NCBI GenBank assembly: GCA_965224195.1
Contig: OZ245040.1
Location: forward strand, 1,696,001 to 1,760,000
DNA from: Nitrosopumilus sp.
Lineage (GTDB): Archaea > Thermoproteota > Nitrososphaeria > Nitrososphaerales > Nitrosopumilaceae
Reading direction: 5' to 3'
DNA length: 64,000 bases
In this document: one piece after another, positions 1-64,000 of the stretch
Position numbering within the stretch: the first letter of the stretch is position 1
How the letters are laid out: the number at the start of each line of letters is the position of its first letter
The notes under the pieces: model-generated
What the model was told of the DNA's origin: nothing
What the model saw: only the letters and a program-made list of their open reading frames with translations
The model's database searches: none
Translations under genes and position numbers: made by a program

Positions 1-60
1 AAAAAACACATGTCAGAAAAATACAACATCAAACATTATAGAATAAAGCTTGACTGATTC

Positions 61-672
61 TTGTGCCTTGATCGTATGAATTACAAGATTCGCAGTTTTG
101 GGCCATGTCATACACATAACGATTTAAAACGATTCATACTCAAAAGGCCAGACATTACAATTTTGGATTCACGTAATCAGATTATTCTCATCATTGAGAT
201 AGACGGCTCGATTCACAATCTGCAATATGTTAGAGAAAAATCAAATAGTCGCGATAGACAATATACACTTGCAAAGATTCCTTTTTTCTCTATTAATCTG
301 CTGGAGCTTGATATTATGAAAATCAATCATTTTGAATATCTCGATGAGCAGTTAAAAAAATCAGGAAGCTCTGATTTTGAAATCAACTCTAAAGACACAT
401 GCGGTGGGTATGTTTTGCCTTTAATCCACTTTTCCATTACAAAACCCCTCGACAGCCCGACAGAACCTTTTTTTGACTTGGTGTATACACAGCATAATCA
501 GTCCGGCAGGTGGTGGGTCCTGTGCGTAACTTTGATCACCCTGATAATTCTTACAACGGTAACCCTGATAATTCTAATTGACACGGGCAGTGAGACAAGC
601 AGTGTTCGCAGCAAAAAATATGACTTTGAGAAAAACTTCATGCTGATTCTGGCAAAAGAATGCACGGCATAA
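61..672 (+). CDS. DUF559/Vsr-like PD-(D/E)XK endonuclease; C-terminal half probably read-through into non-coding DNA
   Basis: Motifs RPDITI..IIEIDGSIH...RDRQY in the first ~100 aa; remainder is not protein-like. Confidence 0.5.
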   Translation: MCLDRMNYKIRSFGPCHTHNDLKRFILKRPDITILDSRNQIILIIEIDGSIHNLQYVREKSNSRDRQYTLAKIPFFSINLLELDIMKINHFEYLDEQLKKSGSSDFEINSKDTCGGYVLPLIHFSITKPLDSPTEPFFDLVYTQHNQSGRWWVLCVTLITLIILTTVTLIILIDTGSETSSVRSKKYDFEKNFMLILAKECTA

Positions 673-719
673 AAACCAAGCCCCGTCTCAGAGGTTTTTT
701 TAGATAAAAATAGCTTGGG

Positions 720-1073
720 CTATCTTTGCAGCTCGTCGTAGATTATTTTTGTGAACTGCCCAATCATGGCAGCATTCGGGGCCTCGTCATGCTTCTTCAT
801 GGTCTTTGCCACATGCTGGTTTATGGAGCAGAGCAGCTCAGTCCTTGAGCGCACCATGTCAAGCGTCTGGGAGTCCAGATCACCAGGCGGCTTTTTGTCT
901 TTGAGCTGCTGCCGGCGTTCCTCCAGGTACGATCTGTTCCCAGGCCTTGTTCTGCATTTGAGATCTTTGTACCAGTGATCATCTGCCTTGTATATGGCAT
1001 CACCGGCTCTGATTTGTACACTGCAAACCTTGCACGTGCTGGCAAACCTTGAGGCCATAGATATGACAGACAT
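720..1073 (-). CDS. Hypothetical protein with N-terminal CxxC...HW zinc-binding motif
   Basis: SRFASTCKVC..IRAGDAIYKADDHW; a decayed paralog lies at ~15504-15600. Confidence 0.55.
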   Translation of the reverse strand: MSVISMASRFASTCKVCSVQIRAGDAIYKADDHWYKDLKCRTRPGNRSYLEERRQQLKDKKPPGDLDSQTLDMVRSRTELLCSINQHVAKTMKKHDEAPNAAMIGQFTKIIYDELQR

Positions 1074-2490
1074 TTATTTTATTCTCCTCAAAAACTCTAG
1101 ATATTTTGTTGGCGAGTTGTCAGCTGATTCAGGCAAGTAGAACATCTGAATTGTTTCAAGCATCTCATCAAGGTAGTCAAGCAGCCTGACTTTATGCACC
1201 CTGCACTTTCCATCAGCACATGATCTATAATGACAATCTGTTGTACGCCTGCGGAATTGCTGGTTTCATAGTACATAAAGCCGTACATCGCAGCCTGCAT
1301 GTACCAGATGTCTCTTTTCTTGCCATATCGGGGGGGGTTGTTAGAATAGTAAAATGTGTAAGATGCAAGTATGAATTTCCTACAAGAAAGACCATAAGCG
1401 ATCCGTTACAATGTGGAAAATTCTTTAATGCATAAAAATAGAAGGCAATGATGAAATGCATGCCGTGAGATCTCATCATCGAGAAATGATCGGGAGATCA
1501 ACTCTGAGCCTTCTTATTTTTAATATTCATAAAATCTTATAAACTCTTCTATGAAAGCAGTCCTTTTGGCCTTTTGTCTTTTTTATTTGCAGAATGACAT
1601 AATCCACGTCTTTCCTTTAGTCGTTGTTTGTTTAATTTTAATTTGGGTTTTGTTCTTTATTTGATTTTATTGAATCTAATCTAATATCCATTCCAGGGAA
1701 TTTCCATTAGAGAAATTTTATTAGATAAAATACCATACTAGGTGATATCCGTTCCAGAAGATATTAACATCAAAGTGTATCCTACAGGGAGCAGGTCCTG
1801 AAAATCCTGTAGAGTCTAGATTGTTCCAATCTGGATGAGACTTGGATGAAATCATTCCAGTACTGTAGCAGAATTATCTCAAGGAATCGCTCTTGCGAGA
1901 ATCATTCTTGCAGAAAACGCAAACTCTGTTGCTGAAACTACTTTTCTAGTTTCCTTGAAGTTTCATTTTTAATACCATTTCCTTTTGATTCATTTCATGA
2001 TATTCCAAGAATTTCTGAATTTGTTCCATAGAATTAAAAAATATAATAGTTCCATTTCAGATAATTATTCCATTGAATAGTTCTGCCAAAGATCATACCT
2101 CATACAATCATCCAAAATGCCCGATTTGTCAAAAGCAATTCTCAGACTTGAAGGAGTTGCGAGAGCATAAGATTAGCCAGCATGCGTACTAGAACTTTTA
2201 TTCAATTCTGATATCTTTCCATTTCAGAAATTATTCCTTTAAGACTTTTTTGATTGCTAATCAACCTAAATCCTATCAAAAATTTATTCTCATTTGGAAT
2301 TAACTATAATTTTTAATCGACTCTCATCATTTGAACTTCAATCACACAGTACACATTTCCAGATATCACTATTCTTGTTCCCCTATGATTTCCTGTCATT
2401 CGTATTAGTTTTTCACTGTTCTTTTTTCTAAACTGACATGCAATCCGTTCACCTTTAATCGAGTCATTGGTGCTATAATGTACTGACATA

Positions 2491-2970
2491 TTATTTTAAA
2501 TTTTCAACAATTTGTTTGTTTTCTTTTAATTCAGACACTACATCCATTACCATTTTTAGATCTAAATTATATTCATTAGCCATATCACTTGGATAAAATA
2601 TTTGACCTACGCTAATTTCTTTTAATATTATCTTTTTCACACTTTCTTTATCTAAATCAAAATTGTCCCCGCTAGTATTTTCTTGCATTTGAATTAAGCC
2701 ATAACTTTCTATCATTTGCTGTGTTTTGTCATTATTTTTTAATACCCTTTCTATCAAATCACGTAATTCAATTCTTAGACACCTAAAGTTATCCAAGTCA
2801 GTGTGTGCAGTGTTTTGAAATTCTTTTTTTATGTATTCCAATGTATGCATATGCTGTTCGTGTACCATTTCAGTTTTATCTGTAGATAATCGTGTCATGT
2901 TTTGTCTGCCATATGTTTCTTCTGGTGTTCCTGGCGTAACTGCAGGGGTCGTAAAAGATAATCGTGTCAT
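2491..2970 (-). CDS. Hypothetical protein with C-terminal winged-HTH-like segment; N-terminus extended 24 aa by a 72-bp insertion/duplication
   Basis: FYPSDMANEYNLDLKMVMDVVSELKENKQI; duplicated MTRLS start. Confidence 0.6.
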   Translation of the reverse strand: MTRLSFTTPAVTPGTPEETYGRQNMTRLSTDKTEMVHEQHMHTLEYIKKEFQNTAHTDLDNFRCLRIELRDLIERVLKNNDKTQQMIESYGLIQMQENTSGDNFDLDKESVKKIILKEISVGQIFYPSDMANEYNLDLKMVMDVVSELKENKQIVENLK

Positions 2971-2991
2971 GTTTTGTCTGCCATATGTTTC
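2884..2991. repeat. 36-bp perfect direct repeat (2884-2919, 2956-2991) around a 36-bp unique insert
   Basis: AGATAATCGTGTCATGTTTTGTCTGCCATATGTTTC twice; insert TTCTGGTGTTCCTGGCGTAACTGCAGGGGTCGTAAA. Confidence 0.95.
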
Positions 2992-3386
2992 AGCATATGC
3001 CTTGGAAATTTTGTTGAAATATCATAATTCTGCCACACATTCAATTGATACTCTGTTGTGATATAACGCAATTGTTTTAGACTTTCATATAGTTGATTAG
3101 GATCTTTTGCATTATATGCCTCTACCAAGAATCGAATTTTCTCTGAGATATCTAAATTTATTTTGTCTCTAATTTCTTTTGGAATTGCATGATCAGATAT
3201 GTCCACTAAATTGTCAAATACAGTTTCTAAAATTTCACTAATGAATACCTCATCTTCTAACTCTAGATTCCATGTAAATTTTACTAAATCACTAGAAATT
3301 CTATGACATACAGAATAATTGGCACTTTCAAGATTTTTTTGTATATCCCCAACCTTGTTTGTAAATACTATTTTTGCATCTTTCAT
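2967..3386 (-). CDS. Hypothetical alpha-helical protein, coupled to the downstream gene
   Basis: 139-aa ORF with ATGA stop/start overlap at 2967-2970. Confidence 0.65.
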   Translation of the reverse strand: MKDAKIVFTNKVGDIQKNLESANYSVCHRISSDLVKFTWNLELEDEVFISEILETVFDNLVDISDHAIPKEIRDKINLDISEKIRFLVEAYNAKDPNQLYESLKQLRYITTEYQLNVWQNYDISTKFPRHMLKHMADKT

Positions 3387-3824
3387 TTATTTGATGTCGT
3401 TTATCTCATTTATAATATAAACATGATGATTGAATAAATTAAAAAGTCACATGAATATGCTGTAAAATAAAATCCTTGCGAAACCAACATCATACTAACG
3501 GATTCGGCCTCAATGTATGGGATTGAAATTTCAAGATAAGATACAACTGTAATTACAATTAAGGATAATATTATTGCAGTGCTGTCTTTTTTCTGTATGA
3601 TTTATGATTAATTATTGTACCATATTTTCTAGATCCTCCGTATCGATTATCGTATTTGCCTCCAAACGCACGACCTTTCCAATCCTCTACCTCAAGTCGT
3701 CTAGGTCATCCACATCACAGTTAATACATATTATCCACAACAATATTACTCCCATAACAGATCTCTAGATGAGTTGCGTAATTACAAACAAAAATCTAAC
3801 TTTTCTGTCATTTAATTTTTAATT

Positions 3825-4736
3825 TTATGGAATTGCAATGAATTCTTCTTTCCATTTAATCTTGAAACTGACAGTCCCACAAACAATTTCACTTATCACA
3901 TCATATCTGCATAATTTGTTTCTAAACACATCGCGATTTATCCGAAATTGCCTGATTTGTGCAATGACATGTCCAACTTTTATTCTAATTTTTGACTGCA
4001 TCTTGTTCCACTCCTTTTGAGCAACAGTCAATTTTTTTCCTTTCTTTTTCTTGCATGGCAAAACACTTGCCTGTTCTGGAAAGTCTTTTTCCATCCCCAA
4101 ATATCCAGGATCATAAGACTGCAGCAACCCTTCAGATAATGTTGGATGCTTTGATTTGTAAATTCTGTAATCATGATGACTGCCAGGCGAATGTGCAGAT
4201 TTGTGGATTGTTATCCCATCAGGATTTATGGCGATTTGATTTTGTACTGCATGTTTTTTCTTTTTGCCTGAATGGTGTGTCCTTCTTTTCTTTTTGTTTT
4301 TTGGTCTTGGGATGGGCTGTTCTGTGCCATCAGTGATTGCAACTAATTCCGGAAAGAATTCTTGCAATTCCTGCATGCCGTTAATCTTTTTTGAGTCTGC
4401 ATATTTTTTGGCAGCAATTACAATGGACTGCCTCACTGCAGGCTCCAAACATCTGATGTTTCTCATTACGTTTGGTTTGTCCAAATCAAATGTCATCCCT
4501 GGCATGTCATATGTTGTGTACATTCTGTAGTACATGAAAAACATTAGAATTCTGCCTTTGAAGGACAAGTCAAACTTGTGTCCTGCACCAATGTCTCTTT
4601 CTCTATTTTTGGACAGTCCCTTTTGTTCTGCAGTTTTGCAATTGTTCTTTATTTCCTTGTATAGGGAATCAAATTGTGGAACAGTTAGTCCTGCTATTGG
4701 CAGGAATTGCTTTGGTTTTTTTGCCAGTTTGTGCAA
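3825..4736 (-). mobile_element. IS5-family transposase (HTH_Tnp_4 + DDE_Tnp_4), probably inactive
   Basis: ITDGTEQPIPRPK, SGKKKKH, DPGYLG; RIKVGHVI has G at the expected catalytic E. Confidence 0.85.
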
Positions 4737-4805
4737 TTAAACATGAATTGAAAATAATTCAGCCTTAGCTTTGGATCTTATGATTAGAAAATGTTGAGAT
4801 TATGC

Positions 4806-5015
4806 TCAAATTGGACTAATTGCACAACTCATCTCATCTAAATCAGGTTTTATTCTAGAATAAGGAATAACTCTTTGATCAATATCTAAAATCACTTCTT
4901 GAGATAATGTCGTATGATTTAATATTGCAATATTAGATGTTGCTTTCCATTCACTAAATCCAATTCTTTTCAATACATTTAACACTGTATTAACTACATA
5001 TTCTTCTCGATTCAA
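4806..5015 (-). CDS. HicA-like toxin, possibly degenerate
   Basis: VLNVLKRIGF fold pattern directly downstream of HicB; canonical His not evident. Confidence 0.45.
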   Translation of the reverse strand: MNREEYVVNTVLNVLKRIGFSEWKATSNIAILNHTTLSQEVILDIDQRVIPYSRIKPDLDEMSCAISPI

Positions 5016-5019
5016 AAAG

Positions 5020-5223
5020 TTATTTCACATCCACAGTGTCAACTGATTCTAATTGACTTTCTAGATCCGGATGTTTTTCCAAATACAATTTTATAGCTTC
5101 TGGAATCTTTCTTGTTGCTTCTTCTCTTGTTTTCCCAAAGACGCGTACAGGTTTCATCGATGGGCAATATGCCATGTATCCCGTACTTCCTTCTAACTGT
5201 TCAACTCGAAATGTAATCTGCAT
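5020..5223 (-). CDS. hicB: HicB-family antitoxin
   Basis: GYMAYCPSM..VRVFGKTREEATRKIPEAIKLYLE; ATG at 5223. Confidence 0.75.
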   Translation of the reverse strand: MQITFRVEQLEGSTGYMAYCPSMKPVRVFGKTREEATRKIPEAIKLYLEKHPDLESQLESVDTVDVK

Positions 5224-5271
5224 GATAGTATAATATATTATATAATTTAGACATATATGTATTTGAAAATA

Positions 5272-5402
5272 CGTGGCTTGGCAAATCAACATTGATTTTA
5301 CAAAATGGCTTGCATTGATCAAACTCTTTGAGCTTGGCACAAGTGCAAGACGTGCAGGAATTGAGATCGGCACTGGCTATCCTACCGTATTACTTGCATT
5401 TG
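5272..5402 (+). pseudogene. IS1595-family transposase N-terminal HTH fragment, cut at the transposon left end
   Basis: Translates NIDFTKWLALIKLFELGTSARRAGIEIGTGYPTVLLAF, resembling the IS1595 HTH region. Confidence 0.55.
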
Positions 5403-5474
5403 TACACTGGTCAAAACTAGGCGGATTTTCAACTAGTGGTCAATTCGGGTGATAAAGTGGTCAGTTAGGGTGAT
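5403..5474 (+). repeat. Left TIR of element A
   Basis: TACACTGGTCAAAACTAGGCGGATTTTCAACTAGTGGTCAATTCGGGTGATAAAGTGGTCAGTTAGGGTGAT; three TGGTCA sub-repeats. Confidence 0.95.
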
Positions 5475-5482
5475 AAACACTG

Positions 5483-7108
5483 TTAGGAATATAGATTAAT
5501 TCTTTCTTGAACATGTTTAGAATTTTTAATAAAATTGGTTTTCCATTTGTCATATTCTTTTTTATTTTTGAACCATTTTACATTATTTTGTTTTATATAT
5601 TTCATAAGATTTTCAGGATTACATAACTCAATATTGATTTTAGGTATAATTGAATAATCTTCTAATGGAAAAGATTTCCAGTATTTCAATGATTTCAGAA
5701 ATTTTTTACTAGAACTATATTCATTTTTAAGAGTTTTTTTGTCAAAAATTTCAATCACTTTATCTGATTTCTGTTGTATCAATGAAGAAAGTTCAAAGAT
5801 GGAATTAGAAATTAAAGATAGTTTTTCTTCTATAACTTGTAATATTCTTATATCTATACTGCCATTGACGAGTAAATTTACAACATGTATCTTATCTTTC
5901 TTTTGACCAATTCTATCAATTCTACCAATTCTTTGTTCTATACGCATTGGATTCCAATGTAAATCATAATTCATCACAGCACTACAAAATTGTACATCTA
6001 ATCCCTCAGAACCTACAAGAGTCATAATAAGAATAGATTTCTCTGAATCACGAAAACTGTTAATTACTTTATGTCGTTCTAAAAGAGGAGTTTCACCAGT
6101 CATAACAAAAATAGTCCATTTATCTGAAAATTCTTTTTCAATAGCTTTTGTAGTTTCGGAAAATTCACAAAATATTAACCATTTTTCAGATTTTATTGTT
6201 TCAATAATTTTACGAGCAGCCATGATTTTTGGATCTTTTTTTATCAAAATCTCTTTTAATCCTACAGATTTACTAAATGCACGAGAACTACTAGAAGCTA
6301 ATCGATAATAGGTGATTTTTTCAAAAAAGGAATCATTTTTTGTGGGAATTTTTGAAATGATCTTTTTAATTTTGTCCACATATTCTGTAGGATAAGAAAC
6401 TTCCATATTTTTTATTATTCTTTTTGCAAAATGTATTCCTAAATGCTCTTTGGTAAATCGTGTTACTAATGAATTTGTGATTAAGTATTTGTTTTTATCC
6501 CAAAGATCATCAATTAGAATAGATATGGCATCTCTACTATTATGTGGAAACAATATGCTTAATTCAGAAATAAAATCATCTATAGAATTGTTTATAGGAG
6601 TTGCACTTAACCCCACCCTATAATCTGCATGAAGTGAAATACTTCTTGCATTCTTATATCCAATTGTATCATCATTTCTAAAATTATGTATTTCATCAAA
6701 AATAACTACACTCACTTTTGTTTTTTTAGATAAAGTAATCTTATTCAAAATGGATGAAGGTAAAATATACACTAAAGGTATTTTTTTAAGTCTTTTAGTT
6801 TGAAGTTCATTCTCCATGGTGGCAAATTCTTCTACATTAGTAACAATAATACATTTAAGATTAAATTTTGAAATTATCTCTTCTTTCCATTTAACTAATA
6901 ATGATGGAGGGCAAATAACAATTCCTGATTGATTGAGTTTTGAAATTAAGAATAAAAGTATGTATCCAGCTGAGATTGTTTTACCTACACCAACACCATC
7001 ACTAATTAAAACTCCATTAAGATCATTATGAAGTAATTTCATTAATGGTACCAATTGATATGAAGATGGTTTAAGAAAAGACTCTGATTTCATACCACCA
7101 ATCCTCAT
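5483..7108 (-). CDS. SNF2/RapA-like SF2 helicase
   Basis: DGVGVGKT, DEIH, SATP, GSEGLDVQ, YDLHWNPMRIEQRIGRIDRIGQ. Confidence 0.9.
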   Translation of the reverse strand: MRIGGMKSESFLKPSSYQLVPLMKLLHNDLNGVLISDGVGVGKTISAGYILLFLISKLNQSGIVICPPSLLVKWKEEIISKFNLKCIIVTNVEEFATMENELQTKRLKKIPLVYILPSSILNKITLSKKTKVSVVIFDEIHNFRNDDTIGYKNARSISLHADYRVGLSATPINNSIDDFISELSILFPHNSRDAISILIDDLWDKNKYLITNSLVTRFTKEHLGIHFAKRIIKNMEVSYPTEYVDKIKKIISKIPTKNDSFFEKITYYRLASSSSRAFSKSVGLKEILIKKDPKIMAARKIIETIKSEKWLIFCEFSETTKAIEKEFSDKWTIFVMTGETPLLERHKVINSFRDSEKSILIMTLVGSEGLDVQFCSAVMNYDLHWNPMRIEQRIGRIDRIGQKKDKIHVVNLLVNGSIDIRILQVIEEKLSLISNSIFELSSLIQQKSDKVIEIFDKKTLKNEYSSSKKFLKSLKYWKSFPLEDYSIIPKINIELCNPENLMKYIKQNNVKWFKNKKEYDKWKTNFIKNSKHVQERINLYS

Positions 7109-7907
7109 TAGGAATAAGACCTGACTTTATTCTAAACTCTTTCATTCCAATTTTATGTTTGATAATCAAATCTGCAATAAAATCAGAATTATTACAAAAA
7201 ATGGTAGATTTTGAAGATTCTACTGCATCCATGGTTCGTTTAGTGTAACCATTTGTACTTATTACCATACCGTATTTTTTCTTGGTTGTTGTCAGAGCAC
7301 CAATAAAATCTCGAATATCGCTTGGACCCATTTTACCATTTAAATGCTTTAATTGACCTATTATTTCATACCATTTTCCAAATTCATCATGAGATATGGT
7401 TCCATCTCGATCTATGTAAAAAGATGCAGTAAAATCAATTCCCTCATCATCCGATACTTTTGGATTTAATCTAAAATTTTTAATCCATTTTAATTTTGGA
7501 TCACTTAGAACATTTTTTATTAAAATTACTGATTGAGGCTGTGTTAAATTTCTAATTTTTTCATTGACTTGTTCATGAAGAAATTCATTATATAATTTTG
7601 AGGCTAAATTAATTTCTGACCAAGTTGGAATTACCATTATTTCAAATTCTTCTCTAAATTGATGATATTGTATGGAAAACACCACATCATCCATTTCTTC
7701 ATTCTTCCAATCAGCCTTTATCAAAAATAGTTTTGACTGCAACTGTTTTTGCAGTTGAATTATTATTTCTTCATATTTTGAAATGGTGATGGTTCTACCT
7801 TTTTTGTTAAAATCTTCTATCGGAATTAATACTTTACGATTTTTATGTAATTGTGATTCTATATCTTCATCTGAAAGAATTTTTGAGATGAAAGTTTTGA
7901 GATTCAA
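7071..7907 (-). CDS. Mrr-like restriction endonuclease
   Basis: DEGIDF...GQLKH..MGPSDIRDFIGAL...GMVISTNGYT (Mrr_cat D-QxK pattern). Confidence 0.8.
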   Translation of the reverse strand: MNLKTFISKILSDEDIESQLHKNRKVLIPIEDFNKKGRTITISKYEEIIIQLQKQLQSKLFLIKADWKNEEMDDVVFSIQYHQFREEFEIMVIPTWSEINLASKLYNEFLHEQVNEKIRNLTQPQSVILIKNVLSDPKLKWIKNFRLNPKVSDDEGIDFTASFYIDRDGTISHDEFGKWYEIIGQLKHLNGKMGPSDIRDFIGALTTTKKKYGMVISTNGYTKRTMDAVESSKSTIFCNNSDFIADLIIKHKIGMKEFRIKSGLIPNEDWWYEIRVFS

Positions 7908-7908
7908 T

Positions 7909-8931
7909 TCATTTTGTAGATTCGATAATGGATTTAGATCCCAAATAAATTCGTTTAATCTGTTTCATGATTATGGATTCTTTTTTCAATTTTTCAAGTT
8001 CTACGCCATCTATATTGTTGATTCCTTTTGCAACATCACTTAATTTTTTAATCCAGGGCATTGAATCGTTAATGGATGTCCCACGATAATTATCTAGAGC
8101 CTCATCTACAGTCATTCGCTCATTTTTCAAGAATTTTTGTAAGATGATCTCATTTTGTGCAAATTTGTTGAAATCATACAAACCACCTTTTAAAGAAACA
8201 GAACGTATTCTTGTTTCCCCATCTTTATTCGGAGTAATCAATTTAAAAAATTTCTCTTTTTCTTTAGTTGTATTAAAAAATCTGTCTCTAACATATGCCC
8301 CTGCCCTTTGAAAATACAAATATTTTCGAGGATCTTCAATTCCTTGTATTTTTCTTTTTTTGATAAATTTAGTGAAATCTATATAATGTTTATAATTTTC
8401 TAACTCTTTGTTAATAGAAACTACAGAACTTCTCATCATTTTAGCTACTTCATCAGTAGAATATCTATCATTGTGGACAAGTTTGTAAATTGCTGAAGCT
8501 TCATTAAAAGGACCCCATGTTTTCTTACCTGTTTGTAATATGACTCGTTGTGCATCAATAACTCTTGGATCAGTATTTTTTGGATAAACCTGACATTTTA
8601 TTTTATCATATGAAATATTTTTTGCGGGTTTTACATTATCTCTTATCAAACCTCTGAGCACTACTAATCTTCTACTACCTTCAAGAACTTCAAATTTTCT
8701 ATTTTGCCCTTTTTCAAAAACCCATATTGGTTCTCTAATTCCAGACGCTTTGATAGATGGAAGAATATCTGAAATATCTTCCTCTTCAATAATTTCTTGA
8801 AGCATTTTGTCAGTCCATTTATTTTTACCTGTCTGAATTAGTTTTTCATGGTATCTTGGATTTTCCAAATCTAATAAAATATCTTTAATTGATACAATTT
8901 TTTCAAAATAGTCTTCAGAACTTTTAGACAT
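7909..8931 (-). CDS. ParB/Srx-N-domain protein, copy 1; likely start MSKSSED
   Basis: ILLDLENPRY, GIREPIWV, VLEGSRRL. Confidence 0.8.
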   Translation of the reverse strand: MSKSSEDYFEKIVSIKDILLDLENPRYHEKLIQTGKNKWTDKMLQEIIEEEDISDILPSIKASGIREPIWVFEKGQNRKFEVLEGSRRLVVLRGLIRDNVKPAKNISYDKIKCQVYPKNTDPRVIDAQRVILQTGKKTWGPFNEASAIYKLVHNDRYSTDEVAKMMRSSVVSINKELENYKHYIDFTKFIKKRKIQGIEDPRKYLYFQRAGAYVRDRFFNTTKEKEKFFKLITPNKDGETRIRSVSLKGGLYDFNKFAQNEIILQKFLKNERMTVDEALDNYRGTSINDSMPWIKKLSDVAKGINNIDGVELEKLKKESIIMKQIKRIYLGSKSIIESTK

Positions 8932-9233
8932 ACACTCACATCTTATTTTAACTATATAATACTCTCTTTTAAAAATTGTTTCATTACGCAATAATGGTAA
9001 ATTAAATTTAGAGTTTTTTACATTATTGACATTAAAATAAAGATTAATTCTGAAATTAACTGTGGATATGGATCGCAATATGGATCTACTTCAAATTCAA
9101 TTTTGAACAATTTTACCAATTAGTTATAATTATCAATAAAAATCTCATTTGATTAAAGAGTCAAGAGTGTTGTTGATTATAATAACAAGGCAACTTTTAA
9201 AAAAATTTAAAGGTATTACTTGTAACATCCATT

Positions 9234-10229
9234 ATGAAATCTACACTTCAAGAAATCCCTATAAATTCAATTCTATTAGATGTAAATAATCCACGATTAA
9301 GGTTTTCAAAAATTGAAAAAGGAATTAAAAATTGGACTGAAGATAGTATGATGCAAACTATTAAAAATTCAACCGTGTTTAACAGACTTTTGGATTCAAT
9401 ACAGGAATATGGTGTAATTGACCCCATATGGATTCATGATTTAGGTAATGATAAATTTCAAGTCATTGAAGGAAATATGAGGGTTGTAGTTTTACGAGTA
9501 ATAAATGAGAGAAAAATAAAATCTTCAACAGGAATAAACTACAATATTATACGATCTCATGTGATTTCACATAACACAAGTCAGACAGATTTAGAAGTTC
9601 AAAAAGCAATTTTACAAACAGGTAAGAATCCATGGGGTGCATTTAATGAAGCTGCACACATATACAATCTATTTTGGAAAAATAAAATTTCTATTAATGA
9701 AATTGCAAATATGTTAGGGAAATCTAGAAGTTATGTAGATAGTGAAATTGATAATTTTAAATTTTATCTAGAGTTTATTGATTTTGGTAAGAAGAAAGGG
9801 AGTTATGTTGTAGATCCAAATAAATATTCTTTTTTTAAAGATGCCCCAATAATAGTGAGACAGAAATTTTTTAAATTGTCTATATCTAGAAAAAACTATT
9901 TTGAACTCATAACTCCGAATAAAAATGGCATAACTAGAATACCCAATGTGTCATTAAAAGGAGGTCTTAGAACATTTGGAAAATTTGTCAATGATGAGAT
10001 CATCTTACAAAAATTTTTGAAAGATGAGCGGATGACTGTAGAGGACACATTCTTTGAATTTACTGAAAAAAATTATTTGAGTAAATTGCCTTGGATTAAA
10101 AAAATTTCCAGTATAACAAAAAACATGAACAAATTAAATAAATTTGAACGTAAAAAAATTTTAGAAAATATTGAATCTAAAAAAGCATTAATTGGATTAC
10201 TTAAAGAAATGAAGAAATTTTTTAATTAA
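9234..10229 (+). CDS. ParB/Srx-N-domain protein, copy 2; divergent paralog of copy 1
   Basis: ILLDVNNPRL, GVIDPIWI, IEGNMRV; shares LQTGKxxWGxFNEA, LITPNKxG and VSLKGGL with copy 1. Confidence 0.8.
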   Translation: MKSTLQEIPINSILLDVNNPRLRFSKIEKGIKNWTEDSMMQTIKNSTVFNRLLDSIQEYGVIDPIWIHDLGNDKFQVIEGNMRVVVLRVINERKIKSSTGINYNIIRSHVISHNTSQTDLEVQKAILQTGKNPWGAFNEAAHIYNLFWKNKISINEIANMLGKSRSYVDSEIDNFKFYLEFIDFGKKKGSYVVDPNKYSFFKDAPIIVRQKFFKLSISRKNYFELITPNKNGITRIPNVSLKGGLRTFGKFVNDEIILQKFLKDERMTVEDTFFEFTEKNYLSKLPWIKKISSITKNMNKLNKFERKKILENIESKKALIGLLKEMKKFFN

Positions 10230-10367
10230 ACCATATTCTAATTTTTTACGTAATTGCATATTCCTCATACTACATCTAAGATAAAATAAATTGTAAATTA
10301 TTCTTAAATATACAACTATTACTCAATCGTTTTAACAATAATTTAAAACATCTGCTGTGTTACAAAA

Positions 10368-11027
10368 TTACTTGTTATTTTTCATAACGATATCTAATCC
10401 CCACGAAGACCAACCTCTAACTTTTTTCCTTGCAAATAATTCAATACGTTTCTGATCTGGGAACATTTTCTCTATTCCTTCCATAACTTCTATTGGTTTT
10501 TCACTATGTTTCTTTCTTGGGCTTTTGATTAGTTGTTTGACATTTCTTGCACCTCTGGGGCTTGGTATTCTACCGTGCTTGAATAACAGACACAATTCAC
10601 AGTTTGATAAGGTGTATTGTCCAGGGTTATGATTCATTTTATCCCATACAAAAGCAACAGTTCTATACTCAAAACCCCACGCCTTACCTAGTTCCATAGC
10701 TTGGGATAGATGAGGATTAGTAGTCCACATAAATAACAAACAATCCTGTTTTGCTATTCTATTAATTGGGATCTCCATCATTTCATTTGTTTTTAATGTT
10801 GGATATTTGAAACCCGCAGTACTAACAAACAGATTTTTTGATGCATCATATTGTAATTTTCCATTGTAGTTCCATGGGGGATCTGCATAAATAATATCGA
10901 ATTTTTGACGTGGTAATTCTGGATAAAATCCCCCATTTGATTGTAGTTCGTAGTGTTTTGTTCGTCTTATTACATCATCTTTGTAGATTGAATATCCACT
11001 AGGTCTTTTAACTATCTGTTTGCTCAT
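10368..11027 (-). CDS. MT-A70-family adenine methyltransferase
   Basis: FDIIYADPPW, LFMWTT, AWGFEY, HSEKP, RIELFAR. Confidence 0.9.
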   Translation of the reverse strand: MSKQIVKRPSGYSIYKDDVIRRTKHYELQSNGGFYPELPRQKFDIIYADPPWNYNGKLQYDASKNLFVSTAGFKYPTLKTNEMMEIPINRIAKQDCLLFMWTTNPHLSQAMELGKAWGFEYRTVAFVWDKMNHNPGQYTLSNCELCLLFKHGRIPSPRGARNVKQLIKSPRKKHSEKPIEVMEGIEKMFPDQKRIELFARKKVRGWSSWGLDIVMKNNK

Positions 11028-11136
11028 TTTATTCCTCGCATGATGACTTCAATACAGTTATTCTTTTTTATTTTAAAAATTATTTTGTCAGAAATCCCAG
11101 GTTTTTCATTAATTGATTTTAACTTGGAGCGAATCA

Positions 11137-11415
11137 TTATTTTTTGATCTGTCTCTTTATTGCAATTTTGTATATTTCTTTTATATCTACTCCTGTTTCA
11201 GTATGCTTGTCTGATAATCTCTCTAATAATTCTCTTAATTTTTTATCTTGTTCATCATTTATCCTTTTTCTTACCTCATTTTGAGATTTTTTAAAATTTA
11301 GAACTGATTCTTTTATGTTAAAACGTTCTTTACAACTACTACATTGTATATCTTCTTTTTTGTTAGTAGTAAAAATATTTTCACAGTGTGGACAGGAAAC
11401 AGGTTCTTTACTCAT
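11137..11415 (-). CDS. Zinc-ribbon protein divergent from the transposase (possible regulator)
   Basis: CPHC...CSSC followed by a helical tail. Confidence 0.7.
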   Translation of the reverse strand: MSKEPVSCPHCENIFTTNKKEDIQCSSCKERFNIKESVLNFKKSQNEVRKRINDEQDKKLRELLERLSDKHTETGVDIKEIYKIAIKRQIKK

Positions 11416-11459
11416 GTTATATTATAACAGATAAATAGTATATATGTTATATTATAACA
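11414..11459. promoter_or_regulatory. Two identical palindromic operator-like sites between the divergent zinc-ribbon and transposase genes
   Basis: TGTTATA-T-TATAACA at 11415-11429 and 11445-11459. Confidence 0.6.
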
Positions 11460-11463
11460 AGAG

Positions 11464-12822
11464 TTGAGTATGATGGTGAAAGAAAGTAACAACAGAAAAC
11501 AAAAAGGAATTCAAATATTTTCAAAGACTAATTCAATAAAGAAAATCTCAAAGAACCATTTTATAGTAAAATCATCCACATCAGATAAAACATATCATGT
11601 AAGACGATTGCCTGACACCGAAATTTTTACTTGTGAATGTGCTGATTTTCATTACCGTTTAAGAAAACTAGATGATAAGAAATGCAAACATATCATTTCA
11701 TGTATGTTATTACAAGAAAGTATTCTATCACAAAGCTACATAGAGCAAACACAACAGTCTAAACTTTGTCCAAAATGTTATTCAACTACAATTATAAAAA
11801 ATGGTTTTAGAAAAATTAAGAACAATACCAAGAGACAGAAATACAAATGTAGAAAATGTACATACAGATTCATTTTAGGTGAGAATGGATTTTCTAATGT
11901 AACATCTGATCCTAAAATAATTTCAGAATCCTTGAATTTGGTAATGAATGGATTGTCATATCGCAATGTTGCAAGACACATCTATTCTACACATCAAGTA
12001 AAGATTAGCCATCCTACGATTGTGAATTGGGTAAAAAAATACACCAATCTGATTAAAGAATATGTTGAAACATTTAGTCCTAAATTATCTGATGTTTGGA
12101 GTTTGGATGAGATGGTTCTAAATGTTAAAAATACAAAGAAAACTGGAAAAGGATTTCATGATTGGCTATGGAGCATCATTGATCCTAAAACTAGATTTCT
12201 TATTGCTACAGAGGTTTCCAAGAAAAGAGAAATTGCAGATGCTAAAAAGATTATTTCAAGTGGCAAAAAACTAGTATCTAAAAATCCAAATTATATCTTG
12301 ACTGATTGTTTGAACTCTTACCAAGCTGCAATTAGAGAGGAATTTCAAAATAAAACTGCACATATCAAAACTAAATCACTCAAAGATGGGTTTGTGAACA
12401 GACCTATTGAGAGATATCACAATGAGATTAGAGAGAACTTAAAGGCAAGACGTGGATTGGGTAATGATAAATCTGCTCAGAATTTTGCTGAATTACATAA
12501 AATTCATCACAACTATGTCCGACCACATCAAGGATTAGATGGTAAGACACCAGCTCAAGCTGCAAATATTGATTTGAATCTAGGTGATGACAAGTATCTA
12601 GATCTGATTAAACATGCATCAAAAAAACCAAACTTTGTAAACAATCTAGGAAAGAGAATTGAAATGGTCACAATAATCAATGAAGGTGATTCAATCAAGG
12701 TTACCCCTACAGGATGGATTCAAAAGCACATATGGAGAGAGATTAATGATATTCTAAGATTACATGAGTTTAGCTGGTTGTCAAGTGGCAAAGATAGTTG
12801 CTGGATGAAATTAATTATTTAA
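11464..12822 (+). CDS. DDE transposase (SWIM Zn finger + Zn ribbon + HTH + IS6/rve-like DDE domain)
   Basis: CECAD..CKH, CPKC..CRKC, WSLDEM, LTDCLNSY, PIERYHNEIR, HNYVRPHQGLDGKTPA. Confidence 0.9.
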   Translation: MSMMVKESNNRKQKGIQIFSKTNSIKKISKNHFIVKSSTSDKTYHVRRLPDTEIFTCECADFHYRLRKLDDKKCKHIISCMLLQESILSQSYIEQTQQSKLCPKCYSTTIIKNGFRKIKNNTKRQKYKCRKCTYRFILGENGFSNVTSDPKIISESLNLVMNGLSYRNVARHIYSTHQVKISHPTIVNWVKKYTNLIKEYVETFSPKLSDVWSLDEMVLNVKNTKKTGKGFHDWLWSIIDPKTRFLIATEVSKKREIADAKKIISSGKKLVSKNPNYILTDCLNSYQAAIREEFQNKTAHIKTKSLKDGFVNRPIERYHNEIRENLKARRGLGNDKSAQNFAELHKIHHNYVRPHQGLDGKTPAQAANIDLNLGDDKYLDLIKHASKKPNFVNNLGKRIEMVTIINEGDSIKVTPTGWIQKHIWREINDILRLHEFSWLSSGKDSCWMKLII

Positions 12823-12843
12823 TTTTTTATTTCGATATATAGT

Positions 12844-12999
12844 ATGTTTAACATGGAAGTATCAGATCAAGAAATAGTCAAAAGGCTAAGAGAAACAATA
12901 GACTTTCTCAAAGTAGAATCCATTGGCGGTGTGTGGAATACGCCTCAACTAATTGAGATGCTGGAGGATTTATTCAAAGAAAATTCTAAAACTTCATAA
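12844..12999 (+). CDS. Conserved 51-aa transposon accessory protein (absent from ORF track)
   Basis: MFNMEVSDQEIVKRLRETIDFLKVESIGGVWNTPQLIEMLEDLFKENSKTS; homolog at 51710-51877. Confidence 0.75.
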   Translation: MFNMEVSDQEIVKRLRETIDFLKVESIGGVWNTPQLIEMLEDLFKENSKTS

Positions 13000-13063
13000 T
13001 TTTTCAGATTATTTAATGCTAACAATAATTGCTAGTTGAAATTACCTTCCCAATTAATTCATG

Positions 13064-13279
13064 TTATATTCTCTTTACAATCTGAATCATCTGTAACTGT
13101 CTTCTGTTTTTCGTGTTACGCGGCTTTGTTCTTAGTGTAAAATTACAACATGGACAGTGTTTACATTCCCAATACATAAAAATCTCACAGATTGAGCAGT
13201 GTTTTTGTCCCTGTATGTATCGGTTAATTCCGTGAACTCTTTTTGCTCTATGATTTTCACATGTTCCTTTGCATACCAT
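13064..13279 (-). CDS. Small Cys-rich zinc-finger protein of thaumarchaeal type
   Basis: CKGTC...RY..GQKHCSICEIF....CPCC..LRTKPR. Confidence 0.75.
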   Translation of the reverse strand: MVCKGTCENHRAKRVHGINRYIQGQKHCSICEIFMYWECKHCPCCNFTLRTKPRNTKNRRQLQMIQIVKRI

Positions 13280-13346
13280 GATGAAATTATGGCAATAAAT
13301 ACAATTTATGAATCTTAGAGAATTATTTTATCTTATCCATAATCAA

Positions 13347-13418
13347 ATCACCCTAACTGACCACTTTATCACCCGAATTGACCACTAGTTGAAAATCCGC
13401 CTAGTTTTGACCAGTGTA
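13347..13418 (-). repeat. Right TIR of element A
   Basis: Exact reverse complement of 5403-5474. Confidence 0.95.
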
Positions 13419-13687
13419 TTATGATATGTTACCACATCAAGAACAAAAAGCTTTGATGGCCATGAGACCTGGAAAAGCCCATACGTATATTGGCTACATC
13501 AACCAATGCATCTGTCTTGGCAAAAAATATAACATTAATGATCTTGCAAATACCAGTACCGCCAAGGTTTGTAAAAGATTATCAGATATACAGCGTCGTG
13601 TTTTTAGAGTATGACAATTAATTGTGTCAACTATGGCGTTGCAAGCGCCAATATTTGATACAATTTTATGAAAGGAGTAATAGTTTC

Positions 13688-13921
13688 TTACTGTTTAAAG
13701 AGATCATCAATTTTATTTATTACAGACTCTAGATCTTCCTGTCTAGAATCATTAGGCCATTTTTTTGTGTTGTTTCGATATGAGGAACGTACCTTTATTT
13801 TACCTTCATCCAGGTATAGAACAAACTCTAATTTTGTAATTATTTCAAGTTCTCTGTTACCATCTTTATAAACATCTCCCACATTACAGTCTAAGATAGT
13901 GTCTTTGGTTATTATTGTCAA
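13688..13921 (-). CDS. Hypothetical protein
   Basis: 77-aa ORF with typical composition. Confidence 0.5.
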   Translation of the reverse strand: MTIITKDTILDCNVGDVYKDGNRELEIITKLEFVLYLDEGKIKVRSSYRNNTKKWPNDSRQEDLESVINKIDDLFKQ

Positions 13922-13966
13922 TAAGTAAAATAATCTCCGTATTTATTTAAACATTAGAAAAAAAGA

Positions 13967-14468
13967 TTAGGTTAGTAATCTAACCGTAATCAGCATATTG
14001 AGTTTGGTTCCATCATCAATTGGGTGATTGAATTTTTTGAAATCGGAGTGTGTTTGAGGAACTTTAAAGTAATAGGTTTTGACAAAACTTTCCTTATCAT
14101 TACCTAACATTCTGTTGGTGTTAGGATCTAAGACAACCATATTGACATCCCAATTAGATTTAGTTGAGATATCTTTTGTCTTGGTTTGGATAACTGGTTT
14201 TATCCAATCTTTGTCACCATCTACAATTATTCCTATCACATCATCTGTTCCTTCAGAGATTGGTTGCCAGTGATTATTCATAGTTACACATGTACCCCAA
14301 CCGTTAACACAGTTGTGAGAGTTATCCTATTTGGAACCATAACTCTTTGATGTCATCATCATCACATCCCCACCAACAAGATGCAAATGCTTCTTGTGTT
14401 AATGGAGTTGTGACAAATGCAACAGCTGCAACCAATAGTAAAGGTATTGTTAGTTGTTTTGAAATCAT
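13967..14468 (-). pseudogene. Secreted protein, frameshifted with an in-frame stop
   Basis: Signal peptide MISKQLTIPLLLVAAVAFV from 14468; frameshift and TAG at ~14330-14350; continues DNSHNCVNGWGTCVTMNNHW. Confidence 0.6.
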
Positions 14469-14505
14469 TACAAGTGTAATTGATTATTCATGTATATCAT
14501 CGACT

Positions 14506-14611
14506 CACTTGTCCAGTAAGTATTGAGATAATACTGATTGGGCAAGTAAGTATTAGGTTAGTCAGTTTTAGAATACTTATTGGGCAAGTAAGTATTAGGT
14601 TAGTCAGTTTT
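14506..14611. promoter_or_regulatory. Tandem palindromic operator-like sites (AATACTTA-N9-TAAGTATT), two near-full copies plus a partial one
   Basis: 40-bp unit at 14530 and 14572 with one mismatch; partial copy at 14506-14524. Confidence 0.55.
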
Positions 14612-14649
14612 TATGATCATTGAAATTTGAGAGACATAAACAATTTACA

Positions 14650-14859
14650 ATGTTGTATAAAATTGATGTAGGGATAATGACTAGAATTGCACAACACTTA
14701 CAACAGAAAGGAAAGACAAAGAGGACAAAACTTGCAATGATATGTAACATGAACTATACAGCATTAATTGAATATTTGGTGTGAATGAAGAAATTCAATC
14801 TTGTAACTATAGGCAGACACGTGCAGTTAACAGATGCAGGCAGAGAAGTGTTAACTTAA
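14650..14859 (+). pseudogene. Winged-helix transcriptional regulator with in-frame TGA
   Basis: KRTKLAMICNMNYTALIEYLV*MKKFNLV...VQLTDAGRE; TGA at 14782-14784. Confidence 0.7.
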
Positions 14860-14960
14860 TGTGTCAACTATGGCGTTGCAAGCGCCAATATGCCTGGAGC
14901 CTTGGGGCCCGGCACATACAACTGCATGTTAGCTGACATGGTACAGTACGCATCCATAGT

Positions 14961-15408
14961 TTAAAGATTTTTTGTAAAAGACAAAGCTAATTGAGCAAAG
15001 CCCAACTTTTTGTAAAACTGGTATGACTCTCGTCTGTTATTTGCAGACTCTAGTCTTATCCTGTGGCATTTCTTCTTTTTGGCAAGTGCAACACAATAGC
15101 TTGCAAGTTTTTTACCAATACCGCAACTATGATATTTCTCAAACACCACTAGTTCTGGGATGTACATCTCCAAAGCTGTATGGTTTAGTCTTGGTAAAAA
15201 CATTGCACTGGCCATTCCTGCAATTTTAATATCACCAATTTCTGCAACAGATATTTTTTTATCAAAAGATGTCAGGTATTTTTTTTATCTTGCTTCTAAA
15301 CATCTCAACATCATAGTCTTTTTGTATTCCTGGTCTTCCCAATTCGTACAGCAACTCCAAGAGTACAGGGTAATCCTTGCTAGTTGCATCTCTAATTGTT
15401 ATCTCCAA
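14961..15408 (-). pseudogene. GNAT acetyltransferase, frameshifted
   Basis: ITIRDAT at the 5' end; ELVV....GIGKKL and FYKKLGF in the 3' part. Confidence 0.75.
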
Positions 15409-15503
15409 TCTATAAAGATCCAGTGATAACTCCTAGTTAACAATATGGATACAAAGACAGTATTTAATAATCATAAAGTAATACTGTAATCATACCAAAT
15501 GCA

Positions 15504-15600
15504 ATGCAGTCAAAGTTTGATAGTAAATGTAAGCACTGTAAGATATCCATCAAAAATGGCGATACCATCTGCAAGGCAAATGAGCACCTGGTGTAAAAAC
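15504..15600 (+). pseudogene. Decayed paralog of the 720-1073 zinc-binding protein
   Basis: MQSKFDSKCKHCKISIKNGDTICKANEH, then a frameshift. Confidence 0.45.
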
Positions 15601-16924
15601 CAAAAGATATCCAATGCCTCCAAAAATAAAGCTAGGACGAGATATCCTAAGGCATTTTACAAAAAGTGTATGGATTATGCCATACACAGAAACTAGATTT
15701 TTAGAAACTTTTTTCTAATTGATCATTAATGACTTGGAAAAAACTGACAGCGCGATTCTCATTTAGAATTCTTTTAGCCTGAATTTTGTGTATTTTGGAG
15801 TAATTTTTCTCATCAATCATAATGGTTATGCGCTTTGATGCCATAATAATAATTTAGTATAGTTGTATTTTAATATTTTAAAATTATTTTATATCTATGC
15901 TTCCACCTGAGTTTATCAAAAGTATTGAGCATACAATATTATTAAACATAGAATAATTAACACACCAAAACAGAATATATCAGAGAACCTCAAAGACACC
16001 ACAAAAAGTAGCAAACATACGTGATTTTCATTTTGGCCAATATATGGGCGGTCTTAAAAAATCACTGATAATTTCATTTGAGAATGCATATGGTAGAAAA
16101 ATGACACCAAAACAATGGGATGAGTTTGATAGCATCTTTATCGATTATCAAGACACCATAGGAAAATATTTTTACGAATAATAATTTTGATTTACTTAAA
16201 AAAATTTATTCTTTGTTATAAGGAAAAATGATCAGTTTAATTAACCCCTAAAATACCATAACAAGTCATGAAACAAGTAGTTGGGAAATTAAGGATAGTC
16301 TTCAGTAAAGAGCAACTAGCCGAGCAAAAACAATTCACAGAGGATTTAAAAAATGGGACTGCAAAGATCGCATTTGAAGGGACTTTCAAAGAAGGAATGG
16401 ACTTTTTAGAGGAGACTGGACGACTTGTGGACACTTGTATTCACACATAAATTTTTAATTTCCTATTGGAAACTAGATTCATTTTTGAAGGATTGGATTA
16501 AAGAAGATATTTTAGATATACAAAAAAATGCAGATATTATTGAAATTAGTGAAAATATTGAGATCATAGATGAATATGATGGGACAACTGTAGTTCCAGA
16601 ACACATGGTAAATTACATAATAGAACATGATGTTGAAAAAGTATACATTATTTCAATTAATGAAACAGGGATTAAGCAAAAATTAAATAATTATCGATAG
16701 TGATCAGTAACGTTGCTCAAAAATATAATAATTCCTTTAACTTTATCTAGCTATTTTTATTCATGGATTTTGATCCAGAAAACCCTGAACGATATTTTTT
16801 TTGGCTGATAGATCACTCAATAAACGAATCATTCAAAAAAACATATGGGAAGGATTGGAAACGTTATAAGTTATGATTTTAAAATTGTTTGGTTAATGTT
16901 ATAAATTTACTTGAATTAAAAAAA

Positions 16925-17427
16925 TTAGGACATGGGTTTCAAGCCCAAGTCTTGTTCTATTTGATTCCAAGGTGTGACGTATGAGTCAGTTGTAGTGGTA
17001 GGATCATGACCTGTTATGATTCCAAGAATTTTTGCGTTGTTATTACTATCTAACACATATACAGGAAGCACCACTATCACTGTTTGCACTTTGTGCACCG
17101 CGTATCCTTACAACATGTAGAATGTTATCAAACTCATCAAATATACGTTCATTCAAAGATACAACCGTAGCAGTACGTTCACTGTTACTGTTTATGCCCT
17201 TCCATTTGACTGGCATATTTACAGTAGGATTCATAGAACCTACAACATCATATGCCTTACCACCAACAAGATGTATCTTCATCGGCTCAACTGTAGCTAT
17301 CTGTAATGGTTCATTTTCAGAACAAAGCGATAGTTTTGCATCATGTTCGGGGCATCCTATAGGGTATTCAACAAATGCAGCATCTACATGAGAGTTTGTG
17401 TTTGGATGATTTTGTGTAACCGTACCC
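16925..17427 (-). pseudogene. C-terminal half of an S1 (trypsin-like) serine protease, 5'-truncated and frameshifted
   Basis: HVDAAFV...SDSGA, frameshift, then PVYVLD...ILGIITG...TPWNQIEQDLGL. Confidence 0.6.
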
Positions 17428-17509
17428 TGCGGCAGGGGCTTTGTTTTTTTACATCCTCACAAGTTCAAAAAACTTGCAATGTGCCTCTGCTGCAAATCAA
17501 ACTTTAGAA

Positions 17510-20500
17510 CTATTTTTTCTTTATTATTTCAAAATAATAAACAATAGCAGCAAACACAGCGACAAAAAATATTATTGAAATTATTAGCAGATCACCAATA
17601 GATACTTTGAGCTCAACAGGCTCTGGCGTTGGTTCAGGTGTGTATACAGGTTCAGGCGTTGGTTCAGGTGTGTATACAGGTTCAGGCGTTGGTTCAGGTG
17701 TGTATACAGATTCAGGTGTTGGTTCAGGTGTGTATACAGGTTCAGGCGTTGGTTCAGGTGTGTATACAGGTTCAGGCGTTGGTTCAGGTGTGTATACAGA
17801 TTCAGGTGTTGGTTCAGGTGTGTATACAGGTTCAGGTGTTGGTTCAGGTGTTGGTTCAGGTGTTGGTTCAGGTGTTGGTTCAGGTGTTGGTTCAGGTGTG
17901 TATACAGGTTCAGGTGTTGGTTCAGGTGTTGGTTCAGGTGTGTATACAGGTTCTGGTGTTGGCTCTGGTATTGGTTCCGGTGTTGGCTCTGGTGCTCTGA
18001 CAGATGATGGCCTGTTGTCCCTGCCGACAATGTCTTTTAACAGTTCATCCAAATTCATATTATCATAATGTACTATGCCAGGCAGTTCCTTCAGTATGAT
18101 GTGGCCATCACAGTATGCCGCAGCAGATTCTACCTGTGCCTGTTTTTGTGATTTGTCGTAACTTTTTATCGACATTACATTTTCAGAAAGCATCTCTAAA
18201 CCCTCAAAGCTAAACGCATATAGAGAGATGGGTACGTGCACGGACTTGAGAAGATCCTTCATGCTGGCCTGGGATGTCACATCAATGCCAACATTGGATG
18301 GATGCCCGTCCAAGACAATGGAGGCGCCAAGGTTGTCCCCATATGTACCTGCAACTAGTACCACATCATTTTCCAGTCCGCACTGGTTGTACAGCAGCAG
18401 CATTGGACTCATTGTAAAACCTACAGAGCCGCTGCTGCCACCACGGTCAGCAGGCTGTGGTGTAGTAGGCTGTGGTGCGATGGGTTTTGGTGCGATAGGT
18501 TTTGGTGCGATAGGTTTTGGTGGCAAGACATCCTCTGGTATTTCTTTAGGAGTGCTGTCAATTACTGCGGTATCTAGTTCAACACTGACTGTATCTTCAA
18601 TGACAATAGGATCCCTTACGACAAGTACTAGGCTGTCATCCTTCTTCACCACATCTGCACCATCTGATGTTGGAATGTCATCAGCTAGTGACTTGGTGTG
18701 CTGCACTGCCGTGCCATCAGGTGTCAAGCTGGTATTCTTTGTTACATCCACGCCGTCTGATGTTGGAATATTGTCAGCCAGTGATTTGACATATTGTTTG
18801 GTTACAGAGATACCATCTGATGTTGGGATAGTATCAGATGGAGATATTGCATACAGTTTCACTACATCAACTGCGTCCTTTGATGGAACTGCATCAGCTG
18901 GAGATATGGCATACAGTTTCACTACATCCGCATTGTCCCTTGTTGGGATAGTATCAGATATGGATCTAGAGTACCGCTTTACCACATCCGCATCATCTGA
19001 TGTTTTGATAATATCAGCTAGAGATTTTACATATTGCTTGGTTACATCCACATCATCAGATGTTGGAATTGTATCAGATATGGATCTAGAGTACCGCTTT
19101 ACCACATCTGCATCATCTGATGTTGGAGCCTCATCAGATGGAGATATGGCATATAGTTTCACTACATCTGCACCATCTGATGTTGGAATATTGTCAGCTA
19201 GTGATTTGACATATTGCTTGGTTACAGAGATACCATCAGATGTTGGAGCTTCATCAGATGGAGATATGGCATATAGTTTCACTACATCTGCACCATCTGA
19301 TGTTGGAATATTGTCAGCTAGTGATTTGACATATTGTTTGGTTACAGAGATACCATCAGATGTTGGAATATTGTCAGCTAGTGATTTGACATATTGTTTG
19401 GTTACAGAGATATCATCGGATGTTGGGATGGTGTCAGATGGAGATATGGCATATAGTTTCACTACATCAACTGCGTCCTTTGATGGAACTGCATCAGATG
19501 GAGATATGGCATATAGTTTCACTACATCCGCATTGTCCCTTGTTGGGATAGTATCAGATATGGATCTAGAGTACCGCTTTACCACATCTGCACCATCTGA
19601 TGTTTTGATGTCATCAGATATGGATTTGACATATTGCTTGGTTACATCCACATCATCAGATGTTGAAATTGTATCAGATATAGATCTAGAGTACCGCTTT
19701 ACCACATCTGCATCATCTGATGTTGGAGCTTCATCAGATGTAGATATGGCATATAGTTTCACTACATCTGCATCATCTGATGTTGGGATGGTGTCAGCTG
19801 CTAAGCTGGCATACAGTTTCGCCACAACCACACCATCAGATGTTAGGATAGTGTCAGATGTAGATATTGCATATAGTTTCGCCACATCCGCATTGTCCCT
19901 TGTTGGGATAGTATCAGATATGGATTTGACATATTGTTTGGTTACAGAGATACCATCAGATGTTGGAGCTTCATCAGATGGAGATATGGCATATAGTTTC
20001 ACTACATCTGCACCATCTGATGTTGGAATATTGTCAGCCAGTGATTTGACATATTGTTTGGTTACAGAGATACCATCAGATGTTGGAGCTTCATCAGATG
20101 GAGATATGGCATACAGTTTCGCCACATCTGCATTGTCCCTTGTTGGGATAGTATCAGATGGAGATATTGCATACAGTTTCGCCACATCTGCATTGTCCCT
20201 TGTTGGGATAGTATCAGATGGAGATATTGCATGCAGTTTCGCCACATCTGCATTGTCCCTTGTTAGAACATCATCAAATGTAGATCTAGAGTACCGCTTT
20301 ACCACATCTGCATCATCTGATGTTGGGATGTTATCAGATGGAGATATTGCATACAGTTTCACTACATCTGCATTGTCCCTTGTTAGAACATCATCAAATG
20401 TAGATCTAAAGTACCACTTTACCACATCTGCATCATCTGATGTTGGGATAGTATCAGATGGAGATATTGCATACAGTTTCACTACATCCGCACCATCTGA

Positions 20501-22477
20501 TGTTGGGATAATATCAGCTAGAGACTTTGCATGCAGTTTCACTACGTCTGCACCATCTGATGTTTTGATAATATCAGCTAGAGACTTTGCATATTGTTTC
20601 ACTACGTCTGCACCATCTGATGTTGGGATGGTCTCATCAGCCAGGATAAATTGTCTCTTCACCACGATCATTATGCTAAAAAGACCATTGAACTGGCCGT
20701 CACCAGAACCTCTGCTGCCAAACTGAAACTTGTAGTTGTATGCAGAGTCAAAGACCTGGATGCGGTGGTTGCCGTTGTCTGCAACAAGTATGTCGCCGTC
20801 TGACTTTATTGCCATGCCCGTAGGACCATTGAACTGGCCGTCACCAGAACCTCTGCTGCCAAACTGGTCCTTGTATGTACCGTTGGGATCAAAGACCTGG
20901 ATGCGATCGTTTAAGGCATCTACGACAAGTATGTCGCCATTTGGTGCGATTGATATGTTACTTGGACCATTGAACTGGCCGTTGCCAGAACCTTTGCTGC
21001 CAAACTGTGATTTGTAGTTGTATGCAGAGTCAAATACCTGGATGCGGTGGTTCTTTCTGTCTGCAACAAGTATGTCGCCATTTGGTGCGATTGATATGTT
21101 AATAAGGCGATGGAGTTGGCCTGCAGAGCCGGAACTGCCAAACTGGGACTTGTAGTTGTATGCAGAGTCAAATACCTGGATGCGGTAGTTGTCGTTGTCT
21201 GCAACAAGTATGTCGCCATTTGGCGCTATTGCCATGCCACGAGGGTTGTCAAACTGGCCGTTGTCAGAACCGAAACTGCCAAACTGGAACTTGTATGTAC
21301 CATTAGAATGAAAGACCTGGATGCGGTGGTTGTCGTGATCTGCAACAAGTATGTCGCCATTTGGTGCGATTGCCATGCCCGTAGGACGGTTGAACTTGCC
21401 ATCGCCAGAACCCTTGCTGCCAAACTGGTCCTTGTATGTACCGCTGGGATCAAATATCTGGATGCGGTGGTTGTTGATGTCTGTAACAAATATGTCGCCA
21501 TCATATGTGATTGGCTTGAGATAGCCAGACTTGAAGACATGGATGCGGTGGTTGTCGTTGTCTGCAACAAGTATGTCGCCATTTGGCGCTATTGCCATTC
21601 CCATAGGGCGAAAATATTTGTCGTCAACAGTATTGGTAAACTGGGACTTGTAGTTGTATGCAGAGTCAAACACCTGGATGCGGTGGTTGTTTTTGTCTGC
21701 AACAAGTATGTCGCCATCAGGGTTGACTATTATGTTGTTGGGGTTACGGAGTTGGCCGTCACCAGAGCCGGAACTGCCAAACTGGGACTTGTAGTTGTAT
21801 GCAGAGTCAAAGACCTGGATGCGGTGGTTGTCGTGATCTGCAACAAGTATGTCGCCGTCAGACTTTATTGCCATGCCCGTAGGGCCATTGAACTGGCCGT
21901 TGCCAGAACCCTTGCTGCCAAACTGGGACTTGTAGTTGTATGCAGAGTCAAAGACCTGGATGCGGTGGTTGTCGTGATCTGCAACAAGTATGTCGCCACT
22001 TGGTGCAACTGCCATGCCACGAGGGTTGTCAAACTGGCCGTTGCCAGAACCTCTGCTGCCAAACTGGGACTTGTAGTTGTATGCAGAGTCAAAGACCTGG
22101 ATGCGGTGGTTGCCGCTGTCTGCAACAAGTATGTCGCCGTCAGACTTTATTGCCATGCCCGTAGGGCCATTGAACTGGCCGTTGCCAGAACCCTTGCTGC
22201 CAAACTGGGACTTGTAGTTGTATGCAGAGTCAAAGACCTGGATGCGGTGGTTGTTTCTGTCTACAACAAGTATGTCGCCACTTGGCGCTATTGCCATGTC
22301 ACGAGGGCTAGCCAACATGCCGGCAGCAGAACCGGAGCTGTCAAAAAATGACTTGTATGTATGCGGTTCAGGGGCAGTAGAGGACTGGGCCTGGGCAGCA
22401 GGGATAACAGCAGCAGTAGTAATGATGATTGAAAATAAGACTGCCATGCCAAAAAATACAAGTAGTTGCAATTTCAC
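17510..22477 (-). CDS. Large membrane-anchored surface protein: signal peptide, two NHL beta-propellers, ~31 x 20-aa repeats, PEPT stalk, C-terminal TM
   Basis: NHL units [23 protein letters not shown]; 60-bp DNA periodicity at ~18760-20640; PEPVYT repeats; TM followed by KKK. Confidence 0.9.
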
Positions 22478-22513
22478 ATCCTATCTGACATGCTATGTCC
22501 TGCCTCTCTTCCA

Positions 22514-22525
22514 CCCCCCCCCCCC
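22514..22525 (-). repeat. G12 homopolymer in the 5' leader of the NHL surface-protein gene
   Basis: 12 consecutive C on + strand, 36 bp upstream of the GTG start. Confidence 0.85.
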
Positions 22526-22774
22526 GATTTCTATAGCAGTGGTATGTCAATAATCGATAATATGCCGGTTTATGCATTTAGAGTGAGCCCCTGTTTTTGG
22601 TAACCACTTTTTGCATAATCTTGCATGCAGTTGATATCATTTATGTGTCATCACCCACAACTCCATAAGCTCATCGGGGGCCTGCCATTTTCTGGGAAAT
22701 AATGAACTGTCAAGTCTTTTGCTCCTGCAAAGTTATCCAGATTATAAGAAAATAAATCACTGTATATTGGATGC

Positions 22775-22886
22775 CATGGCACCTCGATTGCATCACTGCC
22801 ATCCATTGCAGCCTGATCAAAATCCTTCAGCCGCATCATCATTTGCTGCATGGCACCTTGATTGCATCACTGCCATCCATTGCAGC
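22775..22886. repeat. 38-bp direct repeat (one mismatch; 22775-22812, 22849-22886) around a 36-bp unique insert
   Basis: CATGGCACCTYGATTGCATCACTGCCATCCATTGCAGC twice; insert CTGATCAAAATCCTTCAGCCGCATCATCATTTGCTG. Confidence 0.95.
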
Positions 22887-23029
22887 AGTTAATTGTATAT
22901 CATCTGGTGTTACAGCAATTGGTAGGTCTGTTAGATGGACCTTTGATATAATTTTACTATTCTTACCACCGCCATCAGGGTATTATTGTAAACACAGATA
23001 TCAGTATTATTACAGTCCAACTTGGGAAT

Positions 23030-23577
23030 CTATTTTTGCTCAAAATTCCCTTTTAAAGCAGGCATTACATCATATGCCTTGCATAGAAAAGTGATAAACA
23101 CATCCGTCTCATCTTTGATATAATTCTCAATTTTGCCGTATTCTTTATCTTTATACCATGTTGGAATAATTTTGCCATCATGTGGTTTTTTAGCAAATTT
23201 GTCAAGGCCAGAGCCCTTAATTTGTCCACCATTTAGAAGTATTGCAAGTGGGTGCAGATCAATTAATGGCCGTCTAAGAATATCAATCTCAGTAAGACCA
23301 TAAAGTTTAGTCTTTTCTAGTAAGAACATGTACTCAAATTTTAGAGTAAATCCTACTGCAACAAATGCAAAATCACTTTCTGAGGATATCCCCGTGTCAT
23401 CTATGAATTTTTATAATAGATTTTTCTCACCGCCAAGCTCCCATGACTTTAGTATCTTCAAGTCGCCTTCACGCTTGCCTGTATATTCATTTAGCTTGGC
23501 ATACTGTATGGTTATGATCTCGTGTTCTGACGGGTCAACCCAGTAGTCTCAATGTCAAGATAATAATAGTTTGCCAT
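23030..23577 (-). pseudogene. DEDD/RNase H-like 3'-5' exonuclease, frameshift plus stop; paralog of 48834-49382
   Basis: YYLDIETTG, EIITIQY, GDLKILKSWELG, WY....YIKDE. Confidence 0.75.
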
Positions 23578-23907
23578 GCCTTGTATTTTTTTCTGCGCTT
23601 AATATTGTTGTGATAATTTTTTCATTTGTAAAATCAAATGTAAAAATTGAAACACTGTCCCTACTGAGAGTATAATTGAAAATAATATAATGTTGGTCTA
23701 ATCCAACTTTTTGGATTTATTCTGTTCTTTTATGGTTGCTTCTCAACATCCTAAAACATCTCTCAACATTTCATAGGTCACTAAATATGGCATCCATAAT
23801 CATGAAAATAAGAATGAATAGATGGCCAGGCCTGGGTGATCAAAGATCACTGGCATTCGCCGGGGGGGCGGCAGTAAGGTTTTTTTACCAGATCGATAAG
23901 TGAAGTC

Positions 23908-24642
23908 ATGGCTAATCACTCACCGATTGAGTGGACAGAAGCTACATGGAACCCAACCACAGGTTGTACCAAAATTTCTCCAGGCTGTAAGAACTGTTAT
24001 GCCGAAAAACTATCATATAGATTAAAAAAAATGGGCGTAAGAAAATACAAAAACAATTTTAACTTTACAATTCATAAAAACGAACTAAAAGTACCACTAC
24101 GTTGGAAAAAACCAAGAAAAATCTTTGTAAACTCGATGTCCGATCTGTTTCATGAAAAAACTGATTTAACGTTTGTTGCAAAATGTTTTGAAGTAATGGA
24201 TGCTGCATGTCACCATCAGTACCAGATTCTAACAAAGAGGCCGGAGATAATGAGGTTATTTATTGAAAATTATAACAAACTCTTAAAGAAACAGATACGA
24301 GATCATATATGGCTTGGAGTAAGTGTTGAGAACAAAAATACAAAGCACCGTATAAGCATTCTAAGAAGAATAAAGTGTGAGATACGATTTGTCAGTTTTG
24401 AACCACTGATAGGATCTGTTGGTAAGCTCAATCTCAAGGACATTCATTGGGTTATAATTGGCGGTGAAAGCGGACCGTACTTTAGAGATGTGAAAAAAGA
24501 GTGGATTGAGGAGATTATATTGCAAGCACAGCAGCAAAATGTCAAAGTATTTTTTAAACAATGGGGCGGTGTCAGACCTAAAAGTAGAGGCAGAACAATC
24601 AACAACAAACAGTACAATGAATTTCCTACAATGAATCAATAA
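23908..24642 (+). CDS. DUF5131 (phage Gp37/Gp68-like) protein
   Basis: IEWTEATWNPTTGCTKISPGCKNCYA, FVNSMSDLFH, LTKRP, SFEPL, GGESG, FFKQWGG. Confidence 0.92.
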   Translation: MANHSPIEWTEATWNPTTGCTKISPGCKNCYAEKLSYRLKKMGVRKYKNNFNFTIHKNELKVPLRWKKPRKIFVNSMSDLFHEKTDLTFVAKCFEVMDAACHHQYQILTKRPEIMRLFIENYNKLLKKQIRDHIWLGVSVENKNTKHRISILRRIKCEIRFVSFEPLIGSVGKLNLKDIHWVIIGGESGPYFRDVKKEWIEEIILQAQQQNVKVFFKQWGGVRPKSRGRTINNKQYNEFPTMNQ

Positions 24643-24678
24643 TTTTAAACTTGAAATTGTATAGATATGATTTAATAT

Positions 24679-25587
24679 TTGTCTTTATTGATTGATAAAT
24701 CAGAATGGATGAGTAAAAAACTAAAACCTATGTTTAACCTTGGAGTACAATTAGGCAACCATGGAACAACATATTCTCCGGGCAATGTTTGGTCAATCAA
24801 AAAAGAGATGGCAATACATGAATACATCAAACCATATGTTACTATAATTAGAAAGAATAGAGAAAAATGGTTTTATTATGATCCGTTTTGTGGTAGTGGT
24901 TTAATAAAATTTGATAAAAAAATACTGGATGGGGTATGCTTCCCAGGCAGTCCAATAATAACACTATCAAGACGTGAAGATTTTCCTTTTACAAAATATT
25001 TCATGTCAGATAGTGATGATAAGGCCATTCAATCATTGAATCTGAGACTTGAACATATGAAGGTAGATGCCAGAGCTAAGAAGATGACATTTACAGATTC
25101 GTTGGATTTTATTAAAAACCAGTCATCAAAGCATACATCATGCCTTGCAATAATTGATCCAGTAGGCATAAAAGAGATTCCATGGAGCATGATTTCAAAA
25201 ATACTTGCACTTCCTTCTACAGATATGATTGAACTTGTCAACAGCCAGGGGTTAAAACGTTGTTTTAGTGCAGCTACAAAAGACAAGGATTATCAACTTG
25301 GTAATTTTTTAGGAGATAACTCTTGGCAACAGTGTAAAAATGAATGTCAAATAATTGAAAAATATGTCGAAAAAATAAAAAAACTCAAAAAATATGTGTT
25401 AGTGATACCAGTTTATCGAACAAAAGATTACAAGCAGTATGATTTGATTTTAGCAACAGACAGCCGCGGTGGGGAAAAGGTGCTCACATACCTAAAAGAT
25501 AGGCTTGATTCTATTACTACAGAATTGATAAAAAATGTATCTGCTACAGCTTCAGGCAGGCTTAGATCTTTAAATGAATTCTTGTAA
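24679..25587 (+). CDS. Three-Cys-motif partner protein (TcmP-like SAM-binding fold)
   Basis: WSIKK, YYDPFCGSG, GSP, IIDPVG; adjacent to DUF5131. Confidence 0.8.
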   Translation: MSLLIDKSEWMSKKLKPMFNLGVQLGNHGTTYSPGNVWSIKKEMAIHEYIKPYVTIIRKNREKWFYYDPFCGSGLIKFDKKILDGVCFPGSPIITLSRREDFPFTKYFMSDSDDKAIQSLNLRLEHMKVDARAKKMTFTDSLDFIKNQSSKHTSCLAIIDPVGIKEIPWSMISKILALPSTDMIELVNSQGLKRCFSAATKDKDYQLGNFLGDNSWQQCKNECQIIEKYVEKIKKLKKYVLVIPVYRTKDYKQYDLILATDSRGGEKVLTYLKDRLDSITTELIKNVSATASGRLRSLNEFL

Positions 25588-25849
25588 TTATATATATATA
25601 TATATCATTATTGACTATTTTTGCATTCATATGTAATCAACACCGGATTAAATTATATTCTTAATCCTATTGGACTATAACAAAAATATAGTTGCACAGT
25701 ATAAAAAAAATTAAAGATCGAAATTAGGTCCACCATATAATGAATCTATTTTTCGTATCTCTTCCTTTATGTGAGTTATTTTACTTTGTAGTACATTTGT
25801 GTCAAAAGTCCATCCAAGAGTAACGATCTTTTAATGATATTATACACGC

Positions 25850-26836
25850 TCAATTGAATCTAGATACTGCAGCAACTGCAGCAACAACAATGCCCACAGG
25901 CAGTACCCCATACATCAGTAAGTTAAGCACGATGACAAATGAGCCGTGCAGTACGACTGAGAGTTCGCTGGCAGGATCTGCCAGACCCATCACATTTAAC
26001 GAGTATATCATTGGGGTAATGTATATCTTGACTGCCTCTCTGAACATGGGATTCTCCCGCTGATAGTCTGAGACTAGTGGCGAGAATGCATAATAAAGCG
26101 AGTTAAATGACTCCATAAAGATGCCTGCTGACTGTGTGTGTGAGAGCTGGTTGTCCCTTATTTCACGCAGCATCTGGACTTGGGGTGCCAGTTCTGTTCC
26201 ATAGGCAGCTGTGGCAATGAGGCATCCGCCGCCGTCTCCATTATTCTTCTCATCAGTACTCACAGCGGATTCTGCCACACATTTGCCGTCATGCAAAATT
26301 GTACCAGGACCGCACGTCATCTCTTTTGTGGGCTCTTCTTTTATTGGTTCTGGAACATATCCATCAGGCACATCACCACTACTACTACTACTGCTACTGC
26401 TATCATTACCACTACTGCTATCATCACTTTGTTTGACAGTTACAGTGCCGCTCATCCAGGGTTGCAGCGGTGAGAAAAACTCAACAGAGCCGGATTTCAC
26501 AAAGGTGTAAGAGAATGACCCGTTAGGTAAAATCACGCCTGAGTCAAACAGAACACCTGCATCATCATCGAGAATCCTGCCAGATACAACGCCGACAGGG
26601 TACGACTGTTCATTGTGCCATGTTACGGTGTCATGCTGGCTTATCTGCATCAGATGGGCAGACCAGCATGTGGCATCCTCCTCACACCCGGAAAAATTAT
26701 CACTGGCAGCAACAAACACGTCATATGATTCAGCAGCATACGCCATTCCGACTGGAACAAGCAAAATCAATAAAAGAATGCAGGAAAAACCATACATTGT
26801 AAAACCATTTACCGAATCAGTCATCATCATCATCAT
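25850..26836 (-). CDS. Cupredoxin-like domain plus CFI-box-CTERM membrane protein
   Basis: DTVTWHN, FDSG, FSYTF, PWMSGTVTV; GGGCLIATAAYGTELAPQVQMLREIRDN; canonical Cu ligands appear substituted. Confidence 0.85.
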   Translation of the reverse strand: MMMMMTDSVNGFTMYGFSCILLLILLVPVGMAYAAESYDVFVAASDNFSGCEEDATCWSAHLMQISQHDTVTWHNEQSYPVGVVSGRILDDDAGVLFDSGVILPNGSFSYTFVKSGSVEFFSPLQPWMSGTVTVKQSDDSSSGNDSSSSSSSSGDVPDGYVPEPIKEEPTKEMTCGPGTILHDGKCVAESAVSTDEKNNGDGGGCLIATAAYGTELAPQVQMLREIRDNQLSHTQSAGIFMESFNSLYYAFSPLVSDYQRENPMFREAVKIYITPMIYSLNVMGLADPASELSVVLHGSFVIVLNLLMYGVLPVGIVVAAVAAVSRFN

Positions 26837-29800
26837 TTTAAGACGCCCACCATGTAAGACAAGACTATCTTTAGCTGCTCTACTGAAATCTGATTTTTAT
26901 ATACCATCTCTCCAAGGTGTTTCTTTATCCATTTTGGCAATGATACGTCAGGTGGCAGGTCATTTGTAATGCCAAGTGACTTTATCAGCTCAGCATCAGT
27001 TGCAGAGAATTCAGAGTATCCTGCCCATCTCTTTATCATCTCATTTTGTTTTTTGATGGCATCAGTGCTCTGGGTGTCAGATGATGGTGGTAGCAGTTTA
27101 ATCATGTCATCATCTTGGGCGATGGCTGTCTTTGATGCATCAAGGCATGTTCCATCATGATTCATCACCTGCTCAGACAGACATGCAAAGGTTCCAGGTT
27201 CAGGGTCCATACATAAGCCAGTATCCAGCAACAACTTGCCTGCATCACATGATGATGTGATAGTGTCAGAAGAAGAAGAAGAAGAGGAACTGCCGCCTGA
27301 TGATGAAGAGGAACTGCCGCCTGATGATGAAGCAGTGTCAGAAGAAGATGAAGAACCTTGCGCATCATTCTGTGCTGTTACAGTCAGGGCATTATGAATG
27401 GTAAATGTCAGGGCATTTCGCCTGTCATCCCATGCATATATTTGAATGTCAGAGGTATCCATTGCTTTGCCAAAGGTTACAGAATAGTCCCATGTTGCAA
27501 CGCGTACATCAACTTTGGCAATACTGACAGACGCATTCTCAATTAGTCCGTTTGGATCAATTATTTTCAGGGAGTTGCTGTTATTATCATTGTTGCCATC
27601 ATTGTATTTTTTGTCCCAGACTAGTTTTGTGTCACTGTCACATATTTGGTTGTTTGATATTTGCTTGTTCAAACACAGCTCAACATGAGAGATGCTCTCC
27701 CATGACATGTTATCGTGCATTGTCAATGATATCGGGATTGATTGGCCTGTCTGTACTAGTACGGGGTTGTCTAGTGTATAATCTAATCGGGATGGCTCTG
27801 GAGATATTCCCACTGTTCCGATGAATATGGTGTGGGTTTTCCCATCAAAGGAGGTGGTGGGGAATGAAGGCGGAGTGGACTCGGTACTGCTGCTACTGCT
27901 ACCTCCTCCAGAACTACGGCCAGTTCCTGTAATGATAATGTGATTGTCCGGTGATGCATCTATTTGATTGCCTGAAACATCAGATACAGCTCCTTTCAGG
28001 ATGTCCAGTTGTGGGGTAGTCAGTGCAATGACTGATTCCCTTTGGGATGCAGTCAGCTCAATCTCTATGAAATTACTGTTGCCGACAGTTTCAATGCTGG
28101 CACCAGTCAGTGAAATCTCATTGGTATTTCCTGACTCACTGATGAATAATTTGGATAGATCAAGAGAGGAAGCCAATGCGTACTCGTGGATATCTCCACC
28201 AGTAGCACCTACAACAAACATCTTTGTTCCAGCTGGGTTAAATGCCACACCTGTTGGATTTGCATCCTGTAAAGATACTGAGAAAGTGTCTGCATGGGTG
28301 GGGGCAGATATGTCAAAGGGGGCAGACAGGGCGTACTCGTGGATGGCATCACCAGCATCACCTACAACAAACATCTTTGTTCCATCTGTGTTAAATGCTA
28401 CATCTGCCGGAGTTGTATCCTGGTCAGATACTGGGAAAGAGACATCTGCAAAGACGGAGGAGGATACGTCAAAGGGGACAGATAATGTATACTCGTAGAC
28501 ACGATCATTTTGAGCACCTATAACAAACATCTTTGTTCCATTTGTGCTAAATGCCATGCCTGTTGGACTAGCGTCCCGATCAGATACTGGGAAAGAGTCA
28601 TTTGCAAAGACGGAGGAGGATACGTCAAAGGGAGTAGTTAATGTGTACTCGTGGATCTCTCCACCAGTATTACCTACAACAAACATCTTTGTTCCATTTG
28701 TGTTAAATGCTACATCTGCCGGAGTTGCATCCTGTGCAGATACTAGGAAAGGATCATCATCTACAAAGGAGAGAGTAGATACGTCAAAGGGGTCAGACAG
28801 TGTGTACTCGTTGATATCCTTACCAGCAGCACCTATAACAAACATCTTTGTTCCATTTGTGCTAAATGCCATGCCTGTTGGACTAGTTTCCTGCGTACCT
28901 ACTGAGAAAGATCTGTCTGTATGGGCGGCAGTAGACAAGTCAAAGTCCCCGTTTGCTATTATCTCATCAAAAGTTACTGCCAAGACTCCGGTTCCCTCAT
29001 TTAGTGCGGCTGAATCAAATGTTGGCGGGGTATTGTCAGCAGATGGTGATACTGGCACAACAGGTACTACAGGCACTGGTGGTGCGACAGGCATATTAAG
29101 GATGACATGTGCAAAAGACTCTAAACTATCATAGTTTGCTACAGTAACAACTGCATATACAACTATGCGGTATGACTCACCTGATGTCAGGCCTGTTATC
29201 GTATGTAAGGTGTTAATCATATCACTGTCGTGTTCAGGTATACGATCACCGGTAGCAGGATTATAGACCTCCACGGTATATAATATATCATCAATAGTAT
29301 AGAATGGATTGGCAGGTATTGCAGGTGCAGTCCAAGTGATTTCAGCGGCTGTGCCGTTTATTATATTGACTGAAAGGTTAGTTGGCTTATTAAGTGACGG
29401 AGGTATCGGCATATCAAAGGATACAGCTGCGGTAGGTTGGGAGGACAGAACGGTTGAATCTGACGACAGGGCTTTTACCTCTACGGTTACCTCATAAGAT
29501 TCGCCAGGTGTCAGGCCTGTTGCCGTATGTGTGGTAGTGGTGCCGTCAGATATGGTATACGGTACGGTGGTGCCATCAGCAACATCAGTGACATTCACGA
29601 GATAGGATACGTCACTAATGTCATAGAATGAATTGGCAGGTATTGCAGGTGCAGTCCAAGTGATGGTAGCTGTGGTGCCAGATACATCCACTGAAAGGTT
29701 AGTTGGAGCAGCAAGTGGTGGTGGTACTGCTGCTACACTGTTAGTTACTGCAATTGCATTGTTTAGTGCTGCAAGAATTTGATTGCCTGAAACATCAGAT

Positions 29801-32800
29801 ACTGCCGCTGCCAAGATGTCCAGTTCTGGAGTAGTCAATGCAAGGGCTGACTGTAATTGAGGTGCAGTCAGCTTGATCTCTATGGAGGTACTGTTGCCGA
29901 CAGTTTCAATGCTGGCACCGCTCAGTGCCGTGCCGGTACCATTAACACTTCCCGACTCACTGATGAGCAGTTTGGACAGGTCAACTGGAGTGGCTAATGT
30001 ATACTCGTAGACATTAACACCTACAGCAAACATCTTTGTTCCATCTGGGCTAAATGCTACACCTAACGGAGTAGTGTCCTGTGAACCTACTAAGAAAGTG
30101 CCTGTATGGGTGGGGTCAGATATGTTAAAGGGGGCAGTTAATGTGTACTCGTAGATTTTGTTAGTACTATAACCTACAACAAACATCTTTGTTCCAGATG
30201 GGTCAAATGCTACACCTGTTGGATTCAAGTCCTCTGAACCTACTGAGAAAAGGTCTGTATAGGTGGGATCAGATATGTTAAAGGGAGAAGATAATGTGTA
30301 CTCGTAGACATGATCATATTGATCACCTACAACAAACATCTTTGTTCCAGCAGAGTTAAATGCCATGCCTTCTGGATGATCGTCCTGTGAAGTTACGTTA
30401 AAAGTGCCTATATGGGTGGGATCAGATATGTTAAAGGGGGCAGTTAATGCGTACTTGTTGATATCCCCGTCAGAATAACCTACAACAAACATCAGTGTTC
30501 CATTTGTGCTAAATGTTACATCTGACGGAAATGTGTCATGTGAAGTTACGTTAAAAGTGCCTATATGGGTGGGATCAGATATGTTAAAGGGGGCAGTTAA
30601 CTTGTACTCGTAGATACTATCATTGTTATCACCTGCAACAAACATCAGTGTTCCATTTGTGCTAAATGCTACACCTTGTAGAGATGTGTCTGAAGATACT
30701 GAGAAAGAATTGTCTGTATAGGCGGCAGTGGATACGTCAAAGCCCTCGTTTGATATTGTCTCATCAAAAGTTATTGCCAGGACTCCTGTCTTCTCATCTA
30801 GTGCGGCTGACTCAAATTTTGGCGGGGTATTGTCAGGTGTAACTGCAGTAGGACTGCCCGGTGATGGCGGCTGTACAGCATTGGTGGTAGTCACAGAATT
30901 GTCTGTTGCTGTGTCAATGGCATTTCCTGATATGTCCCGTACGGCGCCTACCCCAATGTCAAGCTGCGGTGTAAGAGAGTTTGCAAGTACTGTGCTTATC
31001 TGTGGCAAAGTCAGCTGAATCAGGATTTCAGTGCTGTTGCCTGCTGTTTGAACTGCCGCACCGTCAAGTGACACCTGGTTTACAGTGTTAGGTGCGCTGA
31101 GGAACAGCTTTGTCAGGTCAATGTCCGTAGTTGGCGTGTTGTCTATTCTCTCATCAAATACAATTGTCAGCATGCCAGTACCTGCATCAAATGCGGCTGA
31201 CTCAAAGGCGGGCTTTACAGTATCAGCAGTGACATTCACGGTATTGTCATCTGATGCGTCAATGGCATTTCCAAACAGGTCAGTTACTGCAGAGTCTGCA
31301 ATGTCAAGCTGCGGTTCAGTAGAGTTGCCAATTACGTTGGTCCTCTGCCTCTCAGTTAGGGTAATTGCAATCTCAGCGCTGTGGCCAGTTGTGTCAATGC
31401 TTGCACCGGCAAGCGGTGTCTGGTTTACTGTGTTAGGTGCGCTAAGGAACAGCTTTGCCAGATTAATGTCTCCAGATAGACTGTTGTATATTGGTTCATC
31501 AAATTCGATTGTCAGTTTGCCAGTACCTGCATTAAATGATACAAAATACAAATTAGGCCCTAGGTCATCTGCAATGACAATGTTACTGTTCATGCCCAGC
31601 GAGCCAAAGGTCTTCGGAGGATTTACGCTCAGTACAATTCCTTTTGGAGGCAGCGTCTGGTCGGCATTGGCGTGCGGGAATGCGGCATCGCGGATGATGT
31701 TGTCATTTAGTAGCAAGGCATTCGTACCACTATATTCAAGTTTAGACGTCTGCTCACCAGGCTGAATTGAATAAGTAAAATGCAGCGTGTCAGTGTTGTT
31801 GCCTGAGGCATACCCAGCTACTGCGCCAGAACCAAATAAAACGCTGTCTACATTCAGATGGATATACGGTGTGCCAGTAACAATTACAGGCGCAGAAAAG
31901 TGCACAGAGATGTCAATTTCTCCCAAGGTGCCATATGTGCCGTCAGCATTGTCAGAGGAGACGGCATTTACGACTATCTCCTTTTGCATATACATTACAT
32001 ATATGGCCCCCTTGTCTGCTCCATCAGTGTCATCAAGGTCCGCACCTGCCACAATATCTGGTATGCCATCATCATCCAAGTCGCCAATCAGTGCAACTGA
32101 GGAGCCGAACTGGTCGCCATCAAATACTTCTGCATCATCAGGGCCGCCGCCGCCGGGGGAGGCAGAGCTGTCAATCACTTTAGTCGCCTTTACTGAGCCG
32201 TCAATGTTGTTCATGAGCAGGACGTATACGGCGCCAGTATCAGCTTTTCCTCCGGCAGCTCCCTGTACGCCCACTGCGATATCTGGGGCACCATCACCAT
32301 TGATGTCGCCAATGCCTGCAACTGAGGAGCCAAACTGGTCATAGTCAAGTATTGTGGGGACGTTTGCAACAGTATCGTCAATCCTTTTGGTGCTACTTAC
32401 TGTACCATCAGAGTTCATGAACAAGATAAATACGGCGCCACCGTCATCGGCTGTATCACTATCCCTTTCTGCGCCCACTGCAATGTCTGCGGTGCCGTCG
32501 TTATTCAGGTCTCCAATGTTTGCCACTGATGAGCCAAAATAGGAATAATCTGAGATGGTGGGGCCGGAGTTAGTAGAACCGTTGATCTCAACTGATCTCT
32601 TTATCGAGCCGTCAGCATTCATGAGCATGACAAATATGGCGCCATCGTTAAAGTAATTTGTGTCAGCCAGTGGCGCGCCTGCCACGATATCTGGGATGCC
32701 ATCACCGTCAAGGTCGCCAATGCCTGCAACTGAGTAGCCAAAGTTGTCATCATCTGAGAGGACGGGGCCGTTTGCAGTGGAATTTTTGATTGGACTGTAG

Positions 32801-35800
32801 CTTTTTGCGGTACCGTCAGGGTTCATGAACAGGACGTATACGGCGCCAGTATTAGTCGTACGGCCATTGTTATCATCCTGATATGCGCCCACTGCAATGT
32901 CTGTGGTGCCATCACCATCAAGGTCTCCAATGGATGCCACTGAATAGCCAAAGCCGTCATGGTCAGAGAGGTAGTAATTATTGCTGCCAAATTCGGGGTT
33001 ACTGATCTGGGCTGTTCTCTTTATAGTGCCATCACGATTCATAAATAAAATGTGGATGGCGCCCTTGTCAGTTCCTCCATGATCATCCTTGTATGCGCCT
33101 GCTACAATATCTGGGATGCCATCACCATCAAGGTCACCTATTCCTGCAACTGATGCGCCAAACAGGTCGCCATCAGAGAGGATGGGGCCGTCAGCAGTAG
33201 TGTCATCAATCCTTTGGGTGCTTTTTACTGTGCCGTCAGCGTTCATGAACATGGTGTAGATGGCGCCCTTGTAGATATCATTTGGATTTTGAGAATTGAT
33301 ACCCACTGCAATATCTGCGATGCCGTCGTCGTTGATGTCGCCAATGCCTGCAACTGAGGAACCAAACTGCTCTTGGTCGAAGAGGACGGGGCCGTTTGCA
33401 GTGGAATCGTCAATCTTTGCGGTGCTCTTTACGGTACCGTTAGTGTTCATGAGCATGACAAATACGGCGCCCCTCCTATCACCTCCGGTGGGATCCCCTG
33501 GTGCACCCACTACAATATCTAGGACACCATCACCATCCAAGTCTCCAATGTTTGCCACTGATGTGCCAAAATAGGAATAATCGGCGGGGACGGGGCCGGA
33601 GTTAGTAGAACTGTCAATCTTTATGGTGCTCTTTACCGTGCCGTCAGTATTCATAAATAAGACGTATACGGTACCCTTGTTGTCATTGCCTGGTGCACCC
33701 ACTGCAATGTCTGTGGTGCCGTCATTATTCAGGTCACCAATGCCTGCAACTGATGCGCCGAATTTATCATAATCGGCGAGGGCAGGGCCGTCTGTAGTAG
33801 AATCGTCAATCTTTATGGTGCTCTTTACTGTACCATCAGAGTTCATAAGTAAAATGTGTATGGCGCCCCTGCCATCACCTCCGGTGCCATCTACTGGTGC
33901 GCCTGCTGCAATGTCTGAGACGCCATCATCATCCAAGTCTCCGATTAGTGCGACTGAAGAGCCGAATTCATCATCGATGGAGAGGACGGGGCCGTTTGGA
34001 GTAGAATCGTCAATCTTTACAGTCTCTTTTACTGAACCGTTAGTGTTCATAAGTAAAATGTGTATGGCGCCCTTGTCTCGTCCTCCGGTGTCATCGTAAT
34101 TTGCGCCTGCTACAATATCTGGGATGCCGTCGTTATTCAGGTCACCAATTGATGCTACTGATATGCCGAATCTATCATCAGTGGAGAGGGTGGGGCCGTT
34201 TAAAGTAGAACTGTTGATCTCAACTGATCTCTTTATGGTGCCGCCAGTATTCATAAATAAAATATGTATAACACCGGTGCCGGCTCCTCCATGATTATCC
34301 TGGTATGCGCCCACTGCAATATCCTCAACGCCATCACCATCAAGGTCGCCAATGCCTGCAACTGAGTAGCCAAAGCGGTCGCCATCAGAGAGGATGGGGC
34401 CATCAGCAGTAGTGTCATCAATCTTTACAGTCTCCCTTGCGCTGCCTGTCCCATGCGGGGCAATGGCATCAAGATAGATGATGTGTACGGCCCCTGTGTT
34501 AGATCCCCCATCATTTGTGCCCTCATAAGGTGCGCCTACTGCAATATCTGGCATGCCATCACCATTAAGGTCGCCAATGTTTGCCACTGATGTGCCGAAA
34601 TTCGAATCACTGCCAAAGACAAGGCTGTCTGTGGTAGAATCGTCAATCTTTGCAGTACCATTTACTGTACCATCAGAGTTCAAAAGTATAATGTAGATGG
34701 CGCCGCTGTCATTGCCTGATGCGCCAACTGCAATATCTGTGGTGCCGTCAGAGTTGATGTCTCCAATGGATGCCACTGATGCGCCAAAAAAGAAATAATC
34801 TGCAAGTGAGGGGGGGCCGTTTGTGGTGGAATCGTCAATCTTTGCGGTGCTCTTTACGGTGCCGTCAGTATTCATGAATAAGACGTATACGGTACCCTTG
34901 TTGTCATTGCCTGGTGCACCCACTGCAATGTCTGCGATGCCGTCGTTATTCAAGTCTCCAATGTTTGCCACTGATAAGCCAAAATAATTAACTAGATGGG
35001 AGGCGACAGTTGTACCAAAGTCGTCAATCTTTTGGGTGCTCTTTACTGTACCATCAGGGTTCATAAATAAAATGTGGATGGCGCCCTTGCCAGATCCTCC
35101 GCCGGAATCATTATTTGATGCGCCCACTGCAATATCTGTGGTGCCGTCATTATTCAGGTCACCAATGCCTGCAACTGATGCGCCAAACATGTCATGGTTA
35201 GCAAGTACAAGACTGGCTGTAGTAGAGTCGTCAATCTTTACGGTGCTCTTTACTGAACCATCAGTGTCCATGAGCATGACGTATACGGCGCCCCTGTAGG
35301 ATCCTTGAGTGCTGGTAATGCTTGCACCTGCTACAATATCTGGGATGCCATCACGATTCAGGTCTCCTATTCCTGCAACTGATGCGCCAAAATCATCACT
35401 ACCGACGATATCAGTAGGACCGTTGGCAGTGGAACCGTTGATCTCAGCTGTTCTCTTTATGGAGCCATCAGGGTTCATGAACAGGACGTGTACGGCGCCA
35501 GTGCTGGCTGCCACAGTGAGGCCTCCAGTCAAACCCACTGCAATGTCTGCAGTACCGTCGCCGTCCAAGTCTCCTATTCCTGCAACTGATGTGCCAAAAT
35601 AGGAATCATCTAAGAGTGGGGGAAGATTTGCAGTAGAGTTGTTGATTTTTACAGGAGGGGCAGTGGAGCTCGGATATGCATAGTTGTTTGCATATGCCAC
35701 ACTGTCACCAAACTCTAGCTTTAGGTGGTGCTTTCCGGGGGTGTGGACCAGCATCTCAAAGGAGCTGGTGGTGCTGTCACCTGAGTAATCTGGAAATACG

Positions 35801-36756
35801 ACAGACGTTATTTTGGATTCATCATCATAGACAAACTCGGGTGCAATCATCATGTTGCTGTTACTACTGATATCTGAACTATACAGTGAGACAAACTCCA
35901 GGTCATCAGGCAGCCCCGTCCCAAAGCTGGTCCCGTTGACTGCAGATATCACCAGGTCGTGTGTTCCCTCTGTTACAAAGTCTACAGTCCAGTGTCCTCC
36001 CACAGCAGGATATGACTGCTCATTTAGCACCCTGATGCTGCTGCTGCCGTGCTGCTGCATCTCCGAAAGAAACTCTTGCACTGCTGTTTTCTCATGGCCG
36101 CTCAGAGGCCTGTTGTTGCCAGGGCTGTCATAGCTGGCATTATTATCATAGCTGGCATTATTATTATCATATCTGGCATTATAGCTGGTATCATACAGCG
36201 AGTCAGCCAAGGCATCCAAATCTGCTCCGTACAGCACAGAGTCCTGCAAATCCTGATACTGCTGATACTCACCTGTAATAGAATCAAGAACAGGCCAGGA
36301 GCTGCTGCTGTTGTTGTTGTTGTTATTGTTGTTGTTGGCACTGTTGTTACTGCCATCTAAATCACCCATGCCTTCAGGTGGATATGCAAACGCGTGCTGG
36401 ATTGGAGAGAAGGTCAGTCCGATTGGGCCAAGCATGCTACCAGACACAAACACGATGCAGACAAGCACGGCAAGGGATCTTTTCAGAAAAGGGCGGCTGT
36501 CGTATCTGCTTGGCAGCATGCTTGCAAGCACAAAGATTCCTGGCGCAACTACAAAGAGCACGTAAAAGTGTGCAGAAGGCGACTGCTGATTCCACAGCAA
36601 AATCCCCTGAGACTCTGATGAGGAAGAGCCTGCAGGATGCGGCGTGGCCTCATTGTACACAGTCTCCTGTGCAGATACGGGAGGCATGCCAGACAATGCA
36701 AGAACTGTAAAAAGCAAAAACAGCAAAAAGACACTCTTTGGAGCCATGGCTACCAA
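26833..36756 (-). CDS. Giant (~3300 aa) surface protein with FG-GAP/integrin-alpha repeats, beta-propeller repeats and FN3-like domains
   Basis: Many FGxSVAxIGDLDGDGxxDIAVGA units; PTGMAFSTNGTKMFV units; APTNLSV..ITWTAP; N-terminal signal and TM segments. Confidence 0.9.
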   Translation of the reverse strand: MVAMAPKSVFLLFLLFTVLALSGMPPVSAQETVYNEATPHPAGSSSSESQGILLWNQQSPSAHFYVLFVVAPGIFVLASMLPSRYDSRPFLKRSLAVLVCIVFVSGSMLGPIGLTFSPIQHAFAYPPEGMGDLDGSNNSANNNNNNNNNSSSSWPVLDSITGEYQQYQDLQDSVLYGADLDALADSLYDTSYNARYDNNNASYDNNASYDSPGNNRPLSGHEKTAVQEFLSEMQQHGSSSIRVLNEQSYPAVGGHWTVDFVTEGTHDLVISAVNGTSFGTGLPDDLEFVSLYSSDISSNSNMMIAPEFVYDDESKITSVVFPDYSGDSTTSSFEMLVHTPGKHHLKLEFGDSVAYANNYAYPSSTAPPVKINNSTANLPPLLDDSYFGTSVAGIGDLDGDGTADIAVGLTGGLTVAASTGAVHVLFMNPDGSIKRTAEINGSTANGPTDIVGSDDFGASVAGIGDLNRDGIPDIVAGASITSTQGSYRGAVYVMLMDTDGSVKSTVKIDDSTTASLVLANHDMFGASVAGIGDLNNDGTTDIAVGASNNDSGGGSGKGAIHILFMNPDGTVKSTQKIDDFGTTVASHLVNYFGLSVANIGDLNNDGIADIAVGAPGNDNKGTVYVLFMNTDGTVKSTAKIDDSTTNGPPSLADYFFFGASVASIGDINSDGTTDIAVGASGNDSGAIYIILLNSDGTVNGTAKIDDSTTDSLVFGSDSNFGTSVANIGDLNGDGMPDIAVGAPYEGTNDGGSNTGAVHIIYLDAIAPHGTGSARETVKIDDTTADGPILSDGDRFGYSVAGIGDLDGDGVEDIAVGAYQDNHGGAGTGVIHILFMNTGGTIKRSVEINSSTLNGPTLSTDDRFGISVASIGDLNNDGIPDIVAGANYDDTGGRDKGAIHILLMNTNGSVKETVKIDDSTPNGPVLSIDDEFGSSVALIGDLDDDGVSDIAAGAPVDGTGGDGRGAIHILLMNSDGTVKSTIKIDDSTTDGPALADYDKFGASVAGIGDLNNDGTTDIAVGAPGNDNKGTVYVLFMNTDGTVKSTIKIDSSTNSGPVPADYSYFGTSVANIGDLDGDGVLDIVVGAPGDPTGGDRRGAVFVMLMNTNGTVKSTAKIDDSTANGPVLFDQEQFGSSVAGIGDINDDGIADIAVGINSQNPNDIYKGAIYTMFMNADGTVKSTQRIDDTTADGPILSDGDLFGASVAGIGDLDGDGIPDIVAGAYKDDHGGTDKGAIHILFMNRDGTIKRTAQISNPEFGSNNYYLSDHDGFGYSVASIGDLDGDGTTDIAVGAYQDDNNGRTTNTGAVYVLFMNPDGTAKSYSPIKNSTANGPVLSDDDNFGYSVAGIGDLDGDGIPDIVAGAPLADTNYFNDGAIFVMLMNADGSIKRSVEINGSTNSGPTISDYSYFGSSVANIGDLNNDGTADIAVGAERDSDTADDGGAVFILFMNSDGTVSSTKRIDDTVANVPTILDYDQFGSSVAGIGDINGDGAPDIAVGVQGAAGGKADTGAVYVLLMNNIDGSVKATKVIDSSASPGGGGPDDAEVFDGDQFGSSVALIGDLDDDGIPDIVAGADLDDTDGADKGAIYVMYMQKEIVVNAVSSDNADGTYGTLGEIDISVHFSAPVIVTGTPYIHLNVDSVLFGSGAVAGYASGNNTDTLHFTYSIQPGEQTSKLEYSGTNALLLNDNIIRDAAFPHANADQTLPPKGIVLSVNPPKTFGSLGMNSNIVIADDLGPNLYFVSFNAGTGKLTIEFDEPIYNSLSGDINLAKLFLSAPNTVNQTPLAGASIDTTGHSAEIAITLTERQRTNVIGNSTEPQLDIADSAVTDLFGNAIDASDDNTVNVTADTVKPAFESAAFDAGTGMLTIVFDERIDNTPTTDIDLTKLFLSAPNTVNQVSLDGAAVQTAGNSTEILIQLTLPQISTVLANSLTPQLDIGVGAVRDISGNAIDTATDNSVTTTNAVQPPSPGSPTAVTPDNTPPKFESAALDEKTGVLAITFDETISNEGFDVSTAAYTDNSFSVSSDTSLQGVAFSTNGTLMFVAGDNNDSIYEYKLTAPFNISDPTHIGTFNVTSHDTFPSDVTFSTNGTLMFVVGYSDGDINKYALTAPFNISDPTHIGTFNVTSQDDHPEGMAFNSAGTKMFVVGDQYDHVYEYTLSSPFNISDPTYTDLFSVGSEDLNPTGVAFDPSGTKMFVVGYSTNKIYEYTLTAPFNISDPTHTGTFLVGSQDTTPLGVAFSPDGTKMFAVGVNVYEYTLATPVDLSKLLISESGSVNGTGTALSGASIETVGNSTSIEIKLTAPQLQSALALTTPELDILAAAVSDVSGNQILAALNNAIAVTNSVAAVPPPLAAPTNLSVDVSGTTATITWTAPAIPANSFYDISDVSYLVNVTDVADGTTVPYTISDGTTTTHTATGLTPGESYEVTVEVKALSSDSTVLSSQPTAAVSFDMPIPPSLNKPTNLSVNIINGTAAEITWTAPAIPANPFYTIDDILYTVEVYNPATGDRIPEHDSDMINTLHTITGLTSGESYRIVVYAVVTVANYDSLESFAHVILNMPVAPPVPVVPVVPVSPSADNTPPTFDSAALNEGTGVLAVTFDEIIANGDFDLSTAAHTDRSFSVGTQETSPTGMAFSTNGTKMFVIGAAGKDINEYTLSDPFDVSTLSFVDDDPFLVSAQDATPADVAFNTNGTKMFVVGNTGGEIHEYTLTTPFDVSSSVFANDSFPVSDRDASPTGMAFSTNGTKMFVIGAQNDRVYEYTLSVPFDVSSSVFADVSFPVSDQDTTPADVAFNTDGTKMFVVGDAGDAIHEYALSAPFDISAPTHADTFSVSLQDANPTGVAFNPAGTKMFVVGATGGDIHEYALASSLDLSKLFISESGNTNEISLTGASIETVGNSNFIEIELTASQRESVIALTTPQLDILKGAVSDVSGNQIDASPDNHIIITGTGRSSGGGSSSSSTESTPPSFPTTSFDGKTHTIFIGTVGISPEPSRLDYTLDNPVLVQTGQSIPISLTMHDNMSWESISHVELCLNKQISNNQICDSDTKLVWDKKYNDGNNDNNSNSLKIIDPNGLIENASVSIAKVDVRVATWDYSVTFGKAMDTSDIQIYAWDDRRNALTFTIHNALTVTAQNDAQGSSSSSDTASSSGGSSSSSSGGSSSSSSSSDTITSSCDAGKLLLDTGLCMDPEPGTFACLSEQVMNHDGTCLDASKTAIAQDDDMIKLLPPSSDTQSTDAIKKQNEMIKRWAGYSEFSATDAELIKSLGITNDLPPDVSLPKWIKKHLGEMVYKNQISVEQLKIVLSYMVGVLK

Positions 36757-36856
36757 GACTCCGCCGTCGTCATGCCATCAAGAAAGGCAGAACTTTGGGC
36801 TATAAAATATTCAAATATACTGGCAATGGGAGTCTCGCGTCTGACCTCTCTCTCTT

Positions 36857-36868
36857 CCCCCCCCCCCC
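36857..36868 (-). repeat. G12 homopolymer in the 5' leader of the FG-GAP protein gene
   Basis: 12 consecutive C on + strand in the same CTCTCTTCC..CCGA context as 22514. Confidence 0.85.
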
Positions 36869-36995
36869 GAATCAGTGATAGGCAAGATATAAGCAACATG
36901 CACATATTAACCAGAAAACACACGTATTTAATCATTTTGTAATCTGGGTTTTGTGAAGTTACAGTGACCTATTTTCCCTTGTGAAGTTTGGTGAC

Positions 36996-37540
36996 CTATT
37001 GAAAATGACTTTGTTTATTAGGATCATCTTTTCCTTTTAATGTTTTTAGTATTTCTTGCAGAGTTCGTAAAATTAAATCATTTTGTTGTTCTATGTTTTG
37101 TAGCGAAAAGTATGAATCCTGTGTATTTGCAAACATGACAAATTTTCTCCAAAATTCAGAATTAATACGAATTGTGTCAAGTATAGTTTCAAGTTGAGAT
37201 TCTGAAAAATTAGATGATTTACATATTTCAGTAATTCTTTTTTCAGATAAATTTGATCTGATTGCCTCGTTCATAAAAGTACGTGTAATGTTGGATATTG
37301 CTTGTATCTGCGATATTGAGATGTCTTGTTCCTTACTTAGTTCCTTATGAGATTTTCTTTCAACCCATATTTCATTCATACATTTTGGAAATTTCTTCTT
37401 AAATTCATCGTCGGAAATTTTAGATATTTCTTTCAAATCATATTGAAGTGTTGGTGCTTGTTCAATAATATTTTTTACAAATAAAATAGAGCATGTTTCT
37501 TCAAGTCCTAAATCAAATAATTTATTAGAAATTGTTGTTT
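36996..37540 (-). pseudogene. Hypothetical helical protein, probably 5'-truncated at the junction with the integrase remnant
   Basis: Frame stays open upstream of the 37436 TTG up to ~37540 without another start. Confidence 0.45.
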
Positions 37541-37542
37541 TA

Positions 37543-37881
37543 TCATAATTTGAATATAGAAGTTCTATTCATGTCAAAAAACAAAATAATAGGAGCTACA
37601 TACGCATTGACACTTGTAGGCTTCAAAGTTTTCTTCAAAATTTTGATATAAGATTTCACAAGATCAGTGCTTTTCCCAGCATCAAAATTAGCTAATGCAT
37701 TATAATCATCAAAATGTGAAACATATTTTTTATCAACAAGATAATTCATAAAATTTTTCAGACCACAAGTATATGATTTCAAAGGGGCTTCAGTTTTGAT
37801 GGCATCATAAAAATTACCATATTCAATGTTTTCCTCAGATAGTTCTAATGCTCTTTGTAATTCGACCTTACTACTAACCAT
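37543..37881 (-). pseudogene. Tyrosine integrase N-terminal (core-binding) fragment
   Basis: FYDAIKT..LKSY..LKNFM.YL...DLVKSYI..LK...SVNAYVAPI.LFFDMN; catalytic domain absent. Confidence 0.65.
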
Positions 37882-38069
37882 ATTATCTAGGCATAACTAA
37901 TTAATTATAAAATGTTGTTTTTAGTATAGTTAATTGTTATGATATGCATGAAAAATGACACAAAATCATTAACCGTTTAGATGGGCGATACCAAAAGATT
38001 ATGCAATACAACAATTGAAAAAATTTCAAATTATACACATATTTACTAAATAAATCAAAAAAATAGAAA

Positions 38070-38255
38070 ATGTCCAAAAATGAAGATAAGGAATTAGATA
38101 ATACAGATAAAAGATGGCTCAGAGGTTTTATCTTAGATCATTTGGAGGGATCTAATGGGGTTTTCTTACGAGATTTTGCAAAGGAATTTGATTGTGAATG
38201 GATTCTAAGTTCAAATCAATATTTTGAAGACATACCAAGACAAACAGACGATTGA
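38070..38255 (+). CDS. Small hypothetical protein
   Basis: 61-aa ORF overlapping the next start codon. Confidence 0.5.
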   Translation: MSKNEDKELDNTDKRWLRGFILDHLEGSNGVFLRDFAKEFDCEWILSSNQYFEDIPRQTDD

Positions 38256-38980
38256 TTGATGAAATAGGATCAGAAATTGAAAAATTTGCAGATATTTTTG
38301 TAGAGACATTCCCCACATCAAAGAATATAGTTTACAGCAGATTGGAAAAATACTTAGAAGAAGAAGGATACAAAATAGAAATTAAAACGGATTTAGTTCC
38401 GTTTGTAAAAGATGGAGAAACCATACAAATTCAGATTCTAAATAAAACTACACTCAAGATAGTGAAAACATTGATTACAAATACTGGAAAATCACAAGAA
38501 AGACTACCAGAAACATTTGGGAAGTTTGAAGAGCCCATGTTAAGAGATATGATGTTAGTTGTGTTAAATTCCGTATTCACAGGTTCTGCAACAGGAGAAA
38601 CTTTTAGTGGAAGTGGTAAAGCTGATATTTTTATTAATTTTAAAGATTTTAAATCGCCCATAATAGAATGTAAATGGTGGGACGGTCAAGAGACAATAAA
38701 CGATGCATTTGAACAATTATTTGCATATAACACACCAAATGAAGGGGATGGAATAATCATAATGTTTTCAGACAGAGTAGATTATTCAGAAGTAGAAACA
38801 AAAGCTGAAAAATATATCAAAAATCATTCATCATTCAACAACAATTCTATTAAAAAAAATGAAGGATGGTTAATTTCAAAGCATGATCATCCACAAGACA
38901 ATTCAAAAAAAATGAACGTTCATACCAAAATTTTCAACTTACATCACATAGATACAATTAGTAAAAAGAATCCAAATTGA
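38252..38980 (+). CDS. PD-(D/E)XK nuclease-like protein
   Basis: ATGETFSGSGKADIFI...IIECKWWDG...FEQLFAY. Confidence 0.65.
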   Translation: MIDEIGSEIEKFADIFVETFPTSKNIVYSRLEKYLEEEGYKIEIKTDLVPFVKDGETIQIQILNKTTLKIVKTLITNTGKSQERLPETFGKFEEPMLRDMMLVVLNSVFTGSATGETFSGSGKADIFINFKDFKSPIIECKWWDGQETINDAFEQLFAYNTPNEGDGIIIMFSDRVDYSEVETKAEKYIKNHSSFNNNSIKKNEGWLISKHDHPQDNSKKMNVHTKIFNLHHIDTISKKNPN

Positions 38981-38996
38981 AAATATTTACAGCGAA

Positions 38997-39332
38997 TTAT
39001 TCAAAAAAATCACATTGAGCCAAAGTTATCAATGGGAGTTCACCCACATAACATTGGCATCCAAAGAACAATTTCACAATTTCTGCAGATGTAATCCCTA
39101 CACCCATTCCTACAAATAAAGATCGGAATAAAGCAAATATTTTTGCCTCTTTAAAATAACTGAGAATACCTGTAATTACGATAAAAGTAAGCAAAACACC
39201 ATAAGAATATCTAAAAAATGGAATAGATTCAAGATGAAATGATACACCACAGTATTGAGTTGTCAACACAATAGTTCCCAATCCGACTAAAGAACCAATA
39301 ATTAAAATGAAAATCTCAAGTATGCTTTTCAA
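38997..39332 (-). CDS. Small membrane protein (3 TM)
   Basis: Three hydrophobic stretches. Confidence 0.6.
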   Translation of the reverse strand: MKSILEIFILIIGSLVGLGTIVLTTQYCGVSFHLESIPFFRYSYGVLLTFIVITGILSYFKEAKIFALFRSLFVGMGVGITSAEIVKLFFGCQCYVGELPLITLAQCDFFE

Positions 39333-39467
39333 CGTATTAGTTATAATCGGTTAATTATAAAGTGCCGTTTTTGTGTGAGTCAATTGTTACCAACCAAGAA
39401 AAAATGGCACATAAAGATTATACCCATTTGTACACACAATCGTTCAAAAACAAGAAATCATTTAAAA

Positions 39468-39731
39468 TCAATCTGAACCATATGTGGATTTATGATCTCC
39501 TACTCTCATGAAATCAATTGTTTTTTTAAAAAAATCAACATCGTAAATGATCCTATTGCTTTTATCTAGTCTATAGGCATACACATTCATAGATTTTTTA
39601 AAATCTCCCAAAAGTCTAGGATCATCACTTAACAGGAGTTCTTTGATAGCATCATTTGTTTTGTCTTGTAAAGTATGCTCTAATTTTTTGAATTGTTTTT
39701 TGAACTTTCCTTGTCTATTGGGAGTCCACAA
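39468..39731 (-). CDS. RelE/ParE-family toxin
   Basis: FKKQFKKL...YAYRLDKSNRIIYDVD...RVGDHKSTY. Confidence 0.85.
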   Translation of the reverse strand: MWTPNRQGKFKKQFKKLEHTLQDKTNDAIKELLLSDDPRLLGDFKKSMNVYAYRLDKSNRIIYDVDFFKKTIDFMRVGDHKSTYGSD

Positions 39732-39733
39732 AA

Positions 39734-39997
39734 TTAATCGTTTAGATCATTGATAAAATCATCGACAGTACTAAACTTCTTTGTATTTTCAGAGTTAGAT
39801 CTATATTCATTAATGTCATTAATTTCTTCATTACTTAGATCATCATAATCTCCAAGGGATTTAGTACGTGAATCTAATATTTGCTTGTAATTATCATTAG
39901 CAGTTGTTGATAATTGCAAATCAGTTAATCCAGATACACGAACAAAATCTCTAAATTCTGTTTTGTTTCTTTTAAGAAGCTGCACCATTTGTCTCAC
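39734..39997 (-). CDS. Putative antitoxin
   Basis: Acidic C-terminus KKFSTVDDFINDLND directly upstream of RelE. Confidence 0.65.
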   Translation of the reverse strand: MRQMVQLLKRNKTEFRDFVRVSGLTDLQLSTTANDNYKQILDSRTKSLGDYDDLSNEEINDINEYRSNSENTKKFSTVDDFINDLND

Positions 39998-40619
39998 TTA
40001 TTGTTTGTAATACCTCTTTTATAAAATCAGCTCCAAATTTACTGATAAAATCATTAAATGCGTCATATTTTACAGTTCTAAAAATAAATTCAATGTATAG
40101 AGATTCAGTAGGACTAGTAGCTAAAGGTTCCATTCTAATTTGCATATCTACTTCCGAAACATCCGTATTTGCAACTACGACAGAAAGTATCCCAGGTTTA
40201 ATATTCAATTTATCTGCCAAGCTAGATTGGACATTAGGATTCAAAATATGATTTAAAAATAGTTGCGGATTACCATTATCTGTAACAAAAGTTTTGAAAT
40301 TCCCTCCCAATACAGCTATGTTCTCAGGTTTGAAACTTAAGTTAGCAAGTAATTGTGAGAAATCAGAATATTTCGTTTGTAATGAAATGGTATTACGTAA
40401 TCTTAGTGTAATAGTATTTTGTTTAGAATTATTGAAAATAATGGTGTCTTCTTTTTGATAATATGTCTGATTATTATTTTGTGTATCTATTTTTCTTTCA
40501 TAATTACCATCAAGCATAAGTTGATTAAATTGGGTTTCAGAAAATAATGGATATTTGCCCTGAATTGCAATATCACAGGAAGCACCTACTTCAGATACGT
40601 TAACCATAATTGATAACAA
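39972..40619 (-). CDS. Hypothetical protein in operon with the TA pair
   Basis: 215-aa ORF overlapping the antitoxin start. Confidence 0.65.
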   Translation of the reverse strand: MLSIMVNVSEVGASCDIAIQGKYPLFSETQFNQLMLDGNYERKIDTQNNNQTYYQKEDTIIFNNSKQNTITLRLRNTISLQTKYSDFSQLLANLSFKPENIAVLGGNFKTFVTDNGNPQLFLNHILNPNVQSSLADKLNIKPGILSVVVANTDVSEVDMQIRMEPLATSPTESLYIEFIFRTVKYDAFNDFISKFGADFIKEVLQTISETNGAAS

Positions 40620-40690
40620 AAATAGGATTACTTAAATCAGATCATAATCGGTTAATGAAAATTCGCCGTTTTTGTGAGAGATAATTGTTA

Positions 40691-41830
40691 TCATTGTATC
40701 TCAATCTCAAGGAAATCAAATTCCCTACATTCACAGGGAGTATCAAGAATAGTTGAAATTCCAGGTATAACATCATCGCCAATAACAAATCGTTTGATTG
40801 GAAGGCCTCCTTCAGCCTTGATTATTAAAGTAAACAGATTCTTTGAATTTTTCTTAAATTTCACATCAAAAATTTTCTTCTCGGAACGTTTCCCAGACTT
40901 TTCATAGACTATCACAGGACTAATTGTGAGATCTTTTAATTTTTTAAGACTTTTAGAATCAATTTGAGAATCAGTAGAAATTTTTACACTAATAACAGAA
41001 TTGAATTTAAGAGGTTTTTTTGGAGATTCATAAACTGATTTTAAATTATTGATTTTGATAGAATCAACAACAATATCAGATAATTTTACATTTCTTTTAT
41101 GAGGATTTTGTATTTTTACAAAAAATGGCCTCCCGTTTCCCAAAACCAAACTAGATTTATCCTCACCACCAATCCATGTGAATTTTGCAGTTGTACCTCC
41201 AAATTTTTGAAAAACTAGTTTAGAGATTGCACCCTCCACACTGTCATATTCTGCAATGCCATGAAAATCACAAACTCGACATCCTTTCCCAGAACAATTA
41301 TCACATGACTTTTGTTTTTGAGAAAAACCTCTCTCAGATTTTAGATATCGTCCAGAAAGAGTGATAGATTTAGAACGTAATTCGCACAATTCATCTTTAA
41401 AATTCATAGTAAGCATGACATCTGGATCAAGATGATCAATTATTTTTTTTGTCTTTTTAGAATATAGTTTTCCTATTTCGTTAGTAATGTCAGTCTTGAT
41501 GCTATCAATTCCTTTTAATTTATACTCAGATCTAATAAAATCATCTCTATCTACAATGGAGGGTTTCATCATAGCCCCAATACCAAATGTTTTAAAAGAA
41601 TAGTCAGCAGATTTATCAAGCATTTGTTTTAAAAAATGATGCAGATTTTCAAATAGATTTTTACACACATAGCATTTTTCTGTAGAGTCTTGATTTAATT
41701 TTTTACCAAGAAGTTTATTTGATGAAAGGTGTAATTGTTTTGAAAATAGTCGACCTAAACAATAATTGCATAAATTATATTTTTTGGTAATTTTATTTGC
41801 AATAGGAATAATTTGTTGATAATTAGACAT
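40691..41830 (-). CDS. pus10: tRNA pseudouridine(54/55) synthase Pus10-like
   Basis: CNYCLGRLF, THUMP-like region, GRYLK, GGEDKSS, AEGGLPIKRF. Confidence 0.88.
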   Translation of the reverse strand: MSNYQQIIPIANKITKKYNLCNYCLGRLFSKQLHLSSNKLLGKKLNQDSTEKCYVCKNLFENLHHFLKQMLDKSADYSFKTFGIGAMMKPSIVDRDDFIRSEYKLKGIDSIKTDITNEIGKLYSKKTKKIIDHLDPDVMLTMNFKDELCELRSKSITLSGRYLKSERGFSQKQKSCDNCSGKGCRVCDFHGIAEYDSVEGAISKLVFQKFGGTTAKFTWIGGEDKSSLVLGNGRPFFVKIQNPHKRNVKLSDIVVDSIKINNLKSVYESPKKPLKFNSVISVKISTDSQIDSKSLKKLKDLTISPVIVYEKSGKRSEKKIFDVKFKKNSKNLFTLIIKAEGGLPIKRFVIGDDVIPGISTILDTPCECREFDFLEIEIQ

Positions 41831-41855
41831 GCTTGATTGAAATTTGTATTATTGA

Positions 41856-43184
41856 TTATCCCAATCCCATTTTTCTAAGAGTACCTTGCATCTGTCTACC
41901 CTTTGATGCTTTCATCATGTTCTTAGAATTTTTATAATTTTTAATTAATTCTTTAACTTCACCTTCAGGCCATCCTGAGCCACGAGAAATTCTTTTAACT
42001 CTAGATGAGTTTAACAATCCTTCAGGATCTGCTTTTTCTGCTTTGGTCATACTTTGAATTATGTATCGCCATTTTGTAACTTTGCCTTCCATTTGACCTA
42101 CTTGATCTCCTTTTACCATTCCAGAAAGTCCGGGCATGCTATCAAGAATTCCTTGTAATGAACCCATTTTGCTAACGTCTTCTAACTGAGAAAGAAAGTC
42201 CTCCATGTTCATTTTTCCACTAGAGATTCTTTTCATTCGTACATCATCCCCCTCATTTTCTAATCGTTTAGCCAAATCCAATACGGCCTGAATATCACCC
42301 ATGCCAAGTAGTCTTCCAACAAATCGTGTAGGAGAGAATTTTTCTAAATCATCTATTCGCTCACCAGTTCCTATGTACATTATTTGTGCACCGGTAGCAG
42401 CAGATGCTGCAAGAGCACCGCCTCCTTTTGCAGAGCTATCCAATTTAGTAATTATGACACCACCAACTGGAATTGTCTTATGGAATGCTTCAGCTTGATT
42501 GAAACATTGTTGTCCAATTGTACCATCAATTACTAGTAAAGCTAAATCAGGATCTGCTACTTTGTTAATTCTATCCATTTCTTCTAAAAGATCTTGTTCT
42601 TCCTTATGACGACCAGCTGTATCAATTAGAATTACATCTAATGTTTTCCCTGCAAAATGTTTCAGTCCATTTTTAACAATATTTGGAGAGTCTTTGTTAT
42701 TTTCTTCACCATACACTTCAACATTTGATTTTTTACACATGGTTTTCAGTTGAACTAATGCTCCGGGCCTGTAGGTATCTGCACCTACAACACCAACTTT
42801 GTATCCTTGGCCTGTTAGAAATTTAGCAAGTTTTGATGTTACAGTTGTTTTTCCACTACCTTGAATTCCAAGTAGAATAATCTTATTTTGTTTTCCAGGT
42901 TTAAAATCAAATTCAGATTCATCACCTAGTAATTTTGAGAGTTCATCATAAAGGATCTTTACAATGTGGTCCTTTCTAGAGAGTCCTGGAGGAGGGGTCT
43001 CATTTAGAGCACGCTCTTCAAGGCGTTTAGTAATTTCCAAAACAAGACGCACATTGACATCAGATTGAAGTAGTGCCCTTTGAACATCCTTTGATAATTC
43101 TTTGATTAGTTCCTCATCTATGCCTGAAGATTTTACAATTTTTTTAATTGCATCCCCTAAACTAGTCTTAAGACCATCAAGCAT
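41856..43184 (-). CDS. srp54: Signal recognition particle protein SRP54
   Basis: GIQGSGKTT, DTYRPGA, DTAGR, TKLD, GGGALAA, M domain. Confidence 0.97.
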   Translation of the reverse strand: MLDGLKTSLGDAIKKIVKSSGIDEELIKELSKDVQRALLQSDVNVRLVLEITKRLEERALNETPPPGLSRKDHIVKILYDELSKLLGDESEFDFKPGKQNKIILLGIQGSGKTTVTSKLAKFLTGQGYKVGVVGADTYRPGALVQLKTMCKKSNVEVYGEENNKDSPNIVKNGLKHFAGKTLDVILIDTAGRHKEEQDLLEEMDRINKVADPDLALLVIDGTIGQQCFNQAEAFHKTIPVGGVIITKLDSSAKGGGALAASAATGAQIMYIGTGERIDDLEKFSPTRFVGRLLGMGDIQAVLDLAKRLENEGDDVRMKRISSGKMNMEDFLSQLEDVSKMGSLQGILDSMPGLSGMVKGDQVGQMEGKVTKWRYIIQSMTKAEKADPEGLLNSSRVKRISRGSGWPEGEVKELIKNYKNSKNMMKASKGRQMQGTLRKMGLG

Positions 43185-43866
43185 TGAAATTCAATCCCGC
43201 ATCCACTATTTCAAACCTTCCTCTATAGCCATCCCATTTTTTTTCAGACTGATTAATTTTGATCGAATTTGTAAAGAGAGGACAATTTGTTACAAATGTT
43301 TCAGCCTCGCCTCCTTCAAAATTTAAATTAAAACCAAATTTTTCAGACAAATGTTTCAACGAAACAATGTCAGATTTTGAAATGGTTTTTCCCAACCAAG
43401 AACCATCCAATCCATCTGAAGACACAGTAGTCATAATAAAATCAAACTCTGAATCAACTAATTCATTCATGTATTTTTCTGGATCGGTATTCCACAATGG
43501 TACAATAACTTTTAAATTTAATTTTGAACAAATATTTTCAAACTTATCTTTTTGGAATTTACTTTGTATTCCACCATGAACTAGTCCTTCAATTTGGAAT
43601 TGTTCTTTTGCATTTTGTAACAAATTTTCAATAAGGATTAATTCATTGTCAGTCTCATCTGAAGTTGAAGCAATAGTCAATTGTGGGATATTCATTGATT
43701 CTGATTGTAACTTTGTCCATTTTATGTTTGGATGATGTAACAAATGACTTTCATCAGATTTTGGAAAAATACTCAAGAGACATTTTACTTCATGTCCTTG
43801 TTTTTTAGCAACGTAAATTGCATATGCACTATCTTTTCCTCCCGAAAAAAGAGAAGCTAATTTCAT
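43177..43866 (-). CDS. dph6: Diphthine--ammonia ligase
   Basis: SLFSGGKDS PP-loop, EGGEAET. Confidence 0.9.
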   Translation of the reverse strand: MKLASLFSGGKDSAYAIYVAKKQGHEVKCLLSIFPKSDESHLLHHPNIKWTKLQSESMNIPQLTIASTSDETDNELILIENLLQNAKEQFQIEGLVHGGIQSKFQKDKFENICSKLNLKVIVPLWNTDPEKYMNELVDSEFDFIMTTVSSDGLDGSWLGKTISKSDIVSLKHLSEKFGFNLNFEGGEAETFVTNCPLFTNSIKINQSEKKWDGYRGRFEIVDAGLNFNA

Positions 43867-43915
43867 TATCTAAAAATAATTTAATTCAACAAATTTTTTA
43901 AGTTTATAGAAAAAA

Positions 43916-43979
43916 GATGCTTCAATACTCATAATCGTCATCACAAAATCAGACGGCTTTTCCGATAATCATCAGCATC
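43916..43979 (-). ncRNA. Candidate C/D box sRNA
   Basis: Minus strand: terminal stem GATGCT/AGCATC, C box TGATGA, D' CTGA, C' GTGATGA, D-like TTGA. Confidence 0.65.
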
Positions 43980-43980
43980 C

Positions 43981-44394
43981 TCAATCACTCTTAACGCGCA
44001 TTATTTTAGTTCTATTCATTACAACCCAGTATTCTACATTTTGACCATTTTCCAACTTACCTTTGACTTCATCATCAATCAAAGATATGTCAATAGTCTC
44101 AAAGCTTTCAGAATCCATTACTTGAATTATATCACCATTAATTGAGATAATTTGACCAACTTTTTTGTTAATCATTGGGATGTGAATTTGCATACTGACA
44201 GGTCCCACATGAGGTCTTTTTTGACCATCAAAAATTCCTTGACCAACAATTCTTGCTTTTGCTGCACCGTGTTTACCTGGTTTTGATGTATCATATTCTG
44301 TAATTTTACATGGTTCACCACTAGGTTGATCTGAGTGAGGCAATAGAATGTATGATCCAATTTTCAAAGAACCAAGATCAGAAGGTTTACTCAT
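43981..44394 (-). CDS. eif5a: Translation factor aIF5A
   Basis: TSKPGKHGAAK hypusine motif. Confidence 0.97.
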   Translation of the reverse strand: MSKPSDLGSLKIGSYILLPHSDQPSGEPCKITEYDTSKPGKHGAAKARIVGQGIFDGQKRPHVGPVSMQIHIPMINKKVGQIISINGDIIQVMDSESFETIDISLIDDEVKGKLENGQNVEYWVVMNRTKIMRVKSD

Positions 44395-44521
44395 GAAAAA
44401 CAGTTTTTGGTCGAATATTTAACGCTTACACTTGGAAAGGGAATTGAAAAGATCAAAACTGAATTTAGGCATATTTTCACAGAATATTCTACTTGGTTTG
44501 TAAGGAGAATTTTTAACTTTT

Positions 44522-45133
44522 CTACTTTAGTTTGTCAAGAATTGAAAGACTCATCAAATTGGTCATTGTCATTCCTTTTCGATTAATATCTCGTCTAGTT
44601 TGATCACAATATTTCTTTACACTCTGATGACTTTTTTCGCTTGCGACTTCAATTACAACAATATTTTCAGAGTAAGGAAATGTGAATTTTGAAGCGTTTA
44701 AGCAAAATGTGTTCATGTTTCCTAATCCTGCAATCTCAATTTTATCTCTTTTTAGCAAAAGATTTGCAATTTCTTGTAAATCACCTACATCATCACCATA
44801 TTCTAAATAATATACAGAAACAAAATTTGTATCACCTTGAACTTCTCGTTTAAAGAGATCATCTTTGATGTTAAAGACAAAAGATGTTTTTTTTTGATTA
44901 TTAACTACAAGATCTTTTGAGATTTGTTCACTATCTTTGAATTTAGCTAAAATGTAATGGTTTGTAGAATCAGAAAAGTATGGCTTACTTTCACTAGAAA
45001 ATGTTCCTGTAACAAAGTACATTTGTTCAATATTTTTTGATTTTGTCCATTTATCTTTTAGTTCAACAGAATCATGATTGTGTAAATATGGAGCAAGTAC
45101 GTATCCATAATAAGAGAGTTGTAGTTTAGACAT
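44522..45133 (-). CDS. Conserved hypothetical protein
   Basis: 203-aa ORF in the core region. Confidence 0.75.
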   Translation of the reverse strand: MSKLQLSYYGYVLAPYLHNHDSVELKDKWTKSKNIEQMYFVTGTFSSESKPYFSDSTNHYILAKFKDSEQISKDLVVNNQKKTSFVFNIKDDLFKREVQGDTNFVSVYYLEYGDDVGDLQEIANLLLKRDKIEIAGLGNMNTFCLNASKFTFPYSENIVVIEVASEKSHQSVKKYCDQTRRDINRKGMTMTNLMSLSILDKLK

Positions 45134-45242
45134 AACAAATTGAAAATCTTTTCAGAGTATTTATGCGTATACAGAGCATGACGATCAAATTTGAATTTCA
45201 TCTACGATAGTTTTTTAATAGTAGAGATCTTCATTTTTTTGT

Positions 45243-45369
45243 CCCGTGGTAGCTCAGCCTGGTAGAGCTCCTGGCTGTAGTTGTTGGCTTTAGATGGCTA
45301 AACGAATAACAGCCCATCAGGCATACAGAAACCGGGTTGTCGATGGTTCAATTCCGTCCCGCGGGACCA
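45243..45369 (+). tRNA. tRNA-Tyr(GTA) with a ~50-nt intron at the canonical 37/38 position (45281-45330)
   Basis: CCCGTGG/CCGCGGG acceptor stem plus ACCA, D arm, anticodon GTA at 45277-45279, GGTTCAATTCC T arm. Confidence 0.92.
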
Positions 45370-45448
45370 CAAATTTTTGATAATAATTTTAAAAATAATA
45401 AAAAGATAGACTAGTTTAAGATAAATCTTAAATTAAAAAATTTGTTGC

Positions 45449-45643
45449 CTATACTGATTTTTTGACTTGTTGTGCTGCTGGGCCTTTTTGACCTTCGCCT
45501 ACTACAAACTCGACTTTATCGCCTTCGTTGATGAATCCGTCAACATCTGATTTGTGAACAAACAGATCGTCTCCACCTTCTCTTTCAATAAAACCAAAGC
45601 CTTTTGTTCGGTTGAACCATTTTACGGTGCCTTGTTCTGACAT
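45449..45643 (-). CDS. csp: Cold-shock protein
   Basis: GTVKWFN..KGFGFI...DLFVH. Confidence 0.96.
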
Positions 45644-45710
45644 TATTTTGAAATAATATATTCACTATATTAACTAAAGCATCAAAATGAAATTAACTTA
45701 GTTGTGAAGA

Positions 45711-46022
45711 TTAGAAATCTTTTGGAATGTGGTTTTGATCTTTAAGCCATTCAACTTGAGGAAGGGTAAACCTCCAAACAATATCTCCACGCTCCTTTTC
45801 TTTAAAATCCCAAGGAGCAATAATTACAATATCATTATCTCTAATCCAAACTCTTCTCTTTAATTTACCTCTAATTCTTCCACGACGAGTGACATTATCA
45901 TCACATTTTATCATTACATTTTCTCCTCCCATCATTTTTAAAACACGGCCAAAAAGTTCACCCTCTTCAGGTAATCGAATTTCTTTTAATGCACTTTCAT
46001 TTTTTACTTGACGCTTTCCCAT
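45711..46022 (-). CDS. eif1a: Translation initiation factor aIF1A
   Basis: RGRIRGKLKRRVWIRDNDIVIIAPWDF; likely start MGKRQ. Confidence 0.95.
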   Translation of the reverse strand: MGKRQVKNESALKEIRLPEEGELFGRVLKMMGGENVMIKCDDNVTRRGRIRGKLKRRVWIRDNDIVIIAPWDFKEKERGDIVWRFTLPQVEWLKDQNHIPKDF

Positions 46023-46102
46023 GTCAATTATTTCCATAGTCAGCATATAACTGGTAGGGTTATTGAAAGAGGAAAATTAAGCATAAGAGATTTTTATCAA
46101 GC

Positions 46103-46681
46103 ATGATAAAAAAATACATGAAATTTAGATGCATTGATGAATGCTCTCAGTGTTGTATTGAAAGAGAATACTATCCAAGTAAAAAATTTGGTAAAATAGG
46201 AGTATTGATTCTTCCAGAAGAGAAAGAAAGAATTGAAAATCTTGCAATTAAAAATAATTTAGAAATTAAAATCTTACCAAGGATAGGAATTTCTGAAAAT
46301 AAAAATACACATCCCACAAAAATTTTAGCATACCAACTAATGGGTGCTGAAAAAAATGGGAACACATGTCCATTTTTAGATACAGATAGTGGAGATAAAT
46401 CACCACATGGAGGATTCCCATGTAAGATATACAATGAAAGGCCTCTCGCATGCACGGCATATCCTTTAATCGAATCAGAACCAATCACACTAGATCAAAA
46501 ATGTAAATTCTGTAAAGAACATGGTAATGCTAATGGGAATCTAAATGCTGAAACTGAAGCGCTTTTAAAAATTAAAGAAAAAATGATTCCAGATTTACAA
46601 GTCATTTGGAGATATGCAACAAACGTTGGAGAGATAGGTGATCAAAAAATATTGGAATCAGGTTGGATTTTAGAAGAGTGA
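46103..46681 (+). CDS. YkgJ-family (CxxCxxCC) cysteine-cluster protein
   Basis: FRC..CSQCC, CPFL, CKIYNERPLACTAYP. Confidence 0.88.
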   Translation: MIKKYMKFRCIDECSQCCIEREYYPSKKFGKIGVLILPEEKERIENLAIKNNLEIKILPRIGISENKNTHPTKILAYQLMGAEKNGNTCPFLDTDSGDKSPHGGFPCKIYNERPLACTAYPLIESEPITLDQKCKFCKEHGNANGNLNAETEALLKIKEKMIPDLQVIWRYATNVGEIGDQKILESGWILEE

Positions 46682-46765
46682 ATATCCCAAACTTAGGAAT
46701 TAGTACAAATTCAGCCAAAAATTCAAAATGGCATTACATCTTTGGATGAATATGAGTTAAGATGC

Positions 46766-47252
46766 TTGGTCAAATTTAGACAAAGTTGATCAAAAAATTA
46801 TTGAAATTCTTAACAGTAATGCAAGGACTCCGTCAAAAGAAATTGCATCTGAATTAAAAAAATTAGGTCATGACGTTTCAGATAGAACAATCAGAAAAAG
46901 AATAGAATGTCTAGAAAAAAGTGGAATCATCAAAGGATACAAAGCAGTTCTAACAGACGTATCAGGAATTAATGAATATCAAGCTGTGTTAATGAAATTA
47001 AAGCCATCCAAATCACTTGAAGCAGTAAAAGATTCAATCAAAGATTTCATCACAAAAATGGATAATTATCTCCTCATATCAAACATGGAAGGAGAATGGA
47101 ACATGCTTGTACTATTACAAGTAAATTCAGAAAAAACAAACACATCACAAAAAATTGTAGAGAAATTTTCAGATGAGTTAATTGATTATAGAATAAATGA
47201 AATTGACATTAAAGATGTGAATATTCTCAACATGTCATTATTGTTATTGTAA
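46766..47252 (+). pseudogene. Lrp/AsnC regulator with a frameshift just after the TTG start
   Basis: LDKVDQKIIEILNSNARTPSKEIA...SDRTIRKRI..LEKSGIIKGY is in frame with the 46986 ORF but out of frame with the TTG at 46766. Confidence 0.7.
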
Positions 47253-47552
47253 TAAGGAATATTCTGATTCTGCAATATCTATTGCATTTTTGACCTCATC
47301 AAGAGTGAAGGGTTTTTGAATAAATGCAGAAACACCAGAACAAATAGTTTTGTTTACACGGGTAGTTGTTTTTTCATCAGCCGTGATTACTACAATTTGT
47401 AAATCAATTTTTTCATTTAATAACTTTGTAGCAACAACATCACCTTCAAGATCAGGCAATCCCATGTCAAGTAAAACTACAGGGTTTCTGTTTTCAGAAA
47501 ATAGTTTTTTGCATCCCTTCACTCCATCTTTTCCATTTTCAAAAATAGGAAT
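47244..47552 (-). pseudogene. CheY-like response regulator, 5'-truncated
   Basis: VVLLDMGLPD.EG, VVITA, FIQKPF; N-terminal acidic strand missing. Confidence 0.75.
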
Positions 47553-47681
47553 CTATTTTTCAAGACATGGGATACTGCACACCATTTCTGCCAAAGAAAT
47601 AAAAGGCCATCCTAACTTTCCAAAGTTTGTAGATGTGTTTGAAAAATTGGCTACTGTGATATTCAGCAAAAACAATGAGGA

Positions 47682-48289
47682 TTGATTGTTATATCTCATC
47701 TGCGTGGAACATATGAAAGTCTTTCAAAATACTATCTACGTGAAGCAAGAGGATGTCTAGAATCCAAATCATATAGAATGGCAATAGTATCTGCTGCAAC
47801 TTCAATACATTTGGCATCTTACTTCATTTTGTTGGCCAGAGGTAAATATCGTCAAGAAGACAGAGTTGCAAAATTCTATAACATCATACAAGAAATCAAA
47901 CAAAAAGATAAGTGGAAGCAAATTGAAGATGACATAGAGTAGTTGATGAATGCAAGAAACGCAATTGCGCATCCAGAAGAATGGGTTGTTCCGGAAACCA
48001 AGACAGACAGCACTACAGGACAAACAACTTTCACAGCAAAAGTAGAAATTGATGATCTTCCTCATATCAAAAAACAGGTTTTACTTTGTCTATGACGAAT
48101 GAATTAGGAAGTCTGTCAAAATTGGCAAAAGACGCAGTAAAAAAATCTGAAAGTATTTTGCTGAATTTTGGGTTTGCAGTAGAAACTAGTTACGTGAATA
48201 AAATGAAAGAATACTTAGAAAAAGAAATTCAAAGAATGACAGGCCAATCGGTAGATTTGGAGAATCTTCCCGAACAAAACCAAGCATAA
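47682..48289 (+). pseudogene. HEPN-domain protein with in-frame TAG and frameshift
   Basis: EARGCLESKSYRMAIV...DIE*LMNARNAIAHP (Rx4H). Confidence 0.6.
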
Positions 48290-48304
48290 TTTATTTGAAT
48301 GACT

Positions 48305-48730
48305 CTAATTTATCAATCCAAGTTTGAGGAAAGCTGTATTTTTGGCGCCATGAATAATCAAATCAACATAATCTAGATGTGATTGAACAAAATCTGTTTT
48401 ATTTACAACTACATATGTAATCATATCGTCAGATAATTTGATTTGTTTGTAAGCTCCTGATTTTACACCTTCCTTGATATCTAAAACATCTAGATCTTCT
48501 TTTGCTACGTCAAATACAACACTACAACAAAAATCACCAAGACTGTAAATAACATCCGCAACACCACCATTTCTATTAACAGATTTTCTAGTGAATCCAA
48601 GTTTGTAATTTTCTAAACGAAATAGTTTTGGGTTTGTGAGTTTTGGAACAGACAAATGTCTTTCCTTGCACCAATCAATCAAATTATTGTGGTCCAAGTT
48701 AGAACCATATGCAAAATATTTCATAATCAT
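48305..48730 (-). CDS. Gamma-glutamylcyclotransferase-family protein
   Basis: YFAYGSNL, GGVADV, LDIKEG. Confidence 0.85.
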   Translation of the reverse strand: MIMKYFAYGSNLDHNNLIDWCKERHLSVPKLTNPKLFRLENYKLGFTRKSVNRNGGVADVIYSLGDFCCSVVFDVAKEDLDVLDIKEGVKSGAYKQIKLSDDMITYVVVNKTDFVQSHLDYVDLIIHGAKNTAFLKLGLIN

Positions 48731-48833
48731 ATTATGTTCGAGTTTATCAAATCTTTTTCGCCTTGCTCATTGTCCTTCTTCTCATCACCATATCTTCAAA
48801 TACTTTAACAGCCTAATCCATTACGAAGATTCT

Positions 48834-49382
48834 ATGACAGAGTATTATTTGGATATTGAAACTTATTCCCCTGGCATGAGGCCAGATCCAGCTAATGATA
48901 AGATCATTACAATACAATATCAACAGGTTTCTACCGAGACAGGCGAACCCATAGGAGATTTGAAAATTCTAACCGAGTGGGAATTAGGTTCTGAAAAGGA
49001 ATTATTATCTAAATTTAAGGATGTCTTCTTGACTGAAAGTGATTTTAACTTCATCTCGATTGGAGTAAATCTTTATGAGTTTGATTTCGTAGCGTTAGCA
49101 AGTAAGTTCAACAAATATTTTGACCTTAGTTTGGGGTTACAGTTTTTCAGAGACAGGATAGCAATTGACCTAAAACCCATTTTAATAATGATGAACAATG
49201 GAAGATTGAAAGGCTATACTGATATTCTGGGCAAAAAACATTCAGGAAATGTGATCAAAGAATGGTACGAACAGAAAAAGCATGATAAGATAATTGATTA
49301 TATCAAAGATGAGGCTGAACACTTTATTGAAAAATACCAGATTTTAAAGAAAAAACTCCCTAAAATCGAATTTTCAGAATAA
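48834..49382 (+). CDS. DEDD/RNase H-like 3'-5' exonuclease
   Basis: YYLDIET, IITIQYQ, FDF, IDL, YIKDE; ATG at 48834. Confidence 0.8.
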   Translation: MTEYYLDIETYSPGMRPDPANDKIITIQYQQVSTETGEPIGDLKILTEWELGSEKELLSKFKDVFLTESDFNFISIGVNLYEFDFVALASKFNKYFDLSLGLQFFRDRIAIDLKPILIMMNNGRLKGYTDILGKKHSGNVIKEWYEQKKHDKIIDYIKDEAEHFIEKYQILKKKLPKIEFSE

Positions 49383-49572
49383 CACTAGAAAAAATTCAAT
49401 TAATTCCCAAATTATGTAAAATTTGTAATTTGTACAATATTACCCAGTTCAAATCTCAACAGATTTGAATTCTTGATTTTATCAAATTTTGAAAAGTATA
49501 GTACGAGAAGTTATTATGTATTATTATTTTGGGTTCTGTCAACTTGTTAGCACATAAGTCAAAATCTTTATA

Positions 49573-49681
49573 CTGTTCAATCTCAGGAGCTTTTCAACAG
49601 GGTGTTAATCTTCTTAGCCCGATGAAAGTACCCCTCATTTGTAAGCTGTTCAATCTCAGGAGCTTTTCAACAGGGTGTTAA
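49573..49681. repeat. 36-bp perfect direct repeat (49573-49608, 49646-49681) around a 37-bp unique insert inside the left TIR
   Basis: CTGTTCAATCTCAGGAGCTTTTCAACAGGGTGTTAA twice; insert TCTTCTTAGCCCGATGAAAGTACCCCTCATTTGTAAG. Confidence 0.95.
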
Positions 49682-49711
49682 ATTAGAGACTTTTGCTGTT
49701 AAGTTAGGTGC

Positions 49712-50416
49712 TTAATTCAAATCAAGTGGTTGCCAGTCTGAAAAATCTACATCATCATACTCGTATTCTTCATTGTCATTGTACAACCATTCGCCATTCT
49801 CAAATACTGCAATACCGCCAAATACCTTCTTGGGCTTGTTATCTCTGATGTATCTTGATAATGCTTCAGCCTTTGGCTTGGCAATCTTAGCTGTAAATCC
49901 TGCTTTTGTATCGTAGAGACCTATTCTGCCATCATTCATACGAATAACAAAGTCAACATAAAATGCGTGAGACTCTCCAGTTTCAAGATCATCATATTTT
50001 ATGGCAAAGTATTTCCTATCATTAACCTCATTTTTGAACCACCATTTTACATTATTTTCTTCTTCAAGGAAATTCATAAATCGAATCTCATTTTGTATAT
50101 CTGTTTTGATATAAGCTGGTGACATTATGCATTTTTTGTAGTCTTTTTTGTCATAGATTTTGATATATTCTGTATTTTCTGGTATGTTCCATTTTTGAAT
50201 ATCTTCTGTTTCGCGATTGATTTTTTCAACAATATCTCGGTTAAATTGAGATTTTGATTCAGATATTGCCCTGATAAAATGATCCTTATTTTTTGTAGAC
50301 AGTGTTATGTTTGCCATATCCATAAGATCAGTTACTTTGGTATTTTTCTCAAAAAATTGGTGAATGCATCTTTTTATGACTCCATGAGAGTGTTCTTTTG
50401 CAAAAGGTTCCGTCAT
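49712..50416 (-). pseudogene. Type III restriction enzyme Res subunit, C-terminal endonuclease fragment
   Basis: EIRFMNFLE...WWFKN....YFAIKY...FYVDFVIRMNDGRIGLYDTK; helicase part absent. Confidence 0.75.
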
Positions 50417-50422
50417 CTCTCT

Positions 50423-51577
50423 TGCAAATGCATCAAATCTGTTATTCTCTTACAGGACAAAATTAGCATAGAGAACAAAATTGAAAGAGTGGAATTACCT
50501 CAAGTATGTCCTAGATGCAGTAGTACGACAATCAAAAAAAACGGATTCAGAAAGCTAAAGAATGGAACAAGACGACAGATGTATTGCTGTAAGCAATGCA
50601 GCTACAAATTCATTCTAGGCGAGAATGGATTCTCCAAAGTTTCATCTGATCCTAAGATTATATCTGAATCACTAAACTTGGTCATGTCTGGAATGTCATA
50701 CAGGGCAATTTCAAGGCACATCTATTCTACTCATCAAATCAAAATATCTCATGTGTCTGTGAACAGATGGATAGCAAAAAACACTGAGATAATCAAAGAA
50801 TATATAGATTCTTTGAATCCTGAAACTTCTGATGTCTGGAGCTTAGATGAAATGTATCTCAATGTAAAAAATACAAAGACGGGAAAAGGTTTTCATGATT
50901 GGCTTTGGTCAATAATCGATCCTAAAACTAGATTCTTGATTGCAACTGAAGTTTCAAAGAAAAGAGAAATTTCAGATGCAAGAAAGATTATTGCAAGTGG
51001 CAAGAAACTAATCTCAAAAAACCCAAACTATGTTTTGACGGACTGTCTTAATTCCTACCAAGAAGCAATAAAAAAAGAGTTTGAAAACAGGACTGCACAT
51101 ATCAAAATAAAATCACTAAAGGAAGGATTTGTAAATAGACCAATAGAAAGATATCACAATGAAATTAGAGAAAGACTAAAAGCTAGACGAGGATTAGGAA
51201 ATGATGAATCCGCTCAAAACTTTGCAGAGTTGCTCAAAATCAACCACAACTTTGTAAAACCACATCAAGGATTAGATGGTAAAACACCAGCTCAAGCTGC
51301 AAATATTGATTTGAATCTTGGAGATGACAAGCACATGGATTTGATAAAACAAGCTGGAACCAAAGTCAATTTTGTAAATAATCTGGGGAAACGAATCAAC
51401 AAAGTAACTATAGTAAATGAGGGAGATTCCATCAAAATAACTCCCAAATGTTGGATCGATAAACACATCTGGCGAGAGATTAATGATATTCTAAAACTAC
51501 ATCAATTTGCATGGCTGTCAAACGGTAAGGATAGTTGTTGGCTCAAGCTAAGTTTCCTAAACTTTTTGTATGTGTGA
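50423..51577 (+). pseudogene. DDE transposase paralog lacking its start and most of the SWIM finger
   Basis: Homology to 11464-12822 starts at CKCIKSVILLQ; WSLDEM, LTDCLNSY and PIERYHNEIR intact. Confidence 0.85.
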
Positions 51578-51591
51578 AATTTATCAAAATC

Positions 51592-51690
51592 ATGAAAACA
51601 TTTTGTAAATGCGGATGTCAAACACCACTAACTGATTACGAATATCGTAAATTTTCAGGATATAAAAGGGGACATGAACCACTACCATAA
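51592..51690 (+). CDS. 32-aa CxCGC...GH zinc-binding mini-protein
   Basis: MKTFCKCGCQTPLTDYEYRKFSGYKRGHEPLP. Confidence 0.5.
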   Translation: MKTFCKCGCQTPLTDYEYRKFSGYKRGHEPLP

Positions 51691-51709
51691 TTTTATTCAA
51701 TGAATAGTC

Positions 51710-51877
51710 ATGTTAGGTATAGAAGTATCAGATCAAGAGATAGTTAAAAGACTAAAGGAAACCATAGAATTTCTTAAAGTGGAATCTATTGGTGGTATGT
51801 GGAATACACCTCAACTAATTGATATGCTTGAGGACTTGCTTAAGGAGGATTCCAAGATTTACAAAAACAATAATTAA
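51710..51877 (+). CDS. Conserved 55-aa transposon accessory protein (absent from ORF track)
   Basis: MLGIEVSDQEIVKRLKETIEFLKVESIGGMWNTPQLIDMLEDLLKEDSKIYKNNN; homolog of 12844-12999. Confidence 0.75.
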   Translation: MLGIEVSDQEIVKRLKETIEFLKVESIGGMWNTPQLIDMLEDLLKEDSKIYKNNN

Positions 51878-51990
51878 AAATTCCAGTTATTTTTTCAATA
51901 TGAAAGCACCTAACTTAACAGCAAAAGTCTCTAATTTAACACCCTGTTGAAAAGCTCTGGAGACTGAACAGTGTATAGTTTTGTATTGAA

Positions 51991-53082
51991 CTATGGATTT
52001 ATTACAGCACGCCCAATGATTTTTCGAGCTTTAAGATCTTCAAGGGCAGTATTTGCATCTTCAAGAGAATATCTTTTAGAGATAACTGGATTAATTACTC
52101 CTTTTCTTGCAAGATCAAGTAGTTCTACCATATCATTATAATTTCCAGTGTATGCACCTTGAATGGTAATTGATTTTAGTGGAATTGTCACAAGAGACAT
52201 TTCTAGGGATCCTCCAAATAATCCAACAAGTATTATATTTCCTCTTTTTCGTATTACGCCCAATGCTGTTTTAACAGTTGGAGGTGCATTTACAAAATCA
52301 ATAACACTATCAACTCCCTTACCATTAGAAATGGAAATGATTTTCTCAACAGGAGACCCAGTTCCACTAGATAGAGAACCAACTATACTAGTATTTACAA
52401 CAAAATCTGCTCCCATCTTTTTTGCAGCGTCAAATTTTTTATCATCATTGTCAATGCAAATAATTTTGGCTTTTGTTATTGCTTTAGCAATTTGAATTGC
52501 CATTAATCCTAGACCGCCAGCTCCAATTATCATCAAAAACTCGGGTGAATTTGTATTTGCCTTTTTTACAGCATTATATGCTGTTAATCCAGAACAAGCA
52601 AGGGAAGTAGCAGCATCAGGATCGACACCGTCAAGTTTTGCCAAATATTTAGAATCAGGAACTAAAGTGTAATCAGCATAGCCGCCATCTTGAAAAAGAC
52701 CCATAGATTTTGGTGCATCACATAAATTTTCGTTTCCCACTTTACATGCAGGACATTCCCCACAACCCATCCAAGGGAACACTAGAACATCATCACCTAC
52801 TGAAACATTAGAAACATTTTCTCCAATTTCTTCAATAGTTCCAACAATTTCATGGCCAGGAGTTACAGGATATTTTACACCTCTATCGGTGACTTTCAAA
52901 AATTGACCATCTCCAAGATCATATCCACCCTCCCACAAGTGTAAATCACTGTGACAGACGCCTTCAGATTTTATCTTTAGTAGAACCTGAGTTCCATGGG
53001 GTTTTGGATTTTCAGATTCAGTTATAGTAAGAGGTTCATTTGGGCCTGGAATTCGGGCAGATTTCATAGTTCGATTTTCCAC
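51991..53082 (-). CDS. adh: Zn-dependent alcohol dehydrogenase
   Basis: GVCHSDLH, GHE, CGECPAC...C, GAGGLG. Confidence 0.95.
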   Translation of the reverse strand: MENRTMKSARIPGPNEPLTITESENPKPHGTQVLLKIKSEGVCHSDLHLWEGGYDLGDGQFLKVTDRGVKYPVTPGHEIVGTIEEIGENVSNVSVGDDVLVFPWMGCGECPACKVGNENLCDAPKSMGLFQDGGYADYTLVPDSKYLAKLDGVDPDAATSLACSGLTAYNAVKKANTNSPEFLMIIGAGGLGLMAIQIAKAITKAKIICIDNDDKKFDAAKKMGADFVVNTSIVGSLSSGTGSPVEKIISISNGKGVDSVIDFVNAPPTVKTALGVIRKRGNIILVGLFGGSLEMSLVTIPLKSITIQGAYTGNYNDMVELLDLARKGVINPVISKRYSLEDANTALEDLKARKIIGRAVINP

Positions 53083-53161
53083 ATTAACAATATAAGAGTT
53101 GACTGGATATGAGAAAAAAATAGAGCCCTTAGATATTATTGAATAGTCAAAGAGAAACTAT

Positions 53162-53839
53162 GTGAGCGAATCACAAACCCCCAATGGCATTTCTCAGGAA
53201 CCAGTAAACATTCTATTTAGTCCATCATCAGTTGTTAAAAAAGACGTTTGGGAAATTGATCTAATTCAAATTTTGGATTTGTTAGTAAAAATTCTCGATA
53301 AGACAGGAAAGAAAGATCTTAAAGTAGCAGGAATAGCTGCATTATCATCATCATTAATTTACAGAATGAAAGTAGAAAGTATTTTTGCATTACAAAAAGC
53401 AGCAATGGAGAAAAAACCAATGCATCAAAGAACTGATGTGGATATTGAATTAATTGATATTCCATACAGACATGAATCCACATATCCAGTTTCATTAGAT
53501 GATTTACTTGGATTGTTACAAAATCTCATAGGTACAATTGCAAATCCACAATCCAGACGAAATAAACAATTAGAAATAGAACCAATAGAAGCACCAGACT
53601 TTCAAGAATTTTTCATATCTCTTGAAAGCATCATAGGAAAATATGAAGACCTCATTATGAAAAAGATAGGCGTAGTTGGATTTGGATTATTACAAGATAT
53701 CATTGCAGACCTTGATCAAGTAGACTCGATCAGATGTTTCTTTGCAGCATTATTTTTAGCAAGAGATCAAAGAGTTGACCTTGAACAAGCAGAAGATGAC
53801 ATCAAAATTATCATCATTAAAGATGAGTTAACAAATTGA
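53162..53839 (+). CDS. scpA: Segregation/condensation protein ScpA
   Basis: DVWEIDL, CFFAALFLA; upstream of scpB. Confidence 0.85.
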   Translation: MSESQTPNGISQEPVNILFSPSSVVKKDVWEIDLIQILDLLVKILDKTGKKDLKVAGIAALSSSLIYRMKVESIFALQKAAMEKKPMHQRTDVDIELIDIPYRHESTYPVSLDDLLGLLQNLIGTIANPQSRRNKQLEIEPIEAPDFQEFFISLESIIGKYEDLIMKKIGVVGFGLLQDIIADLDQVDSIRCFFAALFLARDQRVDLEQAEDDIKIIIIKDELTN

Positions 53840-53855
53840 ACAAAGGTACAAAAAA

Positions 53856-54431
53856 ATGGTAAAAATTGAGAATTTAGATGAAGCTACAGCAAGAATAGAA
53901 GCAGCACTATATTCTGCAGGTAGACCACTTAGAATTGAAGACGTAATACGAGCTTCAGGCACAGAATCTAGAACAAAAACACTAGCCTTACTTGAAAATA
54001 TTATGAAAAAGACAAAGTCATCTTTTAAGGCATTAGAAATTGCCATACTTCCAGACGGATCTTATGTTATGCAATTAAAACCAGAATACAGTTCAACTAT
54101 CAAGAGATATGCATCAAAACCAGTTTTGCCAAATGCAACACTCAAAACATTATCATACATTGCATACATGCAACCTATCTCATCAAAACAACTTGTTGAA
54201 ACAAGAGGATCTGGAGTATATGCACATCTCAAAGAATTACGACAGTTGGATTACATTACTAGCCAAAACGTAGGACGAATGAGAATTTTTACAACAACTG
54301 ACAAATTCCAAAAATATTTTGGAATTCAAGGAGATGTAGAAGATCTAAAACAAAGATTATTCTCCAAAGTTAGAAAAACGGCCAGTAGACAAACAACTCC
54401 AACCCCCCCTGTCGCATCAGAAGTAAACTAA
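53856..54431 (+). CDS. scpB: Segregation/condensation protein ScpB
   Basis: IEAALYSAGRPL, TLSYIAYMQPI, TTDKFQKYFG. Confidence 0.93.
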   Translation: MVKIENLDEATARIEAALYSAGRPLRIEDVIRASGTESRTKTLALLENIMKKTKSSFKALEIAILPDGSYVMQLKPEYSSTIKRYASKPVLPNATLKTLSYIAYMQPISSKQLVETRGSGVYAHLKELRQLDYITSQNVGRMRIFTTTDKFQKYFGIQGDVEDLKQRLFSKVRKTASRQTTPTPPVASEVN

Positions 54432-54495
54432 TATTTTTTAACTCAAGGCTAATTTTTTGCGTTTTGTATAAATTAGAGTAATTTAGACAACATTC

Positions 54496-54879
54496 GTGAG
54501 AAAATCCGTAGAGAATTTAGCAACTAGTAAAATTACTGGTGGAAGAAGAGTTCCACTTAGAATTAGAAGAAAATACGAAACTGATAGATATCCAAATGAA
54601 GCAATCAACGGAGCTCAAGTTACAGTAACTAGAAGAATTCGAGGCAACAATCAAAAAACAGCTTTGAAGTCAACAGACTTTGTTAATTTAGCAACTGGTG
54701 AAGCTAAAGTAAAGAAAACAAAAATTATCAAAGTGCTAGATAACACTACAAATAATGATTACAAAAGACGTGGCATCATTACAAAAGGTGCAATTCTTGA
54801 AACAGCAGAAGGCAAATGCAGAGTTGTTTCAAAACCAGGACAAAACGGAATCGTTAACGCAATTTTACTAAAGGAATAA
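54496..54879 (+). CDS. rps8e: 30S ribosomal protein S8e
   Basis: KITGGRR, RIRGNN, IITKGAI, SKPGQNGIVNA. Confidence 0.96.
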   Translation: MRKSVENLATSKITGGRRVPLRIRRKYETDRYPNEAINGAQVTVTRRIRGNNQKTALKSTDFVNLATGEAKVKKTKIIKVLDNTTNNDYKRRGIITKGAILETAEGKCRVVSKPGQNGIVNAILLKE

Positions 54880-54880
54880 A

Positions 54881-55180
54881 ATGAAAGATTACGAGCACGT
54901 CGTAATCTGGTTGGACTATTTTAATAAAAATTTAAAAAAATCTAAAGGTCGAAGAGTAGGATTAGAAAAATGTATTTTTGATCCCTCATTAAAAGAATTA
55001 ATGGATGCAACAGCAGCTGGAGGATTTGAAATTACAGAGTCAGATGACAAGGTAAGATTTCCTAAGAGGCCGTTTGTAAGGTCGGGATATGTTATTGTGC
55101 CAAAAGGATCCTCCAAGACAAAAATTCTTAACAAAATTTCTGAAAAGCTAGTGGCAAAAAGATCAAAGCAATCAAAATAA
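54881..55180 (+). CDS. srp19: SRP19 protein
   Basis: VIWLDYFN...SKGRRV...P..SG. Confidence 0.9.
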   Translation: MKDYEHVVIWLDYFNKNLKKSKGRRVGLEKCIFDPSLKELMDATAAGGFEITESDDKVRFPKRPFVRSGYVIVPKGSSKTKILNKISEKLVAKRSKQSK

Positions 55181-55254
55181 AACGAATTCTAGCTCTTAGC
55201 TAAAGTAATGTTGACAGAAGTCTATGATAAGAATATGATTATTAGTAATTCTAA

Positions 55255-55521
55255 TTGCAGGAGGTAGGCGAAATAATGCACCTAGCCGGTAGTGGCAGGG
55301 TAATCATTCAACTATCAACAGAATTAGTTGAAGGACAGATACTCTGTGACAAAACGGGAACTAGAGTTGCAAAAGTAAACGAACTGATAGGTCCGATAAG
55401 TAGACCGTTTGCATCAGCAACGCCATTAACAAACAATATTAAAAAATACATTGGCAAACAAGTTTACGCCACTGAAGAATCTCCTGCTAACAAACCAAAA
55501 AAATTTAGGAGAAAAAAATAA
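55255..55521 (+). CDS. gar1: H/ACA RNP protein Gar1
   Basis: VAKVNELIGPISRPFA; srp19-gar1-tfb synteny. Confidence 0.85.
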   Translation: MQEVGEIMHLAGSGRVIIQLSTELVEGQILCDKTGTRVAKVNELIGPISRPFASATPLTNNIKKYIGKQVYATEESPANKPKKFRRKK

Positions 55522-56474
55522 TGAACATACTAGAAAAACAAAACTGTCCTGAATGTAAATCTACATTAGTAGATGACATGCAGAATGGTGAAATTATCTG
55601 TTCTGGTTGCGGCGTTGTAGTCGATGATCAGATTGCAGATTTTGGTCCAGAAACAATAAGCTCAAACTTCGAAGACAGGATGAAGCTAGCAAGAGCAACA
55701 GGACAAACAACCTATGCCCAACATGATTTGGGAATAACTACTGAGATATCAATCAGTTCAAAAGACTATAGTGGAAAAACAATCAACCACGGTGTCGCAA
55801 ATCAAATGAACAATCTCAGAAAGTGGCAACAAAGAGTACGAGTTTCCTCACCAAGAGAGAGAAGATTAGTAAATGTCTTAACAAAAATGGGTGAGACATG
55901 TGATGGTCTAAATCTTTCAAAGAATGTTTTGGAAACTGCATCTATGATATACAGAAACTTGGATGGACATGTAGAAGTAAAAGGAAAATCAGTAGTAAGC
56001 ATAACAGCAGCTACAATCTACATGGCATGCAAACAATGTGAAGTAGTAAGATCATTAGAAGAAATTTGCCGAGGAATTTGTCCAGCAAAAGATGTTAAAT
56101 CAAAAACAAAACTTGCATCTAGATACTATCGAACCATGGTAATGGAAATGGGACAATTACATGCCCCAGTTGTAACCATGGACAAATACATCTCAAAGAT
56201 AGCAAACATGACACAAACTGAGGTAAGAGTTGAAAGACTAGCCTTAGAAATTGCAGAAAAAACTAAAGATAGCAGCATTGCTGACGGAAAGGCGCCAAAC
56301 GGTATAGCCGTAGCATATCTGTATGTAGCATCAGTCCTACTTGGTCAAAATGTCCTACAAAGAGACGTTTCAAGTATTGCGGGAGTTACAGAAGTCACTA
56401 TCAGAAATAGATGTAAAGAAATTCTGACATGCTATAAACTCAAAATTACTTTGAGACCATCTCTGACCAACTAA
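55521..56474 (+). CDS. tfb: Transcription factor B (TFIIB)
   Basis: CPEC...CSGCG Zn ribbon, LRKWQ, cyclin repeats, GVTEVTIRNR. Confidence 0.96.
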   Translation: MNILEKQNCPECKSTLVDDMQNGEIICSGCGVVVDDQIADFGPETISSNFEDRMKLARATGQTTYAQHDLGITTEISISSKDYSGKTINHGVANQMNNLRKWQQRVRVSSPRERRLVNVLTKMGETCDGLNLSKNVLETASMIYRNLDGHVEVKGKSVVSITAATIYMACKQCEVVRSLEEICRGICPAKDVKSKTKLASRYYRTMVMEMGQLHAPVVTMDKYISKIANMTQTEVRVERLALEIAEKTKDSSIADGKAPNGIAVAYLYVASVLLGQNVLQRDVSSIAGVTEVTIRNRCKEILTCYKLKITLRPSLTN

Positions 56475-56568
56475 TTACACCCCCCTTTTTCATTTTATTA
56501 TTCAGTATTACGATTAGGATTAGCTAAATTTCGTCGGTATTATATAGAGAATCAAAACAAATCGAAAC

Positions 56569-57339
56569 ATGGCAGTACTAGAAATCAAAGATCTTCACGT
56601 GGCTAGAGAAGGTAAAGAAATTCTAAAAGGGGTCAACTTGAAAACAGGGCCTGGAGAAGTACATGCTATTATGGGACCAAACGGTTCAGGAAAAAGTACA
56701 CTAGCATATACATTACTTGCACATCCAAAATATGAAGTCACTAAAGGAGATATTTTATTAGATGGTGAAAGTATTTTAGATTTATCAGCAGATGAAAGAG
56801 CAAAAAAAGGATTATTCTTAGGATTTCAATATCCAACTGAAGTTTCAGGTGTAGGGTTTTCTCACTTTCTAAGAACAGCATACAATGCTCTAAGTAAAGC
56901 ACTCGAAGGGGATAACAGAGAAGTATTCATCACAGTTAGAGAATTTCAAAAATATCTTAAAGAGAATTTAGAAAAAGTAGGATTAAGAGAAGAATTCCTC
57001 TCAAGATATCTCAATGAAGGGTTCTCCGGTGGAGAGAAAAAACGTGCTGAAGTATTACAAATGGCAGTCTTAAAACCAAAAGTTTCAATTTTAGATGAAC
57101 CAGATTCAGGATTAGATATTGATGCCGTACAAGCAGTGGCACAAGCAATCAGTAAAGTTGCAGACAAAGATGCAACAATAATCATTATTACTCACTACGC
57201 TAGAATTTTAAAATTCTTAGACAAATTAGACTTTGTTCATGTATTTGCTAGAGGCCAAGTATTAAAAACAGGTGATGCATCACTTGCAGACAAACTTGAA
57301 GCAGAAGGATATGAATGGGTTTTAGAACAATCAGCCTAA
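56569..57339 (+). CDS. sufC: Fe-S cluster assembly ATPase SufC
   Basis: GPNGSGKST, FQYP, NEGFSGGEKKR, LDEPDSGLD, ITHY. Confidence 0.97.
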   Translation: MAVLEIKDLHVAREGKEILKGVNLKTGPGEVHAIMGPNGSGKSTLAYTLLAHPKYEVTKGDILLDGESILDLSADERAKKGLFLGFQYPTEVSGVGFSHFLRTAYNALSKALEGDNREVFITVREFQKYLKENLEKVGLREEFLSRYLNEGFSGGEKKRAEVLQMAVLKPKVSILDEPDSGLDIDAVQAVAQAISKVADKDATIIIITHYARILKFLDKLDFVHVFARGQVLKTGDASLADKLEAEGYEWVLEQSA

Positions 57340-57373
57340 TCAATTTTAACCAAAAGAATATTCAAAAAAACTA

Positions 57374-57586
57374 TTGATTTACAAAGTTCATGTTGAATTT
57401 TCTAAAGAAGTTTTAGAAATAATTAATAATGAAATTATAATTGGAATAAAATCAAAGTCGATTAAAGGAGAGGCAAACAAAGAAATCATTAAAAAAATTG
57501 CAAAACATTTCAAAATATCTACTGCACTTGTACAAATAAAGTCAGAACACAAATCATCAGAAAAAATTATCGAAATTCTGCAATAG
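57374..57586 (+). CDS. DUF167 (YggU-like) protein
   Basis: KGEANKEIIKKIAKHF. Confidence 0.8.
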   Translation: MIYKVHVEFSKEVLEIINNEIIIGIKSKSIKGEANKEIIKKIAKHFKISTALVQIKSEHKSSEKIIEILQ

Positions 57587-57631
57587 AGAATCTAGTTTTT
57601 GTTTAAATAGGGTTTCAAAATTGAGATTGAT

Positions 57632-58306
57632 ATGTCAGAAGAAAATGAACAATATTATTTCAATTTCTCATTTTTCAAAGTTGATCCTAAATGGAGATGG
57701 ATGGCAGATCTAGCAAAAGAAGAATCTGCAAAAGAGGTCGAAAATGTAATGAACAATTCAGGAATCATGTATAGAACATATTCAAATTTGGGGTTAAGAG
57801 ATGACTCTGATTTTCTATTTTGGTTTGCAGCCAAAACAGTTGAAGAGATTCAAGTAGTCATTGAAAAATTATACAAAACAGTTTTTGGAAAATACATAAT
57901 TCCATCAATGACATATTTGTCATGTACAAGACCTTCTCTTTATGTACAAGGACAAAAGGCACTCGGGTTTTTTACAGAAAATGATCCTAAAAAACACGTA
58001 ATAGTTTATCCATTTACGAAAACACGAGAATGGTATTTACTTCCTAAAGAAAAACGTCAGGAAATTATGGATGAGCATATCGAAGTAAGTAAAAAATACC
58101 CACAGGTTGTTCTCAACACTACATACTCCTTTGGAATACATGATGAAGATTTCATGTTAGCATTTGAAGTAGACGATATCAGAGATTTTCAGGATCTAAT
58201 CATGGATTTACGAGAAACTCAAGTCTCCACATATGTAAAAAATGACATTCCGATGATTGTATGTGTCAAAAAAGACCTAGTTCCATTGATTTCTAGTTTG
58301 GGATAA
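57632..58306 (+). CDS. Chlorite dismutase/HemQ-family heme protein
   Basis: VYPFTKTREWYLLP...MDEH...YSFGIHDEDF. Confidence 0.9.
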   Translation: MSEENEQYYFNFSFFKVDPKWRWMADLAKEESAKEVENVMNNSGIMYRTYSNLGLRDDSDFLFWFAAKTVEEIQVVIEKLYKTVFGKYIIPSMTYLSCTRPSLYVQGQKALGFFTENDPKKHVIVYPFTKTREWYLLPKEKRQEIMDEHIEVSKKYPQVVLNTTYSFGIHDEDFMLAFEVDDIRDFQDLIMDLRETQVSTYVKNDIPMIVCVKKDLVPLISSLG

Positions 58307-58355
58307 ACCTTCAGGTAATTTAAAAACACCCTACACTTGACACGGATAAAATTTT

Positions 58356-58420
58356 TACATTGGTCAGAACTAGGCGGATTCTCAAGAGGTGGTAAATTCG
58401 GGTTAGAGTGGTCAGTTAGG
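58356..58420 (+). repeat. Orphan degenerate copy of the element A TIR
   Basis: TACATTGGTCAGAACTAGGCGGATTCTCAAGAGGTGGTAAATTCGGGTTAGAGTGGTCAGTTAGG aligns to 5403-5469. Confidence 0.85.
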
Positions 58421-58422
58421 AT

Positions 58423-58700
58423 GCTGACAAGTGGAAAGAATATGATTCCCTAATTTTCAACGGCTACAAACATCTCTTAGTTGATCACAGCAAGATGTGT
58501 GGCAAAGGTGATGTGTACATAAATGGTATTGAAGGCTTTTGAATTTTTGCAAAAGAGAACATGGCAAAACATCACGGTGCAAGTCCAGGAAAGTTTCTGT
58601 CATGCATCAAAGAAACGGAATGGAGATACAGCAATGGAGATGGAGACACTTTCTCATTATTACTTGGTTATATGTTGGGGACAAATAATTGATAATCACC
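58423..58700 (+). pseudogene. IS1595-family transposase C-terminal fragment
   Basis: DKWKEYDSLIFNGYKHLLVDHSK...YINGIEGF*IFAKENMAKHHG...IKETEWRY. Confidence 0.75.
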
Positions 58701-58721
58701 AAATTTTATACTCTAATGTAT

Positions 58722-59684
58722 TTAGATTCGTTTTCTGACTTGCCATACTACAATTGCAGGGGTTACAATGTACATTCCTACAATTAATCCGATAGTTGAT
58801 ACACCAAAGAAAATTACTTCATTCTCAGAACCCTCATTTACAAGAGTCATAATAGATAGAGTTGAAATCATTGGAGTGATGAAAATCTTAACAGTCTCTT
58901 TGAAAATTGGGTTTTCATTCTCTAATTGTGCTATTTGTGGTGAAAAAGAATAGTAAGCTGAATTAAATCCATTCATAAATAATGCACCAGAATATGTACT
59001 AAGTAAGATGTTATCTCGAACTTCTCTTAGCATTTGTACTTGTGGTGCTAGTTCTGAACCATAAGATGCTGCAGCAATTAGACAGTCTCTAACTTTACCC
59101 TCATGGAGAGCTTCAAATGGAATACACATTCCATCTACTAACTCAGTTCCTTCTTCACACACAATATCCTCATCAATAATTTCTTCAGATTCTTGTGGTT
59201 CAGATTTAACTACTAGAGCAGTCATTGAATTAGATATTTGATCATTGGAAAATACTTTATCAAAGCAACTACTATCAACTTCTTTGCTTATTATGTATGG
59301 CTCATTGACGGGAGGATATGTAAAAAGCATTTGTATATCCTTGGAATTTTGTAGAAAAATTGTATAATTGTAAAAACATGTATCTTCTGTCATTTCGGTA
59401 GATAATTCTAAATCATTATCACCTAGTACCATCATCGAATCATAAATTGAGAGATCCGTACGGGTAGTCAGAGTTGGAAAATTTTTGGGTATTTTAACAT
59501 CTAGTGTTTTTTCGGTGTTATCAGAATTTATTATAAAAAACAATCCCAGGTATGGATCAAAAACAACATTATCAACAATTTCTGGATCCATTGGAATTTG
59601 AAATACATTATCGTTAGTACTGGGAACAGAGTCAGCAATTCCTGGAACTAAAACAGTTATAAAAAAAAAGAAAAAAGAGATCAT
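58722..59684 (-). CDS. CFI-box-CTERM membrane/secreted protein
   Basis: CLIAAASYGSELAPQVQMLREVRDN, YYSFSP, C-terminal TM. Confidence 0.85.
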   Translation of the reverse strand: MISFFFFFITVLVPGIADSVPSTNDNVFQIPMDPEIVDNVVFDPYLGLFFIINSDNTEKTLDVKIPKNFPTLTTRTDLSIYDSMMVLGDNDLELSTEMTEDTCFYNYTIFLQNSKDIQMLFTYPPVNEPYIISKEVDSSCFDKVFSNDQISNSMTALVVKSEPQESEEIIDEDIVCEEGTELVDGMCIPFEALHEGKVRDCLIAAASYGSELAPQVQMLREVRDNILLSTYSGALFMNGFNSAYYSFSPQIAQLENENPIFKETVKIFITPMISTLSIMTLVNEGSENEVIFFGVSTIGLIVGMYIVTPAIVVWQVRKRI

Positions 59685-60889
59685 TGAAGATCTAACTTAT
59701 CTGCTAAGAAGTCTTGTGGATGATATTGTCCGTATTCACCATTACCACCTGCTGAAACTAACAATCCATGCAAGTATACATTGTTAGATCTTGTGTTTTG
59801 TTGTTGGAATACTGGAGAACCACTATCACCACCATCAATCCAATTACCAGAATTGAATTTGATCGTGTTGTGGTTATAACCTGCTACATTGCCAACAATT
59901 GAACCGTAAGTAACACCCGTGGAAATACCTGATTTCTTTACAAATTTTCCAATGGTTTAAGACGAGTCTGAAGTTTTGCCTATCACATTGTAATAAGAAG
60001 AACTGGATTTATAGATTCTATTAGAACCAGTTTCATCACTATCCAAGTCAACGAAAGCTCCATCACATGATGATTTGTTTTGTACACAATATTCAGTTAC
60101 TTCTCCAATTGAACGGCCATTTTCGGGCTGATTGATTATGGCACCATCCCAGTCAGCAATGTGTCCCGCAGTCACAAATCCTTTTGCACCATTATTATGG
60201 GTTGCATAATAACCAAGAGTTCCAGAACCACCTGAGTCACCATCTCTCTTAATTTCAACACCACCGTACAAAGAATTACTACAAGTTCCATCACGATAAA
60301 TACATGAGATAGGACCATGCTCGCCCTCATTTACAGTAATACTTACTTCGTAATCTGTATCTTCTTCAAATTGATCAACTGTCAAACCTGAATTTGGATG
60401 AATAAGTACTATGATTTCTTCATCCTGAAAATCAATCAGTGTGTTATCAAAACCAGTATTGGTTTCATATTTGTTCTGAATTGTTTCAAAAGCTATTATC
60501 AGTTTTGACTCAGTTTCAAAATCAACGATGAATGAAGCTATATTGAGTTGTTCTAGTCGGTTAATTTCAGATTCTAAAAAGTTAACTTGAGATAGTTTTC
60601 GATCAATTTTATCTTGAACTTGGATGATCTTTTTTGCTGCCTTCTTCTTTTCAATATCTTTTGTTTCCAGCTTAGCCAACTTATCTTCTAGCCTGTCGAT
60701 TTGCTTTTCTAGCTTAGCAATTTCTTTTTCTGAATTTACTGCTTGCTTATCTGCAACTTCCCATTGATTTACATAATATTCATTAAAAGCCCAAGCATCA
60801 CTTGTGCTAATCAATGAAAGAGTTAATGTTACAGTCAAAGTAGCAAACAGTGCTGTTTTTGCATTTTTCATATTATTAGACAATATCAA
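59681..60889 (-). pseudogene. Secreted S1 serine protease with one in-frame TAA at 59957-59959
   Basis: FVTAGH and CDGAFV before the stop; the same frame continues to GGDSGSPVF and ends at TGA 59681. Confidence 0.85.
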
Positions 60890-61003
60890 TTTTGATAATA
60901 CGTATAACAGTTACTGTGCTTTACGATATTCATACTTGTACAATAATGAGAGATTATTTGTGTTAGGATTCAAATCAATATAGGCTTGAACCTTTTTTAG
61001 GAA

Positions 61004-61339
61004 TTAATTTTCCACTGGTAATTCTAGTTTGTTGTCCCATTCACCCCAAGATCCGAGATAAACTCGAACACTTTCAAATCCTAATTTTTTCAAAACCAAA
61101 AAGGAATTGGCAGCCCGATATGCACCTTGACAATATGTCACAATTTCAGAGTCTTTTGGATAGGCATACATTTTAGATAATTCTTCATTATTTTTGAAAG
61201 TGCCATCCTTATTGAGATTTTGATTCCAATCAATATTGACAGAATTTGGAATATGACCTGATTGCGCAGCTCGAACTATACTCCCATCATATTCACCAAT
61301 AGAGCGGACATCAAGAATTTTCAAAAAATCAAATTTCAT
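61004..61339 (-). pseudogene. Rhodanese/sulfurtransferase C-terminal domain only
   Basis: ILDVRS..EY.G, GHIP, YCQGAYRA, YLGSWGEW; N-terminal domain absent. Confidence 0.75.
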
Positions 61340-61393
61340 AGGTGCAAATCTTGGATAAACATAAATGATGAAATTTCAATTCAAAAAATAGTT

Positions 61394-62392
61394 TTGAAGT
61401 ACAATAAACTAGGCAAAACAGATATTGAAATATCAGAAATTGGATTTGGAGCATGGGCAATTGCTCTTGATTGGTGGGGGAAAAAAATTGAAGAGGATGA
61501 AGCAAAAAGAATGCTCAAAAAAGCATACGATGTAGGGATTAATTTCTTTGAAACAGGCGACTTGTACGGTAAAGGATTAAGTGAAAAATTAATTGGTGAA
61601 GTCTTCAAAGATATGAGAGACGAGATTGTTATTTCAACAAAATATGGATATGATTTTAGAGATGTTGAACAAATAGGACACAAAGAACTTCCACAAAAAT
61701 TTGATGAAAATTATACTAAAATGGCATTAAGGAACAGTTTAGAAAGATTACAAACAGATCATCTTGACATGTATGGAGTACATAATCCAAAGCTCAAAGA
61801 TGTAAGAGATGACTCAATATTCAATTTACTCGATAGTTTTATCAAAGATGGTTCAATCAAAACATATCAAATTGCTTTAGGCCCAGCAATTGGATGGACG
61901 CAAGAAGGTTTGGAAGCAATGGACAAACCAAATCTTAGTGCAGTTCAAACAGTCTACAATATTCTAGAACAAACACCAGGAAATGAATTGATGAGAAAAG
62001 CTGAAGAAAAAGATGTAGGAATACTAGTTAGAGTTCCAGAAGCATCAGGAATTTTAACTGGAAAAGTTAACGCAGACACAAAATTTGATGACAATGATCA
62101 TAGGTCAGTCAGGAAAAGAGAATGGCTCAAAGCATCACTAGAAAAAGTTGAACAATTCAAACCAATTGCAGACAGAAACGGTTTAAACATTACAGAATTT
62201 GCAATGAAATTTATAATGACAAAGAAAGGATTTGCAACAGTACTTCCAACAATGATCAGCGAAGAAGAGGTTGTAAATTATGCTCAAATGTCAGATGGAA
62301 AATATATTTCAGATTCAGACATGAAAGAAGTTGAAGAGTTGTACAATTCTTGGCCTTCATACGAATTAAAAGCAACACCCCAAACAAGTTAA
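61394..62392 (+). CDS. Aldo/keto reductase
   Basis: LGKTDIEISEIGFGAW, ISTKYG, SLERLQTDHLD; likely TTG start at 61394. Confidence 0.93.
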   Translation: MKYNKLGKTDIEISEIGFGAWAIALDWWGKKIEEDEAKRMLKKAYDVGINFFETGDLYGKGLSEKLIGEVFKDMRDEIVISTKYGYDFRDVEQIGHKELPQKFDENYTKMALRNSLERLQTDHLDMYGVHNPKLKDVRDDSIFNLLDSFIKDGSIKTYQIALGPAIGWTQEGLEAMDKPNLSAVQTVYNILEQTPGNELMRKAEEKDVGILVRVPEASGILTGKVNADTKFDDNDHRSVRKREWLKASLEKVEQFKPIADRNGLNITEFAMKFIMTKKGFATVLPTMISEEEVVNYAQMSDGKYISDSDMKEVEELYNSWPSYELKATPQTS

Positions 62393-62399
62393 TTTGTAA

Positions 62400-62738
62400 A
62401 TGGATAATCCAATAGACGTAGAAAAAACGTTAGAAATTATTGAAAGAATGAAACTGGCTAAAATTGGTAAATATAAAAAATGGGAGTCCATGATTAAAAA
62501 AATCAAAAAAGACCAGGAACTAAACCCTGAAGAATTAGAATATTATTCAAACATAACGAGAATTTACAAAAATTCAAACATTACTCCTAGAAGTAAGGTC
62601 TACCACACTAAATTATCAGAACTAGATGAAAAACCACCATGTAAAAAATGTGGGGGTGATTCCACATACTATTGTAACATGAATGATCAATACTTTTGTA
62701 CAATACATGTCGTCGGACATGATGAAAATGAGATTTAA
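62400..62738 (+). CDS. Hypothetical protein with C-terminal Zn finger
   Basis: CKKC...YYC....FCTIH. Confidence 0.75.
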   Translation: MDNPIDVEKTLEIIERMKLAKIGKYKKWESMIKKIKKDQELNPEELEYYSNITRIYKNSNITPRSKVYHTKLSELDEKPPCKKCGGDSTYYCNMNDQYFCTIHVVGHDENEI

Positions 62739-63760
62739 GATGCTGAAAGTGTTTCTTCTAAACTAAATGAATTTTCTACAAAATATTCAACACGTGTTTT
62801 TTTGAATTCACGAGAGCTGAAAAGAATATTGTATTCATCTACATTAATTTGATCTTGGATTGTTTTTGCTACATCATGTGCCTCATCTTGAGTTTTACAA
62901 TGAATCATTGAGAAAACGTTGTAAGGCCAATCAGCATATGTAGGTCGCTCATAGCAATGACTTACCTGTGGAAATGAGCCTAATGTTTCTCCAACTTGTT
63001 TAATTCGATCTTCAGGAACTTTCCATACAATCATACCATTTGCAGTAAATCCCACTTGTCGATGTCTCAAGATTGCAGCAAATCTTCGCATGACACCAAT
63101 ATCTTCATAATGTTTCATTTTTTTAAATAATTCATCTTCAGATATTCCAAGATTTTTTGCTGCAAGGATAAAAGGTTCATCAATAATATCCATATCTTTT
63201 TGTAATTCACGAATAAAGTCTTTATCTTCTTCAGTTGGAATAAACTCAATATTTTTAATTTCTTTTTTCTCTTCGCTAGGTGCAATATCATGTTTCTTAT
63301 CATCTACCATGTCAAGTTTAACACCAATTTTGAATAATTGTAAAGTTGGAAGCATTCTAACTTTTTTAATTCCTTTTAGAACATTGAATTTTTCAAGTTC
63401 TACTTTTAAATCAGCACCTGGAGGAACAGCTAAAGTAAACCAAAGATTGAATTGATGATCTCTTTCATAGTTATGACTCACACCAGGATGAAGGTTAATT
63501 TTGCTTGCAACATAATCTAATTTATCAGATTCAATTTCCATAGCTACTAGAGAACTAGTGTATCCTAGTTTTCGCGTATCAAAAATTGCACTAAGTTGCC
63601 TTAGAACACCTATTTCTTTTAATTCATTTAGACGAGATTTAATATCTTCAGTAGTAGTATTGAATTTTTTAGCAATTGCATCAAAAGGTCTCGTTACTAG
63701 AGGAAAAGTCCATTGAATTTCATTTAAAAGTTCTTTATCAGATTCGTCCATAGAAGGCAA
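62735..63760 (-). CDS. Siroheme decarboxylase, AhbA/AhbB (NirDL-like) fusion
   Basis: Two Lrp-like halves with GVSHNYER and VSHCYERP, NVFSMIH; divergent from siroheme synthase. Confidence 0.88.
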   Translation of the reverse strand: MPSMDESDKELLNEIQWTFPLVTRPFDAIAKKFNTTTEDIKSRLNELKEIGVLRQLSAIFDTRKLGYTSSLVAMEIESDKLDYVASKINLHPGVSHNYERDHQFNLWFTLAVPPGADLKVELEKFNVLKGIKKVRMLPTLQLFKIGVKLDMVDDKKHDIAPSEEKKEIKNIEFIPTEEDKDFIRELQKDMDIIDEPFILAAKNLGISEDELFKKMKHYEDIGVMRRFAAILRHRQVGFTANGMIVWKVPEDRIKQVGETLGSFPQVSHCYERPTYADWPYNVFSMIHCKTQDEAHDVAKTIQDQINVDEYNILFSSREFKKTRVEYFVENSFSLEETLSAS

Positions 63761-63854
63761 TAAGTCAGTAACTTAGTTATTCAATTAAAAATGTAGCTTG
63801 GATTTTAGGCTCTAAATTTTAATACATAAATAGAAACTGGAGTCCATTTGATCG

Positions 63855-64000
63855 ATGATAGTTGATCTAAATCTCCAAAGTAAAAAAATCATCATTGTAG
63901 GAGGAGGAAGTGAAGCACAAAAAAGAATTAATTCATTACTCAAACAAGAATGTGACATTATCATAATTACAGATTCTGTAAATTCGCAGATAAACAAACT
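63855..64000 (+). CDS. Precorrin-2 dehydrogenase/siroheme synthase N-terminus (runs off window)
   Basis: MIVDLNLQSKKIIIVGGGSEAQKRINSLL. Confidence 0.85.
   Translation, partial: MIVDLNLQSKKIIIVGGGSEAQKRINSLLKQECDIIIITDSVNSQINK

Follow-up and report, generated by a model that had tools for sequence, protein, structure and literature searches.

Repeat-insert-repeat scars across the genome of an ammonia-oxidising archaeon: probable footprints of off-target spacer integration by the host CRISPR adaptation machinery

Results

Three sites in the window share one architecture

We analysed a window of 64,000 nucleotides from a Nitrosopumilus sp. (contig OZ245040.1, positions 1,696,001 to 1,760,000), in which a stretch of host DNA stands twice, on either side of a short insert, at three separate places (Table 1). 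The coordinates and lengths given for these sites in an initial annotation of the window were borne out, with a single mismatch within the 38-mers of site 2. Site 1 lies at a gene junction: the TCAT (ATGA on the minus strand) in which the stop and start of ORFs 2967-3386(-) and 2491-2970(-) overlap is found inside the repeat. The 72-bp insertion is in frame: it extends ORF 2491-2970(-) by 24 codons at its 5' end, and the upstream ORF 2967-3386(-) keeps its stop intact.

Table 1. Features of the three repeat-insert-repeat sites, in window coordinates
Feature	Position	Strand	Description
Site 1, first target copy	2884..2919		36 bp, identical to 2956-2991
Site 1, spacer-like insert	2920..2955		36 bp; absent from one run X15 contig
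Site 1, second target copy	2956..2991		36 bp, period 72
Site 2, first target copy	22775..22812		38 bp, 1 mismatch to second copy
Site 2, insert	22813..22848		36 bp
Site 2, second target copy	22849..22886		38 bp, period 74
Site 3, first (outer) target copy	49573..49608		Equals the outermost 36 bp of the IS left inverted repeat
Site 3, insert	49609..49645		37 bp
Site 3, second target copy	49646..49681		Identical 36-mer, period 73; runs on into the IS interior
IS6-family insertion sequence, left end hit at site 3	49646..51971	+	Pfam DDE_Tnp_IS240, E 6.6e-15; inverted ends aligned
IS6-family transposase ORF (element at site 3)	50279-51577

At least 36 sites are scattered over the genome

At least 36 isolated sites of this kind are present in the 2.06-Mb genome of this ammonia-oxidising archaeon. 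Their duplications measure 34 bp at one site, 35 at two, 36 at ten, 37 at ten, 38 at seven, 39 at three and 42-46 at three; the inserts range from 32 to 40 bp, most often 34-37, and the periods are 70-76 at 35 sites and 80 at one. The genome-wide period peak for which the initial annotation had proposed to scan is present: 29 of the 50 isolated exact direct repeats on the chromosome (at least 24 nt, distances 10-400) fall at distances 70-76, and no exact direct repeat of that length and distance range occurs in a triplet-shuffled chromosome. Two additional sites with 30-bp duplications and periods of 66 and 69 fit the 30-nt repeat of array B, one of the three CRISPR arrays described below. Each of the 36 has its own sequence, with no repeat common to any two of them, and what is duplicated is ordinary host DNA, be it inside genes, at a gene junction or at the end of an IS.

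But are these sites arrays in the making? At all 36, the features of a functional array are missing: each is a single insert flanked by a unique host sequence in duplicate, a second insert is present at none of them, and no leader accompanies the repeat-insert-repeat units. They are scars, not working arrays, and none has grown into an array. Of the earlier proposal that a genome-wide process is seeding proto-arrays, the genome-wide extent stands and the seeding is not seen.

Empty sites record the ancestral state

It had been proposed that deleting one repeat together with the insert recovers the ancestral state, and this holds at all three window sites. One contig of run X15, from another sample, skips 2884-2955, exactly 72 bp, and 36 of the letters can be placed on either flank of the gap; seven of seven aligned paralogs of site 2 have a single target copy and a 74-bp gap, and taking these 74 bp out restores a minus-strand frame of about 87 codons; the right end of the IS at site 3 (about 51936-51971, reverse complement) has the 36 bp once. 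Elsewhere, the site at C1:886994 is empty in nine of nine orthologs and that at C1:173581 in four of four orthologous loci, the locus being present in four of five relatives. For at least 9 of the 36 sites, the empty form constructed in silico aligns to paralogs across both junctions; for six other site loci, no orthologs were found in the relatives searched. Simple local duplication, which would have left relatives with the insert and a single repeat copy, is excluded because neither the insert nor a second copy is present at the empty sites.

An origin in assembly artefacts, local tandem duplication or replication slippage is, taken as a whole, next to impossible. What speaks for it is that the filled form of site 1 is bridged by no X13 or X14 contig among those listed, which end at L040 8843 and restart at 8962. 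However, the summed X13 depth over L040 8672-9338 is 377, the same as in the neighbouring sequence, which indirectly requires contigs across the interval that the listed ones leave uncovered. Slippage, moreover, yields AB-AB rather than A-foreign-A; eight inserts exactly reproduce loci that lie as far as megabases away, the two copies already differ by 1-2 mismatches at 12 of the 36 sites, and the same structures recur in three other, independently assembled genomes.

Inserts resemble the spacers of the resident arrays

The 36 inserts have neither a sequence in common nor element ends. Eight of them copy distant chromosomal loci, some of them megabases away, over 28-39 nt, and identity to the source ends at the insert borders or a few bases from them. 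The 28 non-self inserts have a GC content of 41.8%, indistinguishable from that of array spacers (40-42%, p 0.66) and well above that of host 36-mers (33.5%, p 5e-6). The three window inserts match nothing elsewhere in the genome, and exact matches numbered zero in viral_contigs for all three, in metagenome_contigs for sites 1 and 3, and in genome_contigs for site 2. When the 287 array spacers were compared with the chromosome outside the arrays, none matched save one over 18 nt at the E-value limit (6e-4); no protospacers of array spacers were found. The flanks of the eight self sources contain no consistent PAM or other motif, and TTN, read by eye, precedes none of the eight in either orientation. 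Composition and copied sources indicate that the inserts were captured from DNA elsewhere, out of the same pool as the array spacers.

Three type I CRISPR-Cas loci lie outside the window

The cas1, cas2 and cas4 genes and matching arrays that the earlier reading called for are present in the same genome, outside the window, in three type I CRISPR-Cas loci that each contain all three genes. Three Cas1 and three Cas2 frames, open and free of stops, adjoin the three arrays. The locus of array A is type I-G, with a Cas4g/Cas1g fusion (715 bits), Cas3g and Csb2; its repeat is 36 nt and its spacers are mostly 36-39 nt. Array B has a 30-nt repeat, and array C, which is I-B-like, a 37-nt repeat with spacers of mostly 34-38 nt; each is accompanied by a Cas1 and a separate Cas4. 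The repeats within each array are uniform (90/90, 68/68 and 132/132 identical). Repeats of 36 and 37 nt with spacers of 34-39 nt, as in arrays A and C, agree with the dimensions of the scars. The genome also contains a single array remnant, I-G-like and decayed, at C1:1626150-1626330.

That remnant is the one observation favouring the idea that the scars are what is left of true CRISPR arrays after decay, or else mini-arrays brought in by mobile elements. We consider this extremely improbable: the 'repeat' at the 36 sites is ordinary host sequence, the target is single-copy in orthologs and paralogs, and no two sites have a repeat in common.

Casposons are kilobase-sized and make short target duplications of about 14-15 bp. 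Insertion of a casposon or a DDE transposon was considered and rejected, the inserts being 32-40 bp long, unrelated and without ends, and the genome containing no casposase.

Sites in relatives and the choice of enzyme

Relatives were sampled at 400 kb each, and these genomes are kin. Those with a type I-G locus have 7-9 sites (two genomes) or 1-2 (one genome) per sample, versus 0-1 in those without. In the first group, G009 (I-G and I-B) has 8-9 sites and G014 (I-G and others) has 7, while G051, with I-G only and a large array, has only 1-2. In the second, G048 (I-B only, with a 30-nt-repeat system) has none, G017 (I-B only) has one event in four copies of a repeated element, and G007, which has no Cas1, has one older candidate.

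Could an unrelated integrase, or a mobile micro-element, insert fragments of about 36 bp with duplications of about 36 bp and match the CRISPR systems by coincidence? The candidate footprint in G007 and the missing PAM at the self sources would fit such an agent. We nevertheless hold it to be very improbable: duplication and insert lengths both match the co-resident arrays in four genomes, the GC content of the inserts is that of array spacers, the only Cas1-family genes in the genome are the three array-linked ones, with no casposase or casposase-sized Cas1 among them, and G048, with its 30-nt-repeat system only, has no sites in 400 kb. Since no two inserts are related in sequence, there is no mobile element to speak of. 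The undescribed integrase offered as an alternative in the initial annotation is not needed.

A weak target-site preference is seen at the insertion boundaries. C at -2 is found at 27 of 66 boundaries in this genome (p 3e-7), at 11 of 30 in the relatives (p 0.017) and in both leaders; G or C at +1 is found at 19 of 30 boundaries in the relatives (p 0.004). The motif is weak overall, and a purine at -3, one of its elements in this genome, is not replicated in the relatives.

Which of the resident modules is responsible? By geometry and co-occurrence, the best candidate and most likely enzyme is the Cas4/Cas1 fusion of the I-G locus together with its Cas2 (36-nt repeat). G009 has the same scars and only two Cas1 genes, those of the I-G fusion (37-nt repeat) and of I-B (30-nt repeat). 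The same integration could instead be mainly the work of the Cas1-Cas2 and separate Cas4 of array C, or of both modules together, which we regard as unlikely. The array C module is complete (Cas1, Cas2, Cas4), its repeat and spacers add up to periods of 71-75, matching the scars, and it fits the scar geometry of this genome equally well; duplications reach at least 37 bp at 23 of the 36 sites. Against it, duplications of at most 36 bp at 13 of the 36 sites fall short of what a strict ruler of 37 bp would measure out, and G009 has its 8-9 sites per 400 kb with no Cas1 other than the I-B Cas1 and the I-G fusion. The targets also resemble the leader-repeat junction of array A (z 4.4) somewhat more than that of array C (z 2.6), both values being biased by orientation selection.

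Discussion

The repeat-insert-repeat sites are, with a probability that we put at roughly 90%, fixed footprints left where the CRISPR adaptation machinery of the host itself integrated spacers off target. The ectopic Cas1-Cas2 integration suggested in the initial annotation gains support from the period peak, the co-resident cas genes and arrays, the copied inserts and the empty sites. Against this reading stand the few sites of G051 despite its I-G locus and large array, the single candidates in G017 and G007, which have no I-G, the inconsistent flanks of the eight self sources, the weakness of the target motif, the three window inserts that matched no source and the filled form of site 1 that no listed X13 or X14 contig bridges. 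By analogy with the known Cas1-Cas2 mechanism, from which these steps are inferred, Cas1-Cas2 loaded with a prespacer of about 34-39 bp would attack chromosomal DNA that is no CRISPR array at two points staggered by about 36-37 bp, a spacing corresponding to the ruler it normally applies to the CRISPR repeat. Gap repair would then duplicate the stretch between the cuts, leaving a target copy, the insert and a second target copy.

The mechanism is already known; it is its scale in nature that is unusual. Nivala, Shipman and Church (Nat Microbiol 2018) are reported to have described off-target 'non-canonical' integration in E. coli that gives rise to 'neo-CRISPR' units (10.1101/148544, PMC6698737, PMC7054753). 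As in our scars, a spacer-sized fragment enters outside the array and a repeat-length target is duplicated, giving repeat-spacer-repeat; that work, however, is reported to have relied on laboratory over-production of type I-E Cas1-Cas2, and its evidence from natural genomes, termed 'circumstantial', covers two other species only (10.1101/148544). The scars described here arose naturally, are fixed in an archaeon and go with type I systems that have 36/37-nt repeats; at least 36 lie in a single 2-Mb genome, they recur in three relatives, and none is an array. Pyrococcus furiosus Cas1-Cas2 integrates off target in vitro at non-CRISPR sites with repeat-like features (PMC6698737). A weak boundary motif is likewise present at our scars, but the Pyrococcus substrate was a plasmid in vitro rather than inherited chromosomal footprints, and subtype and repeat length differ.

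The I-U/I-G system of Geobacter sulfurreducens combines a Cas4-Cas1 fusion with Cas2, has a predominant spacer length of 36 bp and selects a TTN PAM through its Cas4/1 module (PMC6547450). Neither TTN nor any other consistent motif marks our eight self sources; that study analysed spacers newly added to the array and is not known to mention any integration elsewhere. The 'ectopic spacer acquisition' described in Streptococcus thermophilus and S. mutans (PMC7999890, PMC5338259, PMC8265633) also takes place away from the leader-proximal repeat, but there the targets are genuine in-array repeats, and here they are unrelated host sequences. Casposases, Cas1 homologues known from this genus, integrate casposons (PMC8464041, PMC4046053) and are, like the enzyme proposed here, Cas1-family integrases that produce target-site duplications; our inserts, by contrast, are only 32-40 bp long and mutually unrelated, in a genome with no casposase-sized Cas1.

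What does this mean for the host? At least 36 scars in one genome make it visible that CRISPR immunity, in a natural setting, also mutates the cell it serves. We lean towards a broader reading, in which the I-G Cas4/Cas1-Cas2 of this marine ammonia-oxidiser genus acts as a chronic, genome-wide insertional mutagen, with a fixed scar roughly every 50-60 kb in several species, breaking conserved genes and adding segments of 24-25 residues to proteins. The scars presumably never serve interference; if so, they form a selection-free record of what adaptation captures and would show that about a fifth of captures are self DNA without a PAM, which arrays cannot show. Both kinds of outcome are seen: some insertions frameshift genes, such as a conserved short-chain dehydrogenase, and others are in frame and add 24-25 codons, as in a DsbA-like protein. 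Further targets are IS copies and strain-specific genes.

Solitary units in the window

The solitary repeat-insert-repeat units of this Nitrosopumilus genome are best explained as scars of off-target integration by Cas1-Cas2, a reading to which we assign a probability of about 90%. Ectopic spacer integration was also the main interpretation of the initial annotation, and geometry, machinery, captured inserts and empty sites now agree on it. The three units it described in the window were recovered with the positions and lengths it gave (table), and its claim that removal of one repeat plus the insert restores the ancestral state held at each, on different evidence. At site 1, a 354-nt contig from another sample (run X15) matches both flanks and skips exactly 72 bp, the first copy plus the insert, with 36 letters at the joint that fit either side; natural samples therefore differ in whether they carry the insertion. 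As to the filled form, contigs of runs X13 and X14 (Logan) break at the 36-bp repeat, none of the listed contigs bridging it, and those of run X16 (Logan) cover little of the stretch; the region is absent from every RNA run. The site 1 repeat holds the ATGA in which the stop and start of two minus-strand ORFs overlap; with the 72-bp insertion, the upstream ORF retains its stop and the downstream start gains 24 codons in front of it. At site 2, seven of seven aligned paralogs have a single copy and a 74-bp gap, and deletion of these 74 bp regains a minus-strand frame of ~87 codons. At site 3, the left terminus of an IS6-family element (DDE_Tnp_IS240) has its outermost 36 bp duplicated; in the right end, the same 36 bp occur once.

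A direct-repeat scan found no fourth unit of this kind inside the window, where the other direct repeats belong to low-complexity stretches or to tandem repeats that code for protein. Two very large minus-strand ORFs are built from tandem units of 60, 141, 153 and 192 bp; their GC content (39-49%) lies above that of the rest of the window, and they probably encode surface proteins.

Coordinates of units, arrays and other features (C1, chromosome contig of the source genome, except in the last row; window coordinates where stated)
Feature	Coordinates	Repeats	Insert or spacers	Remarks
Site 1	window 2884-2919, 2956-2991	identical 36-mers	36 bp	
Site 2	window 22775-22812, 22849-22886	38-mers, 1 mismatch	36 bp	
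Site 3	window 49573-49608, 49646-49681	identical 36-mers	37 bp	
Array A	C1:707205-713740	90, 36 nt	mostly 36-39 nt	type I-G
Array B	C1:942056-946529	68, 30 nt	mostly 36-37 nt	
Array C	C1:1457181-1466783	132, 37 nt	mostly 34-38 nt	
Orphan array remnant	C1:1626150-1626330	2-3 degenerate array A copies		~52-bp spacing
Helicase ORF	C1:703942-707064, minus (locus L004 943-4065)			1040 residues
Scar outside helicase ORF	C1:703813			
Unit in tandem-repeat gene	C1:146508-146615	36 bp	36 bp	gene with 48-bp period
Short duplications	C1:912673, 1228750	30 bp		periods 66 and 69
Scar cluster	C1:882675-923187			7 scars in 45 kb
Dehydrogenase scar	C1:173581			73-bp insertion
DsbA-like scar	C1:886994			
Scar at end of homology	C1:739057 (locus L016 1556-1562)			
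Scars with no ortholog among relatives searched	C1:1490408, 3949, 911485/912527, 1619794, 1326527; window site 1			
Neighbouring self sources	C1:195966, 207998, 234901 (region 195937-234901)			
Large ORFs	window 17510-22477; 26833-36756			1655; 3307 codons
Repeated element of relative G017	C1 of G017: 1086776, 1221667, 1305769, 1318834 (loci L085, L092, L096)	32-36-bp pair	one insert	

Genome-wide census of the probable scars

The genome (2.07 Mb, 33.6% GC, two contigs), in which the window spans C1:1696001-1760000, encodes an archaeal AmoA and therefore belongs to an ammonia-oxidising archaeon. A chromosome scan for exact direct repeats spaced 10-400 apart turned up three true CRISPR arrays and a set of solitary units. 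Outside the arrays lie 50 isolated exact repeats of at least 24 nt, 29 of which fall at distances of 70-76 with lengths peaking at 35-39 nt, versus no exact direct repeat of that minimum length in the triplet-shuffled chromosome; the genome-wide peak that the initial annotation had proposed to look for is thus present. When extension allowed mismatches, 48 candidates emerged at distances of 66-82. We dropped one that was internally periodic and 11 whose repeat or insert fell outside the accepted lengths (33-46 and 30-41 bp, respectively), leaving 36 sites. This number is a lower bound because the isolation filter excluded the unit within a tandem-repeat gene (table). Duplications measure 34 bp at one site, 35 at two, 36 at ten, 37 at ten, 38 at seven, 39 at three and 42-46 at three, and periods are 70 (two sites), 71 (four), 72 (seven), 73 (eleven), 74 (six), 75 (three), 76 (two) and 80 (one).

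The repeat sequence differs at every site. The two copies are identical at 24 sites, differ by one mismatch at nine and by two at three. Mismatches that have accumulated, together with the same units in four independently assembled genomes, led us to reject an assembly artefact; slippage or tandem duplication was rejected too, as it would yield AB-AB with no foreign insert. Each of the 36 units has one insert between unique, host-derived repeats and no leader, and a second insert was found at none. They are not arrays, and decayed arrays were rejected as well. None has grown, and the seeding of proto-arrays envisaged in the initial annotation is therefore not supported here.

Empty counterparts extend well beyond the window. 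The in-silico empty form aligns over both junctions to paralogs at no fewer than nine of the 36 sites. A scar in a DsbA-like thioredoxin protein adds 24 residues absent from all nine aligned orthologs, and a cupredoxin/beta-propeller protein also carries an in-frame insertion. The locus of a conserved short-chain dehydrogenase is present in four of five relatives, in each of which two alignment pieces overlap by 32-36 nt, equivalent to a single target copy; the gene of the source genome is shortened by the frameshifting insertion. IS elements were struck as well.

Most scars sit in strain-specific genes or IS copies. Seven form a cluster 20-60 kb from array B (p 0.003, simulation), and part of it (C1:910.5-913.5 kb) has no orthologs in the five relatives searched. 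The simplest explanation is that insertions are tolerated in accessory DNA, although the cluster could possibly be an integration hot spot.

The site 3 duplication begins exactly at the IS terminus (window 49573). At another scar, on locus L016, most relatives lose homology precisely at the unit, the right flank aligning only in relative G014. Scars may tend to abut the ends of variable or mobile DNA, although two cases could be chance.

CRISPR-Cas machinery and the probable enzyme

The search for cas1, cas2 and cas4 and the comparison of lengths came out as ectopic integration by host machinery would have it. Arrays A, B and C each have identical repeats throughout and their own cas1 and cas2 alongside. 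The type I-G array A is accompanied by a Cas4g/Cas1g fusion (715 bits), Cas3g and Csb2, array B by Cas1b, Cas4 and Cas6, and array C by Cas7/Csh2-like, Cas5b-like, Cas3 and Cas1 proteins and a separate Cas4. The repeat and spacer lengths of arrays A and C match the scar geometry, so that the scars reproduce both, whereas two 30-bp duplications among the dropped candidates fit array B instead. A casposon or DDE transposon was rejected: the three array-linked genes are the only members of the Cas1 family in this genome, which consequently has no casposase. Relatives G044, G067, G006, G014, G060 and G070, unlike the source genome, have Cas1-family open frames of 409-442 residues, which exceed the array-linked Cas1 proteins in length and, by their size, may be casposases.

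A UvrD/PcrA-like helicase with a C-terminal Cas4-like nuclease domain directly adjoins the trailer end of array A, and one scar lies just outside its ORF. Elsewhere, a decayed orphan remnant of an I-G-type array has no cas genes nearby.

Of 61 genomes searched in the genus, 24 have Cas1, and we scanned six relatives (table).

Cas1 complement and units in six relatives (400-kb sample each)
Genome	Cas1 complement	Units per 400 kb
G009	I-G fusion (37-nt-repeat array) and I-B Cas1 (30-nt-repeat array), only two Cas1 genes	8-9
G014	I-G plus others	7
G051	I-G only	1-2
G048	I-B only, ~110 repeats in sample	0
G017	I-B only	one event, in four copies of a repeated element
G007	no Cas1	one older candidate with mismatch

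The source genome has ~7 scars per 400 kb. The units of G009 have duplications of 36-39 bp and periods of 71-74. Within the source genome, arrays A and C are not told apart by period and length. A ruler fixed strictly at 37 bp would not yield the 13 duplications, out of 36, that measure 36 bp or less. The relatives say more about the enzyme. Across these kin genomes and 400-kb samples, scars track the I-G module imperfectly, and we consider I-G likely to be the main agent. The four G017 loci share the same repeat pair around one insert, whose poly-G run varies in length, and look like a single repeat-insert-repeat event in a repeated element that was later multiplied.

Origin of the inserts

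The search for insert sources and a shared PAM, suggested in the initial annotation, succeeded only in part: sources emerged for eight of the 36 inserts, all within the host chromosome, and neither a source for the window inserts nor a common PAM was found. These eight match distant chromosomal loci over 28-39 nt, with identity stopping at the borders or no more than a few bases from them, and source flanks unlike the duplicated targets. Exact matching, which misses diverged sources, returned nothing for the inserts of sites 1-3 in viral contigs, of sites 1 and 3 in metagenome contigs or of site 2 in genome contigs. The 28 inserts with no self match have a GC content of 41.8%, close to the 40-42% of array spacers (p 0.66) and above the 33.5% of host 36-mers (p 5e-6), which suggests that they share a foreign pool with the array spacers.

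Outside the arrays, the chromosome holds no match to any of the 287 array spacers, bar one of 18 nt at the E-value limit (6e-4). The contrast with eight self-derived inserts in 36 scars may reflect autoimmune purging: self-targeting spacers would be removed from arrays by autoimmunity, whereas scars would keep the raw intake because they are presumably not read as crRNA.

The eight self sources share no flanking motif and no consistent PAM. TTN, given as the PAM of the Geobacter I-U/I-G Cas4/1 module in PMC6547450, precedes none of the eight in flanks read by eye. The spacers of arrays A and C had no protospacer in the phage collection, and no array had one in the genome. Possibly the PAM of these archaea differs, or off-target events take unprocessed prespacers. 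Three of the five single-copy self sources fall within 40 kb, a region that may be a prespacer hot spot; neither an origin nor a terminus, to which insert sources could be related, stood out clearly in the cumulative GC skew.

Relation to known off-target integration

In E. coli, over-produced Cas1-Cas2 reportedly generates off-target repeat-spacer-repeat units (Nivala and colleagues, 2018), and off-target spacer integration has also been demonstrated in vitro. The mechanism is thus already known. New are the scale, the repeated occurrence in several species, the observable effects on genes and the system itself (probably I-G), an archaeal type I with 36/37-nt repeats. A preprint citing the E. 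coli work (10.1101/148544) calls its evidence from natural genomes 'circumstantial' and limits it to two other species. In Streptococcus, 'ectopic acquisition' reportedly denotes integration at internal repeats of an array, unlike the non-array scars here. Literature searches on off-target, non-canonical or ectopic integration, isolated single-spacer repeats and Nitrosopumilus CRISPR, with coverage that leaves out most subscription journals, returned no natural footprints at this density.

For the natural frequency and host cost of off-target integration, these genomes provide a countable natural record of dozens of dated events, two thirds with identical copies and one polymorphic between samples. 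Their visible effects range from a broken dehydrogenase gene and in-frame insertions to IS hits. The record makes three questions directly testable: what CRISPR adaptation costs in fitness, which targets an I-G integrase intrinsically prefers and what the raw prespacer pool contains.

The boundaries show a weak target preference. With both boundaries of 33 source-genome sites pooled (66 boundaries), C stands at -2 in 27 (17% expected, p 3e-7), and weaker signals come from G/C at +1, T at +2 and a surplus of A at +5 to +8. Fifteen independent sites in relatives (30 boundaries) repeat C at -2 in 11 (p 0.017) and G/C at +1 in 19 (p 0.004), while a purine at -3 was not replicated there. C also occupies -2 in both leaders. 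This agrees with PMC6698737, which reports that off-target sites have features in common with repeats, but the motif here is weak.

Follow-up and report, generated by a model that had tools for sequence, protein, structure and literature searches.

The 8-kb element A described here, a jumping-gene unit of ammonia-oxidising archaea, is a relative of IS6 with long three-part ends. Our reading, which we hold with good confidence, is that element A is an intact and element B a deleted member of an IS6-related clade of DDE transposons, which would combine a single transposase with multi-site ends, an 8-bp stagger, movement of the cargo as a unit and end-directed insertion. In short, we regard the family as an IS6-like transposon variant that carries cargo and targets ends. 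Ammonia-oxidising archaea have a large part in nitrogen cycling, and little is understood of gene exchange among them. The family would provide a concrete vehicle for such exchange, in which one transposase moves complete restriction-modification (R-M) systems, Shosta and further defence genes, both inside a species and across species boundaries.

Both elements were found in a window of 64,000 nt from Nitrosopumilus sp. (GCA_965224195.1 OZ245040.1:1696001-1760000), i.e., the whole stretch of DNA that was analysed. Element A (5403-13418) is bounded by perfect 72-nt inverted repeats. Its arms (5403-5474 and 13347-13418) are 100% complementary, are separated by 7872 nt and each read, inward, TACACTGGTCAAAACTAGGCGGATTTTCAAC.... 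The features of element A are as follows.

5403..5474 (+): left terminal inverted repeat, 72 nt (inverted-repeat search of the window)
5408-5420 TGGTCAAAACTAG, 5437-5449 TGGTCAATTCGGG, 5458-5470 TGGTCAGTTAGGG (+): three direct sites of the left end (site alignment)
5483..7108 (-): cargo, SNF2-type helicase, 541 aa (Pfam Helicase_C 4.5e-22, SNF2-rel_dom 8e-19)
7071..7907 (-): cargo, Mrr-type restriction endonuclease domain protein, 278 aa (Pfam Mrr_cat 5.2e-08; PADLOC mREase_IV 2.7e-08)
7909..9078 (-): cargo, ParB-N-like protein 1, 389 aa (weak ParB_N; PD-Lambda-5_A 2.4e-08; TIGR00180 2.4e-07)
9234..10229 (+): cargo, ParB-N-like protein 2, 331 aa (paralogue of ParB-N-like protein 1, 42% identity)
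10368..11027 (-): cargo, MT-A70 family DNA methyltransferase, 219 aa (Pfam MT-A70 2.9e-24; PADLOC MTase_II 1.2e-62)
11137..11415 (-): small Zn-ribbon protein, 92 aa, putative regulator (sub-threshold Zn-ribbon matches; divergent from the transposase gene)
11464..12822 (+): transposase A, 452 aa (Pfam, NCBIfam, alignment, fold comparison)
12844..12999 (+): conserved small acidic ORF, 51 aa, 3' of the transposase (aligned with ORFs of B, L052, L057a and L103)
13064..13279 (-): ORF, 71 aa, no family match and no conservation seen (ORF call, Pfam, cluster comparison)
13347..13418 (-): right terminal inverted repeat, 72 nt (inverted-repeat search of the window)

The stop codon of the helicase gene, at 5483, is 8 nt off the inner edge of the left end, and an inverted repeat was detected between the two ParB-N-like paralogues. 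For the cargo of A, PADLOC reports no named defence system with all components; its matches are partial or single-component only (DrmD-like helicase, mREase_IV, PD-Lambda-5_A-like, MTase_II), and the helicase is DrmD/BrxH-like through partial matches only (PADLOC DrmD 2.4e-52, partial). The five-gene cargo module is also present in another genome (G122), where the genes are found together with 69-84% amino acid identity. Neither a transposase nor an end is located within 19.9 kb of that copy, which argues that the module of A was acquired by the element. No target duplication was found at element A, i.e., its flanks TGCATTTG and TTATGATA differ. The left flank is another multi-copy IS, the right flank is unique to its own genome, and the surroundings are crowded with other ISs and repeats. 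Element A itself is judged mobile as a whole unit from its perfect ends and by analogy.

Element B (about 49569/49642-51975) has 68-nt arms (49646-49713 and 51904-51971) with 96% identity and its right tip at 51975. The respective features, including a solo end, are listed next.

49532..49568 (+): initial 37 nt of an IS6-type end with GG tip (GGTTCTGTCAAC...), host of the inserted element-B end
49569..49608 (+): 40-nt tip fragment (TATACTGTTCAATC...; TATACTG...), repeats the start of the left end of B in direct orientation
about 49642..49713 (+): left inverted repeat, three sites, tip TAAGCTG (inverted-repeat search of the window)
49712..50416 (-): Res (type III restriction subunit) remnant, 234 aa (blastp cluster with the ResIII proteins of L050 and L052, 725 and 731 aa)
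50279..51577 (+): transposase B, without the N-terminal SWIM region (homologous to A from residue 65 onwards)
51710..51877 (+): conserved small ORF, 55 aa (aligned with the 51-aa ORF of A)
51904..51975 (-): right inverted repeat (inverted-repeat search of the window)
58356..58420 (+): solo end of the A type, degenerate, 85% to A's repeat (repeat search of the window)

The initial annotation had described one layout for both elements, namely a left end, an inward-facing gene abutting it, the transposase, a small ORF (51 and 55 aa, respectively) and a right end, and this layout is confirmed. The left side of B is more complex than first described: a tip fragment is followed by 33-37 nt and then by the full three-site end. 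Likewise, a SWIM/Zn-ribbon/HTH/DDE transposase and restriction-like cargo had been assigned to both elements. In B, the match to transposase A is confined to residues 65-450 (tblastn) and the supposed cargo is the C-terminal 234-aa Res remnant, with 91% nucleotide identity to an L052-type element. Judged by its sequence, element B is an internally deleted derivative in which both res and the transposase are truncated, without a working system. Chance is excluded as an explanation of the repeats of A and B, given the 72/72 inverted match and the like end architecture around homologous transposases elsewhere.

Transposases of the family have about 450 aa and comprise a SWIM-like CxCx14CxH motif, a Zn ribbon, an HTH, a DDE core and a C-terminal extension. 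In transposase A, these are represented by C57/C59/C74/H76 (SWIM-like), C102/C105/C129/C132 (Zn ribbon), D215/D281/E316 with R323 (DDE) and about residues 390-452 (extension). Across 81 homologues, C57/C59/C74/H76, C102/C105/C129/C132, D215/E216, D281, E316 and R323 are invariant. The SWIM zinc-finger signature is CxCxnCxH; the Pfam SWIM profile (PF04434) yields 13.1 bits versus a cut-off of 19.6, in 1/3 N-termini scored. The Zn ribbon is of the IS1/IS1595 type (NF050000, 1.2e-05). With regard to the core, Pfam DDE_Tnp_IS240 matches transposase A above its cut-off of 27 (2.8e-14, 53.9 bits). The best NCBIfam profile is transpos_IS6, at 113.9 bits just below the curated cut-off of 125, and the IS1 profile reaches 74.4 bits (cut-off 100). 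One homologue is labelled 'IS1/IS6 family transposase' by the NCBI pipeline. In an AlphaFold2 model (pLDDT 81), the top matches of the predicted fold are the ISCth4 transposase, retroviral integrases, TnsB and Mu. The cTGTt motif of IS6 is retained at the tips of the elements. The 'distinct family' of the initial annotation is to be qualified: the core is IS6-like, and the clade is best described as divergent, cargo-carrying IS6-like elements.

Homologues were collected, their flanks extracted, ends defined and cargo catalogued with PADLOC, as had been proposed, and such ends and cargo are found around the transposases in other Nitrososphaeria. Long inverted repeats starting with TAC(A/T)CTG surround homologous transposases in other genomes. 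In total, 23 copies from Nitrososphaeria genomes could be delimited, representing 21 element types. The clade was found only in Nitrososphaeria, except for one 3.3-kb contig binned as Dehalococcoidia. Ends of the delimited copies cover 47-103 nt with three co-varying direct sites, which lie at positions 6, 35 or 44, and 56 or 65 (17 elements). In the ends of A and B, as initially noted, three sites of the TG(G/T)T(C/A)A type per end are present together with the spacer motif TTTTCAAC. Within-element site identity is 0.716 compared to 0.618±0.016 after shuffling (0/5000 shuffles reach 0.716), where elements were treated without regard to kinship. Units span 2.4-11.6 kb, the exception being L128, a 1757-bp deletion derivative with a truncated transposase. 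The elements are thus unit transposons, as initially proposed, i.e., long multi-site ends enclose a transposase and passenger genes. The transposase gene and small putative regulators are the sole genes common to all elements. No conserved ATPase was found beside the transposase among the compared elements, in agreement with the initial annotation; helicases, where present, are cargo of single elements. The divergent regulator position is occupied by a small ORF in 16 elements (by eye, 9 Zn-ribbon, 4 AbrB-like and 3 RHH-like).

Perfect 8-bp direct duplications are observed just outside the TA in 10/23 copies, none of them within the window (L046, L051, L053, L056, L057a, L060, L061, L064, L101, L122). 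At this base composition, simple arithmetic gives each copy a probability of about 3e-5 of showing such a match by chance. Since the duplications are located immediately outside the TA, the TA is part of the element, and the TA-targeting considered initially is replaced by a duplication of the length known from IS6. The remaining 13/23 copies (element A and 12 others) are without duplication.

A tail-to-tail IS6-like tip within 40 nt was found for 16/59 termini, every one at an offset of 8 bp, compared to a control abutment rate of 4.3e-4 per offset; the 59 termini were drawn from loci around these transposases in 9 genomes and are not fully independent. In four cases, the terminus is located inside a GG-type end, at precisely 37 nt. 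In the genome from which the window comes, abutment of GG on GG ends is limited to one convincing case. The exact 8-bp tail-to-tail abutment is a new observation and provides a sharp genomic signature of end-directed target choice, i.e., the family tends to settle directly beside elements of its own kind. IS26 is reported to prefer sites beside an IS26 already in place and to exchange the 8 bp at its flank (Varani 2021, PMC7986276). End abutment could shed light on the targeted pathway, still unsolved, of this clinically important element.

We propose the following mechanism. One transposase of about 450 aa would recognise three direct copies of a putative site of about 13 nt per 47-103-nt end, presumably by binding all three, and would join the ends to a target with an 8-bp stagger, such that all DNA between the ends moves as one unit. 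By analogy to IS6, the chemistry may be copy-in/cointegrate formation instead of cut-and-paste, of which the many duplication-free copies and the insertions next to resident ends are indirect signs. The small, divergently encoded DNA-binding protein probably regulates the transposase or the cargo. Insertion would often be directed to the 8 bp abutting a resident IS6-like tip or to the fixed spot 37 nt inside a GG-type end. This targeting is probably protein-mediated: transposase bound at the resident end may capture the incoming complex, so that elements stack into arrays. We are evenly divided about a further-reaching reading, namely an undescribed unit-transposon family of Nitrososphaeria that is a dedicated carrier of defence genes and whose IS6-like transposase homes to the 8 bp at the tips of resident relatives, thereby piling up into defence islands. 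If true, this would be a transposon-driven route to defence islands and to defence-gene exchange in archaea. In searches of the published literature, no description of the transposon family was found. Passenger-carrying transposons are stated as undetected in archaea by Krupovic et al. 2019.

The same elements might instead move by conservative cut-and-paste, with the 8-bp abutment reflecting tolerance of insertion beside elements, not protein-directed targeting. Simple insertions with duplications are the expected product of such a process and a resolvase is not encoded, but selection cannot yield an exact 8-bp spacing in 16/16 cases, and the 13/23 copies without duplication would fit the flank exchange described for IS26 together with intramolecular events (PMC7986276). 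We thus consider cut-and-paste unlikely and retain end-directed, IS6-like insertion.

Evidence for movement of whole units comes from identical copies. One genome contains L047 and L048 at two sites whose flanks are unrelated, and the two copies show 100% identity over 4973 bp. Two species share a 5882-bp type III R-M element (99.93% identity over 5916 bp), with no match between the DNA surrounding it. As far as these alignments tell, whole units move within and between species. No empty site was found when comparing the flanks of A, L051 and L046 with relatives: in the relatives searched, the right flank of L051 does not adjoin the homologue of its left flank, and for L046 the left flank, the one searched, is without a usable homologue. 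Defence cargo is present in 15/21 element types, so the initial view of mostly defence passengers stands. R-M genes or remnants (kinds II, III, ISP and IIG/I-like) are found in 14/21 types, 1 of these 14 with a TIR-domain protein, and one further type carries Shosta (ShosA 5.1e-52). L103 carries an HYR/fn3 protein and a nested IS, i.e., no defence cargo, and four types carry cargo without assignable function. The cargo is probably active in defence. Given that everything between the ends moves together, the elements would be vehicles for R-M and other defence genes.

It is very improbable that ordinary ISs or solo ends flank restriction genes by chance within a variable island, with genes not mobilised along with the transposase. 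Element A does lie amid other ISs and repeats without a target duplication, solo ends exist (58356 in the window and six further copies in the genome), and L103, with two unlike ends, resembles a hybrid of two different ends. On the other hand, the 8-bp duplications bracket whole 2.4-11.6-kb units in 10 copies, the identical units at unrelated sites include their cargo, and 0/23 delimited copies are a bare transposase-only form. We give next to no credence to a TA-targeting cut-and-paste family (IS630/Tc1-mariner kind) or another non-IS6 origin, with TA as target duplication and CACTG as true tip, since, although a TA start was noted initially and the long, internally repeated ends are reminiscent of the IR/DR structure in some Tc1-like elements, L055, L056, L061 and L122 start with GA, TG or CA, the duplications of 10 copies lie outside the TA, and the top profiles are IS6 and IS1 with no IS630 match listed.

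The cargo-carrying, end-targeting IS6-like reading widens the range of IS6-like transposases to long three-site ends and kilobases of cargo without a helper ATPase. Furthermore, a compact single-protein system with defined 72-nt ends may serve as a genetic tool for archaea that are now without one.

Compared to IS6/IS26 as described in the literature (Varani et al. 2021, PMC7986276; Harmer & Hall 2019, PMC6807381), the elements share the DDE core, in which a basic residue follows the E by 7 positions, the HTH before the core, the 8-bp target duplication, cTGTt near the tip and the insertion preference beside a resident copy. Zn-finger N-terminal extensions are also described for clostridial IS6 clades h and i, with 340-450 aa (Varani et al. 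2021, PMC7986276). In contrast to the 14-20-nt, GG-tipped ends of IS6/IS26, the ends here cover 47-103 nt with three sites and TA/GA/TG/CA tips. IS6/IS26 elements have about 0.7-0.9 kb and a single ORF, while units here have 2.4-11.6 kb with several passengers inside the ends; the sole passenger-carrying IS6 member that the review names is ISDsp3 (Varani et al. 2021, PMC7986276). The transposase here has an extra C-terminal domain and an NCBIfam IS6 score under the cut-off. Targeted insertion leaves an 8-bp spacer and a duplication, whereas IS26 shares one IS copy. A GG-tipped sister clade from the same genomes (e.g., G000:C1:786717-789463) shares the SWIM-like, Zn-ribbon, HTH and DDE architecture, the 8-bp duplications, ends longer than canonical (23-54 nt) and, at times, cargo (e.g., a MunI and MT-A70 R-M system). 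It differs in sequence (32-38% identity), length (about 380 aa), absence of the C-terminal extension and its GG tips.

Tn3-family elements likewise have inverted ends around a transposase and passengers, with replicative movement presumed. None of the hallmarks of Tn3 is seen in the archaeal elements, namely ends of 38 nt, a duplication of 5 bp, a resolvase with res site and a transposase that is large and unrelated. The N-terminal Zn ribbon is shared with IS1, unlike which no frameshifted two-ORF transposase is found and the profile score stays below the cut-off (74.4 < 100). Tn7/Mu/Tn5053 have several transposase-binding sites per end, which the putative sites here resemble, and the predicted core fold is similar to TnsB and Mu. 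Cargo rich in defence systems is a further likeness to Tn7-like elements, which are described as carriers of such systems (Benler et al. 2021, PMC8649781). Unlike Tn7/Mu/Tn5053, the elements encode neither an AAA+ regulator (TnsC/MuB/TniB) nor a target selector, their ends are symmetric, the duplication is 8 bp instead of 5 bp, and the hosts are archaea.

Element A (5403-13418) is likely an intact, and element B (~49569/49642-51975) a deleted, member of a cargo-carrying clade of IS6-related transposons. The window repeat search finds a perfect inverted repeat of 72 nt (5403-5474 / 13347-13418), by which 8016 bp are enclosed. Read inward, each arm is TACACTGGTCAAAACTAGGCGGATTTTCAACTAGTGGTCAATTCGGGTGATAAAGTGGTCAGTTAGGGTGAT. 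The ORF listing provides nine ORFs between the arms, with families assigned by Pfam, PADLOC and NCBIfam.

Table. ORFs of element A (window coordinates, strand, product).
5483-7108, (-), SNF2-type helicase; stop codon 8 nt off the repeat
7071-7907, (-), Mrr-domain nuclease (cargo)
7909-9078, (-), ParB-N-like protein, paralogue 1 (cargo)
9234-10229, (+), ParB-N-like protein, paralogue 2 (cargo)
10368-11027, (-), MT-A70 methyltransferase (cargo)
11137-11415, (-), Zn-ribbon protein, 92 aa
11464-12822, (+), transposase, 452 aa
12844-12999, (+), 51-aa ORF
13064-13279, (-), 71-aa ORF

The repeats and the layout described in the initial annotation are thus confirmed, i.e., perfect 72-nt arms surround cargo and transposase. 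Element A shows no 8-bp duplication. On its left side, it adjoins the 303-aa DDE_Tnp_4/HTH_Tnp_4 transposase of another IS (3825-4736 (-), within 4203-4835). About 632 bp of this IS are found in 7 copies (95-98%) in the same genome and also in several relatives, and the right flank of A is unique to its own genome; for these reasons, no empty site for A was found when searching the flanks in 61 genomes of the genus. Elsewhere in the window, very long in-frame tandem repeats (17500-22330 and 28100-35660; periods of 30, 60, 141, 153 and 204 nt) comprise dozens of copies with 60-95% identity and probably encode giant repetitive surface proteins.

The transposase of A matches DDE_Tnp_IS240 (IS6 type) of Pfam with 2.8e-14. 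Among NCBIfam models, it scores 113.9 bits for IS6 (cut-off 125) and 74.4 bits for IS1 (cut-off 100), and the IS1/IS1595 Zn-binding domain is matched as well. In the alignment of 81 homologues, three groups of residues are invariant: C57, C59, C74 and H76 (CxCx14CxH, SWIM-like), C102, C105, C129 and C132 (a Zn ribbon), and D215/E216, D281, E316 and R323. The Pfam SWIM model reaches 13.1 bits, below threshold, in one of three isolated N-termini, such that the SWIM-like label rests on the residue pattern. Best fold matches of the AlphaFold2 model (pLDDT 81.0, pTM 0.60) are the ISCth4 transposase (E 1.6e-09), retroviral integrases, TnsB and Mu transposase, while the 81-sequence profile has no match among PDB sequences at E<=0.01. 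A protein search yields 261 homologues at E<=1e-20, and the names of homologues in public sources are generic ('DDE-type integrase/transposase/recombinase', 'IS1/IS6 family transposase', 'transposase-like protein/predicted nucleic acid-binding Zn finger protein').

The own genome (2.07 Mb) holds 23 tblastn matches to the transposase, many with stops, and 85/301 genomes of the family have a match at E<=1e-40 (a tally that takes in seven unpublished genomes). The matches form two clades. The long clade, i.e., the one with A-type transposases and multi-site ends, shows 43-88% identity over residues 1-451 and, as read off the match listing, is present in about 24 genomes, a figure that includes three unpublished ones. 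The sister clade is the larger group (32-38% identity, ~380 aa) and its proteins are without the last ~60 residues. In the own genome, sister-clade copies are bounded by GG-tipped ends (GGTTCTGT...) of 23-54 nt and show 8-bp duplications, e.g., GATTGATA and AATAATTA. The cargo of one such copy (G000:C1:786717-789463), whose 54-nt GG-tipped ends are perfect, comprises a MunI-type endonuclease and an MT-A70 methylase, and cargo carriage is therefore not confined to the long clade. Scanning a single genome for each prokaryote species yields 46 loci, whose record titles name Nitrosopumilus, Nitrosopumilaceae, Cenarchaeum, Nitrosotalea, Nitrososphaera, Thaumarchaeota or 'archaeon' with one exception. 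That is, the only non-archaeal record is a contig titled Dehalococcoidia bacterium, whose long-clade transposase (74% identity) comes with a typical end; since this contig is short (3.3 kb), it is likely mis-binned.

Boundaries were set for 23 long-clade copies, namely A and B of the window plus 21 copies from other genomes; loci of unpublished genomes were excluded. Locus L103 is part of the counts, though doubtful because its two ends are unlike each other. Ends span 47-103 nt and start with TAC(A/T)CTG(G/T)T, with some tips being GA, TG or CA. A core of the type TGTTMAnTTAGGG recurs as three direct sites per end, the first at position 6, the second at 35 or 44 and the third at 56 or 65. These sites co-vary between elements (all three have GGTCA in A and GTTAC in L056): site identity within an element averages 0.716 compared to 0.618+-0.016 for shuffled sites, and none of 5000 shuffles, which ignore relatedness, reaches 0.716. 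Perfect 8-bp direct repeats are located directly outside the tips of 10/23 copies.

Table. Target duplications of long-clade copies in other genomes.
L046, 8-bp duplication AAAAAGTG
L051, 8-bp duplication TTTGATAG
L053, 8-bp duplication CTAAACTG
L056, 8-bp duplication CAAAATAC
L057a, 8-bp duplication ACAAAATG
L060, 8-bp duplication TGATATCA
L061, 8-bp duplication GGCACGCG
L064, 8-bp duplication CTAGATTT
L101, 8-bp duplication CAAATCTT
L122, 8-bp duplication ATACTGGC

Given that these repeats lie outside the TA, the TA has to be counted as part of the element, with a duplication length of 8 bp, which refutes the earlier suggestion of TA targeting.

Element B had been described as a parallel cargo-bearing element, which has to be corrected. 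Its arms (49646-49713 / 51904-51971) are 96% identical, the right tip is at 51975, and no 8-bp duplication is present. Positions 49646-50443 match positions 5-802 of the L052-type element (91%) and 50453-51975 match its positions 4357-5882 (82.7%). B thus matches two separated parts of one element, i.e., it is a derivative with an internal deletion of ~3.5 kb, in which most of res and the whole mod were lost together with the small regulator and the 60-odd 5' codons of the transposase. In the all-against-all protein comparison, its 234-aa ORF clusters with the C-terminal part of the type III Res of L050 and L052 (725 and 731 aa). The left side of B is doubled: a 40-nt tip fragment (49569-49608) precedes a full three-site end with the tip TAAGCTG. 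Direct duplicates of an end, at distances of a few tens of bases, occur in some cases (window 49569-49713; L105 1673-1824; L097 11551-11853) and may be scars of aborted or one-ended events.

The window also contains one end without an element.

58356-58420, solo A-type end, degenerate

Directly after it (58421-58740), a frame resembles, by eye, the C-terminal part of an IS1595-type transposase (...VDHSK...INGIEGF); the ORF 58523-58738 has no Pfam match at 1e-05. No signature of inversion or intramolecular transposition was found by eye between A and this end. Six further solo A-like 72-nt ends are found in the own genome (G000:C1:288454, 798600, 1018035 and 1161279 on (+); 1505191 and 1551683 on (-)). 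All six share their outside flank, the 3' end of a multi-copy fn3-domain gene (613 aa), such that they were copied within a larger repeat and were rejected as independent insertions. C1:1632438-1633136 holds a truncated member of the family, with one end and the C-terminus of the transposase.

Cargo of the other elements was assigned by Pfam and PADLOC profile matches.

Table. Cargo of long-clade elements in other genomes.
L046, type II: MvaI/BcnI endonuclease and N6_N4 methylase
L051, type II: HaeIII endonuclease and D12 methylase
L064, type II, decayed
L045, methylase and 232-aa protein, function not assigned
L050, L052, type III Res and Mod
L053, type ISP and PLD-SNF2 protein
L055, L057a, L057b, large N6 methylase and S subunit
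L047, large N6 methylase and S subunit, fragmented
L123, split methylase
L122 (Nitrososphaera sp.), 2055-9184, Shosta-like pair: DprA-like ShosA (5.1e-52) and ShosT/PsyrT-like PRTase partner; three further proteins, function not assigned
L057b (L057 10059-17715), additionally a TATA-binding protein homologue (Pfam TBP 2.2e-31) and a TIR-domain protein (CAP12/Pycsar-type TIR 5e-18)
L056, L060, L061, L096b, proteins without assigned function
L103, HYR/fn3 protein and nested IS; ends differ
L128, reduced by deletion to a transposase fragment

Counting A and B, 15/21 element types hold defence-related cargo. The view of a cargo-carrying family that shuttles defence genes is largely right. Two copies in one genome (L047, L048) are 100% identical over 4973 bp with unrelated flanks, and no signature of inversion or intramolecular transposition was seen by eye between them. 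Likewise, the 5882-bp element L052/L125 and L101 from another species are 99.93% identical over 5916 bp, with no match in the remainder of their 21-kb loci. No empty site was found for L051 or L046 either: the left flank of L051 was searched in 21 relatives, and in the homologous loci compared, the right flank does not adjoin it; for the left flank of L046, 21 relatives gave short matches only and no usable homologue.

The five cargo genes of A (two ParB-N-like, Mrr-like, SNF2, MT-A70) recur jointly in another genome, G122, with 69-84% amino acid identity and the methylase in a different position.

Table. Occurrences of the five-gene module.
Window 5483-11027, inside transposon A
L152 (G122:C1:576000-595900) 8300-14350, outside any transposon

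No transposase or end was found within the 19.9 kb around the G122 module, and it is therefore a self-standing module that was acquired by element A. A ParB-like query identifies this module in 3/301 genomes, and PADLOC reports no match of A's cargo as a complete known defence system. The five genes are a candidate for an uncharacterised restriction-like defence system.

Besides cargo, small genes accompany the transposase. An acidic ORF of 51-55 aa follows it 3' in A, B, L052, L057a and L103; in L045 (4625-4990) and L051 (14855-15223), a small GIY-YIG nuclease (121-122 aa) takes its place between transposase and right end. Divergent small ORFs 5' of the transposase (by eye 9 Zn-ribbon, 4 AbrB-like, 3 RHH-like) are, we infer, regulators. 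Several 'conserved small ORFs' from the all-against-all protein comparison were dropped as antisense frames inside the transposase gene; the same comparison reveals no ATPase or resolvase common to the elements.

Finally, we studied the surroundings of the termini. For 16/59 termini, a second IS6-like element (long-clade or GG-type) has its tip within 40 nt in tail-to-tail orientation, in 16/16 cases at an offset of exactly 8 bp (11 junctions, 9 genomes). As a control, the tip motif occurs at a given offset from random positions with a rate of 4.3e-4. In L053 and L057a, two other ends that must formerly have been separated by 8 bp now flank an element, which has an 8-bp duplication of its own. 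A position exactly 37 nt inside a GG-type end, between tip site and inner site, is taken by four termini (window B, two of L110, one of L101). The duplicated 8-mers are without common sequence, and target choice is thus attributed to the resident end itself. The own genome offers one convincing case of abutted tips and no independent confirmation.

Such end-directed insertion by long-clade elements is new here. The excerpted parts of Varani 2021 (PMC7986276) report ~100-fold more frequent insertion of IS26 beside a resident IS26, which depends on both partners having active transposase and swaps the flanking 8 bp, as well as IS3 and IS30 members that target inverted repeats. Here, in contrast to IS26, insertion leaves an 8-bp spacer, creates a duplication and involves heterologous partner ends.

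Full-text literature searches found no description of long-clade elements, with ISfinder and TnCentral outside this comparison. According to the excerpted parts of Krupovic et al. 2019, IS-like transposons of Thaumarchaeota have 1-2 genes, and passenger-gene transposons had not been detected in archaea; the supplementary per-genome IS tables of that work may list some copies as ISs, and the genome of Ca. Nitrosotalea okcheonensis, which holds L056, is among those tabulated. For IS6, the review sections considered (PMC7986276, PMC6807381) give GG-tipped ends of 14-20 nt, elements of ~0.8 kb, one passenger-gene member (ISDsp3), Zn-finger extensions in clostridial clades only and no thaumarchaeal members. 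The proposal of a distinct family has to be corrected in that the family is IS6-related (DDE_Tnp_IS240). Long-clade elements probably work like IS6 elements and share their 8-bp duplication length (according to the portion of PMC7986276 considered), while they depart from the IS6 description in three respects: end length and tip, size, and cargo.

Follow-up and report, generated by a model that had tools for sequence, protein, structure and literature searches.

Spacer-sized inserts between repeat-length duplications at a transposon end and at other sites of a Nitrosopumilus genome

Spacers can be integrated outside CRISPR arrays. Off-target spacer integration was described in E. coli over-producing Cas1-Cas2, where it created "neo-CRISPR" units (Nivala, Shipman and Church 2018, Nat Microbiol 3:310; as related in excerpts of 10.1101/148544 and PMC7054753). 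For two other species, the excerpt of 10.1101/148544 mentions only "circumstantial evidence". In vitro, Cas1-Cas2 of P. furiosus performs full-site integration at non-CRISPR sites, at G/C positions one repeat length apart and with repeat-like bases (excerpt of PMC6698737). Off-target acquisition is also one of three origins proposed for isolated arrays (Shmakov et al. 2020, CRISPR J 3:535; as related in an excerpt of PMC13142298).

The locus described here lies in Nitrosopumilus sp., in a window, that is, the whole stretch of DNA that was analysed, of 64,000 nucleotides (GCA_965224195.1 OZ245040.1:1696001-1760000). A 37-bp insert sits there between two copies of a 36-bp target, inside a terminal inverted repeat (TIR) of a transposon. 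It shares with the E. coli units, as excerpted, a spacer-sized insert, a repeat-length duplication, a non-CRISPR chromosomal site and a host with Cas1-Cas2. Unlike those units, the events here occurred naturally and have become fixed, and one archaeal genome holds about 34 of them. They also belong to a host with 36-37-bp repeat systems (I-G / I-B-like), and each holds a single spacer, with no growth.

The likeness to the P. furiosus reaction lies in opposite-strand points one repeat length apart, a G favoured at the attacked position, guidance by the border bases and a leader that is not needed (PMC6698737, in the part available). That system, with its 30-bp repeat, was studied in vitro with plasmid targets, whereas here there are in vivo genomic scars with duplications of 34-39 bp and a G-N-T-G/A-C/A-A-A motif. 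The mini-arrays of Shmakov et al. 2020, as far as PMC13142298 is excerpted, likewise have two repeats and one spacer, lie far from cas genes and have a proposed off-target origin. Off-target spacer integration is already known, and the TIR event is one more case. More interesting than this single case is how many such events one wild genome holds. The literature searches turned up no natural genome in which ectopic units are fixed by the dozen, some of them disrupting genes and some with self-derived inserts; this is a weak negative, with the key papers (Nivala 2018, Shmakov 2020) known through citations.

The transposon end and its insert

The element that carries the insert spans 49569-51975. 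It consists of a DDE transposase, a 55-aa ORF, an opposite-strand 234-aa ORF and two 72-bp TIRs. G177, a genome of the same genus, holds an intact 5.9-kb relative with the same 72-bp TIRs (L034, G177:C1:1827040-1832921), to which the window copy is compared below.

49569..49572, plus strand: outermost 4 nt of the left TIR; TATA here, TACA at the other ends (six-end alignment)
49573..49608, plus strand: duplicated target, copy 1 (TIR nt 5-40); 36/36 identical to copy 2
49609..49645, plus strand: spacer-like 37-bp insert; 43% GC; single occurrence in the genome
49646..49681, plus strand: duplicated target, copy 2; 36/36 identical to copy 1
49646..49713, plus strand: left TIR from nt 5 to nt 72, running on into the element interior; 96% complementary to 51904-51971
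49712..50416, minus strand: 234-aa C-terminal piece of the Res subunit of a type III restriction system; its DNA is 91% identical to the 3' part of the gene for the 731-aa ResIII of G177
50443..50453, no strand: deletion junction, where ~3.5 kb of the interior of the G177 element is missing; BLAST pieces stop at query 944 and resume at 954
50453..51577, plus strand: DDE transposase, IS6/IS240-like; 5'-truncated by ~80 codons relative to the 449-aa gene of G177
51710..51877, plus strand: conserved 55-aa ORF; near-identical ORF in G177 (L034 7156-7323)
51904..51975, minus strand: right TIR of 72 bp, showing the site in its unoccupied form (alignment of ends)

Both 36-bp copies read CTGTTCAATCTCAGGAGCTTTTCAACAGGGTGTTAA and agree at 36/36 positions, by sequence reading and by a repeat finder run over window positions 49400-52100. 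Their start-to-start spacing is 73, and an exact 36-mer repeat such as this cannot have arisen by chance. The bases that flank the copies are unlike, A/G on the 5' side and T/A on the 3' side, which fixes the duplication at exactly 36 bp and the insert at exactly 37 bp. The duplication starts 4 nt inside the left TIR. The left arm (49646-49713) agrees with the right arm (51904-51971) at 96% over 68 nt.

The original prediction, made from the sequence of the window, had placed a 37-bp insert within a 36-bp target duplication and had called the partner TIR empty; this is confirmed to the base. The 68/72 match that it gave for the left and right ends holds as well, being made up of the 68-nt arm and four outer bases (TATA vs TACA), and the reverse complement of the duplicated 36-mer does end in ATTGAACAG. 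It had further called the target an imperfect palindrome. The two parts, CTGTT (nt 1-5) and AACAG (nt 24-28), are present, but they lie inside the duplication and do not span it.

Six ends were aligned: the two left copies and the right end of the window, both ends of the G177 element and one end from G013. The four other ends, namely the window right end, both G177 ends and the G013 end, have a single copy and no insert (4/4); all of them read (T)ACA-CTGTT... once. The two left copies agree throughout and the right end differs from them at 3/36 positions, so the duplication was made locally from the left end. Judged by this alignment, the insert and the second copy are derived, as had been proposed. 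The possibility that the duplication is the normal structure of a left end fails at the same point, since it occurs in 0/4 other ends. The left TIR is 90-94% identical to the G177 TIRs. The whole 2.07-Mb genome has three matches to the TIR, the two ends and the extra copy, and none elsewhere.

The structure is also present in sequencing data. Logan contigs of X21 and X22 include a 97-nt unitig that spans copy 1, the insert and copy 2 (49579-49675), at a depth of 65 (X21) and 326 (X22) vs 80 and 332 in the flank. Since the unitig spans the unit at near-flank depth, the structure is no assembly artefact; X21 and X22 may be the source data of the assembly itself and would then be no independent evidence. 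The contigs of these two runs, which drop rare variants, report the occupied form only and no deletion joint. In run X1, three metagenome contigs begin the TIR at 49646, preceded by unrelated sequence ending in ...TTTACA, in agreement with an unoccupied single-copy end.

A source for the TIR 37-mer was sought widely. None was found in its own genome, and exact scans of viral, genome and metagenome contigs gave no match. Against phages, blastn gave only chance matches of 17-27 nt at E=6, and none of 400 other family genomes contained the 37-mer when up to 3 mismatches were allowed. The search for a source that had been suggested along with the original prediction thus came back empty for own genome, viral and metagenome contigs, phages and family genomes alike. 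With no protospacer for the 37-mer, no PAM is readable for the TIR insert.

One alternative holds that a second insertion of the same transposon, nested or adjacent, was followed by a deletion, so that the outer 36 bp are a remnant end and the 37 bp captured flank. The outer copy does keep the context of a true terminus, with TATA+CTGTT like TACA+CTGTT, and inverted-repeat pairing with the right flank goes out as far as 49562. Against this, the copies are 36/36 identical whereas the own left and right ends of the element differ at 3/36, and the genome has no other copy of the TIR. Captured chromosomal flank should recur in relatives, but the 37-mer is absent from their flanks, from the G177 element and from the 400 family genomes. 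The dimensions of the unit are, moreover, those of a genome-wide class of 34 units described below, mostly in ordinary genes without a nearby transposon. A nested insertion is largely refuted, and we regard it as very improbable.

The transposase passes PF13610 DDE_Tnp_IS240 (6.6e-15; 55.9 vs a cut-off of 27). Against NCBIfam IS6 NF033587 it scores 107.2 bits, under the cut-off of 125, so it is named IS6/IS240-like only. The 234-aa Res fragment is without the N-terminal helicase part, which was deleted, and has no Pfam match. For the 55-aa ORF no family match was found. The genes of the G177 element code for a 731-aa ResIII helicase, a 486-aa N6_N4 methylase, a 449-aa transposase and the 55-aa ORF. 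With its helicase and methylase, the element is a transposon whose cargo is a type III restriction-modification system. The G177 transposase has an N-terminal zinc-finger-like extension.

Between the two BLAST pieces, G177 has 3.55 kb. The ~3.5-kb deletion left only a minor part of res, nothing of mod and a transposase gene short of its first ~80 codons. Judged by these losses, the window copy is already decayed, which makes a possible disabling of the end by the insertion moot. The window copy of the transposon shows no evident target-site duplication. The G177 element is flanked by a 9-bp direct repeat (CTGGTAAGT), whose copies stand 7 and 14 nt away from the TIRs on the outer side and do not abut them. 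The transposon is part of a strain-specific stretch of ~4.4 kb (47553-51983), which is absent in G162 and G013.

The same stretch also holds an AIG2-like ORF and a 248-aa ORF without a family match. It is bordered by a conserved gene that ends near 47552 and by a zinc alcohol dehydrogenase gene (51991-53082). A related second transposase copy is found at window positions 11785-12989, with 76% DNA identity over ~1 kb to the gene at 50453-51577; this copy also matches the region downstream of that gene at 80%.

The unit might instead be a mini-CRISPR array borne by the transposon, whose repeat-spacer-repeat would have the Cas proteins of the host produce a guide, for instance one directed at a competitor. 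One-spacer mini-arrays do occur on mobile elements (excerpt of PMC8616872), yet in the cases excerpted there the repeats are identical or very similar to those of the host, and the TIR 36-mer is not. Nor does the unit travel with the element: the intact G177 copy and the other ends are without it, and its carrier is a decayed copy. The 37-mer has no target in the viral, genome and metagenome contigs, the phages or the 400 family genomes. A guide-producing unit is hardly credible here.

Adaptation machinery and isolated units across the chromosome

The genome has three cas1 and three cas2 genes. Each pair adjoins a large array, and none of the three cas1 stands alone. All three adaptation modules have a Cas4 or a Cas4-Cas1 fusion, and two I-B-type cas sets with Cas4 are present besides the type I-G set.

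Array A, C1 707205-713740: 36-bp repeat, 90 identical copies; Cas4g/Cas1g fusion, Cas3g, Csb1, Csb2 (type I-G)
Array B, C1 942056-946529: 30-bp repeat, 68 copies, spacers of 36-37 bp; Cas4 and Cas1b
Array C, C1 1457181-1466783: 37-bp repeat, 132 copies, spacers of 35-36 bp; I-B-like Cas7, Cas5, Cas3, Cas1 and Cas4

Just upstream of the array C cas operon lies an IS6-like transposase (G000:C1:1448000-1449100; L048:10766-11890, minus strand), which scores 95 bits against NF033587, below the cut-off.

Spacers of array A are 37 bp long in 31/89 cases and 36 bp in 30/89, and the modal periods of array C are 72-73. The TIR unit of 36+37 equals the modal unit of array A, and its period of 73 is also a mode of array C. 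Its 36-bp duplication has the repeat length of array A (array C: 37 bp); its 37-bp insert has the modal spacer length of array A and is in the range of arrays B and C.

The 37-bp insert is very probably a prespacer that the host Cas1-Cas2 integrated into a non-CRISPR site. Integration would have taken place 4 nt inside the left TIR of a decayed transposon, by a mechanism like that of normal adaptation. Both 3'-OH ends of the prespacer would attack opposite strands approximately one repeat length apart, and gap repair would then copy the intervening 36 bp on either side of the insert. The candidate complexes are those of the type I-G module by array A (36-bp repeat) and of the I-B-like module by array C (37-bp repeat); neither the duplication length nor the insert length nor the motif separates the two. 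Module A is located at C1:713999-715900 and module C at C1:1455266-1456443. A dead transposon end is neutral DNA, which is probably why the unit survived there. Of the CRISPR reading in the original prediction, the adaptation geometry, the three cas1/cas2/cas4 modules and the 36/37 match to array A are supported, and the special mimicry by the TIR and its bearing on the origin of repeats are not.

Isolated exact direct-repeat pairs of at least 20 bp were scanned over the chromosome. There are 96, of which 31 have periods of 69-75 and 55 are coding tandem repeats of 141-156 bp. A near-exact scan (at least 27/30 matches, periods 55-95) peaks at 71-74; the only other peaks, at 60, 78 and 81, are coding tandem repeats. 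Periods that are not multiples of 3 are almost empty outside 70-76. The near-exact scan has no ectopic peak at the array B period of 66-67, where 1-2 candidates occur. It gives 39 candidates at periods 69-76, and with five dropped as tandem low-complexity repeats, 34 units are left.

Duplications in the 34 units measure 34-39 bp, mostly 35-39, and inserts 32-39 bp. The periods are 73 (n=11), 72 (7), 74 (6), 71 (4), 75 (2), 70 (2), 76 (1) and 69 (1). The two copies are identical in 22/34 units, with one mismatch in 10 and two mismatches in 2. Every unit has a single insert, and none has grown into an array. Most lie inside ordinary genes with no transposon nearby. Removing the unit in silico gives a longer ORF at 8 sites, and 10/34 units are multiples of 3 in length. 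Two sister units are found in the window itself.

2884..2991, no strand: sister unit of a 36-bp copy, a 36-bp insert and a 36-bp copy, in frame inside an ORF
22775..22886 (C1:1718775), no strand: sister unit of 38 + 36 + 38 bp, 1 mismatch between copies

Empty sites in relatives were found for 4/34 units, namely the TIR, E1698884, E1639458 and E1692970. For E1698884, the unit at 2884-2991, the G177 ortholog has one copy and aligns with a gap of exactly 72 nt. E1639458 and E1692970 are single-copy in the fetched G233 loci. The fetched relatives have no duplication at any unit. An empty site for the unit at 22775-22886 was not found; none of the 5 relatives searched conserves this region. The only match from that search is a ~100-bp repeat (window ~22570-22680) with 17 matches in G177, scattered over the chromosome at 82-87% identity, which looks like a small dispersed repeat or MITE.

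As to position, 11/34 units lie at 682-912 kb, near arrays A and B. Examples of unit sites in G000:C1 are 3949, 173581, 682088, 739057, 886994, 1363425, 1892823 and 2053230. The chromosome is also rich in tandem repeats of 153/156-bp period inside large genes, with 36 isolated exact pairs at period 153 (G000:C1: 532-533, 801, 1410-1416, 1610, 1726 (window ~30400) and 2056 kb). Several of these loci share a motif, and by sequence they look like a family of repeat-rich surface-type proteins.

Break repair can insert filler DNA. Replication slippage, template switching or another repair error might therefore have left a local duplication with filler DNA, independently of CRISPR, the more so as the part given here to Cas1 catalysis is only deduced from the scars. 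A tandem duplication would also repeat the 37-mer, however, and the 37-mer is single. Repair errors would give no sharp peak at 71-75 that matches arrays A and C, with nearly empty neighbouring periods that are not multiples of 3. Nor would they yield inserts of 34-39 nt taken from distant loci with exact borders, which are described in the next section.

Other genomes bear on the same question. Among 41 sampled genomes of the genus, 13 have cas1. A 400-kb sample of each of three relatives was set against a slice of the same size from G000, and the candidates in the relatives were judged by eye.

G000, slice 1.0-1.4 Mb: three modules; 6 isolated units in 400 kb
G236: only an I-G-like cas4-cas1; 4 plausible units in 400 kb (1-3 mismatches)
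G233: only a cas1b-like gene; 1-2 doubtful units in 400 kb (1-3 mismatches)
G202: no cas1 found; 0 units in 400 kb

The link of unit number to cas1 content across these four 400-kb samples is suggestive only. It argues against repair error in that the cas1-less G202 has 0 units, vs 6 in G000 and 4 plausible ones in G236, whose only cas1 is I-G-like. With these points taken together, a repair error is quite improbable as the cause, and integration by Cas1-Cas2 is the reading followed below.

Site choice and the origin of the inserts

De novo EM at the duplication ends gives the motif [C/G]T|G-N-T-[G/A]-[C/A]-A-A, with a total LLR of 152.8 vs 105.7 +/- 7.2 (maximum 127) in 30 random sets. The end motif of the targets, G-N-T-G/A-C/A-A-A, resembles the host repeat ends GCTTCAAT / GTTTCAAT. 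In a non-circular test, the spacer-side ends of repeats A and C were compared at the sites and at random genomic 37-mers. At least 6/8 matches to GCTTCAAT occur at 8/34 sites vs 9.6% of random sites (p=0.009), and at least 6/8 matches to GTTTCAAT at 11/34 sites vs 13.9% (p=0.007). The remaining repeat ends show no enrichment at the 34 sites. By this analysis, the enrichment agrees with the behaviour of P. furiosus Cas1-Cas2 at non-CRISPR sites, as far as it is excerpted (PMC6698737).

The TIR site was probably picked for the short motif cTGTTCAAT, which resembles the spacer-side repeat ends. The TIR sequence TGTTCAAT matches both GCTTCAAT and GTTTCAAT at 6/8 positions. Its fit to the motif is only moderate: under a leave-one-out model, a score at least as high is reached by 14% of random genomic 36-mers. 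Compared at full length with repeats A, B and C in both orientations, the TIR 36-mer scores within the shuffle range.

Palindromy was considered as a targeting feature and rejected. The targets are like random sequence, with a mean longest stem of 4.32 vs 4.33 (p=0.41), and the internal 5-bp stem of the TIR is unremarkable, since 37% of random 37-mers have a stem of at least 5 bp.

The original prediction had seen the TIR as a special mimic of a CRISPR repeat. This view is not supported: the TIR is one of ~34 sites, mostly in ordinary genes, and its sequence is neither closer to the repeats at full length nor more palindromic than chance allows. CRISPR repeats reportedly arose from casposons or transposon ends, a model ascribed to Krupovic et al. 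2014. The present case is like that model in that a Cas1-family integrase would act at or near the terminal inverted repeat of a mobile element. It is unlike it in that the element has a DDE transposase, all three cas1 adjoin arrays and the targets are mostly non-mobile. The transposon end is an ordinary, tolerable target and so gives no evidence for the descent of CRISPR repeats from transposon ends; the bearing on that hypothesis that had been suggested is unsupported.

The origin of the inserts can be traced in part. Full-length matches of 34-39 nt elsewhere on the same chromosome exist for 8/34 inserts. In all 8 units the homology begins and ends at the insert borders; mismatches number 0-2 in 7 of them and more in E1277616. 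Among canonical spacers, a non-array match longer than 24 nt occurs in 0/287. The data fit the pattern to be expected if self-targeting spacers are purged from arrays and tolerated where they are unused. GC content is 40.3% in ectopic inserts and 40-42% in canonical spacers; it is 33.6% in the genome and 43% in the TIR insert. Where the protospacer fixes the borders, the duplication is 34 to 37 bp, a looser ruler than in arrays. No PAM consensus was seen by eye in the flanks of the 8 self protospacers, and at weak-motif sites the orientation is uncertain.

Among the source genes of the self-derived inserts are orc1/cdc6 (195.9 kb), gins51 (207.9 kb), a DUF7482 gene (234.9 kb), a four-copy fn3-repeat gene and a duplicated hsdS. 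Three of the 8 come from one 40-kb stretch with orc1/cdc6 and gins51 (G000:C1:195937-195966, 207965-207998, 234869-234901). The adaptation machinery may sample DNA close to the origin; the 40-kb region was defined post hoc, and this is a lead only.

Probable off-target adaptation in a natural genome

The frequency and the cost of off-target integration in nature are little known, and the evidence comes mostly from in vitro work or from E. coli over-producing the proteins. On balance, we lean somewhat towards regarding this genome as a fossil record of frequent ectopic adaptation. It would hold ~34 fixed mis-integrations by Cas1-Cas2 in 2.07 Mb, of which at least 8 break ORFs and about a quarter have self-derived inserts, next to arrays without self spacers.

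Dozens of natural events with exact borders would mean that the repeat-length ruler works away from the leader. They also suggest that a short repeat-end motif biases the choice of site, that genes get broken, and that self DNA is sampled often and survives only outside arrays.

If this reading is true, off-target adaptation acts in nature as a genuine mutational force. The scars would then be an in vivo read-out of what adaptation samples before selection removes self-targeting spacers, and likewise of the intrinsic, leader-independent target motif. Every scar, the one at the transposon end included, would be a possible seed of a new array.
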